From contig CM097883.1 in NCBI GenBank assembly GCA_044892505.1, forward strand, positions 198,896,001 to 198,960,000: DNA of 64,000 nucleotides, in the 5' to 3' direction. This document shows, piece by piece, positions 1-64,000 of this stretch; the first letter of the stretch is position 1, and every line of letters begins with the position of its first letter. This stretch comes from Schmidtea nova (lineage: Eukaryota). Position numbers and translations under genes: made by a program. Below the pieces are notes generated by a model. The model made no database searches, was not told where the DNA came from, and saw only the letters and a program-made list of their open reading frames with translations.

Positions 1-163
<163 letters not shown>

Positions 164-699
164 TAAAACGTTTAATTGAATATTTTTATTTTCAAAGAAT
201 TAGCATATTTATATCCGCGGTTATTAAATATTTTAAAAAAAGCACGATTTGGATTGTTGTTTTAATTATATAAGTTAGTAAAAAATATATAAATATAAAT
301 TTGCCCACTACATACCTGTTAGGACTTCCAAGCCCGGTCATAAATTACGATCCCGTGATGTCGGGATTGCATTTCATAATTCCCCGGATTGATTTATTCT
401 GCTGAAAAAACAAATAATAAAGTAAAAACTAAAAACATTTAAGTTTTTTAAATTAATTTCTAGTGAGTTATTATAGTAATTTTTATATATTAAAAAAACG
501 ATAAAATGAAATGAATACAAATAAATTAACAAATATTAATAAAAACATTGATTAAGTTTTTTGTTGTTGTTGTTGAAGGTGACATCTGAGGAAACAAAGC
601 TCGTCCAGAACCATGTCACCCAAAGAACTTCGTAATTTACTGCAAAATAACCCTGCAGATGAAAAAGATCTTTCTGACTCGATACTGGTTGGCTTTATT

Positions 700-702
<3 letters not shown>

Positions 703-758
<56 letters not shown>
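703..758. repeat. (TA)n microsatellite
   Basis: Pure TA run seen directly. Confidence 0.98.
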
Positions 759-761
<3 letters not shown>

Positions 762-827
762 CCCATAATGGTAAGACTGTAGATCAAAATTTCTTTAAAT
801 AAGTACGCATTATTTTGGCACAGCCTT
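759..827 (+). mobile_element. Terminal fragment of the IS630/Tc1-like family whose larger copy lies at 37041-41004
   Basis: ttcccataatgg...tcaaaatttctttaaataagtacgca...gcctt matches 40939-41004; a reverse-oriented relative sits at about 3185-3235. Confidence 0.75.
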
Positions 828-835
828 TATATATA

Positions 836-1681
836 CAGGGTGTTCGTGATAAATTTGACATTTTTATAATTGATTTATAATATAATATATTATAATATAA
901 TACTCATACAAGCGCCGCAAAGGTCAGCTGCTCACAGAAAAGGCCCGTGAAAATCGTTTGATAAACGCGAAGAAACTTCTGAGCAAAGTGAAACATCCTG
1001 CTTAACCACAAAACTTTTGCTAGGATCAATAACACAACACAGAATAATAGATGGCTTGTATCTAGTCCAAAGGACATTCCTCGTGTAATGCAGACTAAAT
1101 TTCCCCAAACTGTGATGGTTTTCGGATGTCTGTCCTCTGACGGTGATGTAATGCCTCCGCATTTTTTCATAGGGGGCCTCAGGTTAAATTCAGATGGCTA
1201 CGTGGAGTTGCTAAACACTATAGTCAAGCCCTGGATAACAAAAGTAATCAATAGTATGCCGTATGTATGGCAGCAAGATTCGGCCCCTTGCCACACCTCT
1301 GGGAAAAGTCAAAAATGGTTGTCTGAAAATTTTTACCACTTCACCGGTCCAAATTTTTGGCCTCCTAACTCTTCAGACCTTAACCCTGTGGATTATTTTG
1401 TATAGGGCGCAGTTGAAAAAGACACCAATTGTTGTGCCAGTTATACAAAAGCCCAGTTAATGGATAAAATTAAGAGTGTTTTTGAGGCCCTTCCCAGGAG
1501 ACTGTAGCATCAGCTTGTTCCAGGTTCCGAAGCAGGATTGAAGCTGTGATCGATGCTAATGGTGGTTATTTTGAGTGAACCTTATTGATAGTATTGTAAT
1601 TTCTGTACCTGTTATTTTTTTTTCATTTCATTAAATTTAGTAGTTACAAAGAAGATTTTCTTTTTACTTACGAAATTGTCA
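836..1681 (+). mobile_element. Tc1/mariner maT-type (DD37D) element, internally deleted pseudo-transposase
   Basis: TA-flanked left TIR CAGGGTGTTCGTGATAAATTTGACA; start of the right TIR (tgtca) runs into the N gap; ORF 1088-1405 has QQDSAPCH...WPPNSSDLNPVDY with 37 residues between the second and third Asp; first catalytic Asp region missing. Confidence 0.88.
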
Positions 1682-1935
1682 NNNNNNNNNNNNNNNNNNN
1701 NNNNNNNNNNNNNNNNNNNNNNNNNNNNNNNNNNNNNNNNNNNNNNNNNNNNNNNNNNNNNNNNNNNNNNNNNNNNNNNNNNNNNNNNNNNNNNNNNNNN
1801 NNNNNNNNNTGTTTTTTCAATTATCCAAGCTTTTTCTATAGTCTCTATAATTTCAGATATGAATTAATATCTTGATAATCTTTGTTCATTTAAATTGTTT
1901 TTATACATGATGTAAAAATTTTAAATTATTTTTAA

Positions 1936-2460
1936 CCCGCCTGAGTTTTTAAAAACATTACAAAAACGAGTTTTGCGGCGCATGGCATATTGGTTGTGCA
2001 ACTCATCCAGAAATGATAAAATAACTTAATTAAGGATATAAATTTATTTATAAAAAGCATATTTATTTGCATAAAGAACATTTTATAACAATTTCCAGAT
2101 TTCGGTCTTTTGGACATACAAAATTGCCACAGATATCGCAGTGATTTGAACTCTTTGACTCTTGGATATACAATGCATCTCCCTTGAGTTTTCTTTTGAT
2201 CCAAATTTTATTCTTTTTGGAGTAAACTGGATATCTATTTGTGAGTTAAGTTGCTCAGAGAGAGTTTTCAAATATTCTCTGTGTGGTGTGTTGCCATAGG
2301 CCCTTTTGAACTCAAAATGACAGCTACAAAAGTCATGCATTATATGCTGCCGTGTCTAAAAGATTTAAAAAAATTGGCAATGGTCATCTTCGTGTGGCTC
2401 TTTTTGCCCTTTTACCTTACACAGTGCAGTCACGCCTTTCTCATCGAGTAAGAAATGCTT
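1936..2460 (-). mobile_element. piggyBac 3' end, decayed transposase C-terminus
   Basis: TTAA|CCC terminus at 1932-1938; minus strand reads RATRR*PLPIF, NLLDTAAYNA and a Cys-rich tail (HCDICGNFVCPK). Confidence 0.8.
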
Positions 2461-4068
2461 CAACATTGCTTCTATACTGTAAAATATTTTTTGTAAAATA
2501 ATGTTAATTAAAAATACCGCACTCAACTCACGATTATTACGAATTTAGAAAAATTGATTCAAGTAAATAATATTTTAATTTAAAACACTGAAGAAGACAA
2601 TAAATATAAAATAATATTAATTCAAAGAAGCATAATCGAATCAAATTACATTATCAATATAATACTTACGAATTACTAATTTCAGCAAAGTATTAGATTA
2701 AAACAAATTTTGAATTCAAAAAGTTATCAATTACTAATTTTAACTTGTTTGCAAAACAAATTTGAAAACATACTAAAAATATTAATATCTTCAAAAAAAT
2801 TACTGAAATATTAAATTTCTGCAATTTTAGTTGCTATAGCAGTCAAACAGAAATAGTCATGGCTTACTTGTTGACAAATATTATGATTTACCGTTAAAGA
2901 TTTTATGTGTCTATAGAATTTTAAAAGAAATTTCAAAGTTTTTTATAGTAATTGATAAGATTTTGTAAAGAATGTAAATTCCGGGATTGGAAGTTCTAAT
3001 ACCTGTATAATGAATTAATTACACAATTATAATTGCATATTTATTTACATAGAAATTAGAAATTTTATTATAACTTATTTTATCATTAACATCTCTTATT
3101 TTCACCTTTGATCTTTCACGAATTTTCATTATCTTTATTAAGTACACAAATTTTCGGCAGTCTTTTTCATGAAATACACACTTGAAAAAGGCTGTGCCGA
3201 AAATTCGTATACTTTAAAAAAATGGATCAATAGTCTTTATAAAAAAATAATATAAATTTTTAATCTCTTAAATTAAAAAAAACCTTAGTCTGTTGTTCAA
3301 ACAGGTTACCAACTGAAAGACATTTTGCATCGAATATTGTTAACATGATTATTGTTCTTGCACGCAACTTATATTCCAGCGACGCATAAACCGAATGCAG
3401 TAGTAAACCTTAAAGTACTCTGATAAGCATGCTTATTTAGGAAGGTAAAAGTCAAGGACAGGCAGACAACAGCAGTTGAAATAAAGACTTTGTCAGCATG
3501 TTTGATGTAATATGCACAGAATGATCGAAGAATATTGGCCATTCCTTCAAGGCCAGAGAAGTTACGATGGAAGATAAAACCCTAAAAGGGTAAAGTAAAG
3601 CAAGTAAATTGAGTCATAGAGAAAGCATCCAAAAGTAGCTGACACTAAAGACACTCTGAGTAACGGTGTTAAATATAATGACAATAAAATGAATATTTCT
3701 TCAGTAGTGACATGTGACCACAAAATATCACTGTTTTCAAAATATCATTGAGATACCGAAAATTTGAAGGCACTGTCTAAAGCTGCTTCGTCAGCAACAC
3801 AATCATTGTAAACAACACCAAGATCTCAGGTGATCCGTTGTTTGTCTCCGGCTTCTATAGTACCAAAACAATACCACGAGACCCAATGTACATTGTTCAT
3901 GTTGATTCATTTTGAAAATGCATCTCTAATAACAAGCAGCCATTAGAAAATAAGCAATTAGTAATATTTTTAAAATGTTCTTTTTGTTCGGGCGTCATTT
4001 TCAAATGTTGTTATTATATAATTGTTACTGTAATACCATTTTTTCCTTTGGTTTCTTTGAATTCTATT

Positions 4069-7000
4069 AGTTATGATATTACATCGAGGTCAAAGACCAA
4101 AGTAACAATCTATTTTATGATTTTGAAAGTAACACTATTTAATGTGTTTGAGGTGTTATCAAATTAAATTTTACAGATGGATTCAAGTGTATTAACTGGC
4201 TTTTACGTTAAAAATGTACACACAACGACGACCCTAGTAGATTGGAAAAATATGCAAGAGATACTCTACCGGAAATAGCCCATGAACTCCTTTATATGTA
4301 AATAAGAAAATATGATTACAGATGCACAAAAAATACAAAGAATCCAGTGATTGAATTGTTAAAAATGACCTTAAAAAGACCGAAACACTCAATTATCTCT
4401 TTTGCGATGAAGCAGTTACATCGTGGAAAATTTTAAAAAGTGACAAGGCAACCTATAAATGAACAAAAAATGCTTAACCTAAACATTTACAATAAAATTG
4501 ACTATGTTGGACAAGATTTAAGAACTTACTACAATCAGGCAAGATGAAAATGAAAGATATGCAACTTTTGGAATCAGGGTGTCAAAATTAGTTGATGAAA
4601 TTATAAAATTATGAATGATGGTAGATGAAATTGCCAAAGAAATTATAACCGGATGAGTTAGAGACAAGGTTAAAAGAACCACTAACGTCAAAACCAATGA
4701 TGATGCCAGAAAAGTGTGGTAATTTGGCAAAATTTTACGAAAAAGTGAATTCTAAAGAAAAGTTTGAAGTTTTAGTGATAAAGAAAAGTAGTTATGTAGA
4801 GGCAACAATGAAAAAGGAAACAATTTTCAATGGAAACAAATGGAGCCAATACCAAGCCACTAAGATGTAATGACAATTACAGGCGATAGATTTTACTGGA
4901 TGATTTTACTGAGATGAATCATGCAATTTAACATAATATTCAGAAAAGAACATCAATAGTATCGCTTAAATATATCGCAGAGGGTGTACAGTCGATGTAG
5001 AGACTTTCTTGAACCAAGAAACGATGGATTATTTAGGTCAAAGTTTTTGCTGTGGAGTATATTGTCATCGAAGATACGAATGCCAACTAAAAGATAAATG
5101 TTTAATGTTGTAAGGGCGGACGTAATTTTTACTGGTTTGTTCTTTTAAGAAAGAAAGAACAGCATGGTTATGAGAACAAGATAATTATAGCTTGTGTGTA
5201 TAATTTATTCATTAATTATTATGTAATTCGTGATGCAGAAACTGAAAAAACACAAGGAACACTATATAGAAAGTATAGTAAAGAGATTCTTTAGATCAAG
5301 TTGCATTAGCAGTGCAAAAAATGGTTTTTGGTTCTAAAAGTCAATTCGGTTACGATTGACTTCCATTTGAATTATCAACGGCTCCGGCTACTTTTATTGA
5401 TTAATAAGTACAATGTTAGAGGGTATACAGGTATCTCTCCTACAACACGGTATCCTACAATACGATTTCATTGTAACACGATAAAAAAATTCCTGAAAAC
5501 CTCTTATAACACGGTATTTCTACAACACTATTTTTATTTTTTTAGAACATTATATTATTGACATATATTATTGTACAATTCGTGGAATACCCAAATTTTA
5601 TTATTTCAAGAATACAAGTCTTATTTATTTTTTTGTGTATATATTTTGTCATTTTGTGAAGACCATAGCAAGTCGGCAAACCATACTTTTTTGTGAAATA
5701 GAAAAAAAATATTGTGTAGACTTGTGAAAAAGGAAACAAAAATATTTAAACTTTTTATTTACAAGATATCGATTTTATTAATTTTTTTCAGGTAAGGTTA
5801 TAAAGTATGACTATTTTTTGAAATGTCCAGTGAGAATAAAAAAACAACTTGGAAGATAAAGTTTATTTCTTTAGAAATAAAATTACAAATTTTAGATCGG
5901 TTGTTAAAAGGAGAAAAAGCATCACACATTGCAAAAACCATAAATTTAAATGAGATGACACTCCGTACAAAAAATTGTTTTTTGTGTATTTAAGTGAATT
6001 TTTATTTGTTTTGTTATTCTTAATAAAAATAAAGTTTTTTCTATGGCATTAAATTTTTTTGGAACGTTAACCCTCATTTTGTATCAGCTTCTAGACTCGT
6101 ACAGCACGGTTTCACATAACATGTCATATTATAGGAACATATTTACCGTGTTATATGAGGGATACATGTATTTGTTAATGAAGCAATTGTATATTTAGAC
6201 GATGTTCTTGTGTATGGTAGGGACACATCTGAGCATGAAAAGTGATTGCGGGAAATTTTTAGAATAAATTAAAAAACAGACACAAGAATTAATCGTGAAA
6301 AATGTGAGATTTACAAAACCAAATCAAAATTCCTTGGTTACACCATCAGTGAAAACGGATACAAACTAACACTGGAAAGAAAATCAATTACAGAAGCTAC
6401 AAAAACTGTAGTCCACTTCTTCGATGATTTCTGAGTCAGGATAAAACTATTGGCGTTGCATGAATGTTTTACACGTTAGGCAGTATTTTTACGGGAAAGA
6501 ATTCATGGCTCATACAGGTCACAAGGCGTTAGTATTTATGAACACGTCAAAGAAAGCAATAAGTCCACAATTTCAGATATGGATGACCAATCTGTCGGAA
6601 TATGATTTCCAGTTGAAATACCGAAAAGGAGAAGATCATGCAAACGAGGGTGGATTATCTAGAATCTGTGGTAGTCTATGTGCACAATAGACAACATAAA
6701 CTAGAAAAATCAATGGTAAGATACATCAATTTAATCCAAATGATAGGTAATTTTAGTGATTACGGAAGAACAAAAGAGATATAAAACGTTCGAAGAAGAG
6801 AACAAAATTCTTTAGAATGAAAAAGCATTAAAAATACCTTTTTATTTAGATATAAAGATCGATTTAGGATATCTGGTGATATGATAATGTTAGAAAATGA
6901 CAAAATAGATTTAATTGTAATCCCGGGAAGTTATCAAATTAAAATAGTGATCTATATACACGAAGATTTATGTCATGTTGGAAATAAGTAACTATTTCAA

Positions 7001-7900
7001 TACTTGTAAGAGAAATCTTTCTGACCAGAAGAAGAAACCGCTAAAGAATTTAACATGTGCAAAAAGAAAATAGATTAAGGAAAAACAAAGGAGATTTTAA
7101 GATCAGAATTTTTAGAATAGGTTGTTATTTATCTCGCCGTAATGGAGAGAATGTCGACCAACTAAAGGTATATTATTGTTATTATTGATAGGCTTAGCAA
7201 ATTAGTGAGTCTAAACGCCACGGTGAAATTAGACGAAAAAACTATTTTGAAGACAACTAGATTTACAAATATAGTAAGCTACAAAGTATATTAACAGACA
7301 GGCAGCGAAATTTCGAATGCAAGTATCAAAGGTAAACTTGAACAACTGAGAATAAGACAATTTGATACGCCGTATCAGCACCAGTCGAATGGCTTAGTGG
7401 GATAGGCTATGGGAACAATGGAAGATTTACTGCCTTCATTTGAACATAACATAAATGCAAAATATTCTCCATTTAAAATAGTTTATGGAAGTTTAAATAA
7501 GATTTTTCGTAAGAAACACAAATTATTTCCAAAAAAGTCATACCAAAGATGAAGGAATTCGAGGACAAAAGTGAATTAAAAGAAAATTTGATGTGGGGAA
7601 CGGAATACTAGTACGACGGGAACCACATCGAAGACACAAAATATTATATACAATATGATGATCCATATAAAATTCGTAGATTTGTGTCGGAGCATCAAAT
7701 GGACTTATGATATCCAAATGCAACGCGACACCGACGCCTCCAATGGTTAAAGAAATGACATTGATCTTCAGAAGAGGAGTGTTCTGATATTGAATCGAGG
7801 TTCAAGACAGAAGAAGAAATCTATGTTATATTTATTGCGTAATACAAACAATTTATTTGATATTACGTAAATGAGTTTGAGATATGTTATATTTTATAAA
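4069..7900 (+). mobile_element. Old, heavily decayed Ty3/gypsy LTR retrotransposon
   Basis: RT (VYLDDVLVYG about 6190), RNase H-like ORF 6460-6690 (FYGKEF...HTGHKAL...EYDFQLKYRKGEDHAN), integrase remnants 6900-7450, PPT gaagaggag then TGTTCTGATATT at 7780; similar gttatgatatt..atcgaggt..aagac at about 4070 as the 5' LTR start. Boundaries approximate. Confidence 0.75.
5428..6168 (+). mobile_element. Non-autonomous Tigger/pogo element nested in the gypsy relic
   Basis: TA target sites (5426-27, 6169-70); TIRs CAGGTATCTCTCCTACAACACGGT / revcomp CATGTATCCCTCATATAACACGGT; remnant CENP-B-type HTH (FISLEIKLQILDRLLKGEKASHIAKTINLNEMTLRT, about 5860-5968). Confidence 0.85.
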
Positions 7901-8576
7901 TTTTACAAGTGAATTCAATTGTCTTAACTCTATTTAATGTTTAAATTATTTTAAATCGCTCTTTCTCTAATTCTATTTAAGAAATCATTGGTATATTTTT
8001 ACGTTTTTGATAAAGAAATATATAAATAATTTTCTCATTGACAGACGCTTTTCAAATCACCAACATGAAAATATGGCGATTTGACTTATATTATTCCTTT
8101 CGATATTTTGTGATTAATGTTATTTTAATTTCTATACAGTACCCGTATGATTTTTAATCCCAAGCCCAATTTTTTCATTTACATTAATTAATGTAAACAA
8201 AAGTCGATCGATTTAATTACAAGATCATAATCAATCTAGCTGTTTTGTTAAGTGTAGAAATTAAATTCCCTGGATATGAAATAATTTTGCTTTTTATACA
8301 TACTTATTTAGTTTAAAATATTTTTTAGTTTTTTTAGTTGTAATTTATATTTTCAAATATTCTTGTCAACTATGATTTTTCAAAATTTTTACTTGTGATT
8401 AAAGTTTGATAATTTAAATAAAAAAAATTTTGTCTGAAACTACAGATTTTTTTCAGATATATTATTTCTTTAATGAGTGTCTTTTTTAAATTTAAAATTT
8501 TTTCGATTTGAAAACTCTTAATTCATGAAAAATAATTTACTTCTGTAGAAATATTTGCTATTGATTTTATATTGTA

Positions 8577-9351
8577 TAGTAGGTAGTTATTGGCCCGCCA
8601 ACTCTCCTCACTCTAGAAAAAAGTGAGCTGTCAGGGAAAAAACTTTTCAGGGTTTTTTTGTATTGGATTTTGATTTTGATATTTTGTTTAGGATTTCCCA
8701 TCCTCACAATTTCTTCATGCAAAACGGGACTCTGGTATTTTTGAGCTAAAATTTTCGAATAAAGATTTTTGTGATAAATAAAAACACGTGTAAATTTTTT
8801 AAACAAGTAAAATAGATTTAAATTATTTCCAATTCTAACAATTTCTTTGGACTTAAAGACTCAGGTATTTTTGAACTAAAATTTATGAATACAGATTTAA
8901 CAAGAGATTTTTTTGGTAAAGACGTGAAAATTTTGAAAAAAAGTTAAATAGGTTTAAATGGTTAAATTTCTAATCTCACAATTTATAAGGTAAATTTGTG
9001 CACTGAGATATTTAAGTACTAAATTTGAAGAACATGTGGTTAAATTAAAATAGTTTGAATAAACAATAAAGACAAAAAATGACATACTATTTAAAAGTAA
9101 TGAATAAAGGTATAATAAGTCAAGCTCAGAGCTGAAATGACTTACTATTTAGAAATTTTAAAATGAACAATAAACTAATTCTATGAATGACATAATAAGT
9201 AAATTTTAAAAATAAGTACTAAATTTTTTGGGAAATCTGAAAGTACAAAATCCAGAGAAAATTTCAGTTCAAAAAACCCATAGAAGTTTTTTCCTCGTCA
9301 ATTCACTTTTTTCTAGGAGAGGGGTTAAGTTGGGGCCCATTAACTCCTATT
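8577..9351. mobile_element. Foldback/MITE-like element with about 70-bp imperfect terminal inverted repeats
   Basis: 8577-8648 and 9284-9351 are inverted (core ctagaaaaaagtga, ggaaaaaactt); no coding capacity seen. Confidence 0.7.
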
Positions 9352-11849
9352 GTTACTATTTATTTCTATTGTTGTTACTATTGATATTTTCATTCTCATT
9401 CTTTTTTGTATTCTTATTATTAGTGTTAATATAATACTAGTTAAACAACAAATGGATTCATGCTGTTTATGTGATATGATAATTTTTTAGATCTTGTACA
9501 CTGGTGTTAATAAATGTTTTCTTATTTGAGGAAAAAACTTGTTTAGAATATGGCCTTTTTTAGCAAGAGAGAAATGGAAACTTATTTAAAAAATTTTTTA
9601 ATTCAACTGCAAAATACTTTGTGTAATCACAAAAACAATATCAGTCTTAATTCATATCTAAATTAATGTTTTTTCTTGTATGAACAGAATTTTCGATCAG
9701 AAATAAAATTTGTGTAATAAGTTCCTTGATTAAATTTTGTATCAGTCTTTAAGATTAGAAATTTAAATATTTAATTTATACTAGCGTAATAGCTTGTGCA
9801 ATTTTAACCTAAATCCCTCTAAAGAATTTCAAATTTTAATGAACCTCTTAAGGTTGAAACATATTTTTTGCATTAATTTCAGCTTTCTGTATCTTCTAGG
9901 TTTCCAGATATTTTTTATTTAATAAAAGAAAATTTATAATTATTATAATTTAATAAAACCATTGTATACAAAAATACATATGCCTGTTTCACTCACTAAA
10001 ATTATATATATTTCATAGGAAAAGGGGTAGAAAATTTAACAAACACACACAAAATAAAAGTTAAGCTTTTGCAATCGTTTAGTCGGTAAAAGCATTAAAA
10101 CAGCTAGTATATTGCAGTGTGTGAAACAGAAAGAATGAATTTTTACACCATGTTTCATTAAAAAATGGCTGATTTGGGCCTAAATTAAAGAAAGGACGAC
10201 TTATATAGTGGGCGTGGACACCTACGCGTATTATGGATAATTTTAGTTAGTGAAACACGGTATAACACATTCAAAATGATTGTCAATTTTTTTATTACAT
10301 TTTAAAATCTGACATCTTATTTTCTCATACTTACTTAATTCGATCACTAATTTTGATCGACAGTAGTAGGTAAAAGTTTGGATTACATAACAAAAATAAG
10401 TAACATAATAAACGAGTCATAACCAATCAAAATCGAGTACTTTCAAAAGGGCTTCGTGAAAATGGGTTTTGTTATTGTTAATGTATAAATTTTCGTTGTA
10501 ACATAAATTTTTTTTGATTTTCATCAAAGTTTTGTTGACACTAACAATGTCTAAATAATTTATTAATAAAGTTTGAAAATTGAAATTTAATCAATTTGAC
10601 TTGATAAAAGAATTTGAATTTCATTTCATTCTCCTAGAAAAATCTTCAATTTTCTTGATGCAATTGAAGTGACTTGACATCTTTTTTCTGTTTAATTTTC
10701 TTTGATTTTTCGGTAGTATCTTCAAATATTTTCTTGATTAAACTAGGTTTGTCGAAACTAAAAATAGATTGCATTTTTAGAATTATGATAATGAATAATT
10801 TTGTTTATGTATTTATAGTCGTCATTTTTGTGTGCAACCAATCAGATTCATGTATCTGTATTGCATATGACACGCATTTAAAAAAGTTTTGTGTGTTAAA
10901 TTAGATCTATATAAGTAATACTTTGCTCATGGCGTATATAATGTATTGCAAATGTTTCTACAAATGTATTAAAATATTTATACTTAAAATTAAATACAGG
11001 TCAATAATACAAGTACTAATAAAAAGAACCAACTTTTATAAAACTAACTATAATAAACTACTTCAATTTAAAATAACAACAACATTAGTAAAATATTTAT
11101 TATACAAAATTATTGATAGATAACTTTTCCTAGATTAAAAGTGAAGAATAAAAACAAATTTTTAACTAAAATATATTGATACTAAAAATGGGCATTCATT
11201 TCCAAATAACCATATATTGTATTTCAAGATCCTATTGGTGCAGCTCTCGCTCCAATAAGCACAAATAACTAATAACAAAGACATATCCCCCCGGGGTAGA
11301 AAATTTTCTCTATGGCTCATCGATGACTCATTTTAAATTTTAAATTTGATTTTCCAAAGGTTAAATAAGGTCAAACCTTCAAACAAGGGTATTATTCGAA
11401 AGGTCTTTGAGAGGTCTATACAATGGTTTTACAAATGGTTATACGAAGGTTTATGGAAGGTCCTGAACCTTCAAAGGGTCAAAAACCTTCAACTTTGTCA
11501 ATCCTTAAAAATTCTAAATACTTAAAAATATTTTTGATGGATGACTTTTCCATCAATAAAACATTATTAAAAATAAAGTTTTCATTTGTGAAATAAATTT
11601 TATTAAATTAACAATAATAATTTTCATATGGAAAATGAGGATGTTCGAATACATTTTTGAAATTCTCATCATTCAGCTCCACGATCATATTTTCACCTGG
11701 ATCATTGTTATCCCCATCACTTATAACTGTACTTTCCCTCCCTTTTATTATTTTTATACTAAAAAGCTAATGACTTGATTGTAATTCGAAATTGTGGCAC
11801 TGTATAAATTTGGTTATTTCTATAATAATTAAGATACGAATGATGATTT

Positions 11850-14000
11850 AGTCATGTATCTTTCATCGTTATTACCTTCGCTTTTATACTTTCCTTGCTA
11901 CCATTCATTCTATCCACTCTTCTCTTTAAATTTCCCTTTAACAGAATCAATGTTTCTTGAACATAATCAATGTGATGGCTTATAATTAGAGGCATATAGT
12001 AAATTACCTCTTATCATTGCCTGTAAGATAATATTTAATTTGCAGTTATTTATTTCACGAAAAAAGAAATCGGTGTCCCCAGCAATAATAATGATTTGAC
12101 AATTAAATTCGTCTCAATATTTTTGTAAATCAATATATTGTATTTGTTACATTCGCTGTTTGGATAGATTTATTTTCGTTTAACCAATGGAACTTTGTTT
12201 ATCCAAACTCACCGAATCCTTTCTTAATAATACATATTAGGTCGTCATCTATTTTAGTACTTTTTTAAAATATTACTTTCGAACAATATGTTAGTAATTT
12301 TTGGGCTAAATTACACAGCCTTAAATTAATGCGTTTTTCAAGTTTTTAACTGTCTTGCCATATAAACTGTTATTTAGTATTTTAAAATAATTTTTGTCTT
12401 GCGTATTTGTTTAGTTGGTCCTTAGGTGGGTGTTTGTATCTACATTTTTTAAATATGTTCGGCTGATTAAATTTAATGACGCAATAGATTTAGTCACTTT
12501 TACCCTTATACTAATAAATAACTGGAGGAGGTCCCAATGAAAAATATAGTTCTTCTTGAGATAATGCGTGGGAGTAGCAGCTTCTTCACTTTAGAGTTTG
12601 GCGTATATATCTTTCAGCAGCAACTGGAAAATCATCCAGTTTTTCATGAATTGATGCCGGTATCTCTAAATCTACTTCAATGACATAATCCTATGTTAGT
12701 AAATCTATTGTTGTGCATTCATTAATTAATTCATTAAATAAAGTGTCATCTGACATAATAAATTACGATCGGGAAGTTTTTGACTAATCATCCATTATTA
12801 TAGGTTGTTGATATACAACTCTCTACTTGTACATATTTTCACAGTGCTTATTTACGAAAGCTAAACCCTCGCGAATCAAATCCTTAAATAAATTATAAAT
12901 TTCCATGATTTGGATCAACTTTATATGTTTATTTAATGTCATTAGAGCTAAATTCCAAGGCATGACGATTTGATTTTGTTCTAAACTGTTGGAAGAAATC
13001 CACAAGCAAAAAACGTAATTTTTGATAAACCATCGTGTAATCCAAAAGGTAATTACCGTTGTTTTCTCTCCAATTAACCTGAGTATAGTATATTGAGCTT
13101 CAGTTACATCCAACCAAAATGCAAAGTAATTGGTGAGTTTGTTGAAGCATAACGTAAAAATGCACTTTGTATTAATTATTGTCCCCCTAAATTCAGCTGA
13201 AGTCAGTGATACGATGTTAAGGTTTTACTTTATTATTTATCGAATAATTTACGAATAAACAAAAATCGATGAATTTAAATAGTAATCCGTCGATTTTTTC
13301 CAATTAACTCAGAAAATTTTCAGAGGTAACGGGAATACAATTTATATTTCATGACTTAAATATAGAAAGACTAAATTTGAAAATATGTTGATAAATTTGA
13401 CCATAAATCGACCTTGGCTTTAAGATATTTTTATAATGAGTCATTGATTATTCGATTTTGATTGGTTATAACTAATTTTCTTTGTCGTGGAATATACAAT
13501 TCTACCTAATGACAGTGTTCAAGATCTTAAGTACAGAGATGACTGACAGTAGTATTACAGGCGAATTGATAAACGAGACTTGAACACAACCCAATTGGAG
13601 TTTGAAATTTATTAATAAACATACTGCATACTTTTTACGAATTGGAGACAGTTTAGATTACTCAACTACTTCAATATCTTTCTTTTAAAATCTTTATAAG
13701 CCTTCGAATGCTGCAATATCAACACAAATTTAGGCTCATCCTGTTTGTTAGACCCAATACTTCTATTCATCAAATTATCTCACATCTGTTAAATTATATC
13801 TATGCATGCAAGAATCCTTAGTTTAATAATAAACTTATCAATAGTCTCCCTTATCGTCATCAGCAGAAAATATTTGGAATAACCCTTCATCAAAAATTCA
13901 ACTAATTTATCAGTACTTTATGTCAATTTATAAAGTTGAAGGTAGAAAAGTACTTTTTAAAAGGTACTATAAATTATGATTGATAAATAAATCAATTCTT
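11850..14000 (-). pseudogene. Polinton/Maverick-type protein-primed family B DNA polymerase relic
   Basis: Minus-strand fragments in the right order: YNLFKDLIREGLAF, YINNL**WMISQKLP (motif A), YVIEVDLEIP..IHEKLDDFP, KNYFKILNNSLYGKT (motif B, about 12340-12390), IIAGDTDFF (motif C, 12061-12088). Many stops and frameshifts; outer limits approximate. Confidence 0.85.
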
Positions 14001-14700
14001 TCATCGTATTTCTCTTAAATTAAAAAACACAGAAACTTTCCAAGGATTACAAAGGCCAGTATCAGTTGGTTTTCTATAAATTTATTAAAAAATGATTTTA
14101 ATAAAAATTGATTTTTGTATTTTTTAAAAATGTTTTAAAATAGACGAAGACAGTTTTTATGTGATGTGTTAAATGATGATAGCGAATCTGTCGAAATATA
14201 TTTAAAAACTGTTTTAATTTTTAAATAANNNNNNNNNNNNNNNNNNNNNNNNNNNNNNNNNNNNNNNNNNNNNNNNNNNNNNNNNNNNNNNNNNNNNNNN
14301 NNNNNNNNNNNNNNNNNNNNNNNNNNNNNNNNNNNNNNNNNNNNNNNNNNNNNNNNNNNNNNNNNNNNNNNNNNNNNNNNNNNNNNNNNNNNNNNNNNNN
14401 NNNNNNNNNNNNNNTTAAATTTAAATTCATTATATCAAAGTAAACATATAAAATTAAAAGTATATCAAAATCTATTACAAATGTTTGATTGTTATGTTAC
14501 ACTTTACAATTATGAGATGCACACTAATTAATATTTATAAAAATTAGGTGTTGATTTTGATAAATAATGCGAATTCTTCAATGGAAAATATAGTGAACTA
14601 ATATTTTCACATTTTTTAAAAGTAATTCGAATTTGTGAAATTTTAAAGTTATCAACTTTGTTATTAATTTTTGAAAAAATAATATTGGATTTTATTTATT

Positions 14701-15817
<1,117 letters not shown>

Positions 15818-15850
15818 TGATAATTGATTTAAAAACTATTAATTTTGTAG

Positions 15851-15995
15851 AAATTAGCCGCAGATTTCCTTTATAATTATCTCTTTATGACTGTTGGTAG
15901 AATCGGTAGTACCAATGATAATATTAAACAAGAAATAATATACATGACGGACGCTGAAAAATTAAATTACCTAAAAAGTATTTTCAATACAACTG
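15851..15995 (+). CDS. DDX3: DDX3/PL10 exon (inter-domain linker)
   Basis: KLAADFLYNYLFMTVGRIGSTNDNIKQEIIYMTDAEKLNYLKSIFNTT, matching the DDX3 segment LARDFL..Y.F..VGRVGST..NI.Q; ends G|GTATGT (phase 1). Confidence 0.93.
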
Positions 15996-17003
15996 GTATG
16001 TTTATGAAATTTCTTTATTTATTTAGTTTGCACATGCATAATATTATTTGATTGATTTATCTGTTAATTTTGTATTAGTTCTATTTTCATTTTATTTATC
16101 ATTTAATGATTATTTTTATATTTTAAAGTAATAAATAATATTATCTGTAAAATCAATTATTCTATTCTTCATATTCCAGATCATCTTTCAAAATTTGTAT
16201 TTATTTAACTAGAGTTTCATCGCCATCTTTTTCAAATTTTCAGAAAATAAATCAATATTTTAGAAAATGCGAAAATCTTTTCCAAGAAAATTTTTGATAA
16301 CTAAATAAATTTATTGAAATTTATTCTCTTCAATTTCATTGTTAATATTTGAAATTTTCACTTTTATATCATGAATTTTAATTCACTTTACTTAATAATT
16401 CAGTTTTCTCCAGTTAAAGATCAATATTTATGGGTTAGGGTGAGTTATGTCACCAACATAAAGAATTTATTGCCTTCAGTCTTCTATCGAATGTAAAGCC
16501 TAGGCGTATGGTTGGGGTAAGTACAAAAAGGAAAAAATTGCAAAATAATAAAAGTGCAAAAATTAATTAAAAATTATCAAAAATTAAAAATTAATATCCA
16601 TCGAGTGAAATGGGTATGGTTGAACGCCAAATCAAAAGACGAATTCAATAATAATAATTAAAATTTAGTAAAGGGTCTACAGAGAATGTTATATTGAAAA
16701 AAATAATTAAAATTAATTAATCGCTGATTGCGAAGCCCAAACCAATAGGAAGCCAGAGTTATTGGGAAACCCGACATTTGAAGAAAACCCCAAGTGCATT
16801 AGAGAAACGAGAGATCAAAATTTGGGTAATTGCGCAAACAATTATTGATAAACCCACTCGGACGCCGTGAAGAATGGGACAGTTGGACTGTTGTTGTCCA
16901 CATTAATTCCCAAAACTATTTACATAATCATCTCATTTATCCTCGCAAGGAACTATAAAAAGAGACGAACCACTAGTTGGACAAAAAGAGTCAAGTCGAA
17001 ATA

Positions 17004-17319
17004 CACCTAATTCTGTTTTTACACGATAGATACGTTCCTAAAAAATTCGTGTAATAACAGAATTAGGTGTGCATTACGTTTTTACTTTATGTATATTTCG
17101 GGGAATCCCATCCAAAGATAAAACATACGCATATAATCGACATAATCTAACTGAATTCTGAAGAATTTAATGCGAAGTTAAAATGTATGTATACATAATT
17201 TGTGAATTTGAAAATAAAAAAAATTAATAGGATATTGAAAATCGTGTTAAAACAAAGCAATTCGTGTAAAAAGAGGGAAAAAAAATTCTTTTTAATTCGT
17301 GTAAAAATAGAATTAGGTG
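17004..17319. mobile_element. Tc1/pogo-type MITE
   Basis: TA target sites; TIRs CACCTAATTCTGTTTTTACACGA / TCGTGTAAAAATAGAATTAGGTG; a third internal TIR copy at about 17047-17069 forms a hairpin with the left end. Confidence 0.8.
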
Positions 17320-17929
17320 TATTGAATTGAGAAACTTTGAGGGAAGTAAGAAGCGATTATAATAAAAACATTATTCAAATAAAACGTACCAGAAAAGGTG
17401 ATTACCCTTTGGGTTGTCTGCCTTAACGTTAATCAAATTAATAAATGAAAGAAAGTACAAATTATTGGAAAATTGTAAATTGTATCGGTTGAAATTAAAT
17501 AGAACTTGTAATTTGTTGTGACAATCAAATAAAAATATTGTCTGTTGGGTTTTATTGCTTTTCAATAAATAAAAGAACACAATGATTCAGAGTCTGAACC
17601 GATCTATTGTTTCAATAAAATAACCCAATAGTATGATAATGTTCGGGAAACGATTTTTTTGTTTTGTTGATTTTGAATATTATTTTTTTATATAAAAATA
17701 AAAAAATTCAGTTTTATTAAACGTAAAAAATGAAAAACAAGATAAACATAACTTTTACATGAATAATATGTAAAAAATATCGAAAATTTATTTAATACTT
17801 TTAATGTTTTTATTTATACTTTTTTATCTTTTCGCATTTTTTTAAATTTAAAGCAATTTTTTTGTTATTTCTGACTTATTGCTGATTTTATTGGAGAATC
17901 TACTTCATAAGTAAATGATTCAACTTGAG

Positions 17930-18950
17930 TTCAGTTCTCATCGACTTCCAACAATTTAATGCGCCATTTTCCTTTGCGTATAATATCATAAATTTCGGAA
18001 TACATGGAAGATTTTTCTCCTAGAATTATAAATTTTAAATTATGATTATCTAAAATATGAGTCGTTTCTGGTGTATTTTTAATAAATGAAATTATCTGTT
18101 GAATGTAATAATAAAAAAATGCTGAAAAAGAACTTGTGGGAACTTATATGGCCATAACCAATTATTTTCCTAATCATTTTCCTCAATCCTATCATCGTTG
18201 TTAAAGTTAAATTATTACATTTTTTGTAATTTAGCATGGAGAGCATCAATTTTACAATTCGCTTTAGACATAATGTCACATAAAATAAATGCATTTCCTA
18301 TAAATTTGAATCTTTTGTGGCTAAGTAATTAACTATCCAATCGCGTATCAATTTTATAATTTGGAATTTTAGGATTCTTTTGATGTGTTTGCATTTCAGG
18401 GTTGCTTAATGTTTCGGCTATATATTTATTCTTGAAAATTGCGATTTATTGTCTCTTAATAGTTGCAAGAGACCAGTTAAACTACAAAGAAACATTAAAA
18501 CTCAAATGCTGTATTTCTCCAGACATTTAGATTCATGTAATTTAACATGGCTTCCAAAAAAGTCCATTGTCAGCTATACAAGATCACGGAAAAAACTAGT
18601 TTGTGGTCTGTATAAAATAATTTCCCTACTATAATGCTCTTTATTCGAATAAACCGCCCAGTAGGTGCACTATTCACACAACACACATGCTTTATGTTCG
18701 ATGCAAGACTGTAGATGACATTTGGTCTATTCAATTCAACATGTATCCAATAAAATTTGGCAATTTTGTCATTGCCGAATGATTCTAAACGTTCTTGCAT
18801 CACAATAAATCACTTTTAAAATAGTATGAAAAAATGTCCATTAAGGGCAAATGTATTGTCATTGTAAATAAATCTAGATCTCGATGGAAAACATGTTGTG
18901 TCTTTCATTTGTCTTCATAATGTCAGTGTAAACGAGACAATTAAAAGTAA
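17930..18950 (-). mobile_element. Highly decayed piggyBac-like transposase
   Basis: Minus-strand fragments across frameshifts resemble F.GRCSF-RQYIP...LCDART and RKGKWRIKL; boundaries approximate. Confidence 0.55.
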
Positions 18951-19381
18951 TAAACATCCGAAACTTATCTAGAGAAAAAATAAAAACCTCCAAAATATCA
19001 TGTGAAGAATTATGAGCCGAAATCATTTTGTTAATAACTATTTAATTACTAGTTTTATTGTCTTTTTATTGTAGGTGTTATGTTGATTTGTTTAATTTTT
19101 TTACCCATTATTTTCCTACGTAATGAAAAGGTTATTTTGGAAAAACGAATAAGTTGTTATTTACTAAATATAATATTTTTGATTTTTTAGATATAATATC
19201 TATTGTTATAATTTGAAGTTATTTTTTTATTTTATCCAGAGTGTTTTGTATTTGAGGGAAGTCTAGGGTAAATTGAATCTGATACTTACAAACATTCTAA
19301 CGTGTTGATTTCCCAAAATTTTCTAAAATTCTTGACTTCAGTTTTTCCAATTTTTCTATTGTCTGGATTATGTTAGTTTAA

Positions 19382-19599
19382 CCCTTAACCAGGTAATGGT
19401 AATATCCTTCCCACATAAAAAATACATTTTACCGGGCAATAGTTGTTAATTTCCCACAAAATGTCAAAAAATTTTTCAGGATTTCCACAAGGATTTTCTT
19501 TTTTGCAATATATATTTTTTTAAATATACTCTATAAGTAATTTGATTGCACAAATACATTTTTAATAAGTTTGCTATATATCTGTGGCCTGGTTAAGGG
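19382..19599. mobile_element. piggyBac-type MITE (218 bp)
   Basis: Perfect 12-bp TIR CCCTTAACCAGG / CCTGGTTAAGGG with TTAA on both sides (19378-81, 19600-03). Confidence 0.92.
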
Positions 19600-20372
19600 T
19601 TAAATGATGTTTGGCTATAAAATTTTATTTGGAACGTTCTACTTGTTTTAATAAAGAAGTGATAAAATTGACCAAAAATAAATAAATAAAAGTGATAAAT
19701 ATTTAGAAAGCTTTTCTATAAAGCAAAATACTGTTTTCGTGGTTAAAAGATAAAGCTCTTGAATGGTTAATTCTAAATTTCATAAAATTTGTACACTTTT
19801 TCTCTATCTGAAATCTTTAGATTAACGTAACTATTTTGAGCTTTGAGCATCATTTCGACGATGAAAAATACAACTTTGAAATATTTATTCCACAAGACGA
19901 CAAATTTCTTTCGTTATCATTACTGGAAATGGCTTCGACGGTGAATTACCGCCCGTTTAGAAACTAAAACTGCACTTTAGGCCAAAGTGCTGAAATAATT
20001 ACACAATAATTTGATATGGCTATTCCGGTTCTTGCATTTGTATTTCTTTTACGTGGAAAATGAGAATATGAATTCAAAATATTCAAGAAACAAAATCTTG
20101 AGTAAATCTGGATAATTTATAAATTAAAAATCTTATGTCTGTCAAATATATTTATTACTTTTAAAGTATTTTTAGTGGATATTAATAATTAATTTGTCAC
20201 GCATCTCATAAAATATCGTCTTGTCTATAAAACAATCGGCAGGAGATGTACTAGATTTACTTGTTATCTCAAAATCTACAAAATGTATAAAGATGAACTT
20301 ATTGATGATTTACATGTCCTTTAAATTGTCTAAAAATTGAATGAAATATGTTTATGAATTATATTTAAATAA

Positions 20373-21538
<1,166 letters not shown>

Positions 21539-23101
21539 TTTTTGTGCTCTTTTTTTCCATCTCTACAAAAGATATTAATAACGGTATTAGAATTGCATAT
21601 TATTAATTGTCTTTATTTTATTATTTTTCTCTCATATATTTTGTAGTTCTGTCAAGTTATAGTTGCTAGTTTTCTTTATGGAAGTCTCACTATTATTGTT
21701 TGTTTAATTTATTTCTGTTAATTTATTTGCCCATTTATATTTATTATTATATTATATAGCAATGGTTTGCAACCGTTTGATTATTTGGTGTCTAAATCTA
21801 TATTTGAATTATATATAATATATATATATATATATATTTGACATTTCTAGCCGGAATCATCCTGCGAATATATAATTAATGAAATGAGAAAAGCAGTCAT
21901 CAAATTTTTATCTTGGAGAAAAATGATATCAGATTGTGTTTTAAATATTGAAGCATAATTTGTTTTATCGATTTATATTTTTCAGAGTATAATTTGTATT
22001 GTGCATTTATTTTATCCCAATTTTTTATTCTAACTGCAGCGCTAAAATTAGTGCAATGTTATAAATATATATATATATATATATGAATAAGTTCTAGAAC
22101 ATTTCTGATTATTTCGAGCAATTTTTGCTTACTATTAGGTGTCAACACTTTTATGAGACCTTTGTTTGTGATATGTATAAATATTATATTTATATATGAA
22201 TTGCTTGACGAATGAATATATATATATATATATATATATTGATTGATAGGGCTTTCTTATATTGTCTAGAAAGTTTTAATGAAATGTGCTTTCCGGTGAT
22301 TTTCACTCATTTTTGCTGGAAAAAATATATATAAACAAATAACTGCAGATTNNNNNNNNNNNNNNNNNNNNNNNNNNNNNNNNNNNNNNNNNNNNNNNNN
22401 NNNNNNNNNNNNNNNNNNNNNNNNNNNNNNNNNNNNNNNNNNNNNNNNNNNNNNNNNNNNNNNNNNNNNNNNNNNNNNNNNNNNNNNNNNNNNNNNNNNN
22501 NNNNNNNNNNNNNNNNNNNNNNNNNNNNNNNNNNNNNNNNNNNNNNNNNNNNNNNTATTTGAAATTATCTTTTGGGGATTTATGCATTTGATACAAGTTG
22601 TGCTTTTACGAATTATTGTGTCTAATATGTGTACAAGATTACAAATTCGTTTTTTAAATCATTTAATTATATTTTCAATAGAGAATGAATTTGGTTTAGT
22701 GTTCTCTAATCAATATTGGAGAGTTTATTGTTTTTCCACTATTTTGTATTTCATATTTACACCCAATATCTACGGTTGCTCAATAATTTTCTTGTTGGAT
22801 TATAGATTATGTATTATTGTGTAGTTGGTTGTAATTTTAGTTTAATGACTTGCGTTTCATGGTTATTTTTGTGCTAAATTGTTGAATAAACCTATTGAAA
22901 TTTTATTTTAATGATTGGTTCGTTTTTCATTTAATGATTTCAGTTTGTTTTGTTATTTTCTTATATCTGGTGTGTAAATCACACGAGCCGAAAGTGTCCA
23001 TGTTTCGGATTTCATTTCTCAAATATAAACCTTAAGTGTTTGCAATTTTATAATTATTAATGTTTAACAGATAGTGTCAACCAAATAGTGTCACCGTAGG
23101 T

Positions 23102-23350
23102 CAGCGGTTCCCAAAGTGTTGTTGGCAAACTGATTTAATGTGGACGCCATAAATTTTAATATTTAGTTCCAATTAATTTGCCAAAGTAAATTTTATTGCT
23201 AAAAGTAGACAGCAAGTTCATTTATCTTAATTATACTTAAATATGTGCTTTTAATAAATCAAATTTACTTTTCCTTGTTTTTTTAGTGATGGGTCTTGAT
23301 AACTTCGGTTTTAATAGTGAGTCTCAACTGGTAAAGTTTTGGAAACACTC
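23102..23350. mobile_element. hAT (Charlie-like) MITE
   Basis: Ends CAGCGGTTCCCAAAGT and AAAGTTTTGGAAACACTC resemble CAGTGGTTCCCAAAC-type TIRs; no clear 8-bp TSD; flanked by a separate 12-bp inverted pair aaatagtgtcac / gtgacactattt. Confidence 0.6.
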
Positions 23351-24400
23351 AGTTTAATTACATTTTACTAGTGACACTATTTGAGTTTTTAAAAGTGTTG
23401 CTGATATATTTTGATTCTATCAATTTATTTTATTGATTTTTTCGAAATGAAAAAAGATCTAACAGCATTCTATTTCAATAACCCTAAAATTCCTTTTTCT
23501 ATAATAGATTACACAATGTTAATTCCAATTAATGAACATTGTTCAAATTTTAAATGATCTTGCACTATATGATTGACTTCCATTTCAGAGACTATAAATC
23601 GTGTACTTATTTGGGAATTATTATGATAACAAAAACAACAACAATAAAAATTTTCCCTAAATCAGATGTTTATAAACACATTTCACACAGACCAATAATT
23701 TAACGGTATTCGTTAAATTATTGTCCACCGAAAAACCCTCAACTTTTCACAATTTATAGTTATTTCTCAGAAATATTCGCTTTTCAAATGGAACACAACC
23801 CTTTAAGAATTTCCTCCTTTTAAATGATATTTTCATTACGAATTGGTTTCCCCTTAAAACATTACCCATTTAAAAACACTGAACCGCTCAATGGAATTTC
23901 CACCTTTTAATGTATTTTGCCTGTTAAGATTTCCCGTTAGAAATTTTTTCTTCTGAGTATAATTTAATCCTTTCAATGTATTTTACCCTTAAGAAATTTC
24001 CAATCTGAATAGTATTTTCCTCTTCAAATTCCTCATTTGAGTGAATCTCCCATCAAAGTGTTATTTTCCCACTTTATATGATTTCCTCTTTAGCATTTTT
24101 TCTCCTTGAAAAATTCTCTTAAATGTAATTTCCACAGATTTCCTTAATAAATTCATTATTTGAATGATTTTCTCATCAAAGTTATAATTTTCACTTTAAA
24201 GGTTTTTCTGCGTGAAATTGACTTCTCTCTAAGAATTCCTTATATTAGCATAATTTCCCACCAGAAAACTCCGATTCAATGAACTCATCCCTTTCAGTGG
24301 ATAATAATAACACTGAAAATAAATGAATTTGTAAATGAGATAAAATATCAATGAAATTTAAATCACAATGAATCCTAAATTATTGTTTTCGAGAATACTC

Positions 24401-24809
24401 AAAATTTTAGATCATGTAAAAACTAAGTCCCGCTGGGGCCTACTTTTTACATGTTAATTCGTTTGTTTAAATAAAGATAAAATTATATATATTCTAAGTT
24501 TGATTTAAATTACTGAATATTTTTTAGATATTAATTAAATAAATAATTAATAAATAATAAATAAATAATAATTATAATAATAATTAATAATAATTATAAT
24601 AATAATTAATAATAATTATAATAATAATTAATAATAATGACTAATAATAATTAATAATAAATTAATAATAATTAATATATTATTATATATTAGTTAATCT
24701 TTAATTTATTTTTATTTTTAATTTTTAAATAATTTTTTTTAATATTTCAGGGCCTACTTTTTACATGAGCACAACACGGGGCGTATTTTTTACATGATCC
24801 GAAATTTTT
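24401..24809. mobile_element. MITE-like element with about 30-bp inverted ends enclosing an (AAT)n tract
   Basis: aaaattttagatcatgtaaaaactaagtccc vs ggggcgtattttttacatgatccgaaatttt; gggcctacttttacatg repeated internally. Confidence 0.6.
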
Positions 24810-25121
24810 ATATATAATTATTTTTTAAAGAATTTTTATAAAGAAATTACTCAAATAAGTCGTAAATATTCATAAAAATGGAAAACAATTGCATTTAATG
24901 ATTAAAGTGGAAATATTTACTTGTTAAATGAAAAGTAATATTTGATGTGAAAAAGTATTCAAGAGAAATTTACTGATAGAAATATTCTAAAAAGAAACAA
25001 ATAATTAAATATTTTTCAACGTTGAAAAGTATTCATCAAAGTTTAAATTCACAGAATAATGTACTCAATATACCGATTGGTGGGTTGCTGATCGTCAACT
25101 TGACTCCAGCCAGGTGCTTTT

Positions 25122-25300
25122 GATTTTCTGAATCCTTTCATAGCGTTCAGTGTCAGCTGTCATCTCTGGAATGTCACCTCTCAATGGCAATGAACCGTTT
25201 CCTTCCGATGTTATGAAATCTTTCAAGGCCGCAATGAGAATCCAGAAAGATTTTGACTCACCGTGAATGTCAATATGACAAGGATCCTCTAAAAGAATCC
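25122..25300 (-). pseudogene. NAE1: Fragment of NEDD8-activating enzyme E1 regulatory subunit (APP-BP1/ULA1)
   Basis: ILLEDPCHIDIHGESKSFWILIAALKDFITSEGNGSLPLRGDIPEMTADTERYERIQKI closely follows the NAE1 segment SFWILARALKEFV..EG.G.LPVRG.IPDM.ADS..YI.LQ.V (recognised from memory). Similarity stops abruptly on both sides. Confidence 0.85.
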
Positions 25301-25317
25301 TGACTTTGATTAGAATT

Positions 25318-25935
25318 TCAGAAAGAAAAACAGTCGTTGGAATTGACTTCCTTGCTTTTCCGAAACTCTCTAAATATAGTGACAGAGGTGTCCTCTTTTG
25401 AGGCACATAATTTTAGATAATCCTCGCGTCTTTTACTGATCATTTTCCTCAGATATGGTCTCTCTTTATACGAATTTGGCCATTTTTCGAACTGAGATTG
25501 AAATGAAGTGAAAGCTTTCATCAAATTGTCTTTTCGATTTACGAGCATCGATTTTATATCATCAGTTTTATTAGTATCATTGCCTTCAGATCTATCTTCT
25601 ATATCATCAAGCATAAGTCTGGGATTGGACAAAATGCCCGTTCAAAAATAATTACAAAGTTTACAAACTGGAGAATTTTGAAGTTTTTCTGTAAGAGGTG
25701 TTCGACCAACATTCAATTTGCGCCAATAATCACTGTCAAATATCGGTGAATTAAATTGTAGCTTTTCTACAATTACTGAAGATCGCACTTCATCAGAAAT
25801 GATTGAATCTTCCGTAGACAACACATTAATTAAATCATCCATAAAAGAGCTCTCGATTTTATTGACCACATTTCGTAACAACTCATTATCAATAGAATCT
25901 TCGTCTTCAGCTAATTCTTCATTAGGAATTTTAAA
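25318..25935 (-). pseudogene. Broken acidic/charged ORF of unknown function directly upstream of the NAE1 fragment
   Basis: ORF-track pieces 25642-25881 and 25318-25632 are in the same frame, separated by one TGA; no domain recognised. Confidence 0.5.
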
Positions 25936-27446
25936 TAAAGAAATTAAAATCCAAAAATCGCTTTTTTAATTCATCAAAATTACAAAATTATTTTCATCCA
26001 TTAATAATCCCAAAGGCACAGATAAAACAGAACAAAAACTGTGACAAAGACCCAATCTCAAAAATTCCTTTTTAAATTCACTTAAAATTCACACTCCGCA
26101 ATTTTTTAATCAAAAAACTCCAAATCTAAAACTTACAAATAACACAGTAAAACAACACTAAAATAAGTCTCAAAGTTCTTTTTAATAAATCCAAAAAAAT
26201 TCATCGATTTATTTCTCAGCGAAATTGAACCACTCACGTCTGTGTGCACACGCTAAGAAATCCTCACAATCTCTAAATAAACGTGGAACAAAATAGCGGT
26301 TACTATTGATCGAATCTATAAAGGTTATACTTTGTCGTTATTTTTATCATTATTGTTGTAATTATCATGATCATTATCTATTACTATTATTGTAAAGGCA
26401 TTGTACTCCCCCCTATTTTTATTTATCATGTAAATAACTTAAATAATAAATAATTTTAAATAATAATAATAATAATAATAATAATAATTTTAAAAATTTT
26501 AAAAAAAAATAAATTTCCTATAGGAATATGACAAAATAGAAAAACGATAATGATTGTGAATTGATGAGGATTTCGAAGTTCAATGAAAATTATGAAAGTG
26601 GCGAAATTACAAAGAATTGATGAACTAAGAATCTACGAAATAAGAATTTATGAACCCAGAATTTAAGAAATAAGAAAATAGAAAAAGACAGTCCTATTAT
26701 CTATTTACTACGTGAGTAGCCTTTATACTTTTTTCAAATATAGTTTATTGGTTGAAAATTGTTATTTGTTTTTTTTTATATTTGAGTTATTTAAATCACT
26801 GTAAACACTACATAAGCAGGCACCCCAATTGTCCCCACAATAAGTTTTGGGAGACTCTTTTGGGCTCTTATCAATTTCTATCAATAAACAACAACAACAA
26901 CAACAAAATAGCATAATAACAAACATTCACCATTGAACCCTCCATCAACATAGTAATACTTCAACAGAATCATTTATGGCATTTGTCATTTGTTGAATTT
27001 TATGTAGAATTTTCGGATTATCTAAAGGTTGATCTGTGTTGATTTCTGTTGACAGTGCTACTTCGAGTAGTTTTTTAAAAAATTTGTTTGTGCTGACTAT
27101 AAATCGTTTTTACTGAAAGTTTCTGCCATATAAGATTTATATAGATTTCGATAAGACCGCCTAACGGATCGCCCCACAATCTCTCACAGCAATCAAGCCC
27201 CGCTCTCAATTATCCAATCTCTATCTAATTATTTTTAAAATATTTTAATAAGTGGGCGCGACCAATGACCTTGACGTTGTTATGGCTCCTATCAACAACT
27301 AAACATACAAAACATTAGTTTGACCATTTTGTAACCCATTACAACGTAACGTTGGTAATGCTACAAATGGGTTGATGTGTTACTGTTCGAGATCGTAAAA
27401 TTTCGTTTTTATAGAATTTTGGAGATTTTTATAGATAATTAATAAA

Positions 27447-27536
27447 TATAGTAATAAATAATTACTATAAATAATAAGTATAGTAATAAATAATTACTAT
27501 AAATAATAAGTATAGTAATAAATAATTACTATAAAT
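27447..27536. repeat. 32-bp tandem repeat x3, each unit palindromic
   Basis: Unit tatagtaat-aaata-attactata-aataataag; 9-bp perfect inverted arms. Confidence 0.9.
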
Positions 27537-27713
27537 GGAAAAGAAATAAATAAAGTAACAAATAATAACTTTAAATAGATAAATAATAATTATAGTAATA
27601 ATAATAATCAAAGGTTTAGCTGCTGAAATACGATAGAATAAGGCTATAATATAGTAAAACATTTTATTATTATTCAAATGTAATTGTTGATTGATTATGT
27701 CTTCTTTTAAATG

Positions 27714-27815
27714 ATTGAGTGATTATTTCTTCCTTTAGATATTGAGTGTTTATTTCTTCTTTTAGATGATTGATTGTTTATTTCTTCTTTTAGATCATTG
27801 AGTGTTTATTTCTTG
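27714..27815. repeat. About 28-bp tandem repeat x4
   Basis: Unit (g)attgagtgtttatttcttcttttagat. Confidence 0.85.
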
Positions 27816-29692
27816 CTTGCTTTATTTTTTGAATCCAGCTAAAAAATGTTTTTTGGCGATTTAAACAATTTTGCTTTTTTTATAAATAAATCAATATTTG
27901 ATTTTAATATAAAAATATAAAGATATAATATTTAATTAAATTACTGTAAATAAAAATATTGTACTTATATATAAATAACAGAGGCACTAAAAAGGGTTAT
28001 AAATAGTAAATAAAAATTACTAAAAAATAGTTAACTAAGAAAATAATAATAGTTAGGTCTTTTTGCGTAGCCGTGTTGGCGGTGTTTTGTAAATTGCTAT
28101 TTAAGCTCATTGAAAATCAGTTGCAGGTAGTAGCGAATTTTTGAGTGAACGAGAAACAAAATTAGAAAGTAACATTTTAGCAGAGATAATTTCCGTAGCA
28201 AATATTTGAAGAGATAAAATTGTTGAAATCGATCATTAGAGATAAAGTTGAAGATATTATTGTGGAACAAATTATCGATTCGAGATTTTATCAGATTAGA
28301 ATCCAGCTATTTGGTAAAATTTAATTTTTGGCCCTAACTTTCGATCACGGAGGAATAGTATTTTATACTATCTTTCTTCTTCAGTTCATACAACCTAAAT
28401 TTTAAGAGGGAACTATTACAGGTAAAAGTAACAACCAATTATGGGTTGTTACTATAGCGTAAATTTCGGGAATCCCACAAATTCTTATTGCCAATCTTTT
28501 AGTCGGAGCTGTTGAGCCATTTAGGTCCAGCTTTCGTTACTTAAATTGAATAACTGATTTTCTTTCTTAGCAACATTTGTAGCAATTGTGCTATTAACAT
28601 AATTTTATTTGTATATTGTTATAGATATTAATAAAACTTAGTTATAAAACATTGTTCCTGTTTTTACACGCAACAAAACATATATTTAATATATCATGGA
28701 TTATCGTTTTAGAGTCCGATAATGGACTAAATATATTAATCGTTAAATCATTTATAAATTGTGTTCTTCGTAACCACTGATACGAACCGAACAGATGTCC
28801 ATAAACATTGATTGTCGAATAATCGAAATTATAATTGACCGAACATCACAATGAGTTAAAGGGCTACCGATAGAAGGTTTAATGCCCATTTGAGCCCCTC
28901 ATTCATCAATTAATCTATAAATATTCAATACGATTTTTAACTAGCAATTTAAATAAATATTCACATCAATAATAATTTATTACTATTAAATCAATCATCA
29001 TGAACATCCAAATGAGAACATCAATTCAAAATTATATCTAAGTACACATATACTATCCACAGACAAATTGAAATTAATTCAAGCGTTTTTGAAAATGTTG
29101 AGATTTTGATGAGTTCCAGCAAGATTTTCCTGCCTTCGAGGTTGTTTGTCTCAAATTCGAGTTAGATGTCGAATAAACCGATTTGCAATGTCTAAAAGTT
29201 AAATATTCCACTCAATCCTAACAATTGGAATAAAAAACAAATCAAATATTCCATTCAATTGGTATGCTTTGCATCACACAAATACGCAAAACGTCGTCCA
29301 TGTATTCGATTCTTTCACAATACCACACTCAAACACATTATCACAACTCAATTCGGGGTCTATTGCCACTGAAAACACTCGATATTTACCGATCTTCGAA
29401 TATTAATTTTCCGAACTTAATCGGCATCTCTTGTTATTATTAATAAGTTTTTGGATTTTATATATCTTAATTCAGTGGAAAACTTTTATTTAGATATGAT
29501 TCTCTTTGTTATAAAACGGAAAATTTGATTTTTTAAATCAAATTTAATTTAAATTAAAAATTAAAAATAAATTTGTACTTAGGCCTTAGCAATGGCAACG
29601 GTTATCCTATATGGATCCTGATAGTTTAATTATCTTATACACCGGCGATTTTTTAAGTTTATGGGTTGGTTATTTTTAAATTTTATAGTAGG

Positions 29693-30522
29693 ATGGGCGT
29701 AGAATAAGGGTTTTAGAATTAAAATATTATACAGTGGGAAATTGAAGTTACAGAATAAATATACATGTAAATCGGATGGCAATGACAATTCAATAATCAA
29801 TGGAAAATATCAACTTCAATGACATTATGATTTTAGTGATTCTATATGATGATAATTTACTGTTGGTCTTATTTGACTTTTGTTTTGTGATGATAATTAT
29901 CTATTGTATATTCATGACAATTATGTGATTAAGCTGTGACTATCTGACAATTTTTATGGGATAATTTTATTTTGTTACTGTTAATAAAATATTGTTGACA
30001 ATTAATTTTTGTAATGACAATTTATAAGCATGAAATTTATCATTTGTGATCTTGCAAACATATATTGACATTTTTTATGGTGATGGACAAAGTTTGATAT
30101 AATTTTGAAAGAATATTTTGTTTTGAAAATATTTTATGTAAATTAATTTTTTAAACTATTTGGAAAATGGATTATATCTTCATTTATATTTTAATATTTT
30201 AATTCAATAAATTATAATAATAATAATAAAATAAATATATAATACAGATTGTTTAAATAAATTAAAAATAAATAAATTACTGTTTGTTTAAGTAAATTAT
30301 ATTTTTGACCTACAAAGGTCAGCAAAATGAAATAATATTCCAAAGTTAAAAAATAATTTTGAAAACAATTCTATTTTCAAAACAATTTCAATCAACTCAA
30401 GAGGCAAAATAACAATCATTATTGACAGATTAAGTGCCTTAAAATTAAGTATATAAACTGACTGATTTTTCAGTCAAATCACCCATAAAATCTTTGCATA
30501 AGAAGAATTTCATAGTTGTTAT
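29693..30522 (+). repeat. Long direct repeat, copy 1 (about 830 bp)
   Basis: Aligns base by base with 34634-35496 from atgggcgtagaata to gaatttcata.ttgttat, high identity. Confidence 0.95.
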
Positions 30523-30539
30523 CATAGTTGTTGAAGAAT

Positions 30540-33027
30540 TGAAGCAATACAGAGGGATAGATTTAATTCTGTGATTGATGCAGTAGAAATTCAGGAAATT
30601 GAAAAAGAAAAAACCAAGTCAAATGATAAAGATGATAATATCTGAATTATGTTAAAAATAGGAGAAAGACTAGTCCAAGTTCGAGTCGTAGTTTTGACAA
30701 CAAATATAGTTTTAATAGTTTGAGAGGCAGATCGAATAATCGAAATAATGATCGTTCGGAATTTAATTATATAAATACTTATGTGGGGAATTATAGAGAT
30801 AATTATAATAATTGAGATAGTAAGGGTCGAGTAAATTTTAATAAAGATGGTCGTTTTGGAAATAATGGGTACAATAAAAATAATCGTTTTAATTATAATC
30901 CAAGCAACAAGGGTAATTATTTCGAATATACTCGAACAAATCGATTTAACGAAAATAGAAATAGTGATAATAGAAACAATTTTAGACGAAGGAGAATGAG
31001 TCCCACTCGACAAAATTTCAATAGAGATAGACGACCGAGTCCGTTTAGTAATGATGGGAGAGATAAAGTTAATTTTCGCGGAGAAATATGATGCTTCAAC
31101 TGTCAGAAATATGGCAAAAGCATGTAAAAATGCACGAGTCGAATCTCTGAATAGAGTTCAATTTAAGAAAGAGCCTGAAATTAAAGAAATAAATAGTATG
31201 GGGGTCAAAGAATCGAATAATGAAATTGAGATGCTGAGAGACGAATTACAAGAATTTAAATCAAAATATGAGAGATTAATCGAAAGGAATAAAATTAATG
31301 TTTCGATAAATGAATTCAAAACTTTTACAAATGAAGTCAAGATAGATAATGAAGAGTTGAGACAGCAAAGAGAAAGAGATGAAGAGTTTTGAGCAGAATT
31401 AGATAGACAAAATATTTTGAGACAGGAATTAGAGGAATCTTTAAGAAATTATCTAGTAGATGATAATGAAGTGTTGAGAATATTAAAAAAAATTCATGTA
31501 GAAAGAATAAATCTGGAGAATCTGAGAAATTTGATGTCATTATTAGTAAGGAAACAAAGAGTAACACAATTATTTGAATTGGAAATTGAAATTAATGAGA
31601 TGTTGAAATGTTATAGCGATTACGTCCAAAAAATGAAAGATTACAGGAGCCACTAGAAATTACATTAGAAACAAATGATAAAGATACACCTAAAATAATT
31701 GTCCATAAACAAGAGGTACATGCGTGTACAAAGGTAAAAAAGATGAAACAAAAAGTCAAAGCAAATTGGTATGCCGACTAGGAATAAAGGATGAGATAAT
31801 ATTATATTTTTCTGGGATGAAGATGCAAAACGAAAATTTTTAATAGATTATGAGATAAACGCTAGTGAAAATTACGTCATAACAGTCTCAATAAAAAGAG
31901 GTTTAGAAGTAGTCAACAAGAAAATTTAAAAATTAGGCCTAGACGAAGAAGATAATACAGAGACCGCAAGAGGAGCTATAGGAGGTATAATGACCGTTAC
32001 GTTGGAGGAAAAGAAACTCCCAAAATCAAAGAATAGTAGCATTTCTGAGAAACTGAAAGAAATTGCAAACAAAACGTCAATGAAAGATAAGGACGTTGAT
32101 GTGCTAATAGAGTTAATAAAAATCATGCATCCTAAATTATATGAACACACAAAATCTCCATCATTTATTGTTAATATATATAAAAAATTGAAGTTATAGA
32201 GTCAGAGATTAAAGAATTAATAAAACAAGAAGCGGATGAAGACGAAGTTTTAGATATCTTATTTACTACTGGAATTGAGGTAATAGAATTATAACAGCAA
32301 TTGCGTATCTCATTTATAGATCATATGATGTTCTGAAGATGAAACCAAAGAAATTGAGTAAAATTGCTAAAAGGATACTTACAAAGTTACAAAATAATGG
32401 GATACCTTGGATAAACGCAAATGGAGGATGGGAAATCTTAAGTGATAAAAATGAATCAGTGGAAATAAATGCAGAGCAACAATGTATTTATGGCAAAGAA
32501 ATTGAAAGAAACCTGAAGAAAATGATAAATAAAACGATGGAAAAATCAGAGAAAAGTGATCATAAATCATTAATGTCTACAATAATAATGAAGATAGCAA
32601 TATTAATAAGTATAATAAGAAGATGTACGAACATGATAGTAAATGAATCTAAGAACCTTCATTATCCTCAACAAAAATCGTTGTATAAGAGATGGCTATT
32701 TTGTACTATAATGTTTAGCACATTATTATTACAAATAATAATTATTTGGATGAGTACGCAAGCCTATAGAAAATACACGTGGAAGAGACAGCGTTATTGT
32801 AGTCATCTCGTCCAATACGTCCCAATGGGATATACATTATCTATCGTGTGTTAAATTAAAATACCCAATCATAAACGGTCTATTATCTTATCCAATAATA
32901 TTTAAAAAATTATTTTACCTAATAGAAACTGATCAAATTTTACTATCTAAATGTCCAATAATTTACAAAAATCACCCATATCTAAATAGATATTATATTG
33001 CAAATAAGGGTAATCTCTATCTTTGCA

Positions 33028-33114
<87 letters not shown>

Positions 33115-34737
33115 TTTTAATTATTTTTTTTTAGAAAAATTAATTCAGAAGAGCCATCAACTTCGAACCCAACCAATCCAAAACCAATCAAATACACACA
33201 AACATACACATGCAAAACATACAAACACCCACTAACATTCTACAAGGCATTGCAAAACAACATAAAAACAGATGGAGAAGAACTCACAATCAGAAAATAC
33301 CCACATCAAGTATGTATACCCAACGAGTTCAAAGTAGACACAGAAGAAAGAGAGATGTACCTAGGTAAGTTCAACATAGCAAAGAGAACAAAACTGAGAG
33401 ACATTATAGGTTATTTTGAGCCAACTCAGAATGTAGATAAGGATACTAAAGAAGACAAAAGAATCCCACATAGGATAGTGATACACGCCACAAAAACAGA
33501 ACTCATATTAAAATTCAAAGAAACAACGTTAGGCAGCATAAGTAAAGCAACAGCGATATTTAAGACAATAAAAGACAGAAAAATGGCGAATGATTTTAAT
33601 AACATCCCGATACAAATTCATAATATACCTTGCGTAATGGCTATAGAAATCCTATATGTTCCAAAAATAAACAATCCTTTTGAAAAGTGAGAAATAATTA
33701 TGGCTGAGATCAGGATGAATGAAGATTTTATAGAAAACAGAACACCATTCACAAAGAAATTATTGACGATCGAGAAAAGAAGAGAGAGAATAGTTTTTAT
33801 GGATGTAAAAAAAAGTAAAAGAGTGTAATCATCAAATAAAACCCATATATATTTATATCAGAAAATATAATGGAGACTGTCTATTCAAAACGAAAATTAC
33901 CCCAAGGACCAAATTACAAATGGACAAAATAGATAAAGATTTAATATTGGGGTATATGGATGAATTCGAAGCACTAATAGAAATAAAAAACATTTATACA
34001 ACAGGATAATTATTGGGTTTGACATTATGGTAAAATGAAGAAGTATATACATTAGTTTAGATGATGTTTTCGGAATAAGAGAAAAGTCAAATACTTTTTA
34101 TACGAAAGCTTTTGCGAAGAATGTCCCGGAAGATAAGATCAAATTATCTAATCTTGCTTTCCAGATCATCAAACTTAAAAGTGATTTACGAAGAAATAAG
34201 AGACTTAATGACATTCTACTCAAACCAGAGCCATTTAGCGTATAGGACACTTGTATGATAGTCAGGATTCTATACATAATAACCGAAAACGACTAGGAAG
34301 ACCACATTGGGCAGCAAATGAAAGAAATAACTAGTAAATCCAGAAATGAGAATATTAATAACCAAATGAATCAAACAAAGGATGACGACGAAGTACAATT
34401 CATCAAATAAGAGCGACCAAATATTGAACTTATGGACACAATCGAAGGTGAACTATGACCAGAGCCAATGATCACCATAGAAGACAAACAAAAGGAAGAA
34501 TACATTACAATAATATATAATGAAAATATTAAAAAAATCACAGTAACAAAAGACGGAGAAGAAATAGAAATATACTTTGTTGAAAAAGGTTATGAGGACA
34601 TAACCTTAACGCCGCATGGAGTAATGTTAGAAAATGGGCGTAGAATAGGGGTTTTAGAATTAAAATATTATACAGTGGGAAATAGAAGGTACAGAATAAA
34701 TATACATGTGAATCGGATGGCAATGACAATTCAATAA
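30540..34737 (+). pseudogene. Train of broken + strand ORFs: R/N/S-rich segment, coiled-coil segment, and unknown ORFs (31990-32199, 32339-32854, 33250-33690, 34468-34737)
   Basis: Strong purine bias and long frames interrupted by single stops or frameshifts; no RT, integrase or protease motif found. Confidence 0.6.
33031..33112. repeat. (AT)n microsatellite
   Basis: Pure AT run seen directly. Confidence 0.98.
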
Positions 34738-35496
34738 TCAATGGAAAATATCAACTTCAATGACATTATGATTTTATAGGATGATAATTTACTGTTGATC
34801 TTATTTGATTTTTGTTTTGTAATGATAATTATATATTGTATAATCATGACAATTGTGTGATTAAACTGTGACTATCTGACAATTTTTTATGGGATAATTT
34901 TATTTTGTTACTGTTAATAAAATATTGTTGACAATTAATTTTTGTAATGACAATTTATAAGCATGAAATTTATCATTTGTGATCTTGCAAACATATATTG
35001 ACATTTTTTATGGTGATGGACAAAATTTGATATAATTTTGAAAGAATATTTTGTTTTGAAAATATTTTATGTAAACTAATTTTTTTAACTATTTGGAAAA
35101 TGTATTATATTTTCATTTATATTTTAATATTNNNNNNNNNNNNNNNNNNNNNNNNNNNNNNNNNNNNNNNNNNNNNNNNNNNNNNNNNNNNNNNNNNNNN
35201 NNNNNNNNNNNNNNNNNNNNNNNNNNNNNNNNNNNNNNNNNNNNNNNNNNNNNNNNNNNNNNNNNGTAAATTATATTTTTGACCTACAAAGGTCAGCAAA
35301 ATGAAATAATATTCCAAAGTTAAAAAATAATTTTGAAAACAATTCTATTTTCAAAACAATTTCAATCAACTCAAGAGGCAAAATAACAATCATTATTGAC
35401 AGATTAAGTGCCTTAAAATTAAGTATATAAACTGACTGATTTTTCAGTCAAATCACCCATAAAATCTTTGCGTAAGAAGAATTTCATAATTGTTAT
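34634..35496 (+). repeat. Long direct repeat, copy 2 (contains an N gap)
   Basis: Second copy of 29693-30522; begins inside ORF 34468-34737. Confidence 0.95.
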
Positions 35497-37250
35497 TGAC
35501 TATTGAAATAATAATTTCGAGCATACAAGATATCGAGCTCAGAAGGCATTCACACATACACACATATATATATACACACACACACATATATATACATTAA
35601 AGGAACAACATCGTGAATCTGTAATATTTTTTTAGGTAATTTGTATTTGTTGTATTTGAATAAAATCTTTTAACCAGTGTTATCTTATTTATTTATATAA
35701 GATACCAAGTTGAGATTCTGGGAGCTTCAACAAATACTATTCCTGGTACATTGGATATCAGATCACTTGAATATACAAGGTCTTACAGATAATCTGTAAC
35801 TTGCAAACATGGCATATGATTTTAAAATTCGCCTTTGCGCACTAAAAGTGTTCAACAGAAACTTTTTGCAAGCGCACCTGACTGCCTTAGCTTTATTATT
35901 TCAATCACTTGAAATATTTTTTTGAAAAACATTTGTCGGATGACTTTTTTCTTTTTAACAAGTAAAGCTTTGTGATACTCAGTGCAAAAATCCCGAGTAT
36001 GTTATATTCATGTTCTTAACGCGTAAACTCGATGCGTTTTTGTTCATTTTAATTTTTAAACGTCTTTTATTTTATATTTTCTGTGTTATGTGATTAATGT
36101 TTTTACTTGGTGTTTTAGCTCATAGAATTTTAAATTTATTTCTTGCGCACTCTCTACATGCTTGTTACCGCTTCATTTAAACAAATCTCAGTTTTTACCC
36201 AATACGATCAATATATTCAATTACACACACATTTACAGATTTTACAATTTTACCATATTTTTCTTTCAATTTATCGTTTATATTTTTGGGAAATGCCGGA
36301 GTGCGCAGTTTTACATAAGTATTTGCTGGATTTCTGACCATGTTTTATTGAGAAGTTTCGTGTGTGTTTTTTCTTTACAGATTTGCTCATTTTGAAATTG
36401 TGAGAAATGATATTTTTTGCTTAAGAATTTTCCTGTGTGTAAGTGTTTTTTTGGATTTTGAATATTACATTTAAAAATTTTATTTGAAAATGTATGAGTG
36501 TTTTTTCTGAGAGTCAAGACTTTAACTGGTTAGTTTTACCGTGTTTATGTTTTTAACTTGCGAATATTATATTTGTGAGAGTTCACCATTTTTAAGTGGG
36601 AATTTGAAGGAAGAGAGTTTTTTACATTGGCGAACATTTTTACATAATAATTTATTGAAATAAATTTTACATGTAAAATTATAAGTTTTTTATAAAAAAA
36701 TTTGAAAACATTAAATTTAATTAAAATTTTAAATATTACAGTCACATACATCAGCGAATACTATAATAGAATTATTACGTAATTGACTATATCATATGTT
36801 GTAATTTAAGAATATTATGTCATCGATGGGTGTAATAACATGTTTCCGACTACAACATATCACAGTGTTGTGTATTAAAATGTTAGGAGTCTTCTTATAA
36901 TTATTGTATAATTTAAACAGTTTAGGGATAATTGACTTGTAAGGTCCTAATTTCTCAATAAATTCACTTCATAATAAATTCAACTATTTTAAAAATCAAT
37001 TTAAACTCTTTTATAATTATAGAAATTTAATTTTATCCCAATGAATATTAGAGACTTAATTATTTTAAGTACATCCACAAGCATCAGGCAAGGTTATGGG
37101 GAAATCTCTAAACAAAAGAAAGATAATTTAATTAGTTTAGTCATTGAGGATGGATTAGCAATTGTCACTTCTGGTGCTCAATTACGAATATTAGGATTTT
37201 CATCCTTTAAAACATTAGAATCAGTTTTACAACAATTTAAATCCATAACT

Positions 37251-39902
37251 TTTATTTCAAGAAAAATATATAATCAAAATAATTTGATATTTAAACAAAT
37301 TTCCAAAAATATTTTTCTAATTAAAAATATTTTTATATTTTAAAAATCAATCTTAAAATTAATTTTTAAAATTTAAAAATTTCTTAAATATTCCAACTTC
37401 CTCATATCCTTCTTCTTAAAAAATTTTTAAGTTTTTCCACATTTCTTTCGATCATTTTACCATTTTCATTTCTTAAGATGTATCGTCTGTCATGCACTTT
37501 CTCGATCACTTTGTATGGACCTTCATATCTGTCCTGGCTTTTCTTGCGTGTTTCTAATTTTACTAACACTTCTTCTCCTACATTGAATTTTCTCCTTGTT
37601 TGTTCTTCTAGTTCTTCCTTTACCGGTATTTCTTTGGACCCGTACCATTTTTCCCTGCTAATATTTTTTCCAAAAACTATCTCTGTCGGGCTTTTCCCTG
37701 TCGTTTTTTGTTTGGTTGCATTTAATGTGAATTCGACTTCTGGTAATATCTCTGCGAAGTCCGTCTTCCTTTTATCCTGTAGAGTAGCATTTATCAGCTC
37801 TCGTATTGTCCTGAATTGTCTTTCTATCTGACCGTTTGTTTGGTGATGGTATGGACTCGAAAAACATAATTTAATATCAAGCATCTTTGTGAATTCTCTC
37901 ATCATTCCTGATTCAAACGCCTTTCCGCAATCAACACTTATCTCCTTTGGGGATCCAAATCTTAAAATCCACTTTTCTAAAATCGATTTCTTTATTGTTT
38001 CTTCGTCTTGTTTTGTTATCGCTGTCAAGACTTGATACTTATTATACTGGTCTATTATACCCAATATATACTTCTTACGTCCTTTTGTTTCTTTCAACTG
38101 TCCACATATATCCACGAATATAATTTCGAACATTTCATTTGATTCTTGTTTCTTTACTGGTTCTTTTGTTGTTATTGTTATAGCCTTGGTTTTTTGACAA
38201 ATCTCACAACTTCGAAAAATTTCCTGAATCTGACTCCACAGGTGTTTTCCAACATATCTATCTTTCATATAATATACTATCTTCTCGACTCCCGCATGAC
38301 ACAATAGTCTATATATTTCCTTTATTGTTTCTTGTAACTCATTTTCAGGTATCATCGTTTTCTTTCATACTTCTTCTACAATTCCATGTTGGTTGTTGCT
38401 TCTCCCTTCTTCTCTGATCAAGTCTAGTAATCTGGTTTTTATCTTTCCTTTCTTAGCTTCTTCGTGAGCCATTTGACACTGAACACATGTGTCACATTTA
38501 GTTCTCGACACCATGTCTGCATTTTGGTGATTAATACCCTTTCTGTATTCTACGCTTATATCTAAACTGCTCAAATAATTGATCCATGTTTGGAATTGTG
38601 AAGTAATCGGCTTTTTGGTTGTCATCATAAACGTGATTGCCTTGTGGTCTGTCCTGAGTGTGAATCTTCTTCAGTAGAGATAGTGCTTAAAATGAATGCA
38701 AAAATAATATACCGCCAATAGTTCCTTTCTTGTAATACAATATCCTTTCTCATGGCTCGTCATCGAGTGTGATCCATACGCAATTACTCTTTCCTTTCCA
38801 TCTTTATCTTTTTGTGAAAGTACTGCTCCGATGGTATCAAAACTAGAGTCAGTATCTAAAATGAACTCCTTTTTCAGATCCAGAAAACACAAGATTGGCG
38901 CCGTCGTTAGTGCTAATTTCAATCCCTCAAACACGCTATTCGTTCCTTCAGTCCATTCTAATTTTTGTTACTCGGTCCGCTACATAATTGTTCTAACACT
39001 GATGAATCTTCTATAATAATTGCAAATACCTAAAAAGCTTCGGAGTTTCTTTACACAATTTGGCTTCCCAAAGTTTTGTATGGCCTAAATCTTAGATGGA
39101 TCTGTCTGTACTCCTTCCTTGCTGATTATGTGTCCTAAGAATCTGATTTCTTTCTTTATTATTTGACACTTTTCTGGATTAATCCTTAGTCCTGCTTCCT
39201 CAATCGCCTTTAACACTTCTCCGAGTATTATATAGTGTTTCTCTTTACTGCTTGAATAAATCAAGATGTCGTCCAAATACAGCATTGCTCCCTTTATTTT
39301 GCCTAATACTTTTGCCATCATTTTTGGAACGTACCTGGTGCTGCTGCAATTCCAAACGGCATTCTGTTGAAACAGTATTGTCCGTTCTTTGTTGAGAAGG
39401 CTGTTTTCTCTTGTGATTCTTCTTCTAATTCCACTTGGTAATATGCATTACCTAGATCGATTGATCTGAAAAAGACGGATCCTCCTAACAACTCCAACAT
39501 CTCGTCTATGTTTGGCATCAGGAATGCCTGCCTCTCTGTTACCGCCCTCAGCTGTCTGAAATTCAAGCATAGTCTAATATCCTTTTTCTCTTTTTTCCAT
39601 ACACATATTAATGGCGTGTTCCATGGAGAGTTACATTTCCGTATAATCCCATTTTCGTACAAATTTTGTATTGCTTCTTCAATCTTTAATTCCAAATTTA
39701 ATGGTTGGCGATATGGTTTTATGTTTTTTTATGTTTTTTTATGTATTTCAGAAAAAATATATAATCAAAATAATTTGATATTTAAACAAATTTCCAAAAA
39801 TATTTTTCTAATTAAAAATATTTTTATATTTTAAAAATCAATCTTAAAATTAATTTTTAAAATTTAAAATTTAAAAATTTCTTAAATCTTACAACTTCCT
39901 CA
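37251..39902 (-). mobile_element. Ty3/gypsy element lacking PBS, gag and protease: LTR-RT-RNaseH-integrase-LTR
   Basis: Near-identical LTRs 39742-39902 (TG...CA) and 37251-37404 (TG...AA); TAAC(T/G) target duplication at 37246-50 and 39903-07; RT motifs (LCLNFRQL, YLDDILIYS), RNase H (FILDTDSS, YCITRKELLAV, TDHKAI), PPT aagaagaagga. Confidence 0.92.
37402..38355 (-). CDS. Gypsy integrase, uninterrupted 317-aa frame
   Basis: H-x-H/C-x2-C zinc finger (LCHAG...CEICQK), rve core (VDICG, VDCGKAF, NGQIERQFRT), C-terminal FNVGEEVLVK...YEGPYKV; stop TGA coincides with the first bases of the 3' LTR. Confidence 0.9.
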   Translation of the reverse strand: MIPENELQETIKEIYRLLCHAGVEKIVYYMKDRYVGKHLWSQIQEIFRSCEICQKTKAITITTKEPVKKQESNEMFEIIFVDICGQLKETKGRKKYILGIIDQYNKYQVLTAITKQDEETIKKSILEKWILRFGSPKEISVDCGKAFESGMMREFTKMLDIKLCFSSPYHHQTNGQIERQFRTIRELINATLQDKRKTDFAEILPEVEFTLNATKQKTTGKSPTEIVFGKNISREKWYGSKEIPVKEELEEQTRRKFNVGEEVLVKLETRKKSQDRYEGPYKVIEKVHDRRYILRNENGKMIERNVEKLKNFLRRRI

Positions 39903-41073
39903 TAACGAATAAAGGAAAGATCGGCTAGATGCATTATTGGAACGCACAAAGAAGCCAGAATCTTGCCAATTACCAATCAGGAACAAGAGCCTGCAAAGAG
40001 AAAGGGGCTTGTTAACAAAATCAATGATCAAAGTCTGTTGTACATTGGAAGTCTGATTTCTCAATGTACAACAAGAACACTGAAAGATATCCAAATAAAA
40101 ATCTCTGAGAATTAGAATAAGAGTTACCGCATCGACAGTACACAATGCGATTTGCCAAATGCAAATCACGTGTAAGTCGCTATCAAGGATGAAAGATCAA
40201 GTAAACTCAATCGAAACCATAGAAAAGCGAAGAGTTTATGCTACTAATTATACAATGAATGCACCAACAGAAACATCAAAACAAATATTTAGTGACGAAT
40301 CAGGCTTTAAAATTCATCTAATAAGATCATTTGGAAGATCAAGAAAGGAACAAAGGCTTTCTCCATAGTTCCTGTAATAAGGGGAAGAAATATCACCTTG
40401 ATAGTTGCTTGTAATAGCAGAAGAGTGATCCATTATAAGATAATCAGAGATTCTTCTTGCAATTGCTTAAGTTTTGCTGATTTCATCAGAGAATTATTGA
40501 TTTGCATTGATCTTTGCATGGATCTTGGTTTATTTTGGATAACACCATAATACATAAAACTATTGATGTGAGAAGCCTGTTTGTGAATTTAGAAAGATAC
40601 TTGATGAATTTCTTTTTACCTTCTTCGTATATGCTCAATCCAATAGAGCAAGTCTTCTCTAAAATCAAGTTCGTTTTTAAAGGCAGACTCACTCATGACC
40701 AGTATAACAATACTCAAAGTTTTGTTTGGTTGATGAATATGGCGCTTGAAACTTTAACTTCTGAAGATCTGAACAACTATTTTGAACTCATGGTTCGAAA
40801 TATTTCACTGGCTTTAGTCAATCATGTTTTTGAATAAATACCTTATTTAATTTATTATTCTTTATCCTTTACTGATTACATCGTCAAAATAACATTAATT
40901 TAAAAATATTAATATCAATAATCAATAATATCAATAATTCCCATAATGGATGACTATAAATCAAAATTTCTTTAAATAAGTACGCAATATTTCGGTAAAG
41001 CCTTTATCAATACACTTTAATTATTAATACACACAAAAGCGTTTTCACTAGGCCATGTCCATAATGTTATGCG

Positions 41074-44000
41074 GTGTATCAGCATCTCAGCGATGAAGTC
41101 AGAGGAAGCTTCATCAAGACCGAAGCAGCAATGAAGATAGCCTTCTCTATTTCGATGTTTCTTGCCTTTGAGAAATTGAAGAGTCGATCAAGGAGCAACG
41201 AGCCTGTCGATGTTTATCTGGCCGAACTAACATCTCTGGGTAAGTTATCTGGAGTCAATGATGCTGTTATTAGATGTTCATTCGTTACTGGACTTCCAGC
41301 GTCTATATCACAGTCACTACAGGCTATTCCGAACATTGAAACAATGGCAATAGATGCTGTCGTACAGATAGCTCGAGCTATGTTAAGTAATGCAGTTTCT
41401 CAGCAAAGTTGTATGCTGGGAGTAAAAGAAAGAAGAATTGCCAATCCTAATGACCAAATGTGTTCGGTTTGCGGAAAGAAATGGCACAATGAAAATTCAT
41501 GTTTCAGAAAAAGCAAACAATGTTGGATATGTGGTGATAAAGCCCACATCGTGCGATCGTGCCCAAAGAAACAGACGGGAAACGCTATTGGAGTAGCACG
41601 TGCGCCAGTGTTCACTGCGGAAAATCAATAATGGCGCTGCAGACTGTCATTGTAACTGTCAACGGAAGGACTTCCGAAGCTTTAATAGATTCAGGTTGTA
41701 CCCAATCTATTATTTTGTTCTCGTTGGACAGCGGATCGTATGGAAAGAGCGAAAGTGTGCTGGTGGCTGATGGATCATTGGCCAGGAGTTTGGGAACCGT
41801 CGAGGTTAACATTGTTATTAGAAAGACAAGTCTGCGAGTGGTCTGCCTGGTGATGGAAAACCTTCCATGAGATTTTGGTGTAATTTTGGGAATGGATGTT
41901 ATAGGAATGCTCGGTGGGGTGAATATATCACGGCAAAGGGTATCGTTTCCTTTGGCAAGCGCCATGGGGAGAAAGTCCGATTTTCTGAGGGCAGACGAAC
42001 GACATACCAAGTCTCTGGAAATTAGAGATGAAGACTTTCAAGCCGATTTCCCTTCCGGCAATTGGACAGTGAGCTGAAAATGGAAAAATCAACCTCCTGA
42101 ACTTGGTAATACATGTCCCAACTATGGAATTAAACCAGAGCTACGCAATGGATTCGACGCAGAAATCACAGAATGGAATAGGAACAGCTGGTTAATGTCT
42201 TATGAAGGAAATTCTGATGGTATACTACCATTAATGGCAGTCTAACGTTCAGTGAATCAGTCTAACAAAGGAAAAATAAGACCAGTACTCTACTATCGTG
42301 AACTGAATAAATATGTAACGAGCCACACGGGTCAGAATGAAGCTTGCAACGAATCTTTATGGCGTTGGCGAAGATTCGAGGAGAAAGTCGAGATGCTCGA
42401 TCTGAGGAAAGCCTATCTACAAATACACGTAAATTCCGATCTGTGGGATTTTCAAAAAGTCAGGTTTAAAGGAAAGGTATATGCTTTGACGAGATTGGGT
42501 TTCGGCCTCAATGTAGCACCAAAAATAATGTCTGCCATAGAGGGAAGAGTGTTAGGATTACGCAAAGACATTAAAGAGGCAACCGACAGTTTAATTGACG
42601 ATATCATTGTAAACACGTCAAAAGTACAATTAGACGAAGTTGTGCGTCATCTGGCAAGATACGGGCTAGCAGTTAAAACTCCGGAAAAATTCGATACTTC
42701 TTAAGTTTTGGGATTACAGATCTCTAGAGGCTAGGAAGGCCGATTTTGGAGGAGAGGAAATGTAATCAATGAGATGGGACAATATGAAGCGATGACGAGG
42801 AGGGAGCTGTTTTCTTTGTGCGGTCAGCTGGTCGGTCACTACCCGGTTGCTGGCTGGTTGCGAATTGCATGTAGATATGTTTAGCGCCAGAGTACCGGTT
42901 CAACGTGGGAAGATACAATTAGAGATTATGCTTCCATGATAATAGCTGAAATTATTGAACTCGTTAAGAAAGATGAAAGAAAAAAAGTCATCGAGTAAAA
43001 ACTCACGGATCTTCCGAGATGCTAATTCGTGGGCGTCTACAAATTGTTCATGAACTTCAACTGGCATACAACTTAAAGATAGCCGTGGAGTTTGTCCCGA
43101 CCAAGGAAAACAAGGCCGACGTTTTTACTAGAGTTAAGAAAGCTTGGCTTACATGGGTTAAACAAGTAAGTTGTTTTACTATATCGATATCCGACAGAAT
43201 AAGGAAGTGCCACGAGGCGCATCACTTCGGAGTGGATCGAACTCTGTATTTCGTAAGGAAGTTGCTTCCTAACGTATCTCGTGGAGTGGTACAAGGTGTG
43301 ATATCAAACTGTATTAAGTGTCGAAAGATAGATCCGGCACCTGTAAAATGGAAACATTGAAATTTGGCGGTGAAGTGTAATTGGACCAGATTGGCGTTAG
43401 ACGTGACTCACTACCGGAATAAGCGTTATTTGACGTGTATCAACTGGGACCGAGTAGATTCGCAATATGGAGAGAGATTTGTAACTAGGATGCTGTGACC
43501 GTTACTAGAATCTGTGAACAAATATTCAGAGAACACGGACCTCCGTGCCAGTTGCTCATGGATAATGGCAGTTCATTTAGGTCTCGTCAATTAGAGGAAT
43601 TATGTGCAAAGTGGGGTGTTAGTCGTATTTTTCGATGCGCTTACCGACCATCGGGAAACGGAATTGTTGAGAGGAACCACAGGACCGTTAAGAGAATGGC
43701 GGCCCGGACGGAAGGGGACCCTCTTGACATGGTTTACTGGTTCAACATGAGCTCCAACAGTGACTTTAGAGCGCCTTCGCGACAACTATTTACATACGAA
43801 TGGAAGGATATGTAAGAAGTGGAAATCGTGAATGACGAAATTCTGAGTCGTTATGCTAGAGAAGACAAGGTATTCTGTAAGCAGCCGAATGCAAGATGTA
43901 CAAGTGTTTGGACGGAGGGTACCGTCTCAAACGTTCACTCGTCCATGAATATCGAGGTAGATGGTGTCCCCAGGTACATAGCTGAAATCAGACAGGTTGA

Positions 44001-44268
44001 GCCAACTGACACGACGGGAGAAGAGTGAACTATTGAAAATAATGGTCAACCTACGACTGAAGTGTCAACCGATAGGCAATAAAGAAACCGATACGTACCA
44101 GCGTACCAACAAGATTATATTCTCGGCGACGACACGCTTGACGATGATGTTGACATCACGGGGGAATGTGATAATTGATTATTATTTTTGTTTGAATAAT
44201 GGTAAAAACGTTTTTGCCATTTTTATGAATTTGTAATAAAGTCATCTTGTGCGTTCGACTTCAAATCA
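41074..44268 (+). mobile_element. 5'-truncated Ty3/gypsy retrotransposon (gag-pro-RT-RH-IN, many stops) with 3' LTR
   Basis: Two zinc knuckles (CSVCGKKWHNENSC, CWICGDKAHIVRSC), protease LIDSGC, RT (LDLRKAYLQ, RLGFGLNVAP, IDDIIV), RH (ENKADVFTR), integrase (HEAHHFG...CIKC, MDNGSSF, NGIVERNHRT); PPT ggggga then LTR TGTGATAA...AATCA 44167-44268. No matching 5' LTR. Confidence 0.92.
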
Positions 44269-45386
44269 TGAGTATTTATAAATTTTTTCAATTTTCGTCA
44301 ATATTTGAGGAGTAAAAACTTGCTAATGGCAATGTTTTCGTTAAATAAAAACCTGGTTTTGATAATTTTTTTAGTAATTTGTCTAAAAAAAATTTATTAA
44401 CCATTTTGTATGAAAACATATAAATTAAATTTACAATTGTTTTCAAAGATAAAAATTAAGGAATGGTTTCTAATTTTTCGTATTAAATAATGATTTAAAA
44501 TTTTTAGAACAAAAAATTTATAATTTCTTATGAACTATATAAATTTCTGTTGAAATTGAAACATATTTATATAGATTTTGCATTTTAAAACTTTTGAAAT
44601 GACCCAATTAAAATAACTCATGATGAGTGCCTTAATCTGAGTTGAGTTTGTATGTAATTGTCGTAGACTTTCATTAATATGAAATTTAAACAAATAAGCA
44701 ACCAAGGAATTGGAATCGTTTCTATAAATTAAGCAAAATTTGTTTCAAATGACTAACGGTCTGTTATTGAATTTGGGAAAATTGAATAGAGAATTTCGGA
44801 CGAATTGAGACAAAGATATGGAGAAAATGATTCATTGAGAATGACTAATGTTTTCACCAGATTTCTGTCCCAATGATATGTTCAATTTCTAATCCATACA
44901 CTCACAATTCCAAGGGACTAAATTTTAAAAAAAACTTTTTCTGCAGAATGAAAAATTTCCCAAAAATGGAAATGACTTCCACCGATTCAGGGGAAATAAT
45001 TGTAATCAAAAATGTGAATCTTTGAATAATTTAGAAAACTTTTTTATATCTTTTAGAAAATTTAAATTAATAATATATTAATATGGAAAAATATAAAATT
45101 TCTTTCTTTCTGATGTGATCAAATGTGTTCTTATAAATTCACAAAGGTTCGATTACCTTATTAACTTACCGTTAAACATTTTGTCTTAAGGTTTCCATAA
45201 TTTTGAGGTCAATTGTTGAGTTATTAGCAATTTATCAGTAAGCAATGTTAACGTCATACGCATTAAAACAAATAAAAGCCCAAACACAATAAAATTTATT
45301 TTTAAAATATGTATAATTTCGTTTATCTGATAGTCTGATTAAAATTAATAATACTACTAAAGTTAATGATACCACTATATTTGTAG

Positions 45387-45502
45387 GTGATCCGGCAGAT
45401 GAAGAGCAGCATCAACAACAACAACAACAACAACATGTTCAAATACCAGCCAAAGATCTGTATGATTTTAACGATCCTCCAGACCACGATTATTTTAGTT
45501 GA
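45387..45502 (+). other. Orphan terminal-exon-like segment encoding GDPADEEQHQQQQQQQHVQIPAKDLYDFNDPPDHDYFS*
   Basis: ttgtag| acceptor, open phase-1 frame, GC-richer than flanks, stop at 45500-02, AATAAA about 110 nt downstream. Parent gene not found. Confidence 0.5.
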
Positions 45503-45704
45503 AGAAGAAAATCAAATGAAAACAAAAAACCCAAAAAAAGATATGATAACGAACAATCAACAATTTATGATAGTATAAAAATTGTTTTAAAAATTTTTCC
45601 GACAATATTGAAATAAAATAAAAATAGATTTATAAAAAAGAAACAGAACAATAGAAAAATAGAAATCAGAAATCCGAATTCAGAAAACAGAAACAGATTG
45701 AGAA

Positions 45705-46135
45705 AAAAACAATGATCTCGTAGAACGAGCTCACCGCACCATGAAATCTTTACTCCACATCCTGTCCACTTCAGGCGGCTGGTCGAAGTCACTACTCTTC
45801 GTTCCTAATGAATGGCACAACACATCGAAGTGGAGTCTCTCCTTCACAGCTGCTATTCGGCACCAACACCAGGATGCCGTCGGAACTTATTGATCTTGAT
45901 ACTGAGTTCTTTTTACAGCAAATCAACGATGTTTGGAACCATTTCCTTGCTCTCGATACAAACCCGTCATTTACTTATTCTTCGCTATACAAGCCATATT
46001 GACCTGCTGCTCTTTCCCCTGCATCTCACACCTGGCTCAAATGCATAGATCACAACAACCTGAAACCACATTATTCATGACCTTTCCGTATACTCTGACT
46101 TTTCAAGAACACAGCCGAGTCGAAAATTTCTTCTA
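45705..46135 (+). pseudogene. Isolated gypsy-type integrase C-terminal fragment
   Basis: NDLVERAHRTMKSLL...GVSPSQLLFG...RMP...LKPHYS*PFRIL (NG.VER.HRT, SP..L.FG and GPF/Y motifs). Confidence 0.8.
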
Positions 46136-46182
46136 GAACAATTTGTTTTAATGCATCAACGAAAACAACACACAAAACCTCC

Positions 46183-49100
46183 TATATATACCGCCATCCA
46201 AAATCTGGAATTCAAAATTTATTAGAAAATTTGCTTGAGAATTTTCGTACAACCAACTGGTAAAATTCTCAATTTAACGGAACTCTGCCAAAACTTTTGT
46301 CAAATTAAAGTTGAGCGAATAAACCTTGTACAGCCTTTTGGAACGCCGGAAATTATAAATAAATCCATGTCTAGAATCCTATTACATTTTTATTGAAATG
46401 CGATACGGTATTCAAAGAAGAAAATGATTATTTTATTATAGTATTATATTTATATTTATTTATATCAATCTACATAACTCTCACAACTACACAAAAGTTC
46501 GGACAAAATAAAAGCTATCAAAATTATACATCCAACTCGTAAATTATCATCGCTCACATGAACAACTTCTTCACTTCATCACGAAAGGAATCGCAAAGTC
46601 ATTTGGAAAATCGAATTTATAAAAAGCTTCCAACTAGCAACTCAAAGTGTAATAGAAATGTCAAGATTGTACTAGAAAATATATATTACATTTGATTTTA
46701 TTCATTGGAACTTCACCTTGATCGGAAAATTATTCATAAAAACTTTATTTTTGATGAAACTTTGAGTATTCGATATTTTCAAATGAATAATCTCGAAAAT
46801 TTTATGTATACTTTATTTGGAAAATTCGTATTCGATGGAAGTTATTTTTTGTAAATATATATTTCTATTATCAAAAATAATATGAAAACCATTAATAATT
46901 CAAATTAAACTTTTATAATATATTTTTTTATAATATAAATTTTTACAAATTTTAGAAATTTAAATTCAAATAAATCTACTTTTGAAAGTTATAAATCCTA
47001 AAATTGATTATTAATTTGCAAAATTAATTTTTTACATATATATTATTTTATAAAATACCCCTCCTAAAAGCACGAAATAACCAATAAACTCATATTTGCA
47101 AATAATTACATCTTTTTCACTCATTAGCATCATATATATCTAATACCAAGCACGAAATCTTTTTCATCTAATAATACATTTAAATTATATCGTTTCACTC
47201 ATTAACATCCCATACACAGCATGATGCATCCAGAGAATCTATACAAGAATCACCTCACTCAACAAATTCCCATAAAAATTCATCATTTCAGTAAATAACA
47301 TCCCATACCTTAACTTATTACATTAAAATTTCTCTCATCTAGTCTAACTCTTAAACACCATTTAGATTGTGATCCATATAGTCATGTAATTCAATTTTTA
47401 CTTAAACCCTTCATAATATAAAAGATAGTATTATTAATCAGCGAGAGGATGTTTATTAAGCCTTTAAACCTATTTTGCCCCAACATAAAATTTAATCAAT
47501 TTATATTTAGTTTACCTTCATAAAAAATATTATTTATTATAATAGCATATTTAGAAATATCATTTAGAAATTTCCAGGTATAAGAGTTGCAATACGAATT
47601 ACGTGTATAAATCATTAAAATAAGAAGTTACCACCAAAAGGGTGACACAAAGCTGAATTTATTTAACTATATTTTCACAACATCAAACCCGAGTTCGAAC
47701 GTTAAGCTTTTCCTTAAATAAAATCCCATAACAGACAGGACCATGAACAGGATAAGAGCCCGAATTACGAGAAAAGTTTTCCGTAAAACATCACCAATCA
47801 ATTTTTTTGCTTCAAAATTGTGCAAGTTAGATAAAAATGAAATTCCCGTCTGGAAATTTGTAAATCCAATAAAGAGAAATTTTCCTCAATGAGAGAAGAT
47901 CCCCAAAGTGTCAACAGTGTCATTCATTGCATCATTTTTATTCAAAATGTCGAATTTATTATCCACCGAAGAAGAGAAATTTGTCACTCCGAAGAAGTGA
48001 CTGAATAGAAGAATTCCGACTATTTGATAAAATTCCTTCATAATCTCTTTGAATTACTATGACCAGATTCAATAAATCGTAATCATCTAAATAAATCGAG
48101 GGAATAAAATAGAATTTAAAAAGACGTACTCTAAATATTGAGACGGGAATATAAATTCCAGAAATTTTAAAATAAAAATTTACGAGAATAATCGATAATA
48201 ATAACCTGGAAATAGGATCAGCCAATAAGATTTGAATAATTAAATACAGTAAGCGTATTCCAAAAATACTATATAGTATTATTAAATAATGTTACTGTAA
48301 GACACGGGGTGGTTTCCACAAAGTCTCTGATATTTTCAATATAATTCAAATGGTCTAGAACCTAAATTCAATAAACTAGCTTCGAAACCGTAAATACCAA
48401 CCGTTGCCTGTTACTAAGGCCTTGCAAATATTTTAAATCTAAAATTATATTTTAGCTTTCATAATTTAAATTAATTTTAGGTTAAAATCAATTTTCCGTT
48501 TTATTACAGGGAGACCAATACCTAATTGAAAATTTCTCACAAAATTAAAATATATAAAACTTAAAAACTTATTAATAATGAAAAGAGATGCCGCTTAGTG
48601 TCGTAGAATTAATTTCGAATATCGGTAAATAGTGAGTGTTTTTCAATGCAATAGACCCAGATTTGAGTTGTGATAATATGTTTGAGTATGCTTTTGTGAA
48701 TAAAATGGATATATGGACGATATCTGCGTATTTGTGTGATATAACGCATACCAATCGAATGGAATACTTAATTTTTAGACAACACAAATCAGTTTATTAG
48801 TTATCTAACTCGAAATTGAGACAGTCAACGTCGACGGCGAGAAAATCTTAATAAGACTTCTCAAAACCTTAACATTTTCCAAATATATGGGAATTAATTT
48901 AATTTTGCCAGTGGCTAGTATATGTATACTTAGAAATAATTCTGGAGTGATGTATCAACCCGCTTGTATTTTGTTGTTTACGATGTTTTATTTGAATAAA
49001 TTAATAAATTCTTATTGATGTAATTTATTTTATTTTAAATTGCTGATTAAAATGAGTATCCGTAGATAAATTATCGAATAAAGGACTCAAATGAGCATCA

Positions 49101-49200
49101 AACCTTCTATCGGTAGCCCTTGAACCCATTGTGATGTTCGGTCAAACGAATTTTCGATTAAACGATCTCATAACTCATCACGAATTAGAACACTAATTAT
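46183..49200 (-). mobile_element. Copy B of the unclassified large element family
   Basis: 48400-49150 is the reverse complement of the copy A leader (28800-29605); 46183-46250 and 47050-47260 resemble copy C 54041-54110 and 55750-56010. Confidence 0.65.
47667..48225 (-). pseudogene. Broken ORF with hydrophobic N-terminus and C-terminal transmembrane-like segment
   Basis: LADPISRLLLSIILVNFYF... (47959-48225), then after a frameshift ...RKTFLVIRALILFMVLSVMGFYLRKS...VKI* ; one internal TGA. Confidence 0.45.
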
Positions 49201-49479
49201 TAAATAACTGTCCTATGTGCAATTTCCCTCCCTGTATTAGGTGCATGGTCGCTGCATCTTCCAACTTCCAAAAGGAGTCAGGCGAGAGACCAATTCCGCC
49301 CTATAGTCGCGAAACCACTAGGACCTAACCTTATTGGTTTTAAGGAGAATATGAGGGGTTACTCGCTAAATGTATGCATAATACAGTCAAAATGTAAAAT
49401 ACCTTTATTACCGAATTCGGATTTACAAATTCGATTAAACAAACAATTGTCAGAGTAAAAAAGGTCTCAATGACGCATA

Positions 49480-49720
49480 TAATTCAACCAAAAAACCTGT
49501 AATATTAAATAAATTATTAAATTCAAAAAACCTGTAATGTTTAATAAATTCATTCAAAAAACTGTAATATTTTATCAATTTATCTAACAAATGATATACT
49601 TATACATATATACGTATATTTATTCAAAAAAAATTCTATTTTTAAAATTTATTCAAAAAATGTTCTAGTTTTCAAATAAACGACAAAAAATTCTATTTTT
49701 CAAAATTTCCCTAATTTTAT
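49480..49720. repeat. Short AT-rich tandem repeats
   Basis: attcaaaaaacctgtaat x3 and attctattttcaaaattt-like x3. Confidence 0.7.
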
Positions 49721-50384
49721 CTATGTTATTTCTCGTTTCAGGCTGGTTTTATCTCACATTCTTAGGTAGTTTGTTTGGTTTATTTTGTAAATATTTGAAT
49801 TGCTTTATTTCAGACATTCACGGGTAATATTTAATTTGTACTTTTATTTTTTGAAATGCTTTATGGATAATTTAATTATCTTTATTTTCATGCATCAGCC
49901 TTTTCGGTGCTCCACGACAATCCACAGGTAATTTACTGTTAATATATTTATTTATTACTGTTATCTTAATCTTTTTTCATTATTTATTTTTCAGATACTC
50001 TTCTGATTATTAGATAATCTATTTTTACTTGCTATATTTATATACCGTATTTTCGCGCATATAACCCGCGGGTTATACAAGTTTTTACAAACAAACGGTC
50101 GCTGTGCGGGGTATTTACAAAAATAATTTTACTCATAAAACTTTTACCTTCAATAGAGGTTCACGCATTTATCCACTGTGTTAAAATTTGTAGTTTCGCT
50201 GTGTGGTTCTCAAATGTAAAACGAATAACTTTATGAACATCTCATTAGAAGTAAATTTACAAATAATACACGTTTAGAAAACAAGTAATACAGATGCGGC
50301 AGAGAACATTTAATATAATCAATTGCCATAAGTAAGCAAGTAAACTAATTCGCCAGTAATGTCCAAACCTATAGTCCACATTTC

Positions 50385-50921
50385 ATGCAATACATCCATT
50401 ATCCTGGCATTATTCTGACTGACTTTGCTGAATCCAGCGTGAAAATCAATAGTTCTTACTACTCCAACATCGTGCAGCAAACAAGGAAGGCACGACGCAA
50501 GAGCAGAGTGTGTGGTCTCTATTTTTATACGATAATGCTTCCATCTACACCAGCAGCGTTTCCATGGCTAAAATTGAGCGTTGCGGGCTCAATTTGCTTC
50601 CTCATCCACCATACAGCCCCGATTTGGCTCCCTCCGATTTTTTCCTGTTTAACCATCTTAAGAAGCATCTGCGGGGCCAGGTGTTTGCCAACAAACATGA
50701 TTTTAGAGCAGCCGTGGAGAGTTTTCTGGGATAAAAGCCTCCAGAATTCTTCAAAAACGCCTTCAAAAACCTCGTTATTCGCTGGGAAAATTGTGTCAGT
50801 GCAGAAGGAAATTATTTTGAGAAATGATGCCTATTTACCATGTTTGTTCTAAATACAAAGATTTGTGTTGATATTTTAAGTGTTTTTATTTTAGTCTCAC
50901 GACTTATTGGGAGCACCACGT
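50385..50921 (+). mobile_element. mariner (DD34D) transposase 3' half and right end
   Basis: YDNAS...HPPYSPDLAPSDFFLF with 34-residue spacing, RWENCVSAEGNYFEK* (stop 50825-27); terminus ttattgggagcaccacg. A separate pogo-like end TA|CCGTATTTTCGCG lies at 50043. Confidence 0.9.
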
Positions 50922-51314
50922 TGGTAATAGATATTATCCCTTTATCAGTTGCGCTTAAAACCAAACGAGCTATCCAGTCAATTACAGTCCTGGCACAGTG
51001 GTCATTTTTAGCAGTTATCGATCCATTTCTTACAGGAATAACGTTGCTATGCGACAGGTAACACATGATTGAATAATGTTTATATGGCGGTTTCTAAGAG
51101 TGAGTAAAAGTCAACCATTAACTCAGCACAAAGCTCATATGCTTATTGGTTCTCTGAATACTATAAATAGTTCTAATATAGTCACCAGGTAGTAACTATG
51201 AGCACATAAGTAATGGCATTTTATGCCAAGTCATGAGGGTGTCTTGGTAATAATAACTGTAGTCATATTAACAGTTAAATTTAACAACCTAAACACCAAT
51301 ACTTATCTTGCCGA

Positions 51315-53307
51315 CTGGGTCAGATTAGCCACAGTATTAATGGTACTTTAGTACGGGGCCTACTCTCAAAATGAACCAAAGAAGGGTCCTACATTTTGAA
51401 AAAATTATTAGATAACTAGGTGGAATTTTTTGTTTTCCAAAGTTATCTCCAAATCTTAAAATTATATTTGGTTCTGAGAAACAAAATAGTATACTATTAA
51501 AGTATTAAATGCAGACTGCGTTTGTGTAAGCATCAATAGAAAGCTATGACTCTTGTTGTTGGAATGAGCTGCTGCAGCTACAGCTGCTTCACACCAACTT
51601 TGTAAATATAACACCCCGCTAGAGCTGCCGGACTCAGACTGCCGTATCTGGACCTTATGGAGTATTCAATTTCATGTATTACTAATACTAAACTAGTTCA
51701 CTGGCTTAAGATGCATTGATATACTGTGATAAAAACATGTGATATCTAGCCTCTTCAGTCAGCTTATAATAATTCGTTAAAGTATTTGCTTTAGAGGCAG
51801 AATGTATGTGCATGATCTTCCAGTTTATTTATATAATCTATGTTGGGAAGAGATTACAAATTAGAATTTCTAAATTTCTAAATTTGAAATAAAAATTATA
51901 TCGTTTTACATTTTTAATTAATTAAATTTTTATAGATTTAAAAATATTTAGTAAAAGTTTCAAAAATGAAAATGAGTAATAAATTTGAATCTGGTGCTCA
52001 GAAACGTTTTAAAAAACGTCTTTTTGAAAAATCTTCGCTAAAACAACGTGGAGCTATCGAACAGTTTGCAACAAAAGTACTACTACTACTACCTGCAACT
52101 CAAATGGATTTATCTGGGAAATCTCAGATAACAGTCTCTGAAAAAGATGCAGCTCTGTGGTCTGTCGATGTCAATTTGGTAAATTTCTGGCTTCGAATGG
52201 GAACTGAACAGTGTCGTAATCGTGACTGTCTCTATGTAAAGTCAGTACATCAATATCCAAATCAAAAAAGGCAACTTAACGACGCTGCTGTTTTTACGGA
52301 ATCTCCAAATGGTGAAAAAAAATAAGCGACACTGACTTCTGTACTTGCATTCAACTGGACGCGTTATCTATTTTGTATGCAAGCTATTTTCTTCTACTAA
52401 TGCTACTTTAGCAAGTCAAGATTTTGATTCCTGGACCCATATTAACAGACTTGGAGAACATGAACGATCAGCAGATCACAGAAGATCTCTTTCAAAGTAT
52501 ACTACTTGCTTGTCGAGTATTCATACACTAGACAAAACCGTTGTTGAAGAATTTGAAAAAGAGAGAAGCTACTGGAGTGAGGTTTTAAGAAGAGTTATAT
52601 CTACTATCAAATTTCTATCTTCATGTGGATTGGCATTTAGAGGTTCAGCAGAAGAGTTTGCTAATTTTGATAATGGAAACTATTCTGGGTTGCTAGAATA
52701 TTTATCAGAATATGATTGTTTTCTTAAGGAGCATATAAAAAAGTGTGGAAATCTTGGATGTGGTAAAACTTCATACTTGTCATCAACCATTTGCGAAGAA
52801 TTTATAAATTTAATGGCTGAAAAAGTTATGCAAACAATTACGGAAGAAGTTCAAAAATGAAAATATTATTGTTTCAGTGTGGATTCCACTCCGTACATTA
52901 CGCATACAAATCAATTAACATTTACGATTTGATACGTTAAAACTGAAGATTGCCAGGTTGTTGAACGATTTTTAAAATTTGTTTTACTGAATGTGAAATT
53001 GTTCACCTGCTAGATTTCCAAGATATTGTTGACAGCTTTTCAACACTAAAGGCTCACCGCAAAGATTTTTAAATAAATTTTCTGTCATTCTTTCAAATTC
53101 ATACAGCGGGAGGTGAGATAAAAAATATTTCCGGTATGTATTATATTAAAAAAATAATTATGTTAAGTATCAATGAACCATAAAAACTATCATTTATTTA
53201 TCCTATTAATATTAACATAAGTGATTATTACATTATCTAAAAATTTGAACAAAGGGGTCTACTTAAAAAAATTAGTACCGGGCCTCCAAATTGATAATCC
53301 GGCCCTA
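51315..53307 (+). mobile_element. Internally deleted hAT element (ZMYM1-like/Tip100-type transposase)
   Basis: TIRs CTGGGTCAGATTA / revcomp TAGGGCCGGATTA; 8-bp TSD cttgccga / cttgtcga; ORFs 51966-52325 and 52345-52860 (LAFRG, DNGNYSGLLEYL, YLSSTICEEFI), then SVDSTP...QLTF...VERFLKF and a jump to the 3' end. Confidence 0.88.
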
Positions 53308-55263
53308 CTTGTCGACATTAACATCCTGTGATGTTAGAAAAAAGGTAGTTTATTAGACTCAGACTTTTATAGTAGTCTTGAACTGTAAAGTTTATCAGTC
53401 ATGTAGGATTCTCAAATTTTCTCTTAGGTTCAATCAGTAGATATGTTGGGCTAAAACCACAAATTGTTTTAATAAAGCGATAACCCCATAGGTAGAGAGC
53501 GCGCAAGATTCAGTTTTAACCCAAATATCCATTAAAAATCGAAACGATTAAGTGAAAAACAACAAAAGGTGAAACGGACTCAAAATACATCAACCAGTAG
53601 AGAACGCGCTAGCTGTGAGTCTGAAAGCCCTTACATTGAAATCTCGAGAAAAATTAAAAGAAGAACGTTTAAAAGTTAGAATAGGCGGAAAACCCATTGA
53701 AAATACCCATAAAGAATGGAATTGTGTTATAAAACCTTCATGCAGAAAAAATTAACAGAATTTTAGCCGAAAATTGTGATTTTAGCAAAATATTTCACAT
53801 TAACAATAAAAAGAATTAATATTGATTGAAATATCGTAAATTAAATTAAATCGAACAAATTTCGATTCAAAAATAAAAATTTTGGATTAAAATAAATTAT
53901 TTGTGTTTTGTAAAAAATTATTACACAAAAATATGGATTTAATTTTCGGAAAATCATTAGAATTAAATTAGAAAGATTAAAAGGAAAATTCTAGAATAAT
54001 TTGTTTTATTACACTACTGAAGGTAACGCAAAATCGATGGTATATATACCGCCATCAAAATGGAATCTATTCAGAATTTGTGAAAAAATTTTGCTGTTAA
54101 GAATTTTGTGAAATTTTTTTCAAGAAAACTTATAAATTTTAATTTATTCGTAAGTCTTATTCTTTTGTTTGCGCGGGGTCATCGAACACCATGCCTGTTC
54201 GATTACCCCGTACCGGTAATATTATTATAATTTTTTATTATTATTGTTATGCTATTTTTATCGAATGAATATTAAAATATTTACTTATAATTTTTTTTAT
54301 CTTTGTTTGTCACAAAATCTCAGAGAGTTAAATTCACAATATTATCTTAAAAAATGATAAAAGTAACTAAATAAAATTTTTTTTTCCATACCCCCTGAAG
54401 CCTGTGTCTGACCTTGTGCCGATCGGGTGGAAGTAGCCTGAGCGGATCGCTGGTTCGATACGTAAATCGATCAGTCCATTTTTCCGAGTTCAGGTGAATA
54501 GCCTAACCATCCATGATCACTTCATCCCAACTGGGGAACAGTGGCTTGGCCCAAGGCAAGGTGTTATATTAATGATATTTAATTTATAATAAAGGTAGTT
54601 TATTTGAATTTATAGTTTCCGACATATTTATCATCTAAAAATTAATACTACATGAAAACGTAAAAACGAATCTCTCCAACAATGTCTTTTCCATTAGGAA
54701 AAATAATTATGCAAAAACATTTTACTCGTCCTTCGCCTTCACCTTCACAATAGTTTTCTCCTCATCCAAGATCCAGAATATTAAAAACCGATATTAAAAA
54801 GTAAATCGTTCGAATTAATTCTCAAATCCGATGGAATAATAATGAAACCGAAATTAACTTTATTCGATGTCGAAAAAATATTTCGTTGAAAAATTTATAA
54901 CTTATTTTTATTTTATTTTTATTTAGCATATAAAAATTTTTTTAGATTAAATGCTTATTTAGATTTCGAAATTTATGGATGAAAATTTTATTATTATGTG
55001 GATTTCGTTTCGATCAAAAAATAAAAATTTACTTTTTATTATATTGAAAAAATTTTTATAATGAAAAATTGTAAACCAAAAATTCTCCGAATATTGTTAT
55101 GATGTAAAAGATTTTGTCATTTTATAAAATTCCTAAGAATTTATAAATCAAAACTTATATTGAAACCCATAAAAATTTTAAATCGAAAATATTATTATTA
55201 TATTGAAAATTTTATCATTTTAAAAAATCCAAAATTTCAAAATTTTATAGGAAAAATTTTTTT

Positions 55264-55300
<37 letters not shown>

Positions 55301-55324
55301 TTAAAATATAAAAATTCGAATATA

Positions 55325-55675
55325 AAAATGTATATTATAAAAACTAGAAATTTTATTATTATATTACTTTCATAAAATTATAAATTAAAAATTTATAAAA
55401 AGTATTATAAAAGTGTATATTATAAAAATTATAAACTTTATTATTATATTCATAAAATTATAAATTTAAATTTATAAAAAGTATTAGAAAAATTTATATT
55501 AGAAAAATTAGAAATTTTATTATTATATTACTTTCATAAAATTATAAATTTAGAAGTTATAAAAAGTATTATAAAAAATTATTAAATGTATATTATAAAA
55601 ATTAGAAATTTTATTATTATATTACTTTCATAAAATTATAAATCTAAAATTTATAAAAAGTATTATAAAAATTAT
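55325..55675. repeat. AT-rich tandem repeat, unit about 75 bp, roughly 4 diverged copies
   Basis: Recurrent agaaattttattattatattactttcataaaattataaat..aa..ttataaaaagtatta. Confidence 0.8.
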
Positions 55676-56192
55676 TATTATTATTTTAATATAAAAATTA
55701 TTATTATTATTTTAATTTTAAAAATATTTTATATAATTTATATATAGTATATTATAAATACCCCCACGATATCTCAAAAATCATAACGCATCCCTATTTG
55801 CAAAAAATTACGTCCATTTCATTCAATAACATTTTCCATACTAATACACAGGCAACATATATTTAAAATACAATATACACACATACACAGTGTCATTTAT
55901 TAGCATTCAATAGTTATATACACACAAGCAAACCATACTAAAAATTCTACACTGTTATGTTAGTCGGCATCATACATCCAGAAAAACCATGCAAAAATTT
56001 CATTCACTTAGGTCTATCATTCAACCATACCATATAAAATTAAATATACCCAGCCAAACTTAGTACCATCAAATAGGCCATTTACATTACAGTTTATTTT
56101 AATTTCCCATTTACAAAAATTTCATAAAAATAATAAAAACTCAAACGAAAAAGAGTAAAGACGGAAAAATATTTATTTATAAAAATTGATGG

Positions 56193-56448
56193 TCATTCAG
56201 TTTGAGGGATAAGAATCTCCGGCAAAAATTTTTCCAGTCCACAGTGCTTGAAGGGCCAGTTCCAACATATTCTCTTCAAGAAATTTTCTAAAATTGTTCA
56301 AAATAAATTATAATTCTGAAATAATCAAAATTTTACTTGGTCGGTAGAGCGGGCAATTTTGCTTCGTAGGAGCTTGAGTTCTAATTGGATTGACCCATGT
56401 TTGGTGGGAGAATTTTCCTCTGACTTCGTAGTTTCCGGGGAGATCCAT
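56193..56448 (-). CDS. Putative spliced 68-aa mini-gene (exons 56448-56337 and 56287-56193)
   Basis: ATG at 56448 just after a ttctatag acceptor; 49-nt GT-AG intron 56336-56288 restores a frame: MDLPGNYEVRGKFSHQTWVNPIRTQAPTKQNCPLYRPKNFLKRICWNWPFKHCGLEKFLPEILIPQTE*. No homolog recognised. Confidence 0.5.
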
Positions 56449-58447
56449 TTCTTGTTGATCTGAACTATAGAAATCGTTAATTAATCAATTTAGTGAAAAA
56501 TTCAGAAAATTACATTTAAAATTAATATAATTTTTAAATTGAGTAAATTTGTCCTTTTGATTAAATTAGCAATTTTAAACAAACGGAAATTTTATTTTTA
56601 TTATTTCTAAACTGGATTAAATTACGGTAATAATTAAAATTTTTCTTAAAATTCAAATGCAGATTAAAAGTTTTCTATAAAAATATAATATTTTATGTAT
56701 TAATTATCATAAAATGCAATATTGGTAAAATATAGGGTTATATTAGTGTTTTTGATGCTCGGAATAATTTATTTGGATGCAATAATGAATTTATAGTTGT
56801 GTAGAGTGTTTATGTTGAATTTCCGATAAATTTTTATTGAAAGCTTATGGATAAATCATTGAAGAAGGGACAAAAATGGGCAATAAACCTTCTATCGGTA
56901 GCCCTTGGACCCAGGAGATATTCGGTCAATCATAGTTTCGTATTGACGACGCTCACTGATTGCGAATACCCACCCACTTGTTACAGTACCAACGTTACAT
57001 AGTGACGGGTAACAAGATGGTAGTTTAAATGTTTTATGTGTTGAGTTGTTGATGAGAGCCATAGAAACGTCAAGGTCATATTGACGATCAACAACCCACC
57101 AGATACAATACCAACTTCACCTAGTGAAAGGTAACTTACAGCTAAACTCAATTTATGCGGTTTGAGACAATTAATCTTTTCATTGAAATGCAAATTTCTT
57201 TTAAATTTCTGTTTAAAAACAATTTCTTTAATATTTATTAAACCATATTCACTTTGATTTGAAAAATTGTCATTTTATTAAATATTTGCCTTGTTTTAAA
57301 TCGATATTTATTGTTCAAATTTGACATTTTTGAAATAGAGTTTTTTTGTATTATAAAATAGTTTCTAATTTACTTCTACATTGAATGCCTAATTCAATTC
57401 TCTCTTTGGGTTCGATATTATTGATAATCATTTTTATTATTAATTTAATAAATAAATTTAGATCTTTTTAATTGGAGAAATGCCAATATGAATTCTCCTC
57501 AGATTAAGCTAATATCCAATAGATATTCAAAAAATATTTATTTAGATGAGAAAAAAGAGGTAATAATAAATAAAATATTAAATTATTACAATTTAGCTGC
57601 ATAATTATTACATAAAATATTATTATTAAATAGAAAAAATTTGATATAATATTAGTTTTATCACGAAAAAGAACTTTATAATATTAAAATGAGAAATTTG
57701 GTTTATTTACGTTGATTGTTTATAACATTTTTCAAATCGGTTATTATTAATTTGTTATAACAGTAGTTAGTAAGTTTTATTATCAATATATTGAACGCTA
57801 TTTTGAAACCCATTGAAAGCAAATAAACTAGAATTACCCCTGTTTTTTATTTTTTCATAAATTCACATGATACATCTGATTTCTTGCATACTAATTTGTA
57901 CTGTAATAAAAAAGGAAAATTAACGCATTTTTTACACGAAAACAATTAATGCATTAATATTTTAAATTCTAAGCCATAATTTCCCTTTATATTATATAGA
58001 AAATTAAAAATTATAATACAATTATTTTTATAATAAGTTTTAGAAAAGCAATGTAATAATTGCTGTCATTCAGTCTGTGTCTTAGGTTAAATTCATGAGT
58101 TGTGCTGCAGGATTTTATATAGATTGGTGATATGGTTTTTGTTTAGTAGAAAGTGTATTTTTCATTTTGCATCAAATATATTGTTGTAATGGTTTCAATT
58201 AAATAATTATATAATATTTTCACTTGTTAGACGAAATAAATATCATTATTATTACTTATTATTACTTATCTATTTAGTTATTTGTGAGTTATTATTATTA
58301 ATTATTTGTTAGTTATTTGTGATGTGTGCTCGTTAATGTGTATTGCTGAGTGTTTAAGGATTTGAAAGAGCCCGAAAGAGTCTCCAATTGGTGGAGGGAC
58401 AGTCGGGGTGAATGCGTATGTATATGGGTATGATTACTGTAACTATA

Positions 58448-58451
58448 TGTG

Positions 58452-58503
<52 letters not shown>
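58448..58503. repeat. (AT)n microsatellite
   Basis: Pure AT run seen directly. Confidence 0.95.
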
Positions 58504-58507
<4 letters not shown>

Positions 58508-58779
58508 TTATATTTATATAAATATTTAAAATTAACAATACAATTTTTACATGAACTTTATTTAATGCAATAAAAAAAACACTACTCACGAAAAGGGATA
58601 ATATAATTTTCGACTGTCTCTGATTTATTCTTAATTTTTTTACGTTTTCTGTTAGCTTCTGTTCCTTTAGATTTTTTTCCGAAGATAATTTAATTTTCAA
58701 CTTACTTTTTGATTTATTCTAGCTTTATAAATGTTTACTTTTAGCTTCTGTTCCTTTAGATTTATTTCGGAATATGGTA

Positions 58780-59917
58780 CTGTAAAATCCCGAGTATAAG
58801 CTGCAGCTAATACGTACATTAAGGCAACATTTCTGAATTGCAGCTAATATGATGTGCAGCTTATACAACTAAAAAACAATTCAAATCGAAGATAAGATTA
58901 TTTATTTCAATTTTCAACTTCACACTCCTCAAAACCATCACACTTTTCATTGTCAATAAAAGTGAAATTTTTTAGTAATTCTACAATGTTTGGATCAGAC
59001 TCGTTCACATTCATTTCATTTTCTTCAATTTCAAGAACATCGTCGTCTTCACCGAATGCAACACAAAAACTATTCAAAATGGTGGAAATGTTAACATCTT
59101 TCCAAGAGGAAACAATCCATTCGAAAATAGTATTCCAGTCAGCTGCTTTCATATTTCCGGACTTAGTATGTTTGATGTTTTCATAATCTTTAATGATCCA
59201 ATCCTCCCACTTCTTGCGCAATTTTGACTTGAACGAACGGTTAACAGTAAGATCTAATGGATGCACCTTTGATGTCGATCCGGCAGGTATGAAAGCTACT
59301 TTGGATTCTTTCTTAATTTTATCAAGTGTAGTACTGACAAGATGTGAGCGATGCATATCAAATAAAAGCAATGCTGGTACTTTTGGATCCTGGTTCCATG
59401 GTGTCTTTGGAGGCAATGTAATTCGACTCTTCCATACTTTCTTGAGCCATATCTCAAGAGTTTCATGATTCAATCAACCACCACGCAATGATCTTCGATT
59501 TGGATTCATTGCTTTGATAACAGACTCTTGGGCGATCCATCGTCGAATAACAGTTTCATTAATATCATATCGTCTTGCAACCTCCCGTATGTTTCCTAAC
59601 TGACGAGCTAATTCAATAACTTCTTTTTTCTTTGCTGAACTAAAAGATCTTCGTTGTTTCTTTTGTTTTTGTTCCAAATCGTTATCCATTTTGATCAAGG
59701 ATTCAAAAAGTGCAATAAACAATATAAACGATATAAACGATTAAAACAAAATGGTTATTGTTTTTTTAATGATAGGTTGCTGATTTTAAAATCAGGTGTT
59801 TTCAACGCAAATGGTGCAGCTAATACGTGCTGCGGTTTATACGACTAAAAAATACATTTTTATAAAAATGTCATCTGCAGCTAATACGCGCTGCAGCTTA
59901 TACTCGGGATTTTACAG
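58780..59917 (-). mobile_element. pogo-family DNA transposon, internal deletion derivative
   Basis: Perfect 28-bp TIR CTGTAAAATCCCGAGTATAAGCTGCAGC, TA target sites; N-terminal HTH (RRSFSSAKKKEVI...VARRYDINETVIRRW) abutting DDE_1-type C-terminal half (LLFDMHRSH...IPAGSTSKVHPLDLTVNRSFK). Confidence 0.93.
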
Positions 59918-60479
59918 TAATTTAATTTCCAACTGTCTCTAATTTATTCTTAATTTTTTAAACGTTTTCTTCTAGCTTCTGTTTTGATAGCTTATTTTGT
60001 TAATCTTTAAATAGAAAATATGTCTGTCAACTTTTTACTCAATAGTAATTTTTTTTATTCAATTTTTTTATTTGTCAATTTGCTTTCTATAGTTATTTAC
60101 TATAGAAAGCAAAATTTATACTTTTAAATTGAATTTTAATTTTATTATTATTTAACGCACAACAATAATTTAACAAAAACAAAAATCGGGGGGAACAGAC
60201 TATAGGGGGAAATAAACCACACGAATTGAGAACATTACATTACTCATTCTAATAAGTATTATTTATATTAAAAATGCTATGATATTATTCATAATATTGT
60301 GTTGCATTAGCAGAGTCACATTTCTTTTTCTGCCGTTAAAGTTATGAACATTAAGCAATCTAGATCCTTAATTTTTTTTCTTAGTTATTTTAACTATTTC
60401 TACATAAACAAAAATGAATTACTGATCGTATAATATACTTGATATTATTGACTTGTTGTAATTTTGCTGGTATTGTATA

Positions 60480-63400
60480 CAGGGTCGGCGCTAGCATTTT
60501 GGGCGCCCTATGCTTTTCAAAAAATTGCGACCTATTTTTTTAGATGAAACATTTTTACTTATTTCTTTATAAATCATTTGTTTAATTTAAGTTTATTCTT
60601 CTGGTTTTCAATTTGGCAAAATCCTCCAATACATTACCATAATCTAAATTGTCAAGGAATTCCCTCTCTATTGAAATAGTTGTCAGGCCAACTAATCTTT
60701 CTTGAGACATAGTACTTCGTAAATAGTTCTTGATAATTTTTAATTTAGAAAAACTACGTTCACTGGAAGCAACTGTTATAGAAACCGTTAGCAAAATCTT
60801 AAGAGAAGTAACTAAATTAGGGAAAAGTACTTCTAAGTTTTTTTCAAAAATAATATTTAATGTTTCAATTGGAGATTGAAAACAAAATTGAAAAATTTTC
60901 AAGCTCTTCCGATAATTCAAAATCATTTATATCGGATTCTTCTTCTTTAGAAAGATGTTTTTATAAATCGCAGCATTTTGTTGTTAAATCTGTTGAAACC
61001 ATCAGTTTTATATCAGAAATATTATGTAGGAATTCAAAAATTTTGTTGTGCTCTGATATCTGATTAAATCTATCGTTTACTGATTGTAGAGCCTGATCTA
61101 TTACTTTGAAATAGAATTCCACTTTGAATTTTTGTTTGGGATCTAAAATAATTTCATCTCTACCCTCGTACGAAAAAGAGTGGAGGCTTTCGGTGACTTC
61201 TTATGGTCGAAGCTGCAGGAAAAGAAGCTATTACATCAAATATTGGGGCGATTTCTTCCGCCTCTGAAACAAAGTTGTCGAAACTGTCATCAGTTCTCAA
61301 ACCATTCAAAAACTCTTTTGTGGAAATTAGTATTTGGATTGCTGTGGTTAAATAAAAATTTGAACTTTGAAGATATTTGCTAAAAAACATTATTTTTTTT
61401 AAAATAGAGTACCAAGCAAGTAAAGAGCAAATAAAATCAAATCTGAGAATAGTGTTTGCTAAAGTTTCTGCAGTATGCCTTGTAATGGAATCGCAATCTA
61501 TTGATAATTCCATTAGTGCTTCATAGATATCTTCTAAATTGTTAATCAGAGGCCTTAATACATCAATTCTACTTTCCAACCTGATTGTACATAGAGGCTG
61601 AAGGGTAAAAGTTGTTACATTCTTTTTCAATATTGCCCATCTAGAAACTGAGTTTGAAAAAAAATTATATAAATTTTGAACAGTTTCAAAAAATCTAACT
61701 TGAACATTGAGCTGAATCTGAAAGCACTAAATTTGCGAGTGAGAAGTACAAAAAACAAAAAATGGACATGACTCCAGTCTTTTTATTTGAGCTTGCATCC
61801 CGATATTTTTGCCTTTCATATTGGAGCCATTATTATATCCTTGTCCACGACAGTTAGTTATTAATATTCCTAAAGAACTTAACTTTTCCAAAACTGCTTC
61901 CGTTAAACCTTTCGCTGAAGTATCGGGAACTACAAGAAAACCTAAACAAAGTTCTTTTATTTCGAACTTTTTTTCTTGTCTTGTTACAACTGTTGGTGTG
62001 TTGTTTTAACAATCATCAAAACTGTATTTACTTTCTGTCTACACATTTTTAACCTAGCTTTGATTTCGCCCAACTGTCGTGCATAATTGATGAAGTAATT
62101 CATGTGGATTTTTAAATGGTTATTTCGAGTTAATGGGAACAAGATTTTCCGACCAGTTCAATATGATTATTTCACTAGGGAATTTGAAACGTTCACTCTA
62201 CGATAGGACAATCGACTGACATTCTGTGATTTAAGTCAATTACGAAAATACTCGGAATTCCTCGAGTTATGTGGGTTGTGGTGTAAACATCGACTAAATA
62301 ACCCCGTTATACCAACTACATGACGCTGGGAATCGGATTGTTGGCTCTCCCTCACTAGCTGGAATACTTAATATCAATTTAGCGGTTTAGTCGCGGCAAC
62401 ATGTCTCGAAATTTTCTGTTCGCTTAGAGTTACCTAATAGGGTTCAGAAAATTATTGCCATCGTTAAGATTTTTGGGAAATGCGATCCCCTATTGAGACA
62501 TTCGCCATGGTTACAACTCGGACGTAGTTTCTATGAAAGTAGAGGTTCAATTCAAAGATTCTGAATTTCTACTGCCTGTTCTCCGACATTCACCTTTTCC
62601 CTAAGTATTTCTAGTATAAAAACAGGTCTTGACGGAGCAACCTATCTCCGCCCGTGCCGACACACGAAACAGGATAGATCACCCCGGAGAGCCGGCAACC
62701 AACGATATCGCCGCGACTCTCGCGTTATCTATACATCATAAACGAATTGAATAAGGAACACATGAAATTTTGAAAATTTTATTGATTAATACAATTTAAC
62801 TTACAATAAAATGCTGTAATACGATTCACAAAGGCAATGGTCCAATTATTCCTCCCGAGTGTTGCTGTAGTGTTAAAAATGAAGTTTCCGTGTGTAAGAA
62901 ATAATACTTTAGTGCCTAAGATGACATTAAGAATACTATATAATAAAATCGGCGCTCAGGCAACCAATCAAAATTAAGCTATTGTTTTATTGGTCTAATG
63001 ACCCGATTTATGATGTTATTACAATTTATTTTACTATTTCGTTATTATTTTATTATTTTCTTTTATTTCTTTTATTAATTGCATTTCTTTTCCTCATTTC
63101 TTTATATTTTCTAATTTCTGCTCAATTTCGTATTTTCTATCACTTTTCCTCGATTTTCCATTTTAATTATTGTTTTATTTGTATTGTTTTCTTTATTGAT
63201 TATTTGTATTGTTTTATTATTACCTTAATGTTTTTCTTTGATTATTGACATTTTTTAATTAATTGTTCATTTTCACCATTATTTATGTTTGAGCTAACCC
63301 AACACAAGCCTTACAATCAATGAAAGCTGTTCATTTCGACTTTGAGCAGGAGTACAATCAACGATGATGGAATTATATCTAGCTTCTAATATTAAGTTTT

Positions 63401-64000
63401 TTATTTTATTAGATATAACATTTGCGATAATTCCTATCAACTCGTTTTGAATGTCCTTACTCAAGTATTTATTTCTTGTTTCTCCAAATTCAATTCTTCT
63501 TAAATGCTCAGATAGAATTGGGTCAAATTTTGCTATTGATTCTATTAATTTTAAAAAATTTCCGTTGTTTTTATCATATAAGTTATCTGAACTACCCCGA
63601 AAAGCTATCGATTGAGTTGATAGAGATTCAACGCAAATGACTAATCTTTTCAACAGTTTCCTCCAATGTTGGATTTCTTTAGACATGATTTTCTGGAACG
63701 AACAATCTATAGTTGTTTCACTGGATATTCTAGATTAAAATTCTTTCTAATGTTTGTAAAATTTTACATGAGCAGAACTTAGTTCATGTTCCTTAAGAAA
63801 TTTTGTTACATGACTCCAGTTATTATAACCCTGTCCTGTAATAGCTGCAGATGAATTTCTTGAAAGTATTTTTCAACAAAAGCAGAATATAGAATCTTTA
63901 GCTAACAAATAAACTAACCAGTTCCGATTTATAACTTCTCCATTGGAGAGATGCCTATTATAATATTTGGGATTTATTTTTCTTCCTGTTTGAGGGAAAG
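60480..64000 (-). mobile_element. hAT element (ZMYM1-like transposase pseudogene), 5' part outside the window, interrupted by an insertion
   Basis: End CAGGGTCGGCGCTAG at 60480; minus-strand pieces IAFRGS...NGNFLKLI, IIVDCTP...EQLSLIVR, CRGQGYNNGSNMKG, LQPLCTIRLESR, and dimerisation domain TVASSERSFSKLKIIKNYLRSTMSQERL. Confidence 0.92.
62046..63301 (-). mobile_element. 1,256-bp non-coding insertion with 5-bp target duplication (possible solo LTR)
   Basis: ACACA at 62041-45 and 63302-06; removing the insert rejoins the hAT frame (IVRLV|); minus-strand ends TGGGTTAG...GGTTAAAAA. Confidence 0.7.

Follow-up and report, generated by a model that had tools for sequence, protein, structure and literature searches.

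Three sequences which resemble one another only in patches lie within the 64,000 nucleotides analysed here (referred to as the window): copy A on the plus strand (26.8–35.5 kb), copy B on the minus strand (49.2–46.2 kb) and copy C, also on the minus strand (58.4–54.0 kb). From which kind of element do they derive, and is the DNA between their shared blocks cargo? The three copies are probably decayed relics of giant, Burro-like Ty3/Gypsy LTR retroelements in a genome that is probably planarian; long LTRs from diverged subfamilies are the likely source of B, C and the initial 3–4 kb of A. Since neither pol nor env is present, and clean LTR ends and a target duplication are lacking as well, "Burro-like" refers to the described domains and does not stand for demonstrated membership in Burro.

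The blocks common to A, B and C are genuine, with identities of 69–79%. Alignments and shuffle scores upheld the three colinear blocks between A and C that an earlier note on this DNA had listed: block 1 (26809–26925 / 58422–58307) scored 76, compared with a top score of 40.5 among 100 shuffles, block 2 (27265–27372 / 57079–56972) showed 79% identity (E 2e-22), and block 3 (28803–29012 / 56961–56750), which is present in B too, showed 70%. Also recovered were the leader of about 750 bp common to A (28815–29577) and B (49165–48440), with 73–79% identity overall and 81–84% across about 170 bp, and the acceptor-like motif ag/gccttag...ggcaacggtt at 29581–29582 in A and 48421 in B. Copy C is without the leader past its initial 200 bp. 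Two 3' blocks had been proposed for B and C; one was substantiated (46245–46131 / 54107–53989, score 95 versus a top shuffle of 69.5), but the second is weak (score 75, equalled by 15 of 100 shuffles), and an alternative candidate has a GC content of 16%. A match of 36130–36202 to 53519–53446 was dropped, its score being equalled in 7 of 100 shuffles. Inverted repeats were rejected as terminal repeats, since the 25 longest among those listed for each region consist of microsatellite or AT-rich sequence.

Block 3 contains an invariant 22-mer, matching exactly in A (28859–28880, plus strand), B (49121–49100, minus strand) and C (56906–56885, minus strand), which is likely a promoter or enhancer site. 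Loose contig ends (51–119 contigs per run) occur at 49089, adjoining the 22-mer of B. Metagenome and viral contigs do not contain it, and scans for related loci were likewise empty. As a tRNA primer-binding site it was discarded, due to its poor fit by eye to the tRNA pattern; no tRNA genes were found in the window. Folding of block 3 in its three copies yielded two-sided changes in a single pair out of 16 and a single pair out of 18, and no real covariation; an RNA structure is therefore not claimed.

Copy B (46131–49165, minus strand) consists of block 3, the leader, a variable middle and a TATA block (TATA 46190, ATTAAA 46152). Copy C (53989–58430, minus strand) begins at a (TA)n tract (58454–58525) and carries blocks 1–3, a GC-rich stretch resembling two exons (56466–56195), an AT array (55187–55758), a GC hairpin (54174–54210) and a TATA block (TATA 54048, TCAGT 54020, AATAAA 54010). 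The spacing from TATA to the hexamer is 38 nt in both copies and that from TATA to TTCTAGAA is 52 nt in both; the TCAGT initiator of C lies 28 nt after the start of TATA. A 16-mer around the TATA of B and C occurs exactly twice in the window, the sole other match having 3 mismatches, and the 22-mer is separated from TATA by 2931 bp in B and by 2858 bp in C. As a pattern of sequence, TATA, start site and poly(A) signal thus follow each other in U3–R order. Since B and C end in TATA plus hexamer like the U3/R border of an LTR, they are likely relics of diverged long LTRs: C a near-whole solo LTR of at least 4.5 kb, B a truncated one, which terminates against an integrase-like fragment on the opposite strand.

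Could B and C instead be copies of a non-autonomous scaffold expressing exchangeable spliced cargo, or, in LTR terms, could lineage-specific accessory mini-genes reside within U3? The leader with its AG-bearing end motif is conserved in A and B, exon-like pieces of C with 45% and 39% GC flank a GT–AG span of 49 nt (56336–56288) with 14% GC, and contigs about 80–85% alike align on the middle of B. Nevertheless this explanation appears quite unlikely. The frames of B and C had been put forward as a membrane ORF and a spliced mini-gene; none is longer than chance and none has a meaningful Pfam match. The 110 codons of the former were reached in 46 of 300 composition-matched simulations, and the longest frames of the latter, 52 and 58 codons, in 294 and 287 of 300, respectively. 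A candidate intron of 101 nt in B does exist as a GT...AG span (48521–48421), but the aligned donor position in A reads AT, so that it is not common to A. Finally, the "cargo" of A resembles the element's own polyprotein (see below). For these reasons cargo shuffling is unsupported. The best fit is the other part of the earlier inference, a remnant of a giant LTR-type element of planarians.

No reverse transcriptase or transposase frame is present inside A, B or C, in agreement with the earlier note. The non-coding 5' part of A, here called X (26800–29692, plus strand), comprises blocks 1–3, the leader shared with B and minisatellites (27435–27814). Its longest frame, 85 codons, was reached in 194 of 300 composition-matched simulations, and X is likely a portion of a long LTR. 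The region 30523–34633, in contrast to the claim of cargo genes, is one decayed coding train with many stops and frameshifts, whose domains look like the gag-side polyprotein of the element itself, likely left after large deletions. Its longest ATG frame of 171 codons was reached in none of 300 simulations; this and a relative with 33% identity (E 5e-43, see below) argue that the train is derived from coding sequence.

The train, on the plus strand throughout, opens with a decayed gag-like C-terminal part (30523–31180), R/N/G-rich and with a broken CCHC-type knuckle at about 31092–31133, as judged by eye; Pfam gave no match for this part, and the N-terminus of gag is absent. A charged Smc-like coiled-coil train interrupted by stops and frame changes (31150–32190) follows; a homologue search with its frame yielded no new relatives. 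Next is a Bcl-2-like domain (32190–32854) split by a frameshift near 32280; it carries a BH2-like motif and, at its C-terminus, a hydrophobic helix. It matched Pfam PF00452 with E 0.006 and 17.5 bits, below the curated cut-off of 31.4, and all 54 PDB matches at E ≤ 10 were to Bcl-xL (best E 0.27). A low-confidence model of the Bcl-2 frame (pLDDT 50) found no match in a fold search, the homologue search (longer proteins only) gave no new relatives, and the Atlas gave no usable match. Overall, the protein searches led only to short, unnamed relatives. Beyond an (AT)41 microsatellite (33031–33112) within the train lies a domain conserved in proteins P0005 and P0006 (33121–33690); its predicted model (pLDDT 36) is uninformative, and a ubiquitin-like fold is only a guess. 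A PHROGs search produced weak unnamed matches only. Env, ankyrin, BIR, MATH, protease, reverse transcriptase and integrase are absent from A.

The last recognizable domain (33556–34389, core about 33790–34290, with several stops) resembles DEDDh exonucleases of the ISG20/REX4 type. The region in the window is 33% identical over 290 columns (E 5e-43) to protein P0004, of which positions 60–260 were assigned to RNase_T/ISG20 by features and structure: 30 of 30 feature matches carry RNase_T, the TM score to the ISG20 cluster is 0.74 and the match to PDB 1wlj has E 0.004, so that P0004 has the RNase_T fold. Direct searches with the window copy found nothing, and the link runs only through P0004; a homologue search with its positions 1–260 recovered only P0004. 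Compared by eye with the DEDDh motif, the acidic catalytic set and the histidine do not appear intact: only the first aspartate is apparently kept in P0004 and in the window copy. The domain has thus likely lost catalytic activity, and this probably holds for the intact relative too.

An exonuclease next to coiled-coil and membrane ORFs recalls Penelope-like or Terminon-like elements, which the earlier note had offered as an option; accessory ORFs of these types and tandem arrays are indeed known from Terminons, whose exonuclease is DEDDy (PMC6431247). The repeat R described below would then be a pseudo-LTR, and a 3' piece is duplicated upstream in A. This option failed, since hammerhead and telomeric-repeat tests were negative, and must be regarded as extremely unlikely. 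A search with a hammerhead pattern gave a single site across the window, which lies outside all three copies, Rfam had no match at E ≤ 1 across 24000–60500, and a search for telomeric repeats, confined to the TTAGGG type, was negative. Furthermore, the exonuclease-like domain groups with ISG20/REX4 and not with the DEDDy enzymes, knuckle plus Bcl-2-like domain point to Burro, and the reverse transcriptase matches in the window are Gypsy-like pieces, with neither an Athena/Penelope reverse transcriptase nor GIY-YIG nearby.

The coding train of A is flanked by direct repeats of about 830 bp, missing from the list of the earlier note: R (29693–30522, plus strand, TATA-like box at 30450) and R' (34634–35496, plus strand, in which Ns mark an assembly gap near 35132–35265). 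They are 95–99% identical and differ by 19 substitutions in 738 aligned columns plus a 9-nt indel. The right end of R meets mid-gag sequence at a 10-nt near-repeat; the final reading frame of A extends about 33 codons into R'. An AC/AT microsatellite (35550–35597) sits at the likely 3' end of A, which totals about 9 kb. The doubling of R and the joints could be thought to have arisen when repeat copies were wrongly stitched together in a gapped assembly of short reads, considering that the window contains 652 Ns, with one gap inside R', and that no contig bridges the 34634 joint among the matches listed. This is very unlikely in view of the differences between R and R' and of the contigs from all four runs, which carry the indel form of the left copy (loose ends at 34776); moreover, such an error leaves the A/B/C blocks and the domain content unexplained.

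Contig depth was compared over 33150–53000 in four DNA contig sets, depth being, as the tool warns, not equal to copy number. The R' bin was 7–16 times deeper than the interior of A (in set X1, 179,134 versus 10,346–11,418, with single-copy pieces at 35–46), as one sees for a terminal repeat that also exists in solo form. The leader bin of B in X1, at 5,043, was far shallower than that of R', despite the A/B leader identity of 81–84%; X and R may therefore not belong to one LTR. An alternative is a composite origin of A, in which R, train and R' (29693–35496) are a short-LTR, non-autonomous Burro-like derivative nested in another, non-coding repeat family represented by X, B and C. Such nesting, somewhat unlikely on balance, agrees with the depths, with nearly identical repeats bracketing the train, and with the TATA-like box of R's own, the TATA block of B and C being missing from A. 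On the other hand, neither R nor A as a whole has matching TG...CA ends with a target duplication, a primer-binding site or a clear polypurine tract (two short duplications seen are at chance level), the train begins mid-gag and its last frame enters R', and X is not seen to continue beyond R'. Alignments of 35600–36900 to B or to the 3' flank of C did not beat shuffles, and an AT-rich match of this region to C at 56.7 kb did so only narrowly.

Under the preferred explanation, decayed Burro-like giant elements, transcription of an autonomous element would have started from a TATA box close to the 3' end of an LTR several kilobases long; to judge by the spacing in B and C, the element would have used the poly(A) signal directly behind this box. 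A single long polyprotein with Gag, knuckle, coiled coil, Bcl-2-like and exonuclease-like domains, in the order displayed by A, presumably continued to env and pol, and the element would have been copied by reverse transcription. Recombination between LTRs may then have produced solo LTRs, of which C would be one, and others may have been clipped by subsequent insertions, as in B. If only sites for protein binding or processing were conserved, shared blocks would persist, as they do here, amid unalignable AT-rich DNA. In A, recombination or template switching could have deleted the start of gag, as well as the exonuclease region through the 3' part of the element, leaving the 830-bp piece twice, with the 10-nt near-repeat at the left joint. 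Every copy here is dead, with many stops and shifts in its frames.

For a planarian-type genome, pieces of dead giant LTR elements are mostly ordinary, and decayed Burro fragments in Dugesia are already published. If true, the pairing of a pseudo-exonuclease with a Bcl-2-like domain would extend the apoptosis and ubiquitin modules of Burro by a look-alike of a host antiviral, RNA-trimming enzyme. A more far-reaching notion, unlikely as it stands, is a Burro-like lineage with a captured dead ISG20-like RNA-binding domain and Bcl-2 as a counter-defence pair, whose multi-kilobase LTRs are exchangeable cassettes of subfamily-specific spliced mini-genes behind a conserved leader. The 22-mer and the TATA block are anchors by which very diverged long LTRs in this genome could be found and classified.

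Solo LTRs and internally deleted, non-autonomous LTR elements are units without coding sequence in which promoter and poly(A) blocks are conserved, and the repeat is deeper than the interior. Clean termini, a primer-binding site and a target duplication were not found here, but B and C do have the promoter and poly(A) blocks and A the deeper direct repeat. An exonuclease of the DEDD superfamily on a retroelement is shared with Juno and Vesta LTR retrotransposons and Terminons of bdelloid rotifers; these have separate DEDDy/RNase D-like ORFs with catalytic residues described as intact (PMC5408684), whereas the domain of A is RNase_T/ISG20-like, lies inside the gag-side train and is likely without most catalytic residues.

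The ends of Burro may be capped by AC/AT microsatellites, and its LTRs may measure about 5 kb. Burro (GYPSM1) belongs to the planarian giant Gypsy-like LTR elements of more than 30 kb, with an env-like region after Bcl-2 (PMC6431247); the likeness of A to it is drawn from this published description. At about 9 kb and with repeats of 830 bp, A falls short of such a length and of paired long LTRs, and neither B nor C has a partner. A is also without the gag start, MATH, env, ankyrin, BIR, protease, dUTPase, reverse transcriptase, RNase H and integrase, and Gypsy pol pieces at 37.4–39.7 kb and 41–44 kb showed no link to A, B or C. Where Burro has env by description, A has the ISG20/REX4-type domain, which is not in the list of Burro domains in PMC6431247; no report of such a domain beside Bcl-2 in Burro was found in the literature searched, which lay outside the defining paper and its supplements. 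Apparently common to both, with the knuckle of A judged by eye and weak support for Bcl-2, is a single train in which a knuckle region is followed by an Smc-like coiled coil and then by a Bcl-2-like domain, the order given for Burro ORF1 (PMC6431247, section 7). Tandem repeats in non-coding parts are a further likeness, and so is the decayed state, since Dugesia japonica carries decaying Burro fragments as well (PMC6431247).

Self-comparison of the window bore out the shared scaffold which the earlier note had described for the copies A (+, ~26.8–35.5 kb), B (-, 46131–49165) and C (-, 53989–58430); on the whole, its observations were confirmed in part, and its interpretation as a giant LTR or Penelope/Terminon-like scaffold shuffling spliced cargo genes was supported in part. 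The leader common to A and B was found at 28815–29577 and 49165–48440, respectively (73–79% identical). Three colinear blocks were recovered between A and C, the first with a score of 76 (best of 100 local shuffles: 40.5), the second and third with E values of 2e-22 and 1e-24; the third is also present in B and contains an invariant 22-mer at 28859 (A), 49121 (B) and 56906 (C). Of the two 3' blocks proposed for B and C, the first was retained (score 95, best shuffle 69.5), but the score of the second was equalled in 15 of 100 shuffles. Both the AG motif which closes the leader (29581; 48421) and B's GT-AG span of 101 nt are present, whereas A has AT at the donor position. Not listed previously was a direct repeat, R (29693–30522) and R' (34634–35496), whose copies differ by 17 substitutions in 507 columns plus 2 in 231 columns, and by a 9-nt indel.

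A 3' block shared by B and C contains an identical 16-mer surrounding a TATA box, with a poly(A)-type hexamer 38 nt after it; the similarity stops in both copies ~60 nt past the TATA box. In C, an initiator, TCAGT, is additionally found 28 nt past the start of the TATA box, with a T-rich tract further on. Judged from the sequence, this arrangement would be the layout of a U3/R/U5 border. The 22-mer lies upstream of the TATA box by 2931 bp in B and 2858 bp in C, a near-equal length which may be partly due to chance, because an inner weak block is situated at differing distances in the two copies. A (TA)n tract lies beside the start of C, and an AC/AT tract at the end of A. The ORFs ascribed to B and C were of chance length, their longest frames being equalled by 46, 294 and 287 of 300 simulations, and Pfam scans of these frames gave no meaningful match; that the scaffold shuffles cargo genes is considered unlikely. 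In C, pieces of 130 nt and 93 nt (45% and 39% GC) flank a 49-nt GT-AG span of 14% GC, which would favour a candidate small gene. A strong GC-rich hairpin was noted at 54174–54210 (-), ~130 nt upstream of the TATA box of C (-23.9 kcal/mol for a 66-nt stretch).

The interval between R and R' in A is occupied by a single decayed coding train on the plus strand. Its longest stop-free frame (191 codons) was equalled in 6 of 300 simulations, its longest ATG frame (171 codons) in none of 300. The train begins in mid-frame with an R/N/G-rich stretch and a broken CCHC-type knuckle, recognized by eye and without a match in the Pfam scan; a charged coiled coil comes next. The frame 32279–32851 matched Pfam Bcl-2 with E 0.006 (17.5 bits, cut-off 31.4) in a scan of 17 proteins, to which A and B contributed 4; the PDB sequences matching it at E ≤ 10 numbered 54, every one of them Bcl-xL (best E 0.27), over a BH2-like motif. 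Both matches depend on one short stretch, and the Bcl-2 likeness is weak.

For the frame 33121–33687, located 3' of an (AT)41 tract, three relatives were found among 1.84 billion proteins. One of these is P0004, to which the frame, with its 10 stops read as X, aligned at 33% identity (290 columns, E 5e-43). Residues 60–260 of P0004 were assigned to the RNase_T family in 30 of 30 feature matches, and resembled the ISG20 cluster (TM 0.74) and ISG20 in the PDB (E 0.004). Direct searches with the window copy yielded no exonuclease match, and its assignment is therefore transitive, via P0004. In both, most catalytic residues are presumably replaced, as judged by eye against the catalytic motif. A dead ISG20-like counter-defence domain together with LTRs bearing mini-genes is a doubtful proposition. 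The C-terminal end of P0004 is an unrelated acetyl-CoA carboxylase piece; this protein is probably a fused gene model. Another relative, P0006, carries a piece like the frame 33214–33393 of A joined to at least four zinc knuckles (Pfam E 3e-19); this reflects either the fusion of gene models or, in a related element, another order of domains.

The region 33150–53000 was compared, at 80% likeness, with four sets of contigs, all from one study and representing no more than three samples, one of them possibly the source of the window. Summed contig depth does not equal copy number and can be raised by AT-rich sequence; with this qualification, depth in one run was 35–46 on pieces without any difference, 10,346–11,418 in the interior of A, 179,134 in the bin holding R', 422–2,825 in the middle of B, 5,043 in the leader of B and 64,221 in the bin of the 22-mer. 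The R' bin exceeded the interior of A 7–16-fold across the four runs. Beside the 22-mer, 51–119 contigs per run diverge from B, and the loose ends listed resemble C. Going by this pattern, every part is repeated, the 22-mer tags a large and diverse family, and R has the behaviour of a terminal repeat. Each of the four runs contains the 9-nt indel in the form seen in the left copy, and among the contigs listed none bridges the joint at 34634.

Probably, A, B and C are what remains of giant Gypsy elements of a Burro-like kind. C would represent almost the whole of a solo LTR, and B an LTR that has been clipped. In A, two large losses would have brought part of a 5' LTR next to the gag-side polyprotein and to another copy of a 3' piece. 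The data themselves show the blocks, the repeats, the spacing and the decayed train with its relative; LTR identity, link to pol and rearrangement route are what we infer. A 10-nt near-repeat at the joint of R and the train fits template switching or microhomology repair. The main rival, to which we give a distinctly smaller chance, holds that R, train and R' make up a short-LTR derivative of their own, nested within a different repeat family. In its favour is how shallow the depth is on B's leader; against it, a target duplication and a primer site were looked for and both were missing. An assembly error is considered very unlikely, and a Penelope/Terminon element most improbable.

The window (GC ~28%, 652 N) is dense with transposon debris, including Gypsy reverse transcriptase and integrase pieces (37.4–39.7 kb and 41–44 kb), DDE transposases (1.0 and 58.9 kb) and a DEAD-box helicase end (20.6–21.5 kb). 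Base composition and the elements present suggest a planarian host. A minus-strand Gypsy reverse transcriptase-to-integrase piece at 37253–39904 lies between 161-bp direct repeats, 93% alike, which resemble a purine tract plus LTR start; its layout is that of A, with the 3' end copied upstream and attached to the middle of the interior. At 25098–25965 (-), directly upstream of A and oriented away from it, ~215 codons of broken frame of unknown kind are followed without intron by 83 residues from within APPBP1/NAE1, the regulatory subunit of the NEDD8-activating enzyme (PDB E 7e-14); this piece resembles a fragment captured from a host gene. A possible fourth scaffold fragment is situated at 24937–25104 (+): a 21-nt motif at 25078, directly abutting the NAE1-like piece, matches C at 57101 with a score of 48.5, against 46 for the best of 100 shuffles. 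An integrase-like fragment, seen by eye and without a match in the Pfam search, abuts the 3' end of B on the opposite strand (45700–46120, +). Directly after the microsatellite of A, contigs of all four runs cover 35600–36459 to a very great depth, which points to a small repeat distinct from A and very abundant. The DEAD-box helicase region includes a tandem array (14674–15732) repeating several times a short exon-like piece plus AT-rich intron-like DNA.

The pol, env, size and termini of Burro were looked for in A, B and C and were not found; thus, the copies are labelled Burro-like, and membership is withheld. In the literature covered, which did not include the genome paper defining Burro, planarian elements were nowhere reported to contain an ISG20-like domain; that paper or its supplements may already annotate an exonuclease or LTR structure. 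In the available sections of PMC11410931, PMC13238120 and PMC8532177, Burro is merely mentioned or used as a marker. DEDDy exonuclease ORFs are described for rotifer LTR elements and Terminons in PMC5408684. According to section 7 of PMC6431247, Burro exceeds 30 kb and encodes, in a single frame, Gag, 2–3 knuckles, Smc, MATH, SUMO-like, Bcl-2, env, ankyrin, BIR and pol, a list without exonuclease, and decaying Burro fragments are reported there from Dugesia japonica.

Follow-up and report, generated by a model that had tools for sequence, protein, structure and literature searches.

Three copies of a 22-nt motif lie in the analysed window, the whole 64-kb stretch of DNA considered here, at 49100-49121 on the forward strand (copy A), 56885-56906 on the forward strand (copy B) and 28859-28880 on the reverse strand (copy C). 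All three are exact over 22 of 22 positions, confirming the occurrences, coordinates and strands reported in the first-pass annotation. The window contains no further match with three or fewer mismatches, and three matches were obtained in 0 of 100 shuffles (chance expectation 0). On its 3′ side the motif is followed by a second block, TTCGGTCAA, which begins at 49137, 56921 and 28843 (reverse strand), i.e. after 15, 14 and 15 nt in A, B and C, respectively (49137-49145 and 56921-56929 on the forward strand, 28835-28843 on the reverse strand), bearing out the earlier statement that a second invariant block lies about 15 nt downstream. The window has an AT-rich, eukaryote-like composition and is full of transposon relics, with DDE, hAT, integrase and reverse transcriptase (RT) matches in the 25 of its 63 open reading frames that were scanned. 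The three motif copies are not three special loci, each lying within a dispersed non-coding repeat. None of the reading frames runs open through the motif in A, B and C alike, and a word resembling a nuclease in a single frame of A, considered as a coding remnant, is broken by a stop in C.

Elsewhere in the window, tandem repeats of 60-197 nt at 14670-15710 include several DEAD-box helicase exon pieces with intron and lie in a region, extending to about 21538, which we take to be a DDX3-like gene; a Helicase_C match supports this helicase neighbour. A recent duplication (29693-30522 and 34634-35496; 95-99%, about 4.95 kb apart), whose second copy spans an assembly gap, flanks open reading frames at 30.6-34.7 kb without a clear Pfam family and may represent an LTR-like pair. 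Two broken gypsy-like RT/integrase regions are located at 37253-39904 (−) and 41065-43815 (+), the former bracketed by a 160-bp direct repeat (93%).

Copy A extends over 48400-49321 (+) and comprises a 5′ arm common with C from 48400, the core, and a 3′ arm that is equal in length to that of B and just 50% like it. Its end, placed by colinearity with B (shuffle P 0.04), is formed by a weak hairpin (49281-49300) and CTAG at 49318-49321, and the next base is G. Copy B, near the dominant subfamily of the repeat, spans 56560-57102 (+) as judged by contig depth, which is already high at 56560, the start of the stretch compared, with no left end seen there; it closes with CCAG, followed by A. Copy C (27250-29604, −) joins an A-type 5′ arm to the core and to a B-like 3′ arm (79% to B), and its end, with the terminal hairpin partly deleted, reads CTTA followed by T. 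Copies A and C are alike over ~790 bp with 79% identity, and B is alignable with the two only from ~135 nt upstream of the motif; upstream of 56755 the alignment of the B arm to A or C does not rise above shuffles. One core is found in three arm combinations. Copy C is interrupted by ~1.4 kb of other sequence (27378-28793, without strand), which has no second copy in the 64-kb window and no clear terminal repeats, and beyond which the similarity to B returns. A fourth copy, D (about 50860-51115, +), is decayed, with 62-63% to B (nhmmer E 6e-8), and brings the density to four copies in 64 kb. Some 80 nt past the end of C, the segment 27126-27170 (−), which we take to resemble a planarian spliced leader, ends in ATG, and the sequence after it begins with GC, not a GT donor, and continues as a frame-broken reading frame; a trans-spliced mRNA may have given rise to it as a retrocopy. 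A second shared segment, which lies past both C and B in like orientation (26809-26925 (−) and 58307-58422 (+); 69%, E 8e-9), carries words reminiscent of a decayed minimal hammerhead, with no Rfam match in the 58.3-kb copy.

The three-way alignment of A, B and C comprises 208 columns, 57% of which are invariant. The longest invariant run is the motif, with 22 columns, and the second longest has 9; column shuffling produced a run of 22 once in 20,000 trials. For the two copies most alike, taken as a pair, such a run is unremarkable, occurring in 9% of shuffles. Identity over the 45-nt core is 91% for A/B, 87% for B/C and 96% for A/C, and over the 130 nt upstream of the core 65%, 70% and 78%, respectively. 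The contrast between core and flanks is real, as had been proposed together with a particularly strong divergence of C. The latter does not hold generally, considering the similarity of C to A, and C looks divergent downstream because the ~1.4-kb interruption splits its core from its 3′ part. Between the 22-nt and 9-nt blocks A and C agree and B differs. A core without function of its own, homogenised as shared homology for recombination or conversion between the abundant and the rarer subfamilies, would fit the switch at the core by which C joins the 5′ arm of A to a B-like 3′ arm, the extreme abundance of donors and the fact that the motif is not uniquely invariant in the dominant subfamily. 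This is nevertheless a distinctly unlikely explanation, as conversion should not stop at blocks of 22 and 9 nt with a variable spacer, and it leaves unexplained why the core stretch stayed shared at all.

The motif of copy D (50935-50956) retains 15 of 22 bases, compared with 62% over the 128 neighbouring columns (P 0.36), and decays evenly with its flanks. The description of the motif as invariant in all copies stands for three copies but not for this fourth one, which had been overlooked. Copy D also bears on whether host selection keeps the motif at these loci as a co-opted enhancer, promoter or insulator, to which we give a very small probability. The agreement of A and C within the core (44 of 46 positions, compared with 79% overall; P 0.002, fixed window) and the vicinity of the copies to the DDX3-like gene and to a putative exon that we take to be NAE1 argue for such selection. 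However, the A-C difference can be lineage divergence, D decays evenly, and a repeat with 10^4-10^5 copies is unlikely to be selected locus by locus in three of four neighbours.

That abundance derives from contigs of four public DNA runs, all of a single study that is possibly the source of the assembly, which were aligned to A and B. On A, contig depth at 49079-49119 reaches 272,000-776,000, against about 10-35 for unique pieces, while the arms of A lie orders of magnitude below the motif at the 80% cut-off. On B, depth is 0.65-1.4 million across 56885 to 57084 in runs X1, X3 and X4, and drops to the single-copy level after 57101-57109. The ratio of motif depth to unique depth is 22,000-31,000 on A and 77,000-100,000 on B, where summed contig depth is not copy number and is to be read as an order of magnitude only. 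The repeat abundance is in the order of 10^4-10^5, in agreement with four copies per 64 kb. The 3′ arm of A (49202-49283) also occurs repeatedly, its depth being roughly 20-40 times that of unique pieces, which points to a small subfamily and not to decayed unique DNA. At the left side of the A-type arm, contigs extend to about 48330: one piece starts at TC 48336 after 61 unrelated letters and another reaches 48329.

The sharp 3′ end of the family (57099-57102, +; CCAG in B) is marked by contigs departing at 57100-57102. At 57101, 261, 431, 293 and 282 contigs leave in the four runs, entering unrelated flanks (agreement 0.41-0.42); neither a poly-A nor a repeat tail follows this position. Located ~217 nt downstream of the motif, the end is built of a 19-nt hairpin, 12 nt, CCA-R and then T. 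Eight of the 12 junction strings shown, with 55 further rows beyond them, break at 57101 or 57102; these strings derive from tandem joints and not from typical insertions, and they have T at 57103 in 8/8 and A or G at 57102 in 6/8. No contig boundary is listed at the motif and, among the rows shown, the loose ends just upstream look homologous, indicating that the motif is internal to the repeat. Towards the left, depth falls 3- to 4-fold in the deepest run and 25- to 45-fold in X1. Since this fall varies about tenfold between runs and tracks GC content (10-26% upstream), it is no proof of 5′ truncation and may be library bias.

Variation within the dominant subfamily was tabulated on B for alleles of at least 10%, giving a complete table of 37 rows. 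No such allele occurs at 56885-56907 (23 nt, including the motif), at 56909-56940 (32 nt) or at 56947-56976 (30 nt). For A, 40 rows of a 411-row table were seen, and that table was left out of this comparison. Inside the dominant subfamily the motif stands alongside other invariant blocks, and the first-pass expectation that it would be more conserved than its neighbours holds only in part, with the 32- and 30-nt downstream blocks equally invariant there. What distinguishes the motif is that it belongs to the part which the dominant subfamily shares with the rarer A-type copies that have different arms.

The suggestion that the motif is an RNA structure core found no support. Folding of its region, as DNA or RNA and on both strands, does not exceed that of shuffles (z −1.2 to +0.8), and two-sided changes were found in none of the 14 and none of the 12 pairs predicted. 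Nor did anything in this analysis point to a packaging signal or a promoter. The motif contains an 8-of-10 dyad, CTATCGGTAG. Structure sits instead in the 3′ arm, in hairpins within the last 130 nt. Comparison with C shows 17 of 17 pairs retained in the long imperfect hairpin of B (56974-57020, +), 2 of them through two-sided and 3 through one-sided changes; only two sequences enter this comparison, for which 134 of 500 shuffles were equally good. The terminal stem of B (57045-57095, +) is composed of a 9-bp outer stem on the 19-nt hairpin (57068-57086), with a 14-nt bulge; it has z-scores of −4.1 as DNA and −3.3 as RNA, with 0 of 200 shuffles as good, and its minus strand folds similarly. The terminal hairpin of A is weak (z 0.0). 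Ten of the 14 variable positions in 56974-57101 are unpaired, although half of all positions are paired; three of the other four retain a G-T pair and one breaks its pair unless linked to the partner's allele. This placement of variable positions relative to the pairing is suggestive only. The three common 3′-hairpin alleles that form G-T pairs do so on the plus strand, a pattern compatible with RNA and with single-stranded DNA alike. A word found repeatedly, both in the core and in the terminal hairpin loop, is GGTCA (56924 and 57074; 27270, 27325 and 28840 on the reverse strand). Within TCAAGGTCA we take it to be a nuclear-receptor-like half site, and it may be a repeated binding word.

The structured 3′ arm raises the question of a retroposon, SINE-like or mobilised by a Penelope or LINE element, in which the motif would be a central conserved domain and the 3′ arm would be recognised by the reverse transcriptase. 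The sharp 3′ end, the depth falling leftwards, the tolerance of G-U in the hairpins on the plus strand and the ACCA after the terminal stem, a tRNA-like end exactly at 57101, are consistent with this possibility. So are the reciprocal arm combinations, as mollusc SINE superfamilies, in the available part of their description, likewise join a shared centre reciprocally to different 5′ and 3′ modules (PMC4758252). The present repeat differs from SINEs in having no tRNA head, A/B boxes, tail or duplication and a shared centre of only about 55 nt. A tRNA-derived SINE was rejected, with 0 tRNA genes detected by ARAGORN and no 3′ tail. Rfam gave four weak matches in the window, none of them on the motif, and region scans at chance level. 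With no tail, tRNA head, Rfam match or convincing duplication, and with a leftward fall that follows GC content and may be library bias, a retroposon appears unlikely, although one without a tail is conceivable.

The hammerhead and HDV-like geometries do not fit either. Type I hammerheads present CUGANGA, stem II, GAAA, stem III, UH and stem I in register. The candidate at 57049-57089 has U in place of C3, lacks a closing pair in stem II and places five bases, not two, between stems III and I, and its would-be core positions A9 and A13 are polymorphic (57055, 57065); this failure also speaks against the retroposon. Metazoan non-LTR retrozymes with type I hammerheads, as far as the accessible text describes them, are similarly abundant, low-GC, hairpin-rich repeats (PMC7229834), and the few tandem joints among contigs of this repeat are a further likeness. 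In contrast, the repeat has no intact hammerhead, is mostly dispersed, has one fixed end and a unit of at least 540 bp. HDV-like ribozymes fold as a nested double pseudoknot (P1, P1.1, P2, P3) with a catalytic C. By eye the motif resembles P3-loop-P3′-P1′, but no P2 partner follows and P1 is mismatched in A and B; homology continues upstream of the would-be cut and there is no Rfam match.

A solo LTR has TG...CA ends and a 4-6-bp duplication. The motif could then be an R/U5 signal or, in a DNA transposon with terminal inverted repeats, a subterminal transposase site, and a window full of DDE and gypsy relics agrees with either class. The motif overlaps AATAAA or ATTAAA in B and C, B ends in CA and has a 7-nt inverted match at 56402, and A has an 8-nt inverted match at 48309. 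The poly-A-like word is missing in A, however, the two inverted matches lie in different registers in DNA where 7- to 9-nt matches are frequent, and neither candidate has a flanking duplication, the flanks of the solo LTR candidate 56402-57101 being unlike. Both classes are highly improbable.

The sharp end has a Helitron-like architecture. Canonical Helitrons, according to the portion of the review available, have 5′-TC and 3′-CTRR ends, carry a palindrome of 16-20 nt some 11 nt before the end, and insert between A and T (PMC4067079). The B palindrome (57068-57086, 19 nt) lies 12 nt before 57099-57102 and has this canonical geometry. In the available sections on Helraiser and Helibat-type Helitrons, a 19-nt palindrome is likewise found about 11-12 nt from a fixed 3′ end (PMC4778049, PMC5876387), and the 19-nt hairpin of Helraiser, 11 nt from the end, is given as the termination signal, with read-through creating new 3′ ends (PMC4778049). 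Also as in the Helitrons so described, the repeat has no tail, no convincing duplication, and exchangeable 3′ arms; T follows its end in the 8 junction strings and in C, but not in A or B. It departs from these canonical elements in its dominant end, which contigs suggest to be CCA-R and not CTRR, and in a longer, structured 3′ arm. With left ends undefined, no convincing target-site duplication was found, and no Rep/helicase partner was present among the 25 of 63 window open reading frames scanned. For Helraiser, the available text confines the determinants of cleavage to the terminal 40 bp and mentions no internal core that would be required (PMC4778049, PMC5876387).

A parallel for the core is provided by DINE-1 (mini-me), a non-autonomous Helentron of Drosophila, which is, in the available parts of its descriptions, also a very high-copy non-coding repeat with a 3′ stem-loop (PMC2374699, PMC4067079). 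Both DINE-1 and the present repeat keep a short internal core across otherwise diverged forms. The DINE-1 core of 33 bp, extended to 90 bp, was taken from its conservation to imply a role in transposition, to judge from the text available (PMC2374699). DINE-1 differs, in the same excerpts, by 13-bp subterminal inverted repeats, TT flanks and a core near the 5′ end, whereas in the present repeat some 200 nt lie between the core and the sharp end, which is CCA-R and then T; the two are likened by architecture and not by sequence. A candidate for a Helentron-type subterminal inverted repeat is the left-boundary word of A and C (29602, −), which matches 57061-57069 inverted at 8 of 9 positions by eye, presuming the common C allele at 57065; for B or A no subterminal inverted match longer than 9 nt was found. 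Helentron TT flanks were seen in 2 of the 8 junction strings, the other 6 having A/G then T.

Taken together, the motif forms the inner core of a dispersed, non-coding repeat of very high copy number, for which we favour, with roughly even confidence, a non-autonomous Helitron-type transposon whose core is probably a needed protein-binding site. The chance that the repeat works like a non-autonomous Helitron, without being filed as a member, is similarly balanced. The proposal of a selected cis element is plausible in that the core is better kept than its flanks, but in so high-copy a context the target of selection is most likely the element as it replicates, not these loci, and the motif is likely preserved for the element's own copying rather than for host use. 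Under the Helitron reading, source elements would have needed the core to be copied, leaving it fixed while the arms drifted or were exchanged, and inserted copies would then decay evenly, like D. The core would be read as double-stranded DNA by a partner transposase or by a recruited host factor; a double-stranded reading is favoured because the fold is neither stable nor covarying and the dyad is imperfect. The terminal hairpin would stop rolling-circle copying, as in Helraiser. A variant, given only a slight probability, is that the last 217 nt, with the motif, the second block, two long hairpins and the terminator, would serve as the single-strand origin of a rolling-circle transposon, the motif being a priming or factor-loading signal through which the displaced strand is made double-stranded. 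For Helraiser, circles in single-stranded form have almost no activity, and how they become double-stranded is left open in the part of that study available (PMC5876387). If such an origin were true, natural variation across so large a family would allow its mapping.

The motif, on either strand, is absent from the full-text literature, and no description of this family appears among the matches listed for planarian Helitrons; the family may already be catalogued in repeat libraries (Repbase, Dfam, Schmidtea library). Collection scans with 18- and 17-nt parts of the motif returned one metagenome and two viral matches, with similarity over at most 17-23 nt, which were taken as chance, and a sigma-70 scan, irrelevant to a eukaryote, was at chance level. 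Unclassified repeats make up a large fraction in planarians (PMC10899757). As it stands, the situation is an ordinary one, the conserved core of a non-autonomous transposon family with a putative function, and such cores are already known from fly repeats (DINE-1). If correct, the present reading puts a name to a repeat that is among the most abundant in this genome and points to a short internal signal within it, and tens of thousands of identical sites could matter for host chromatin.
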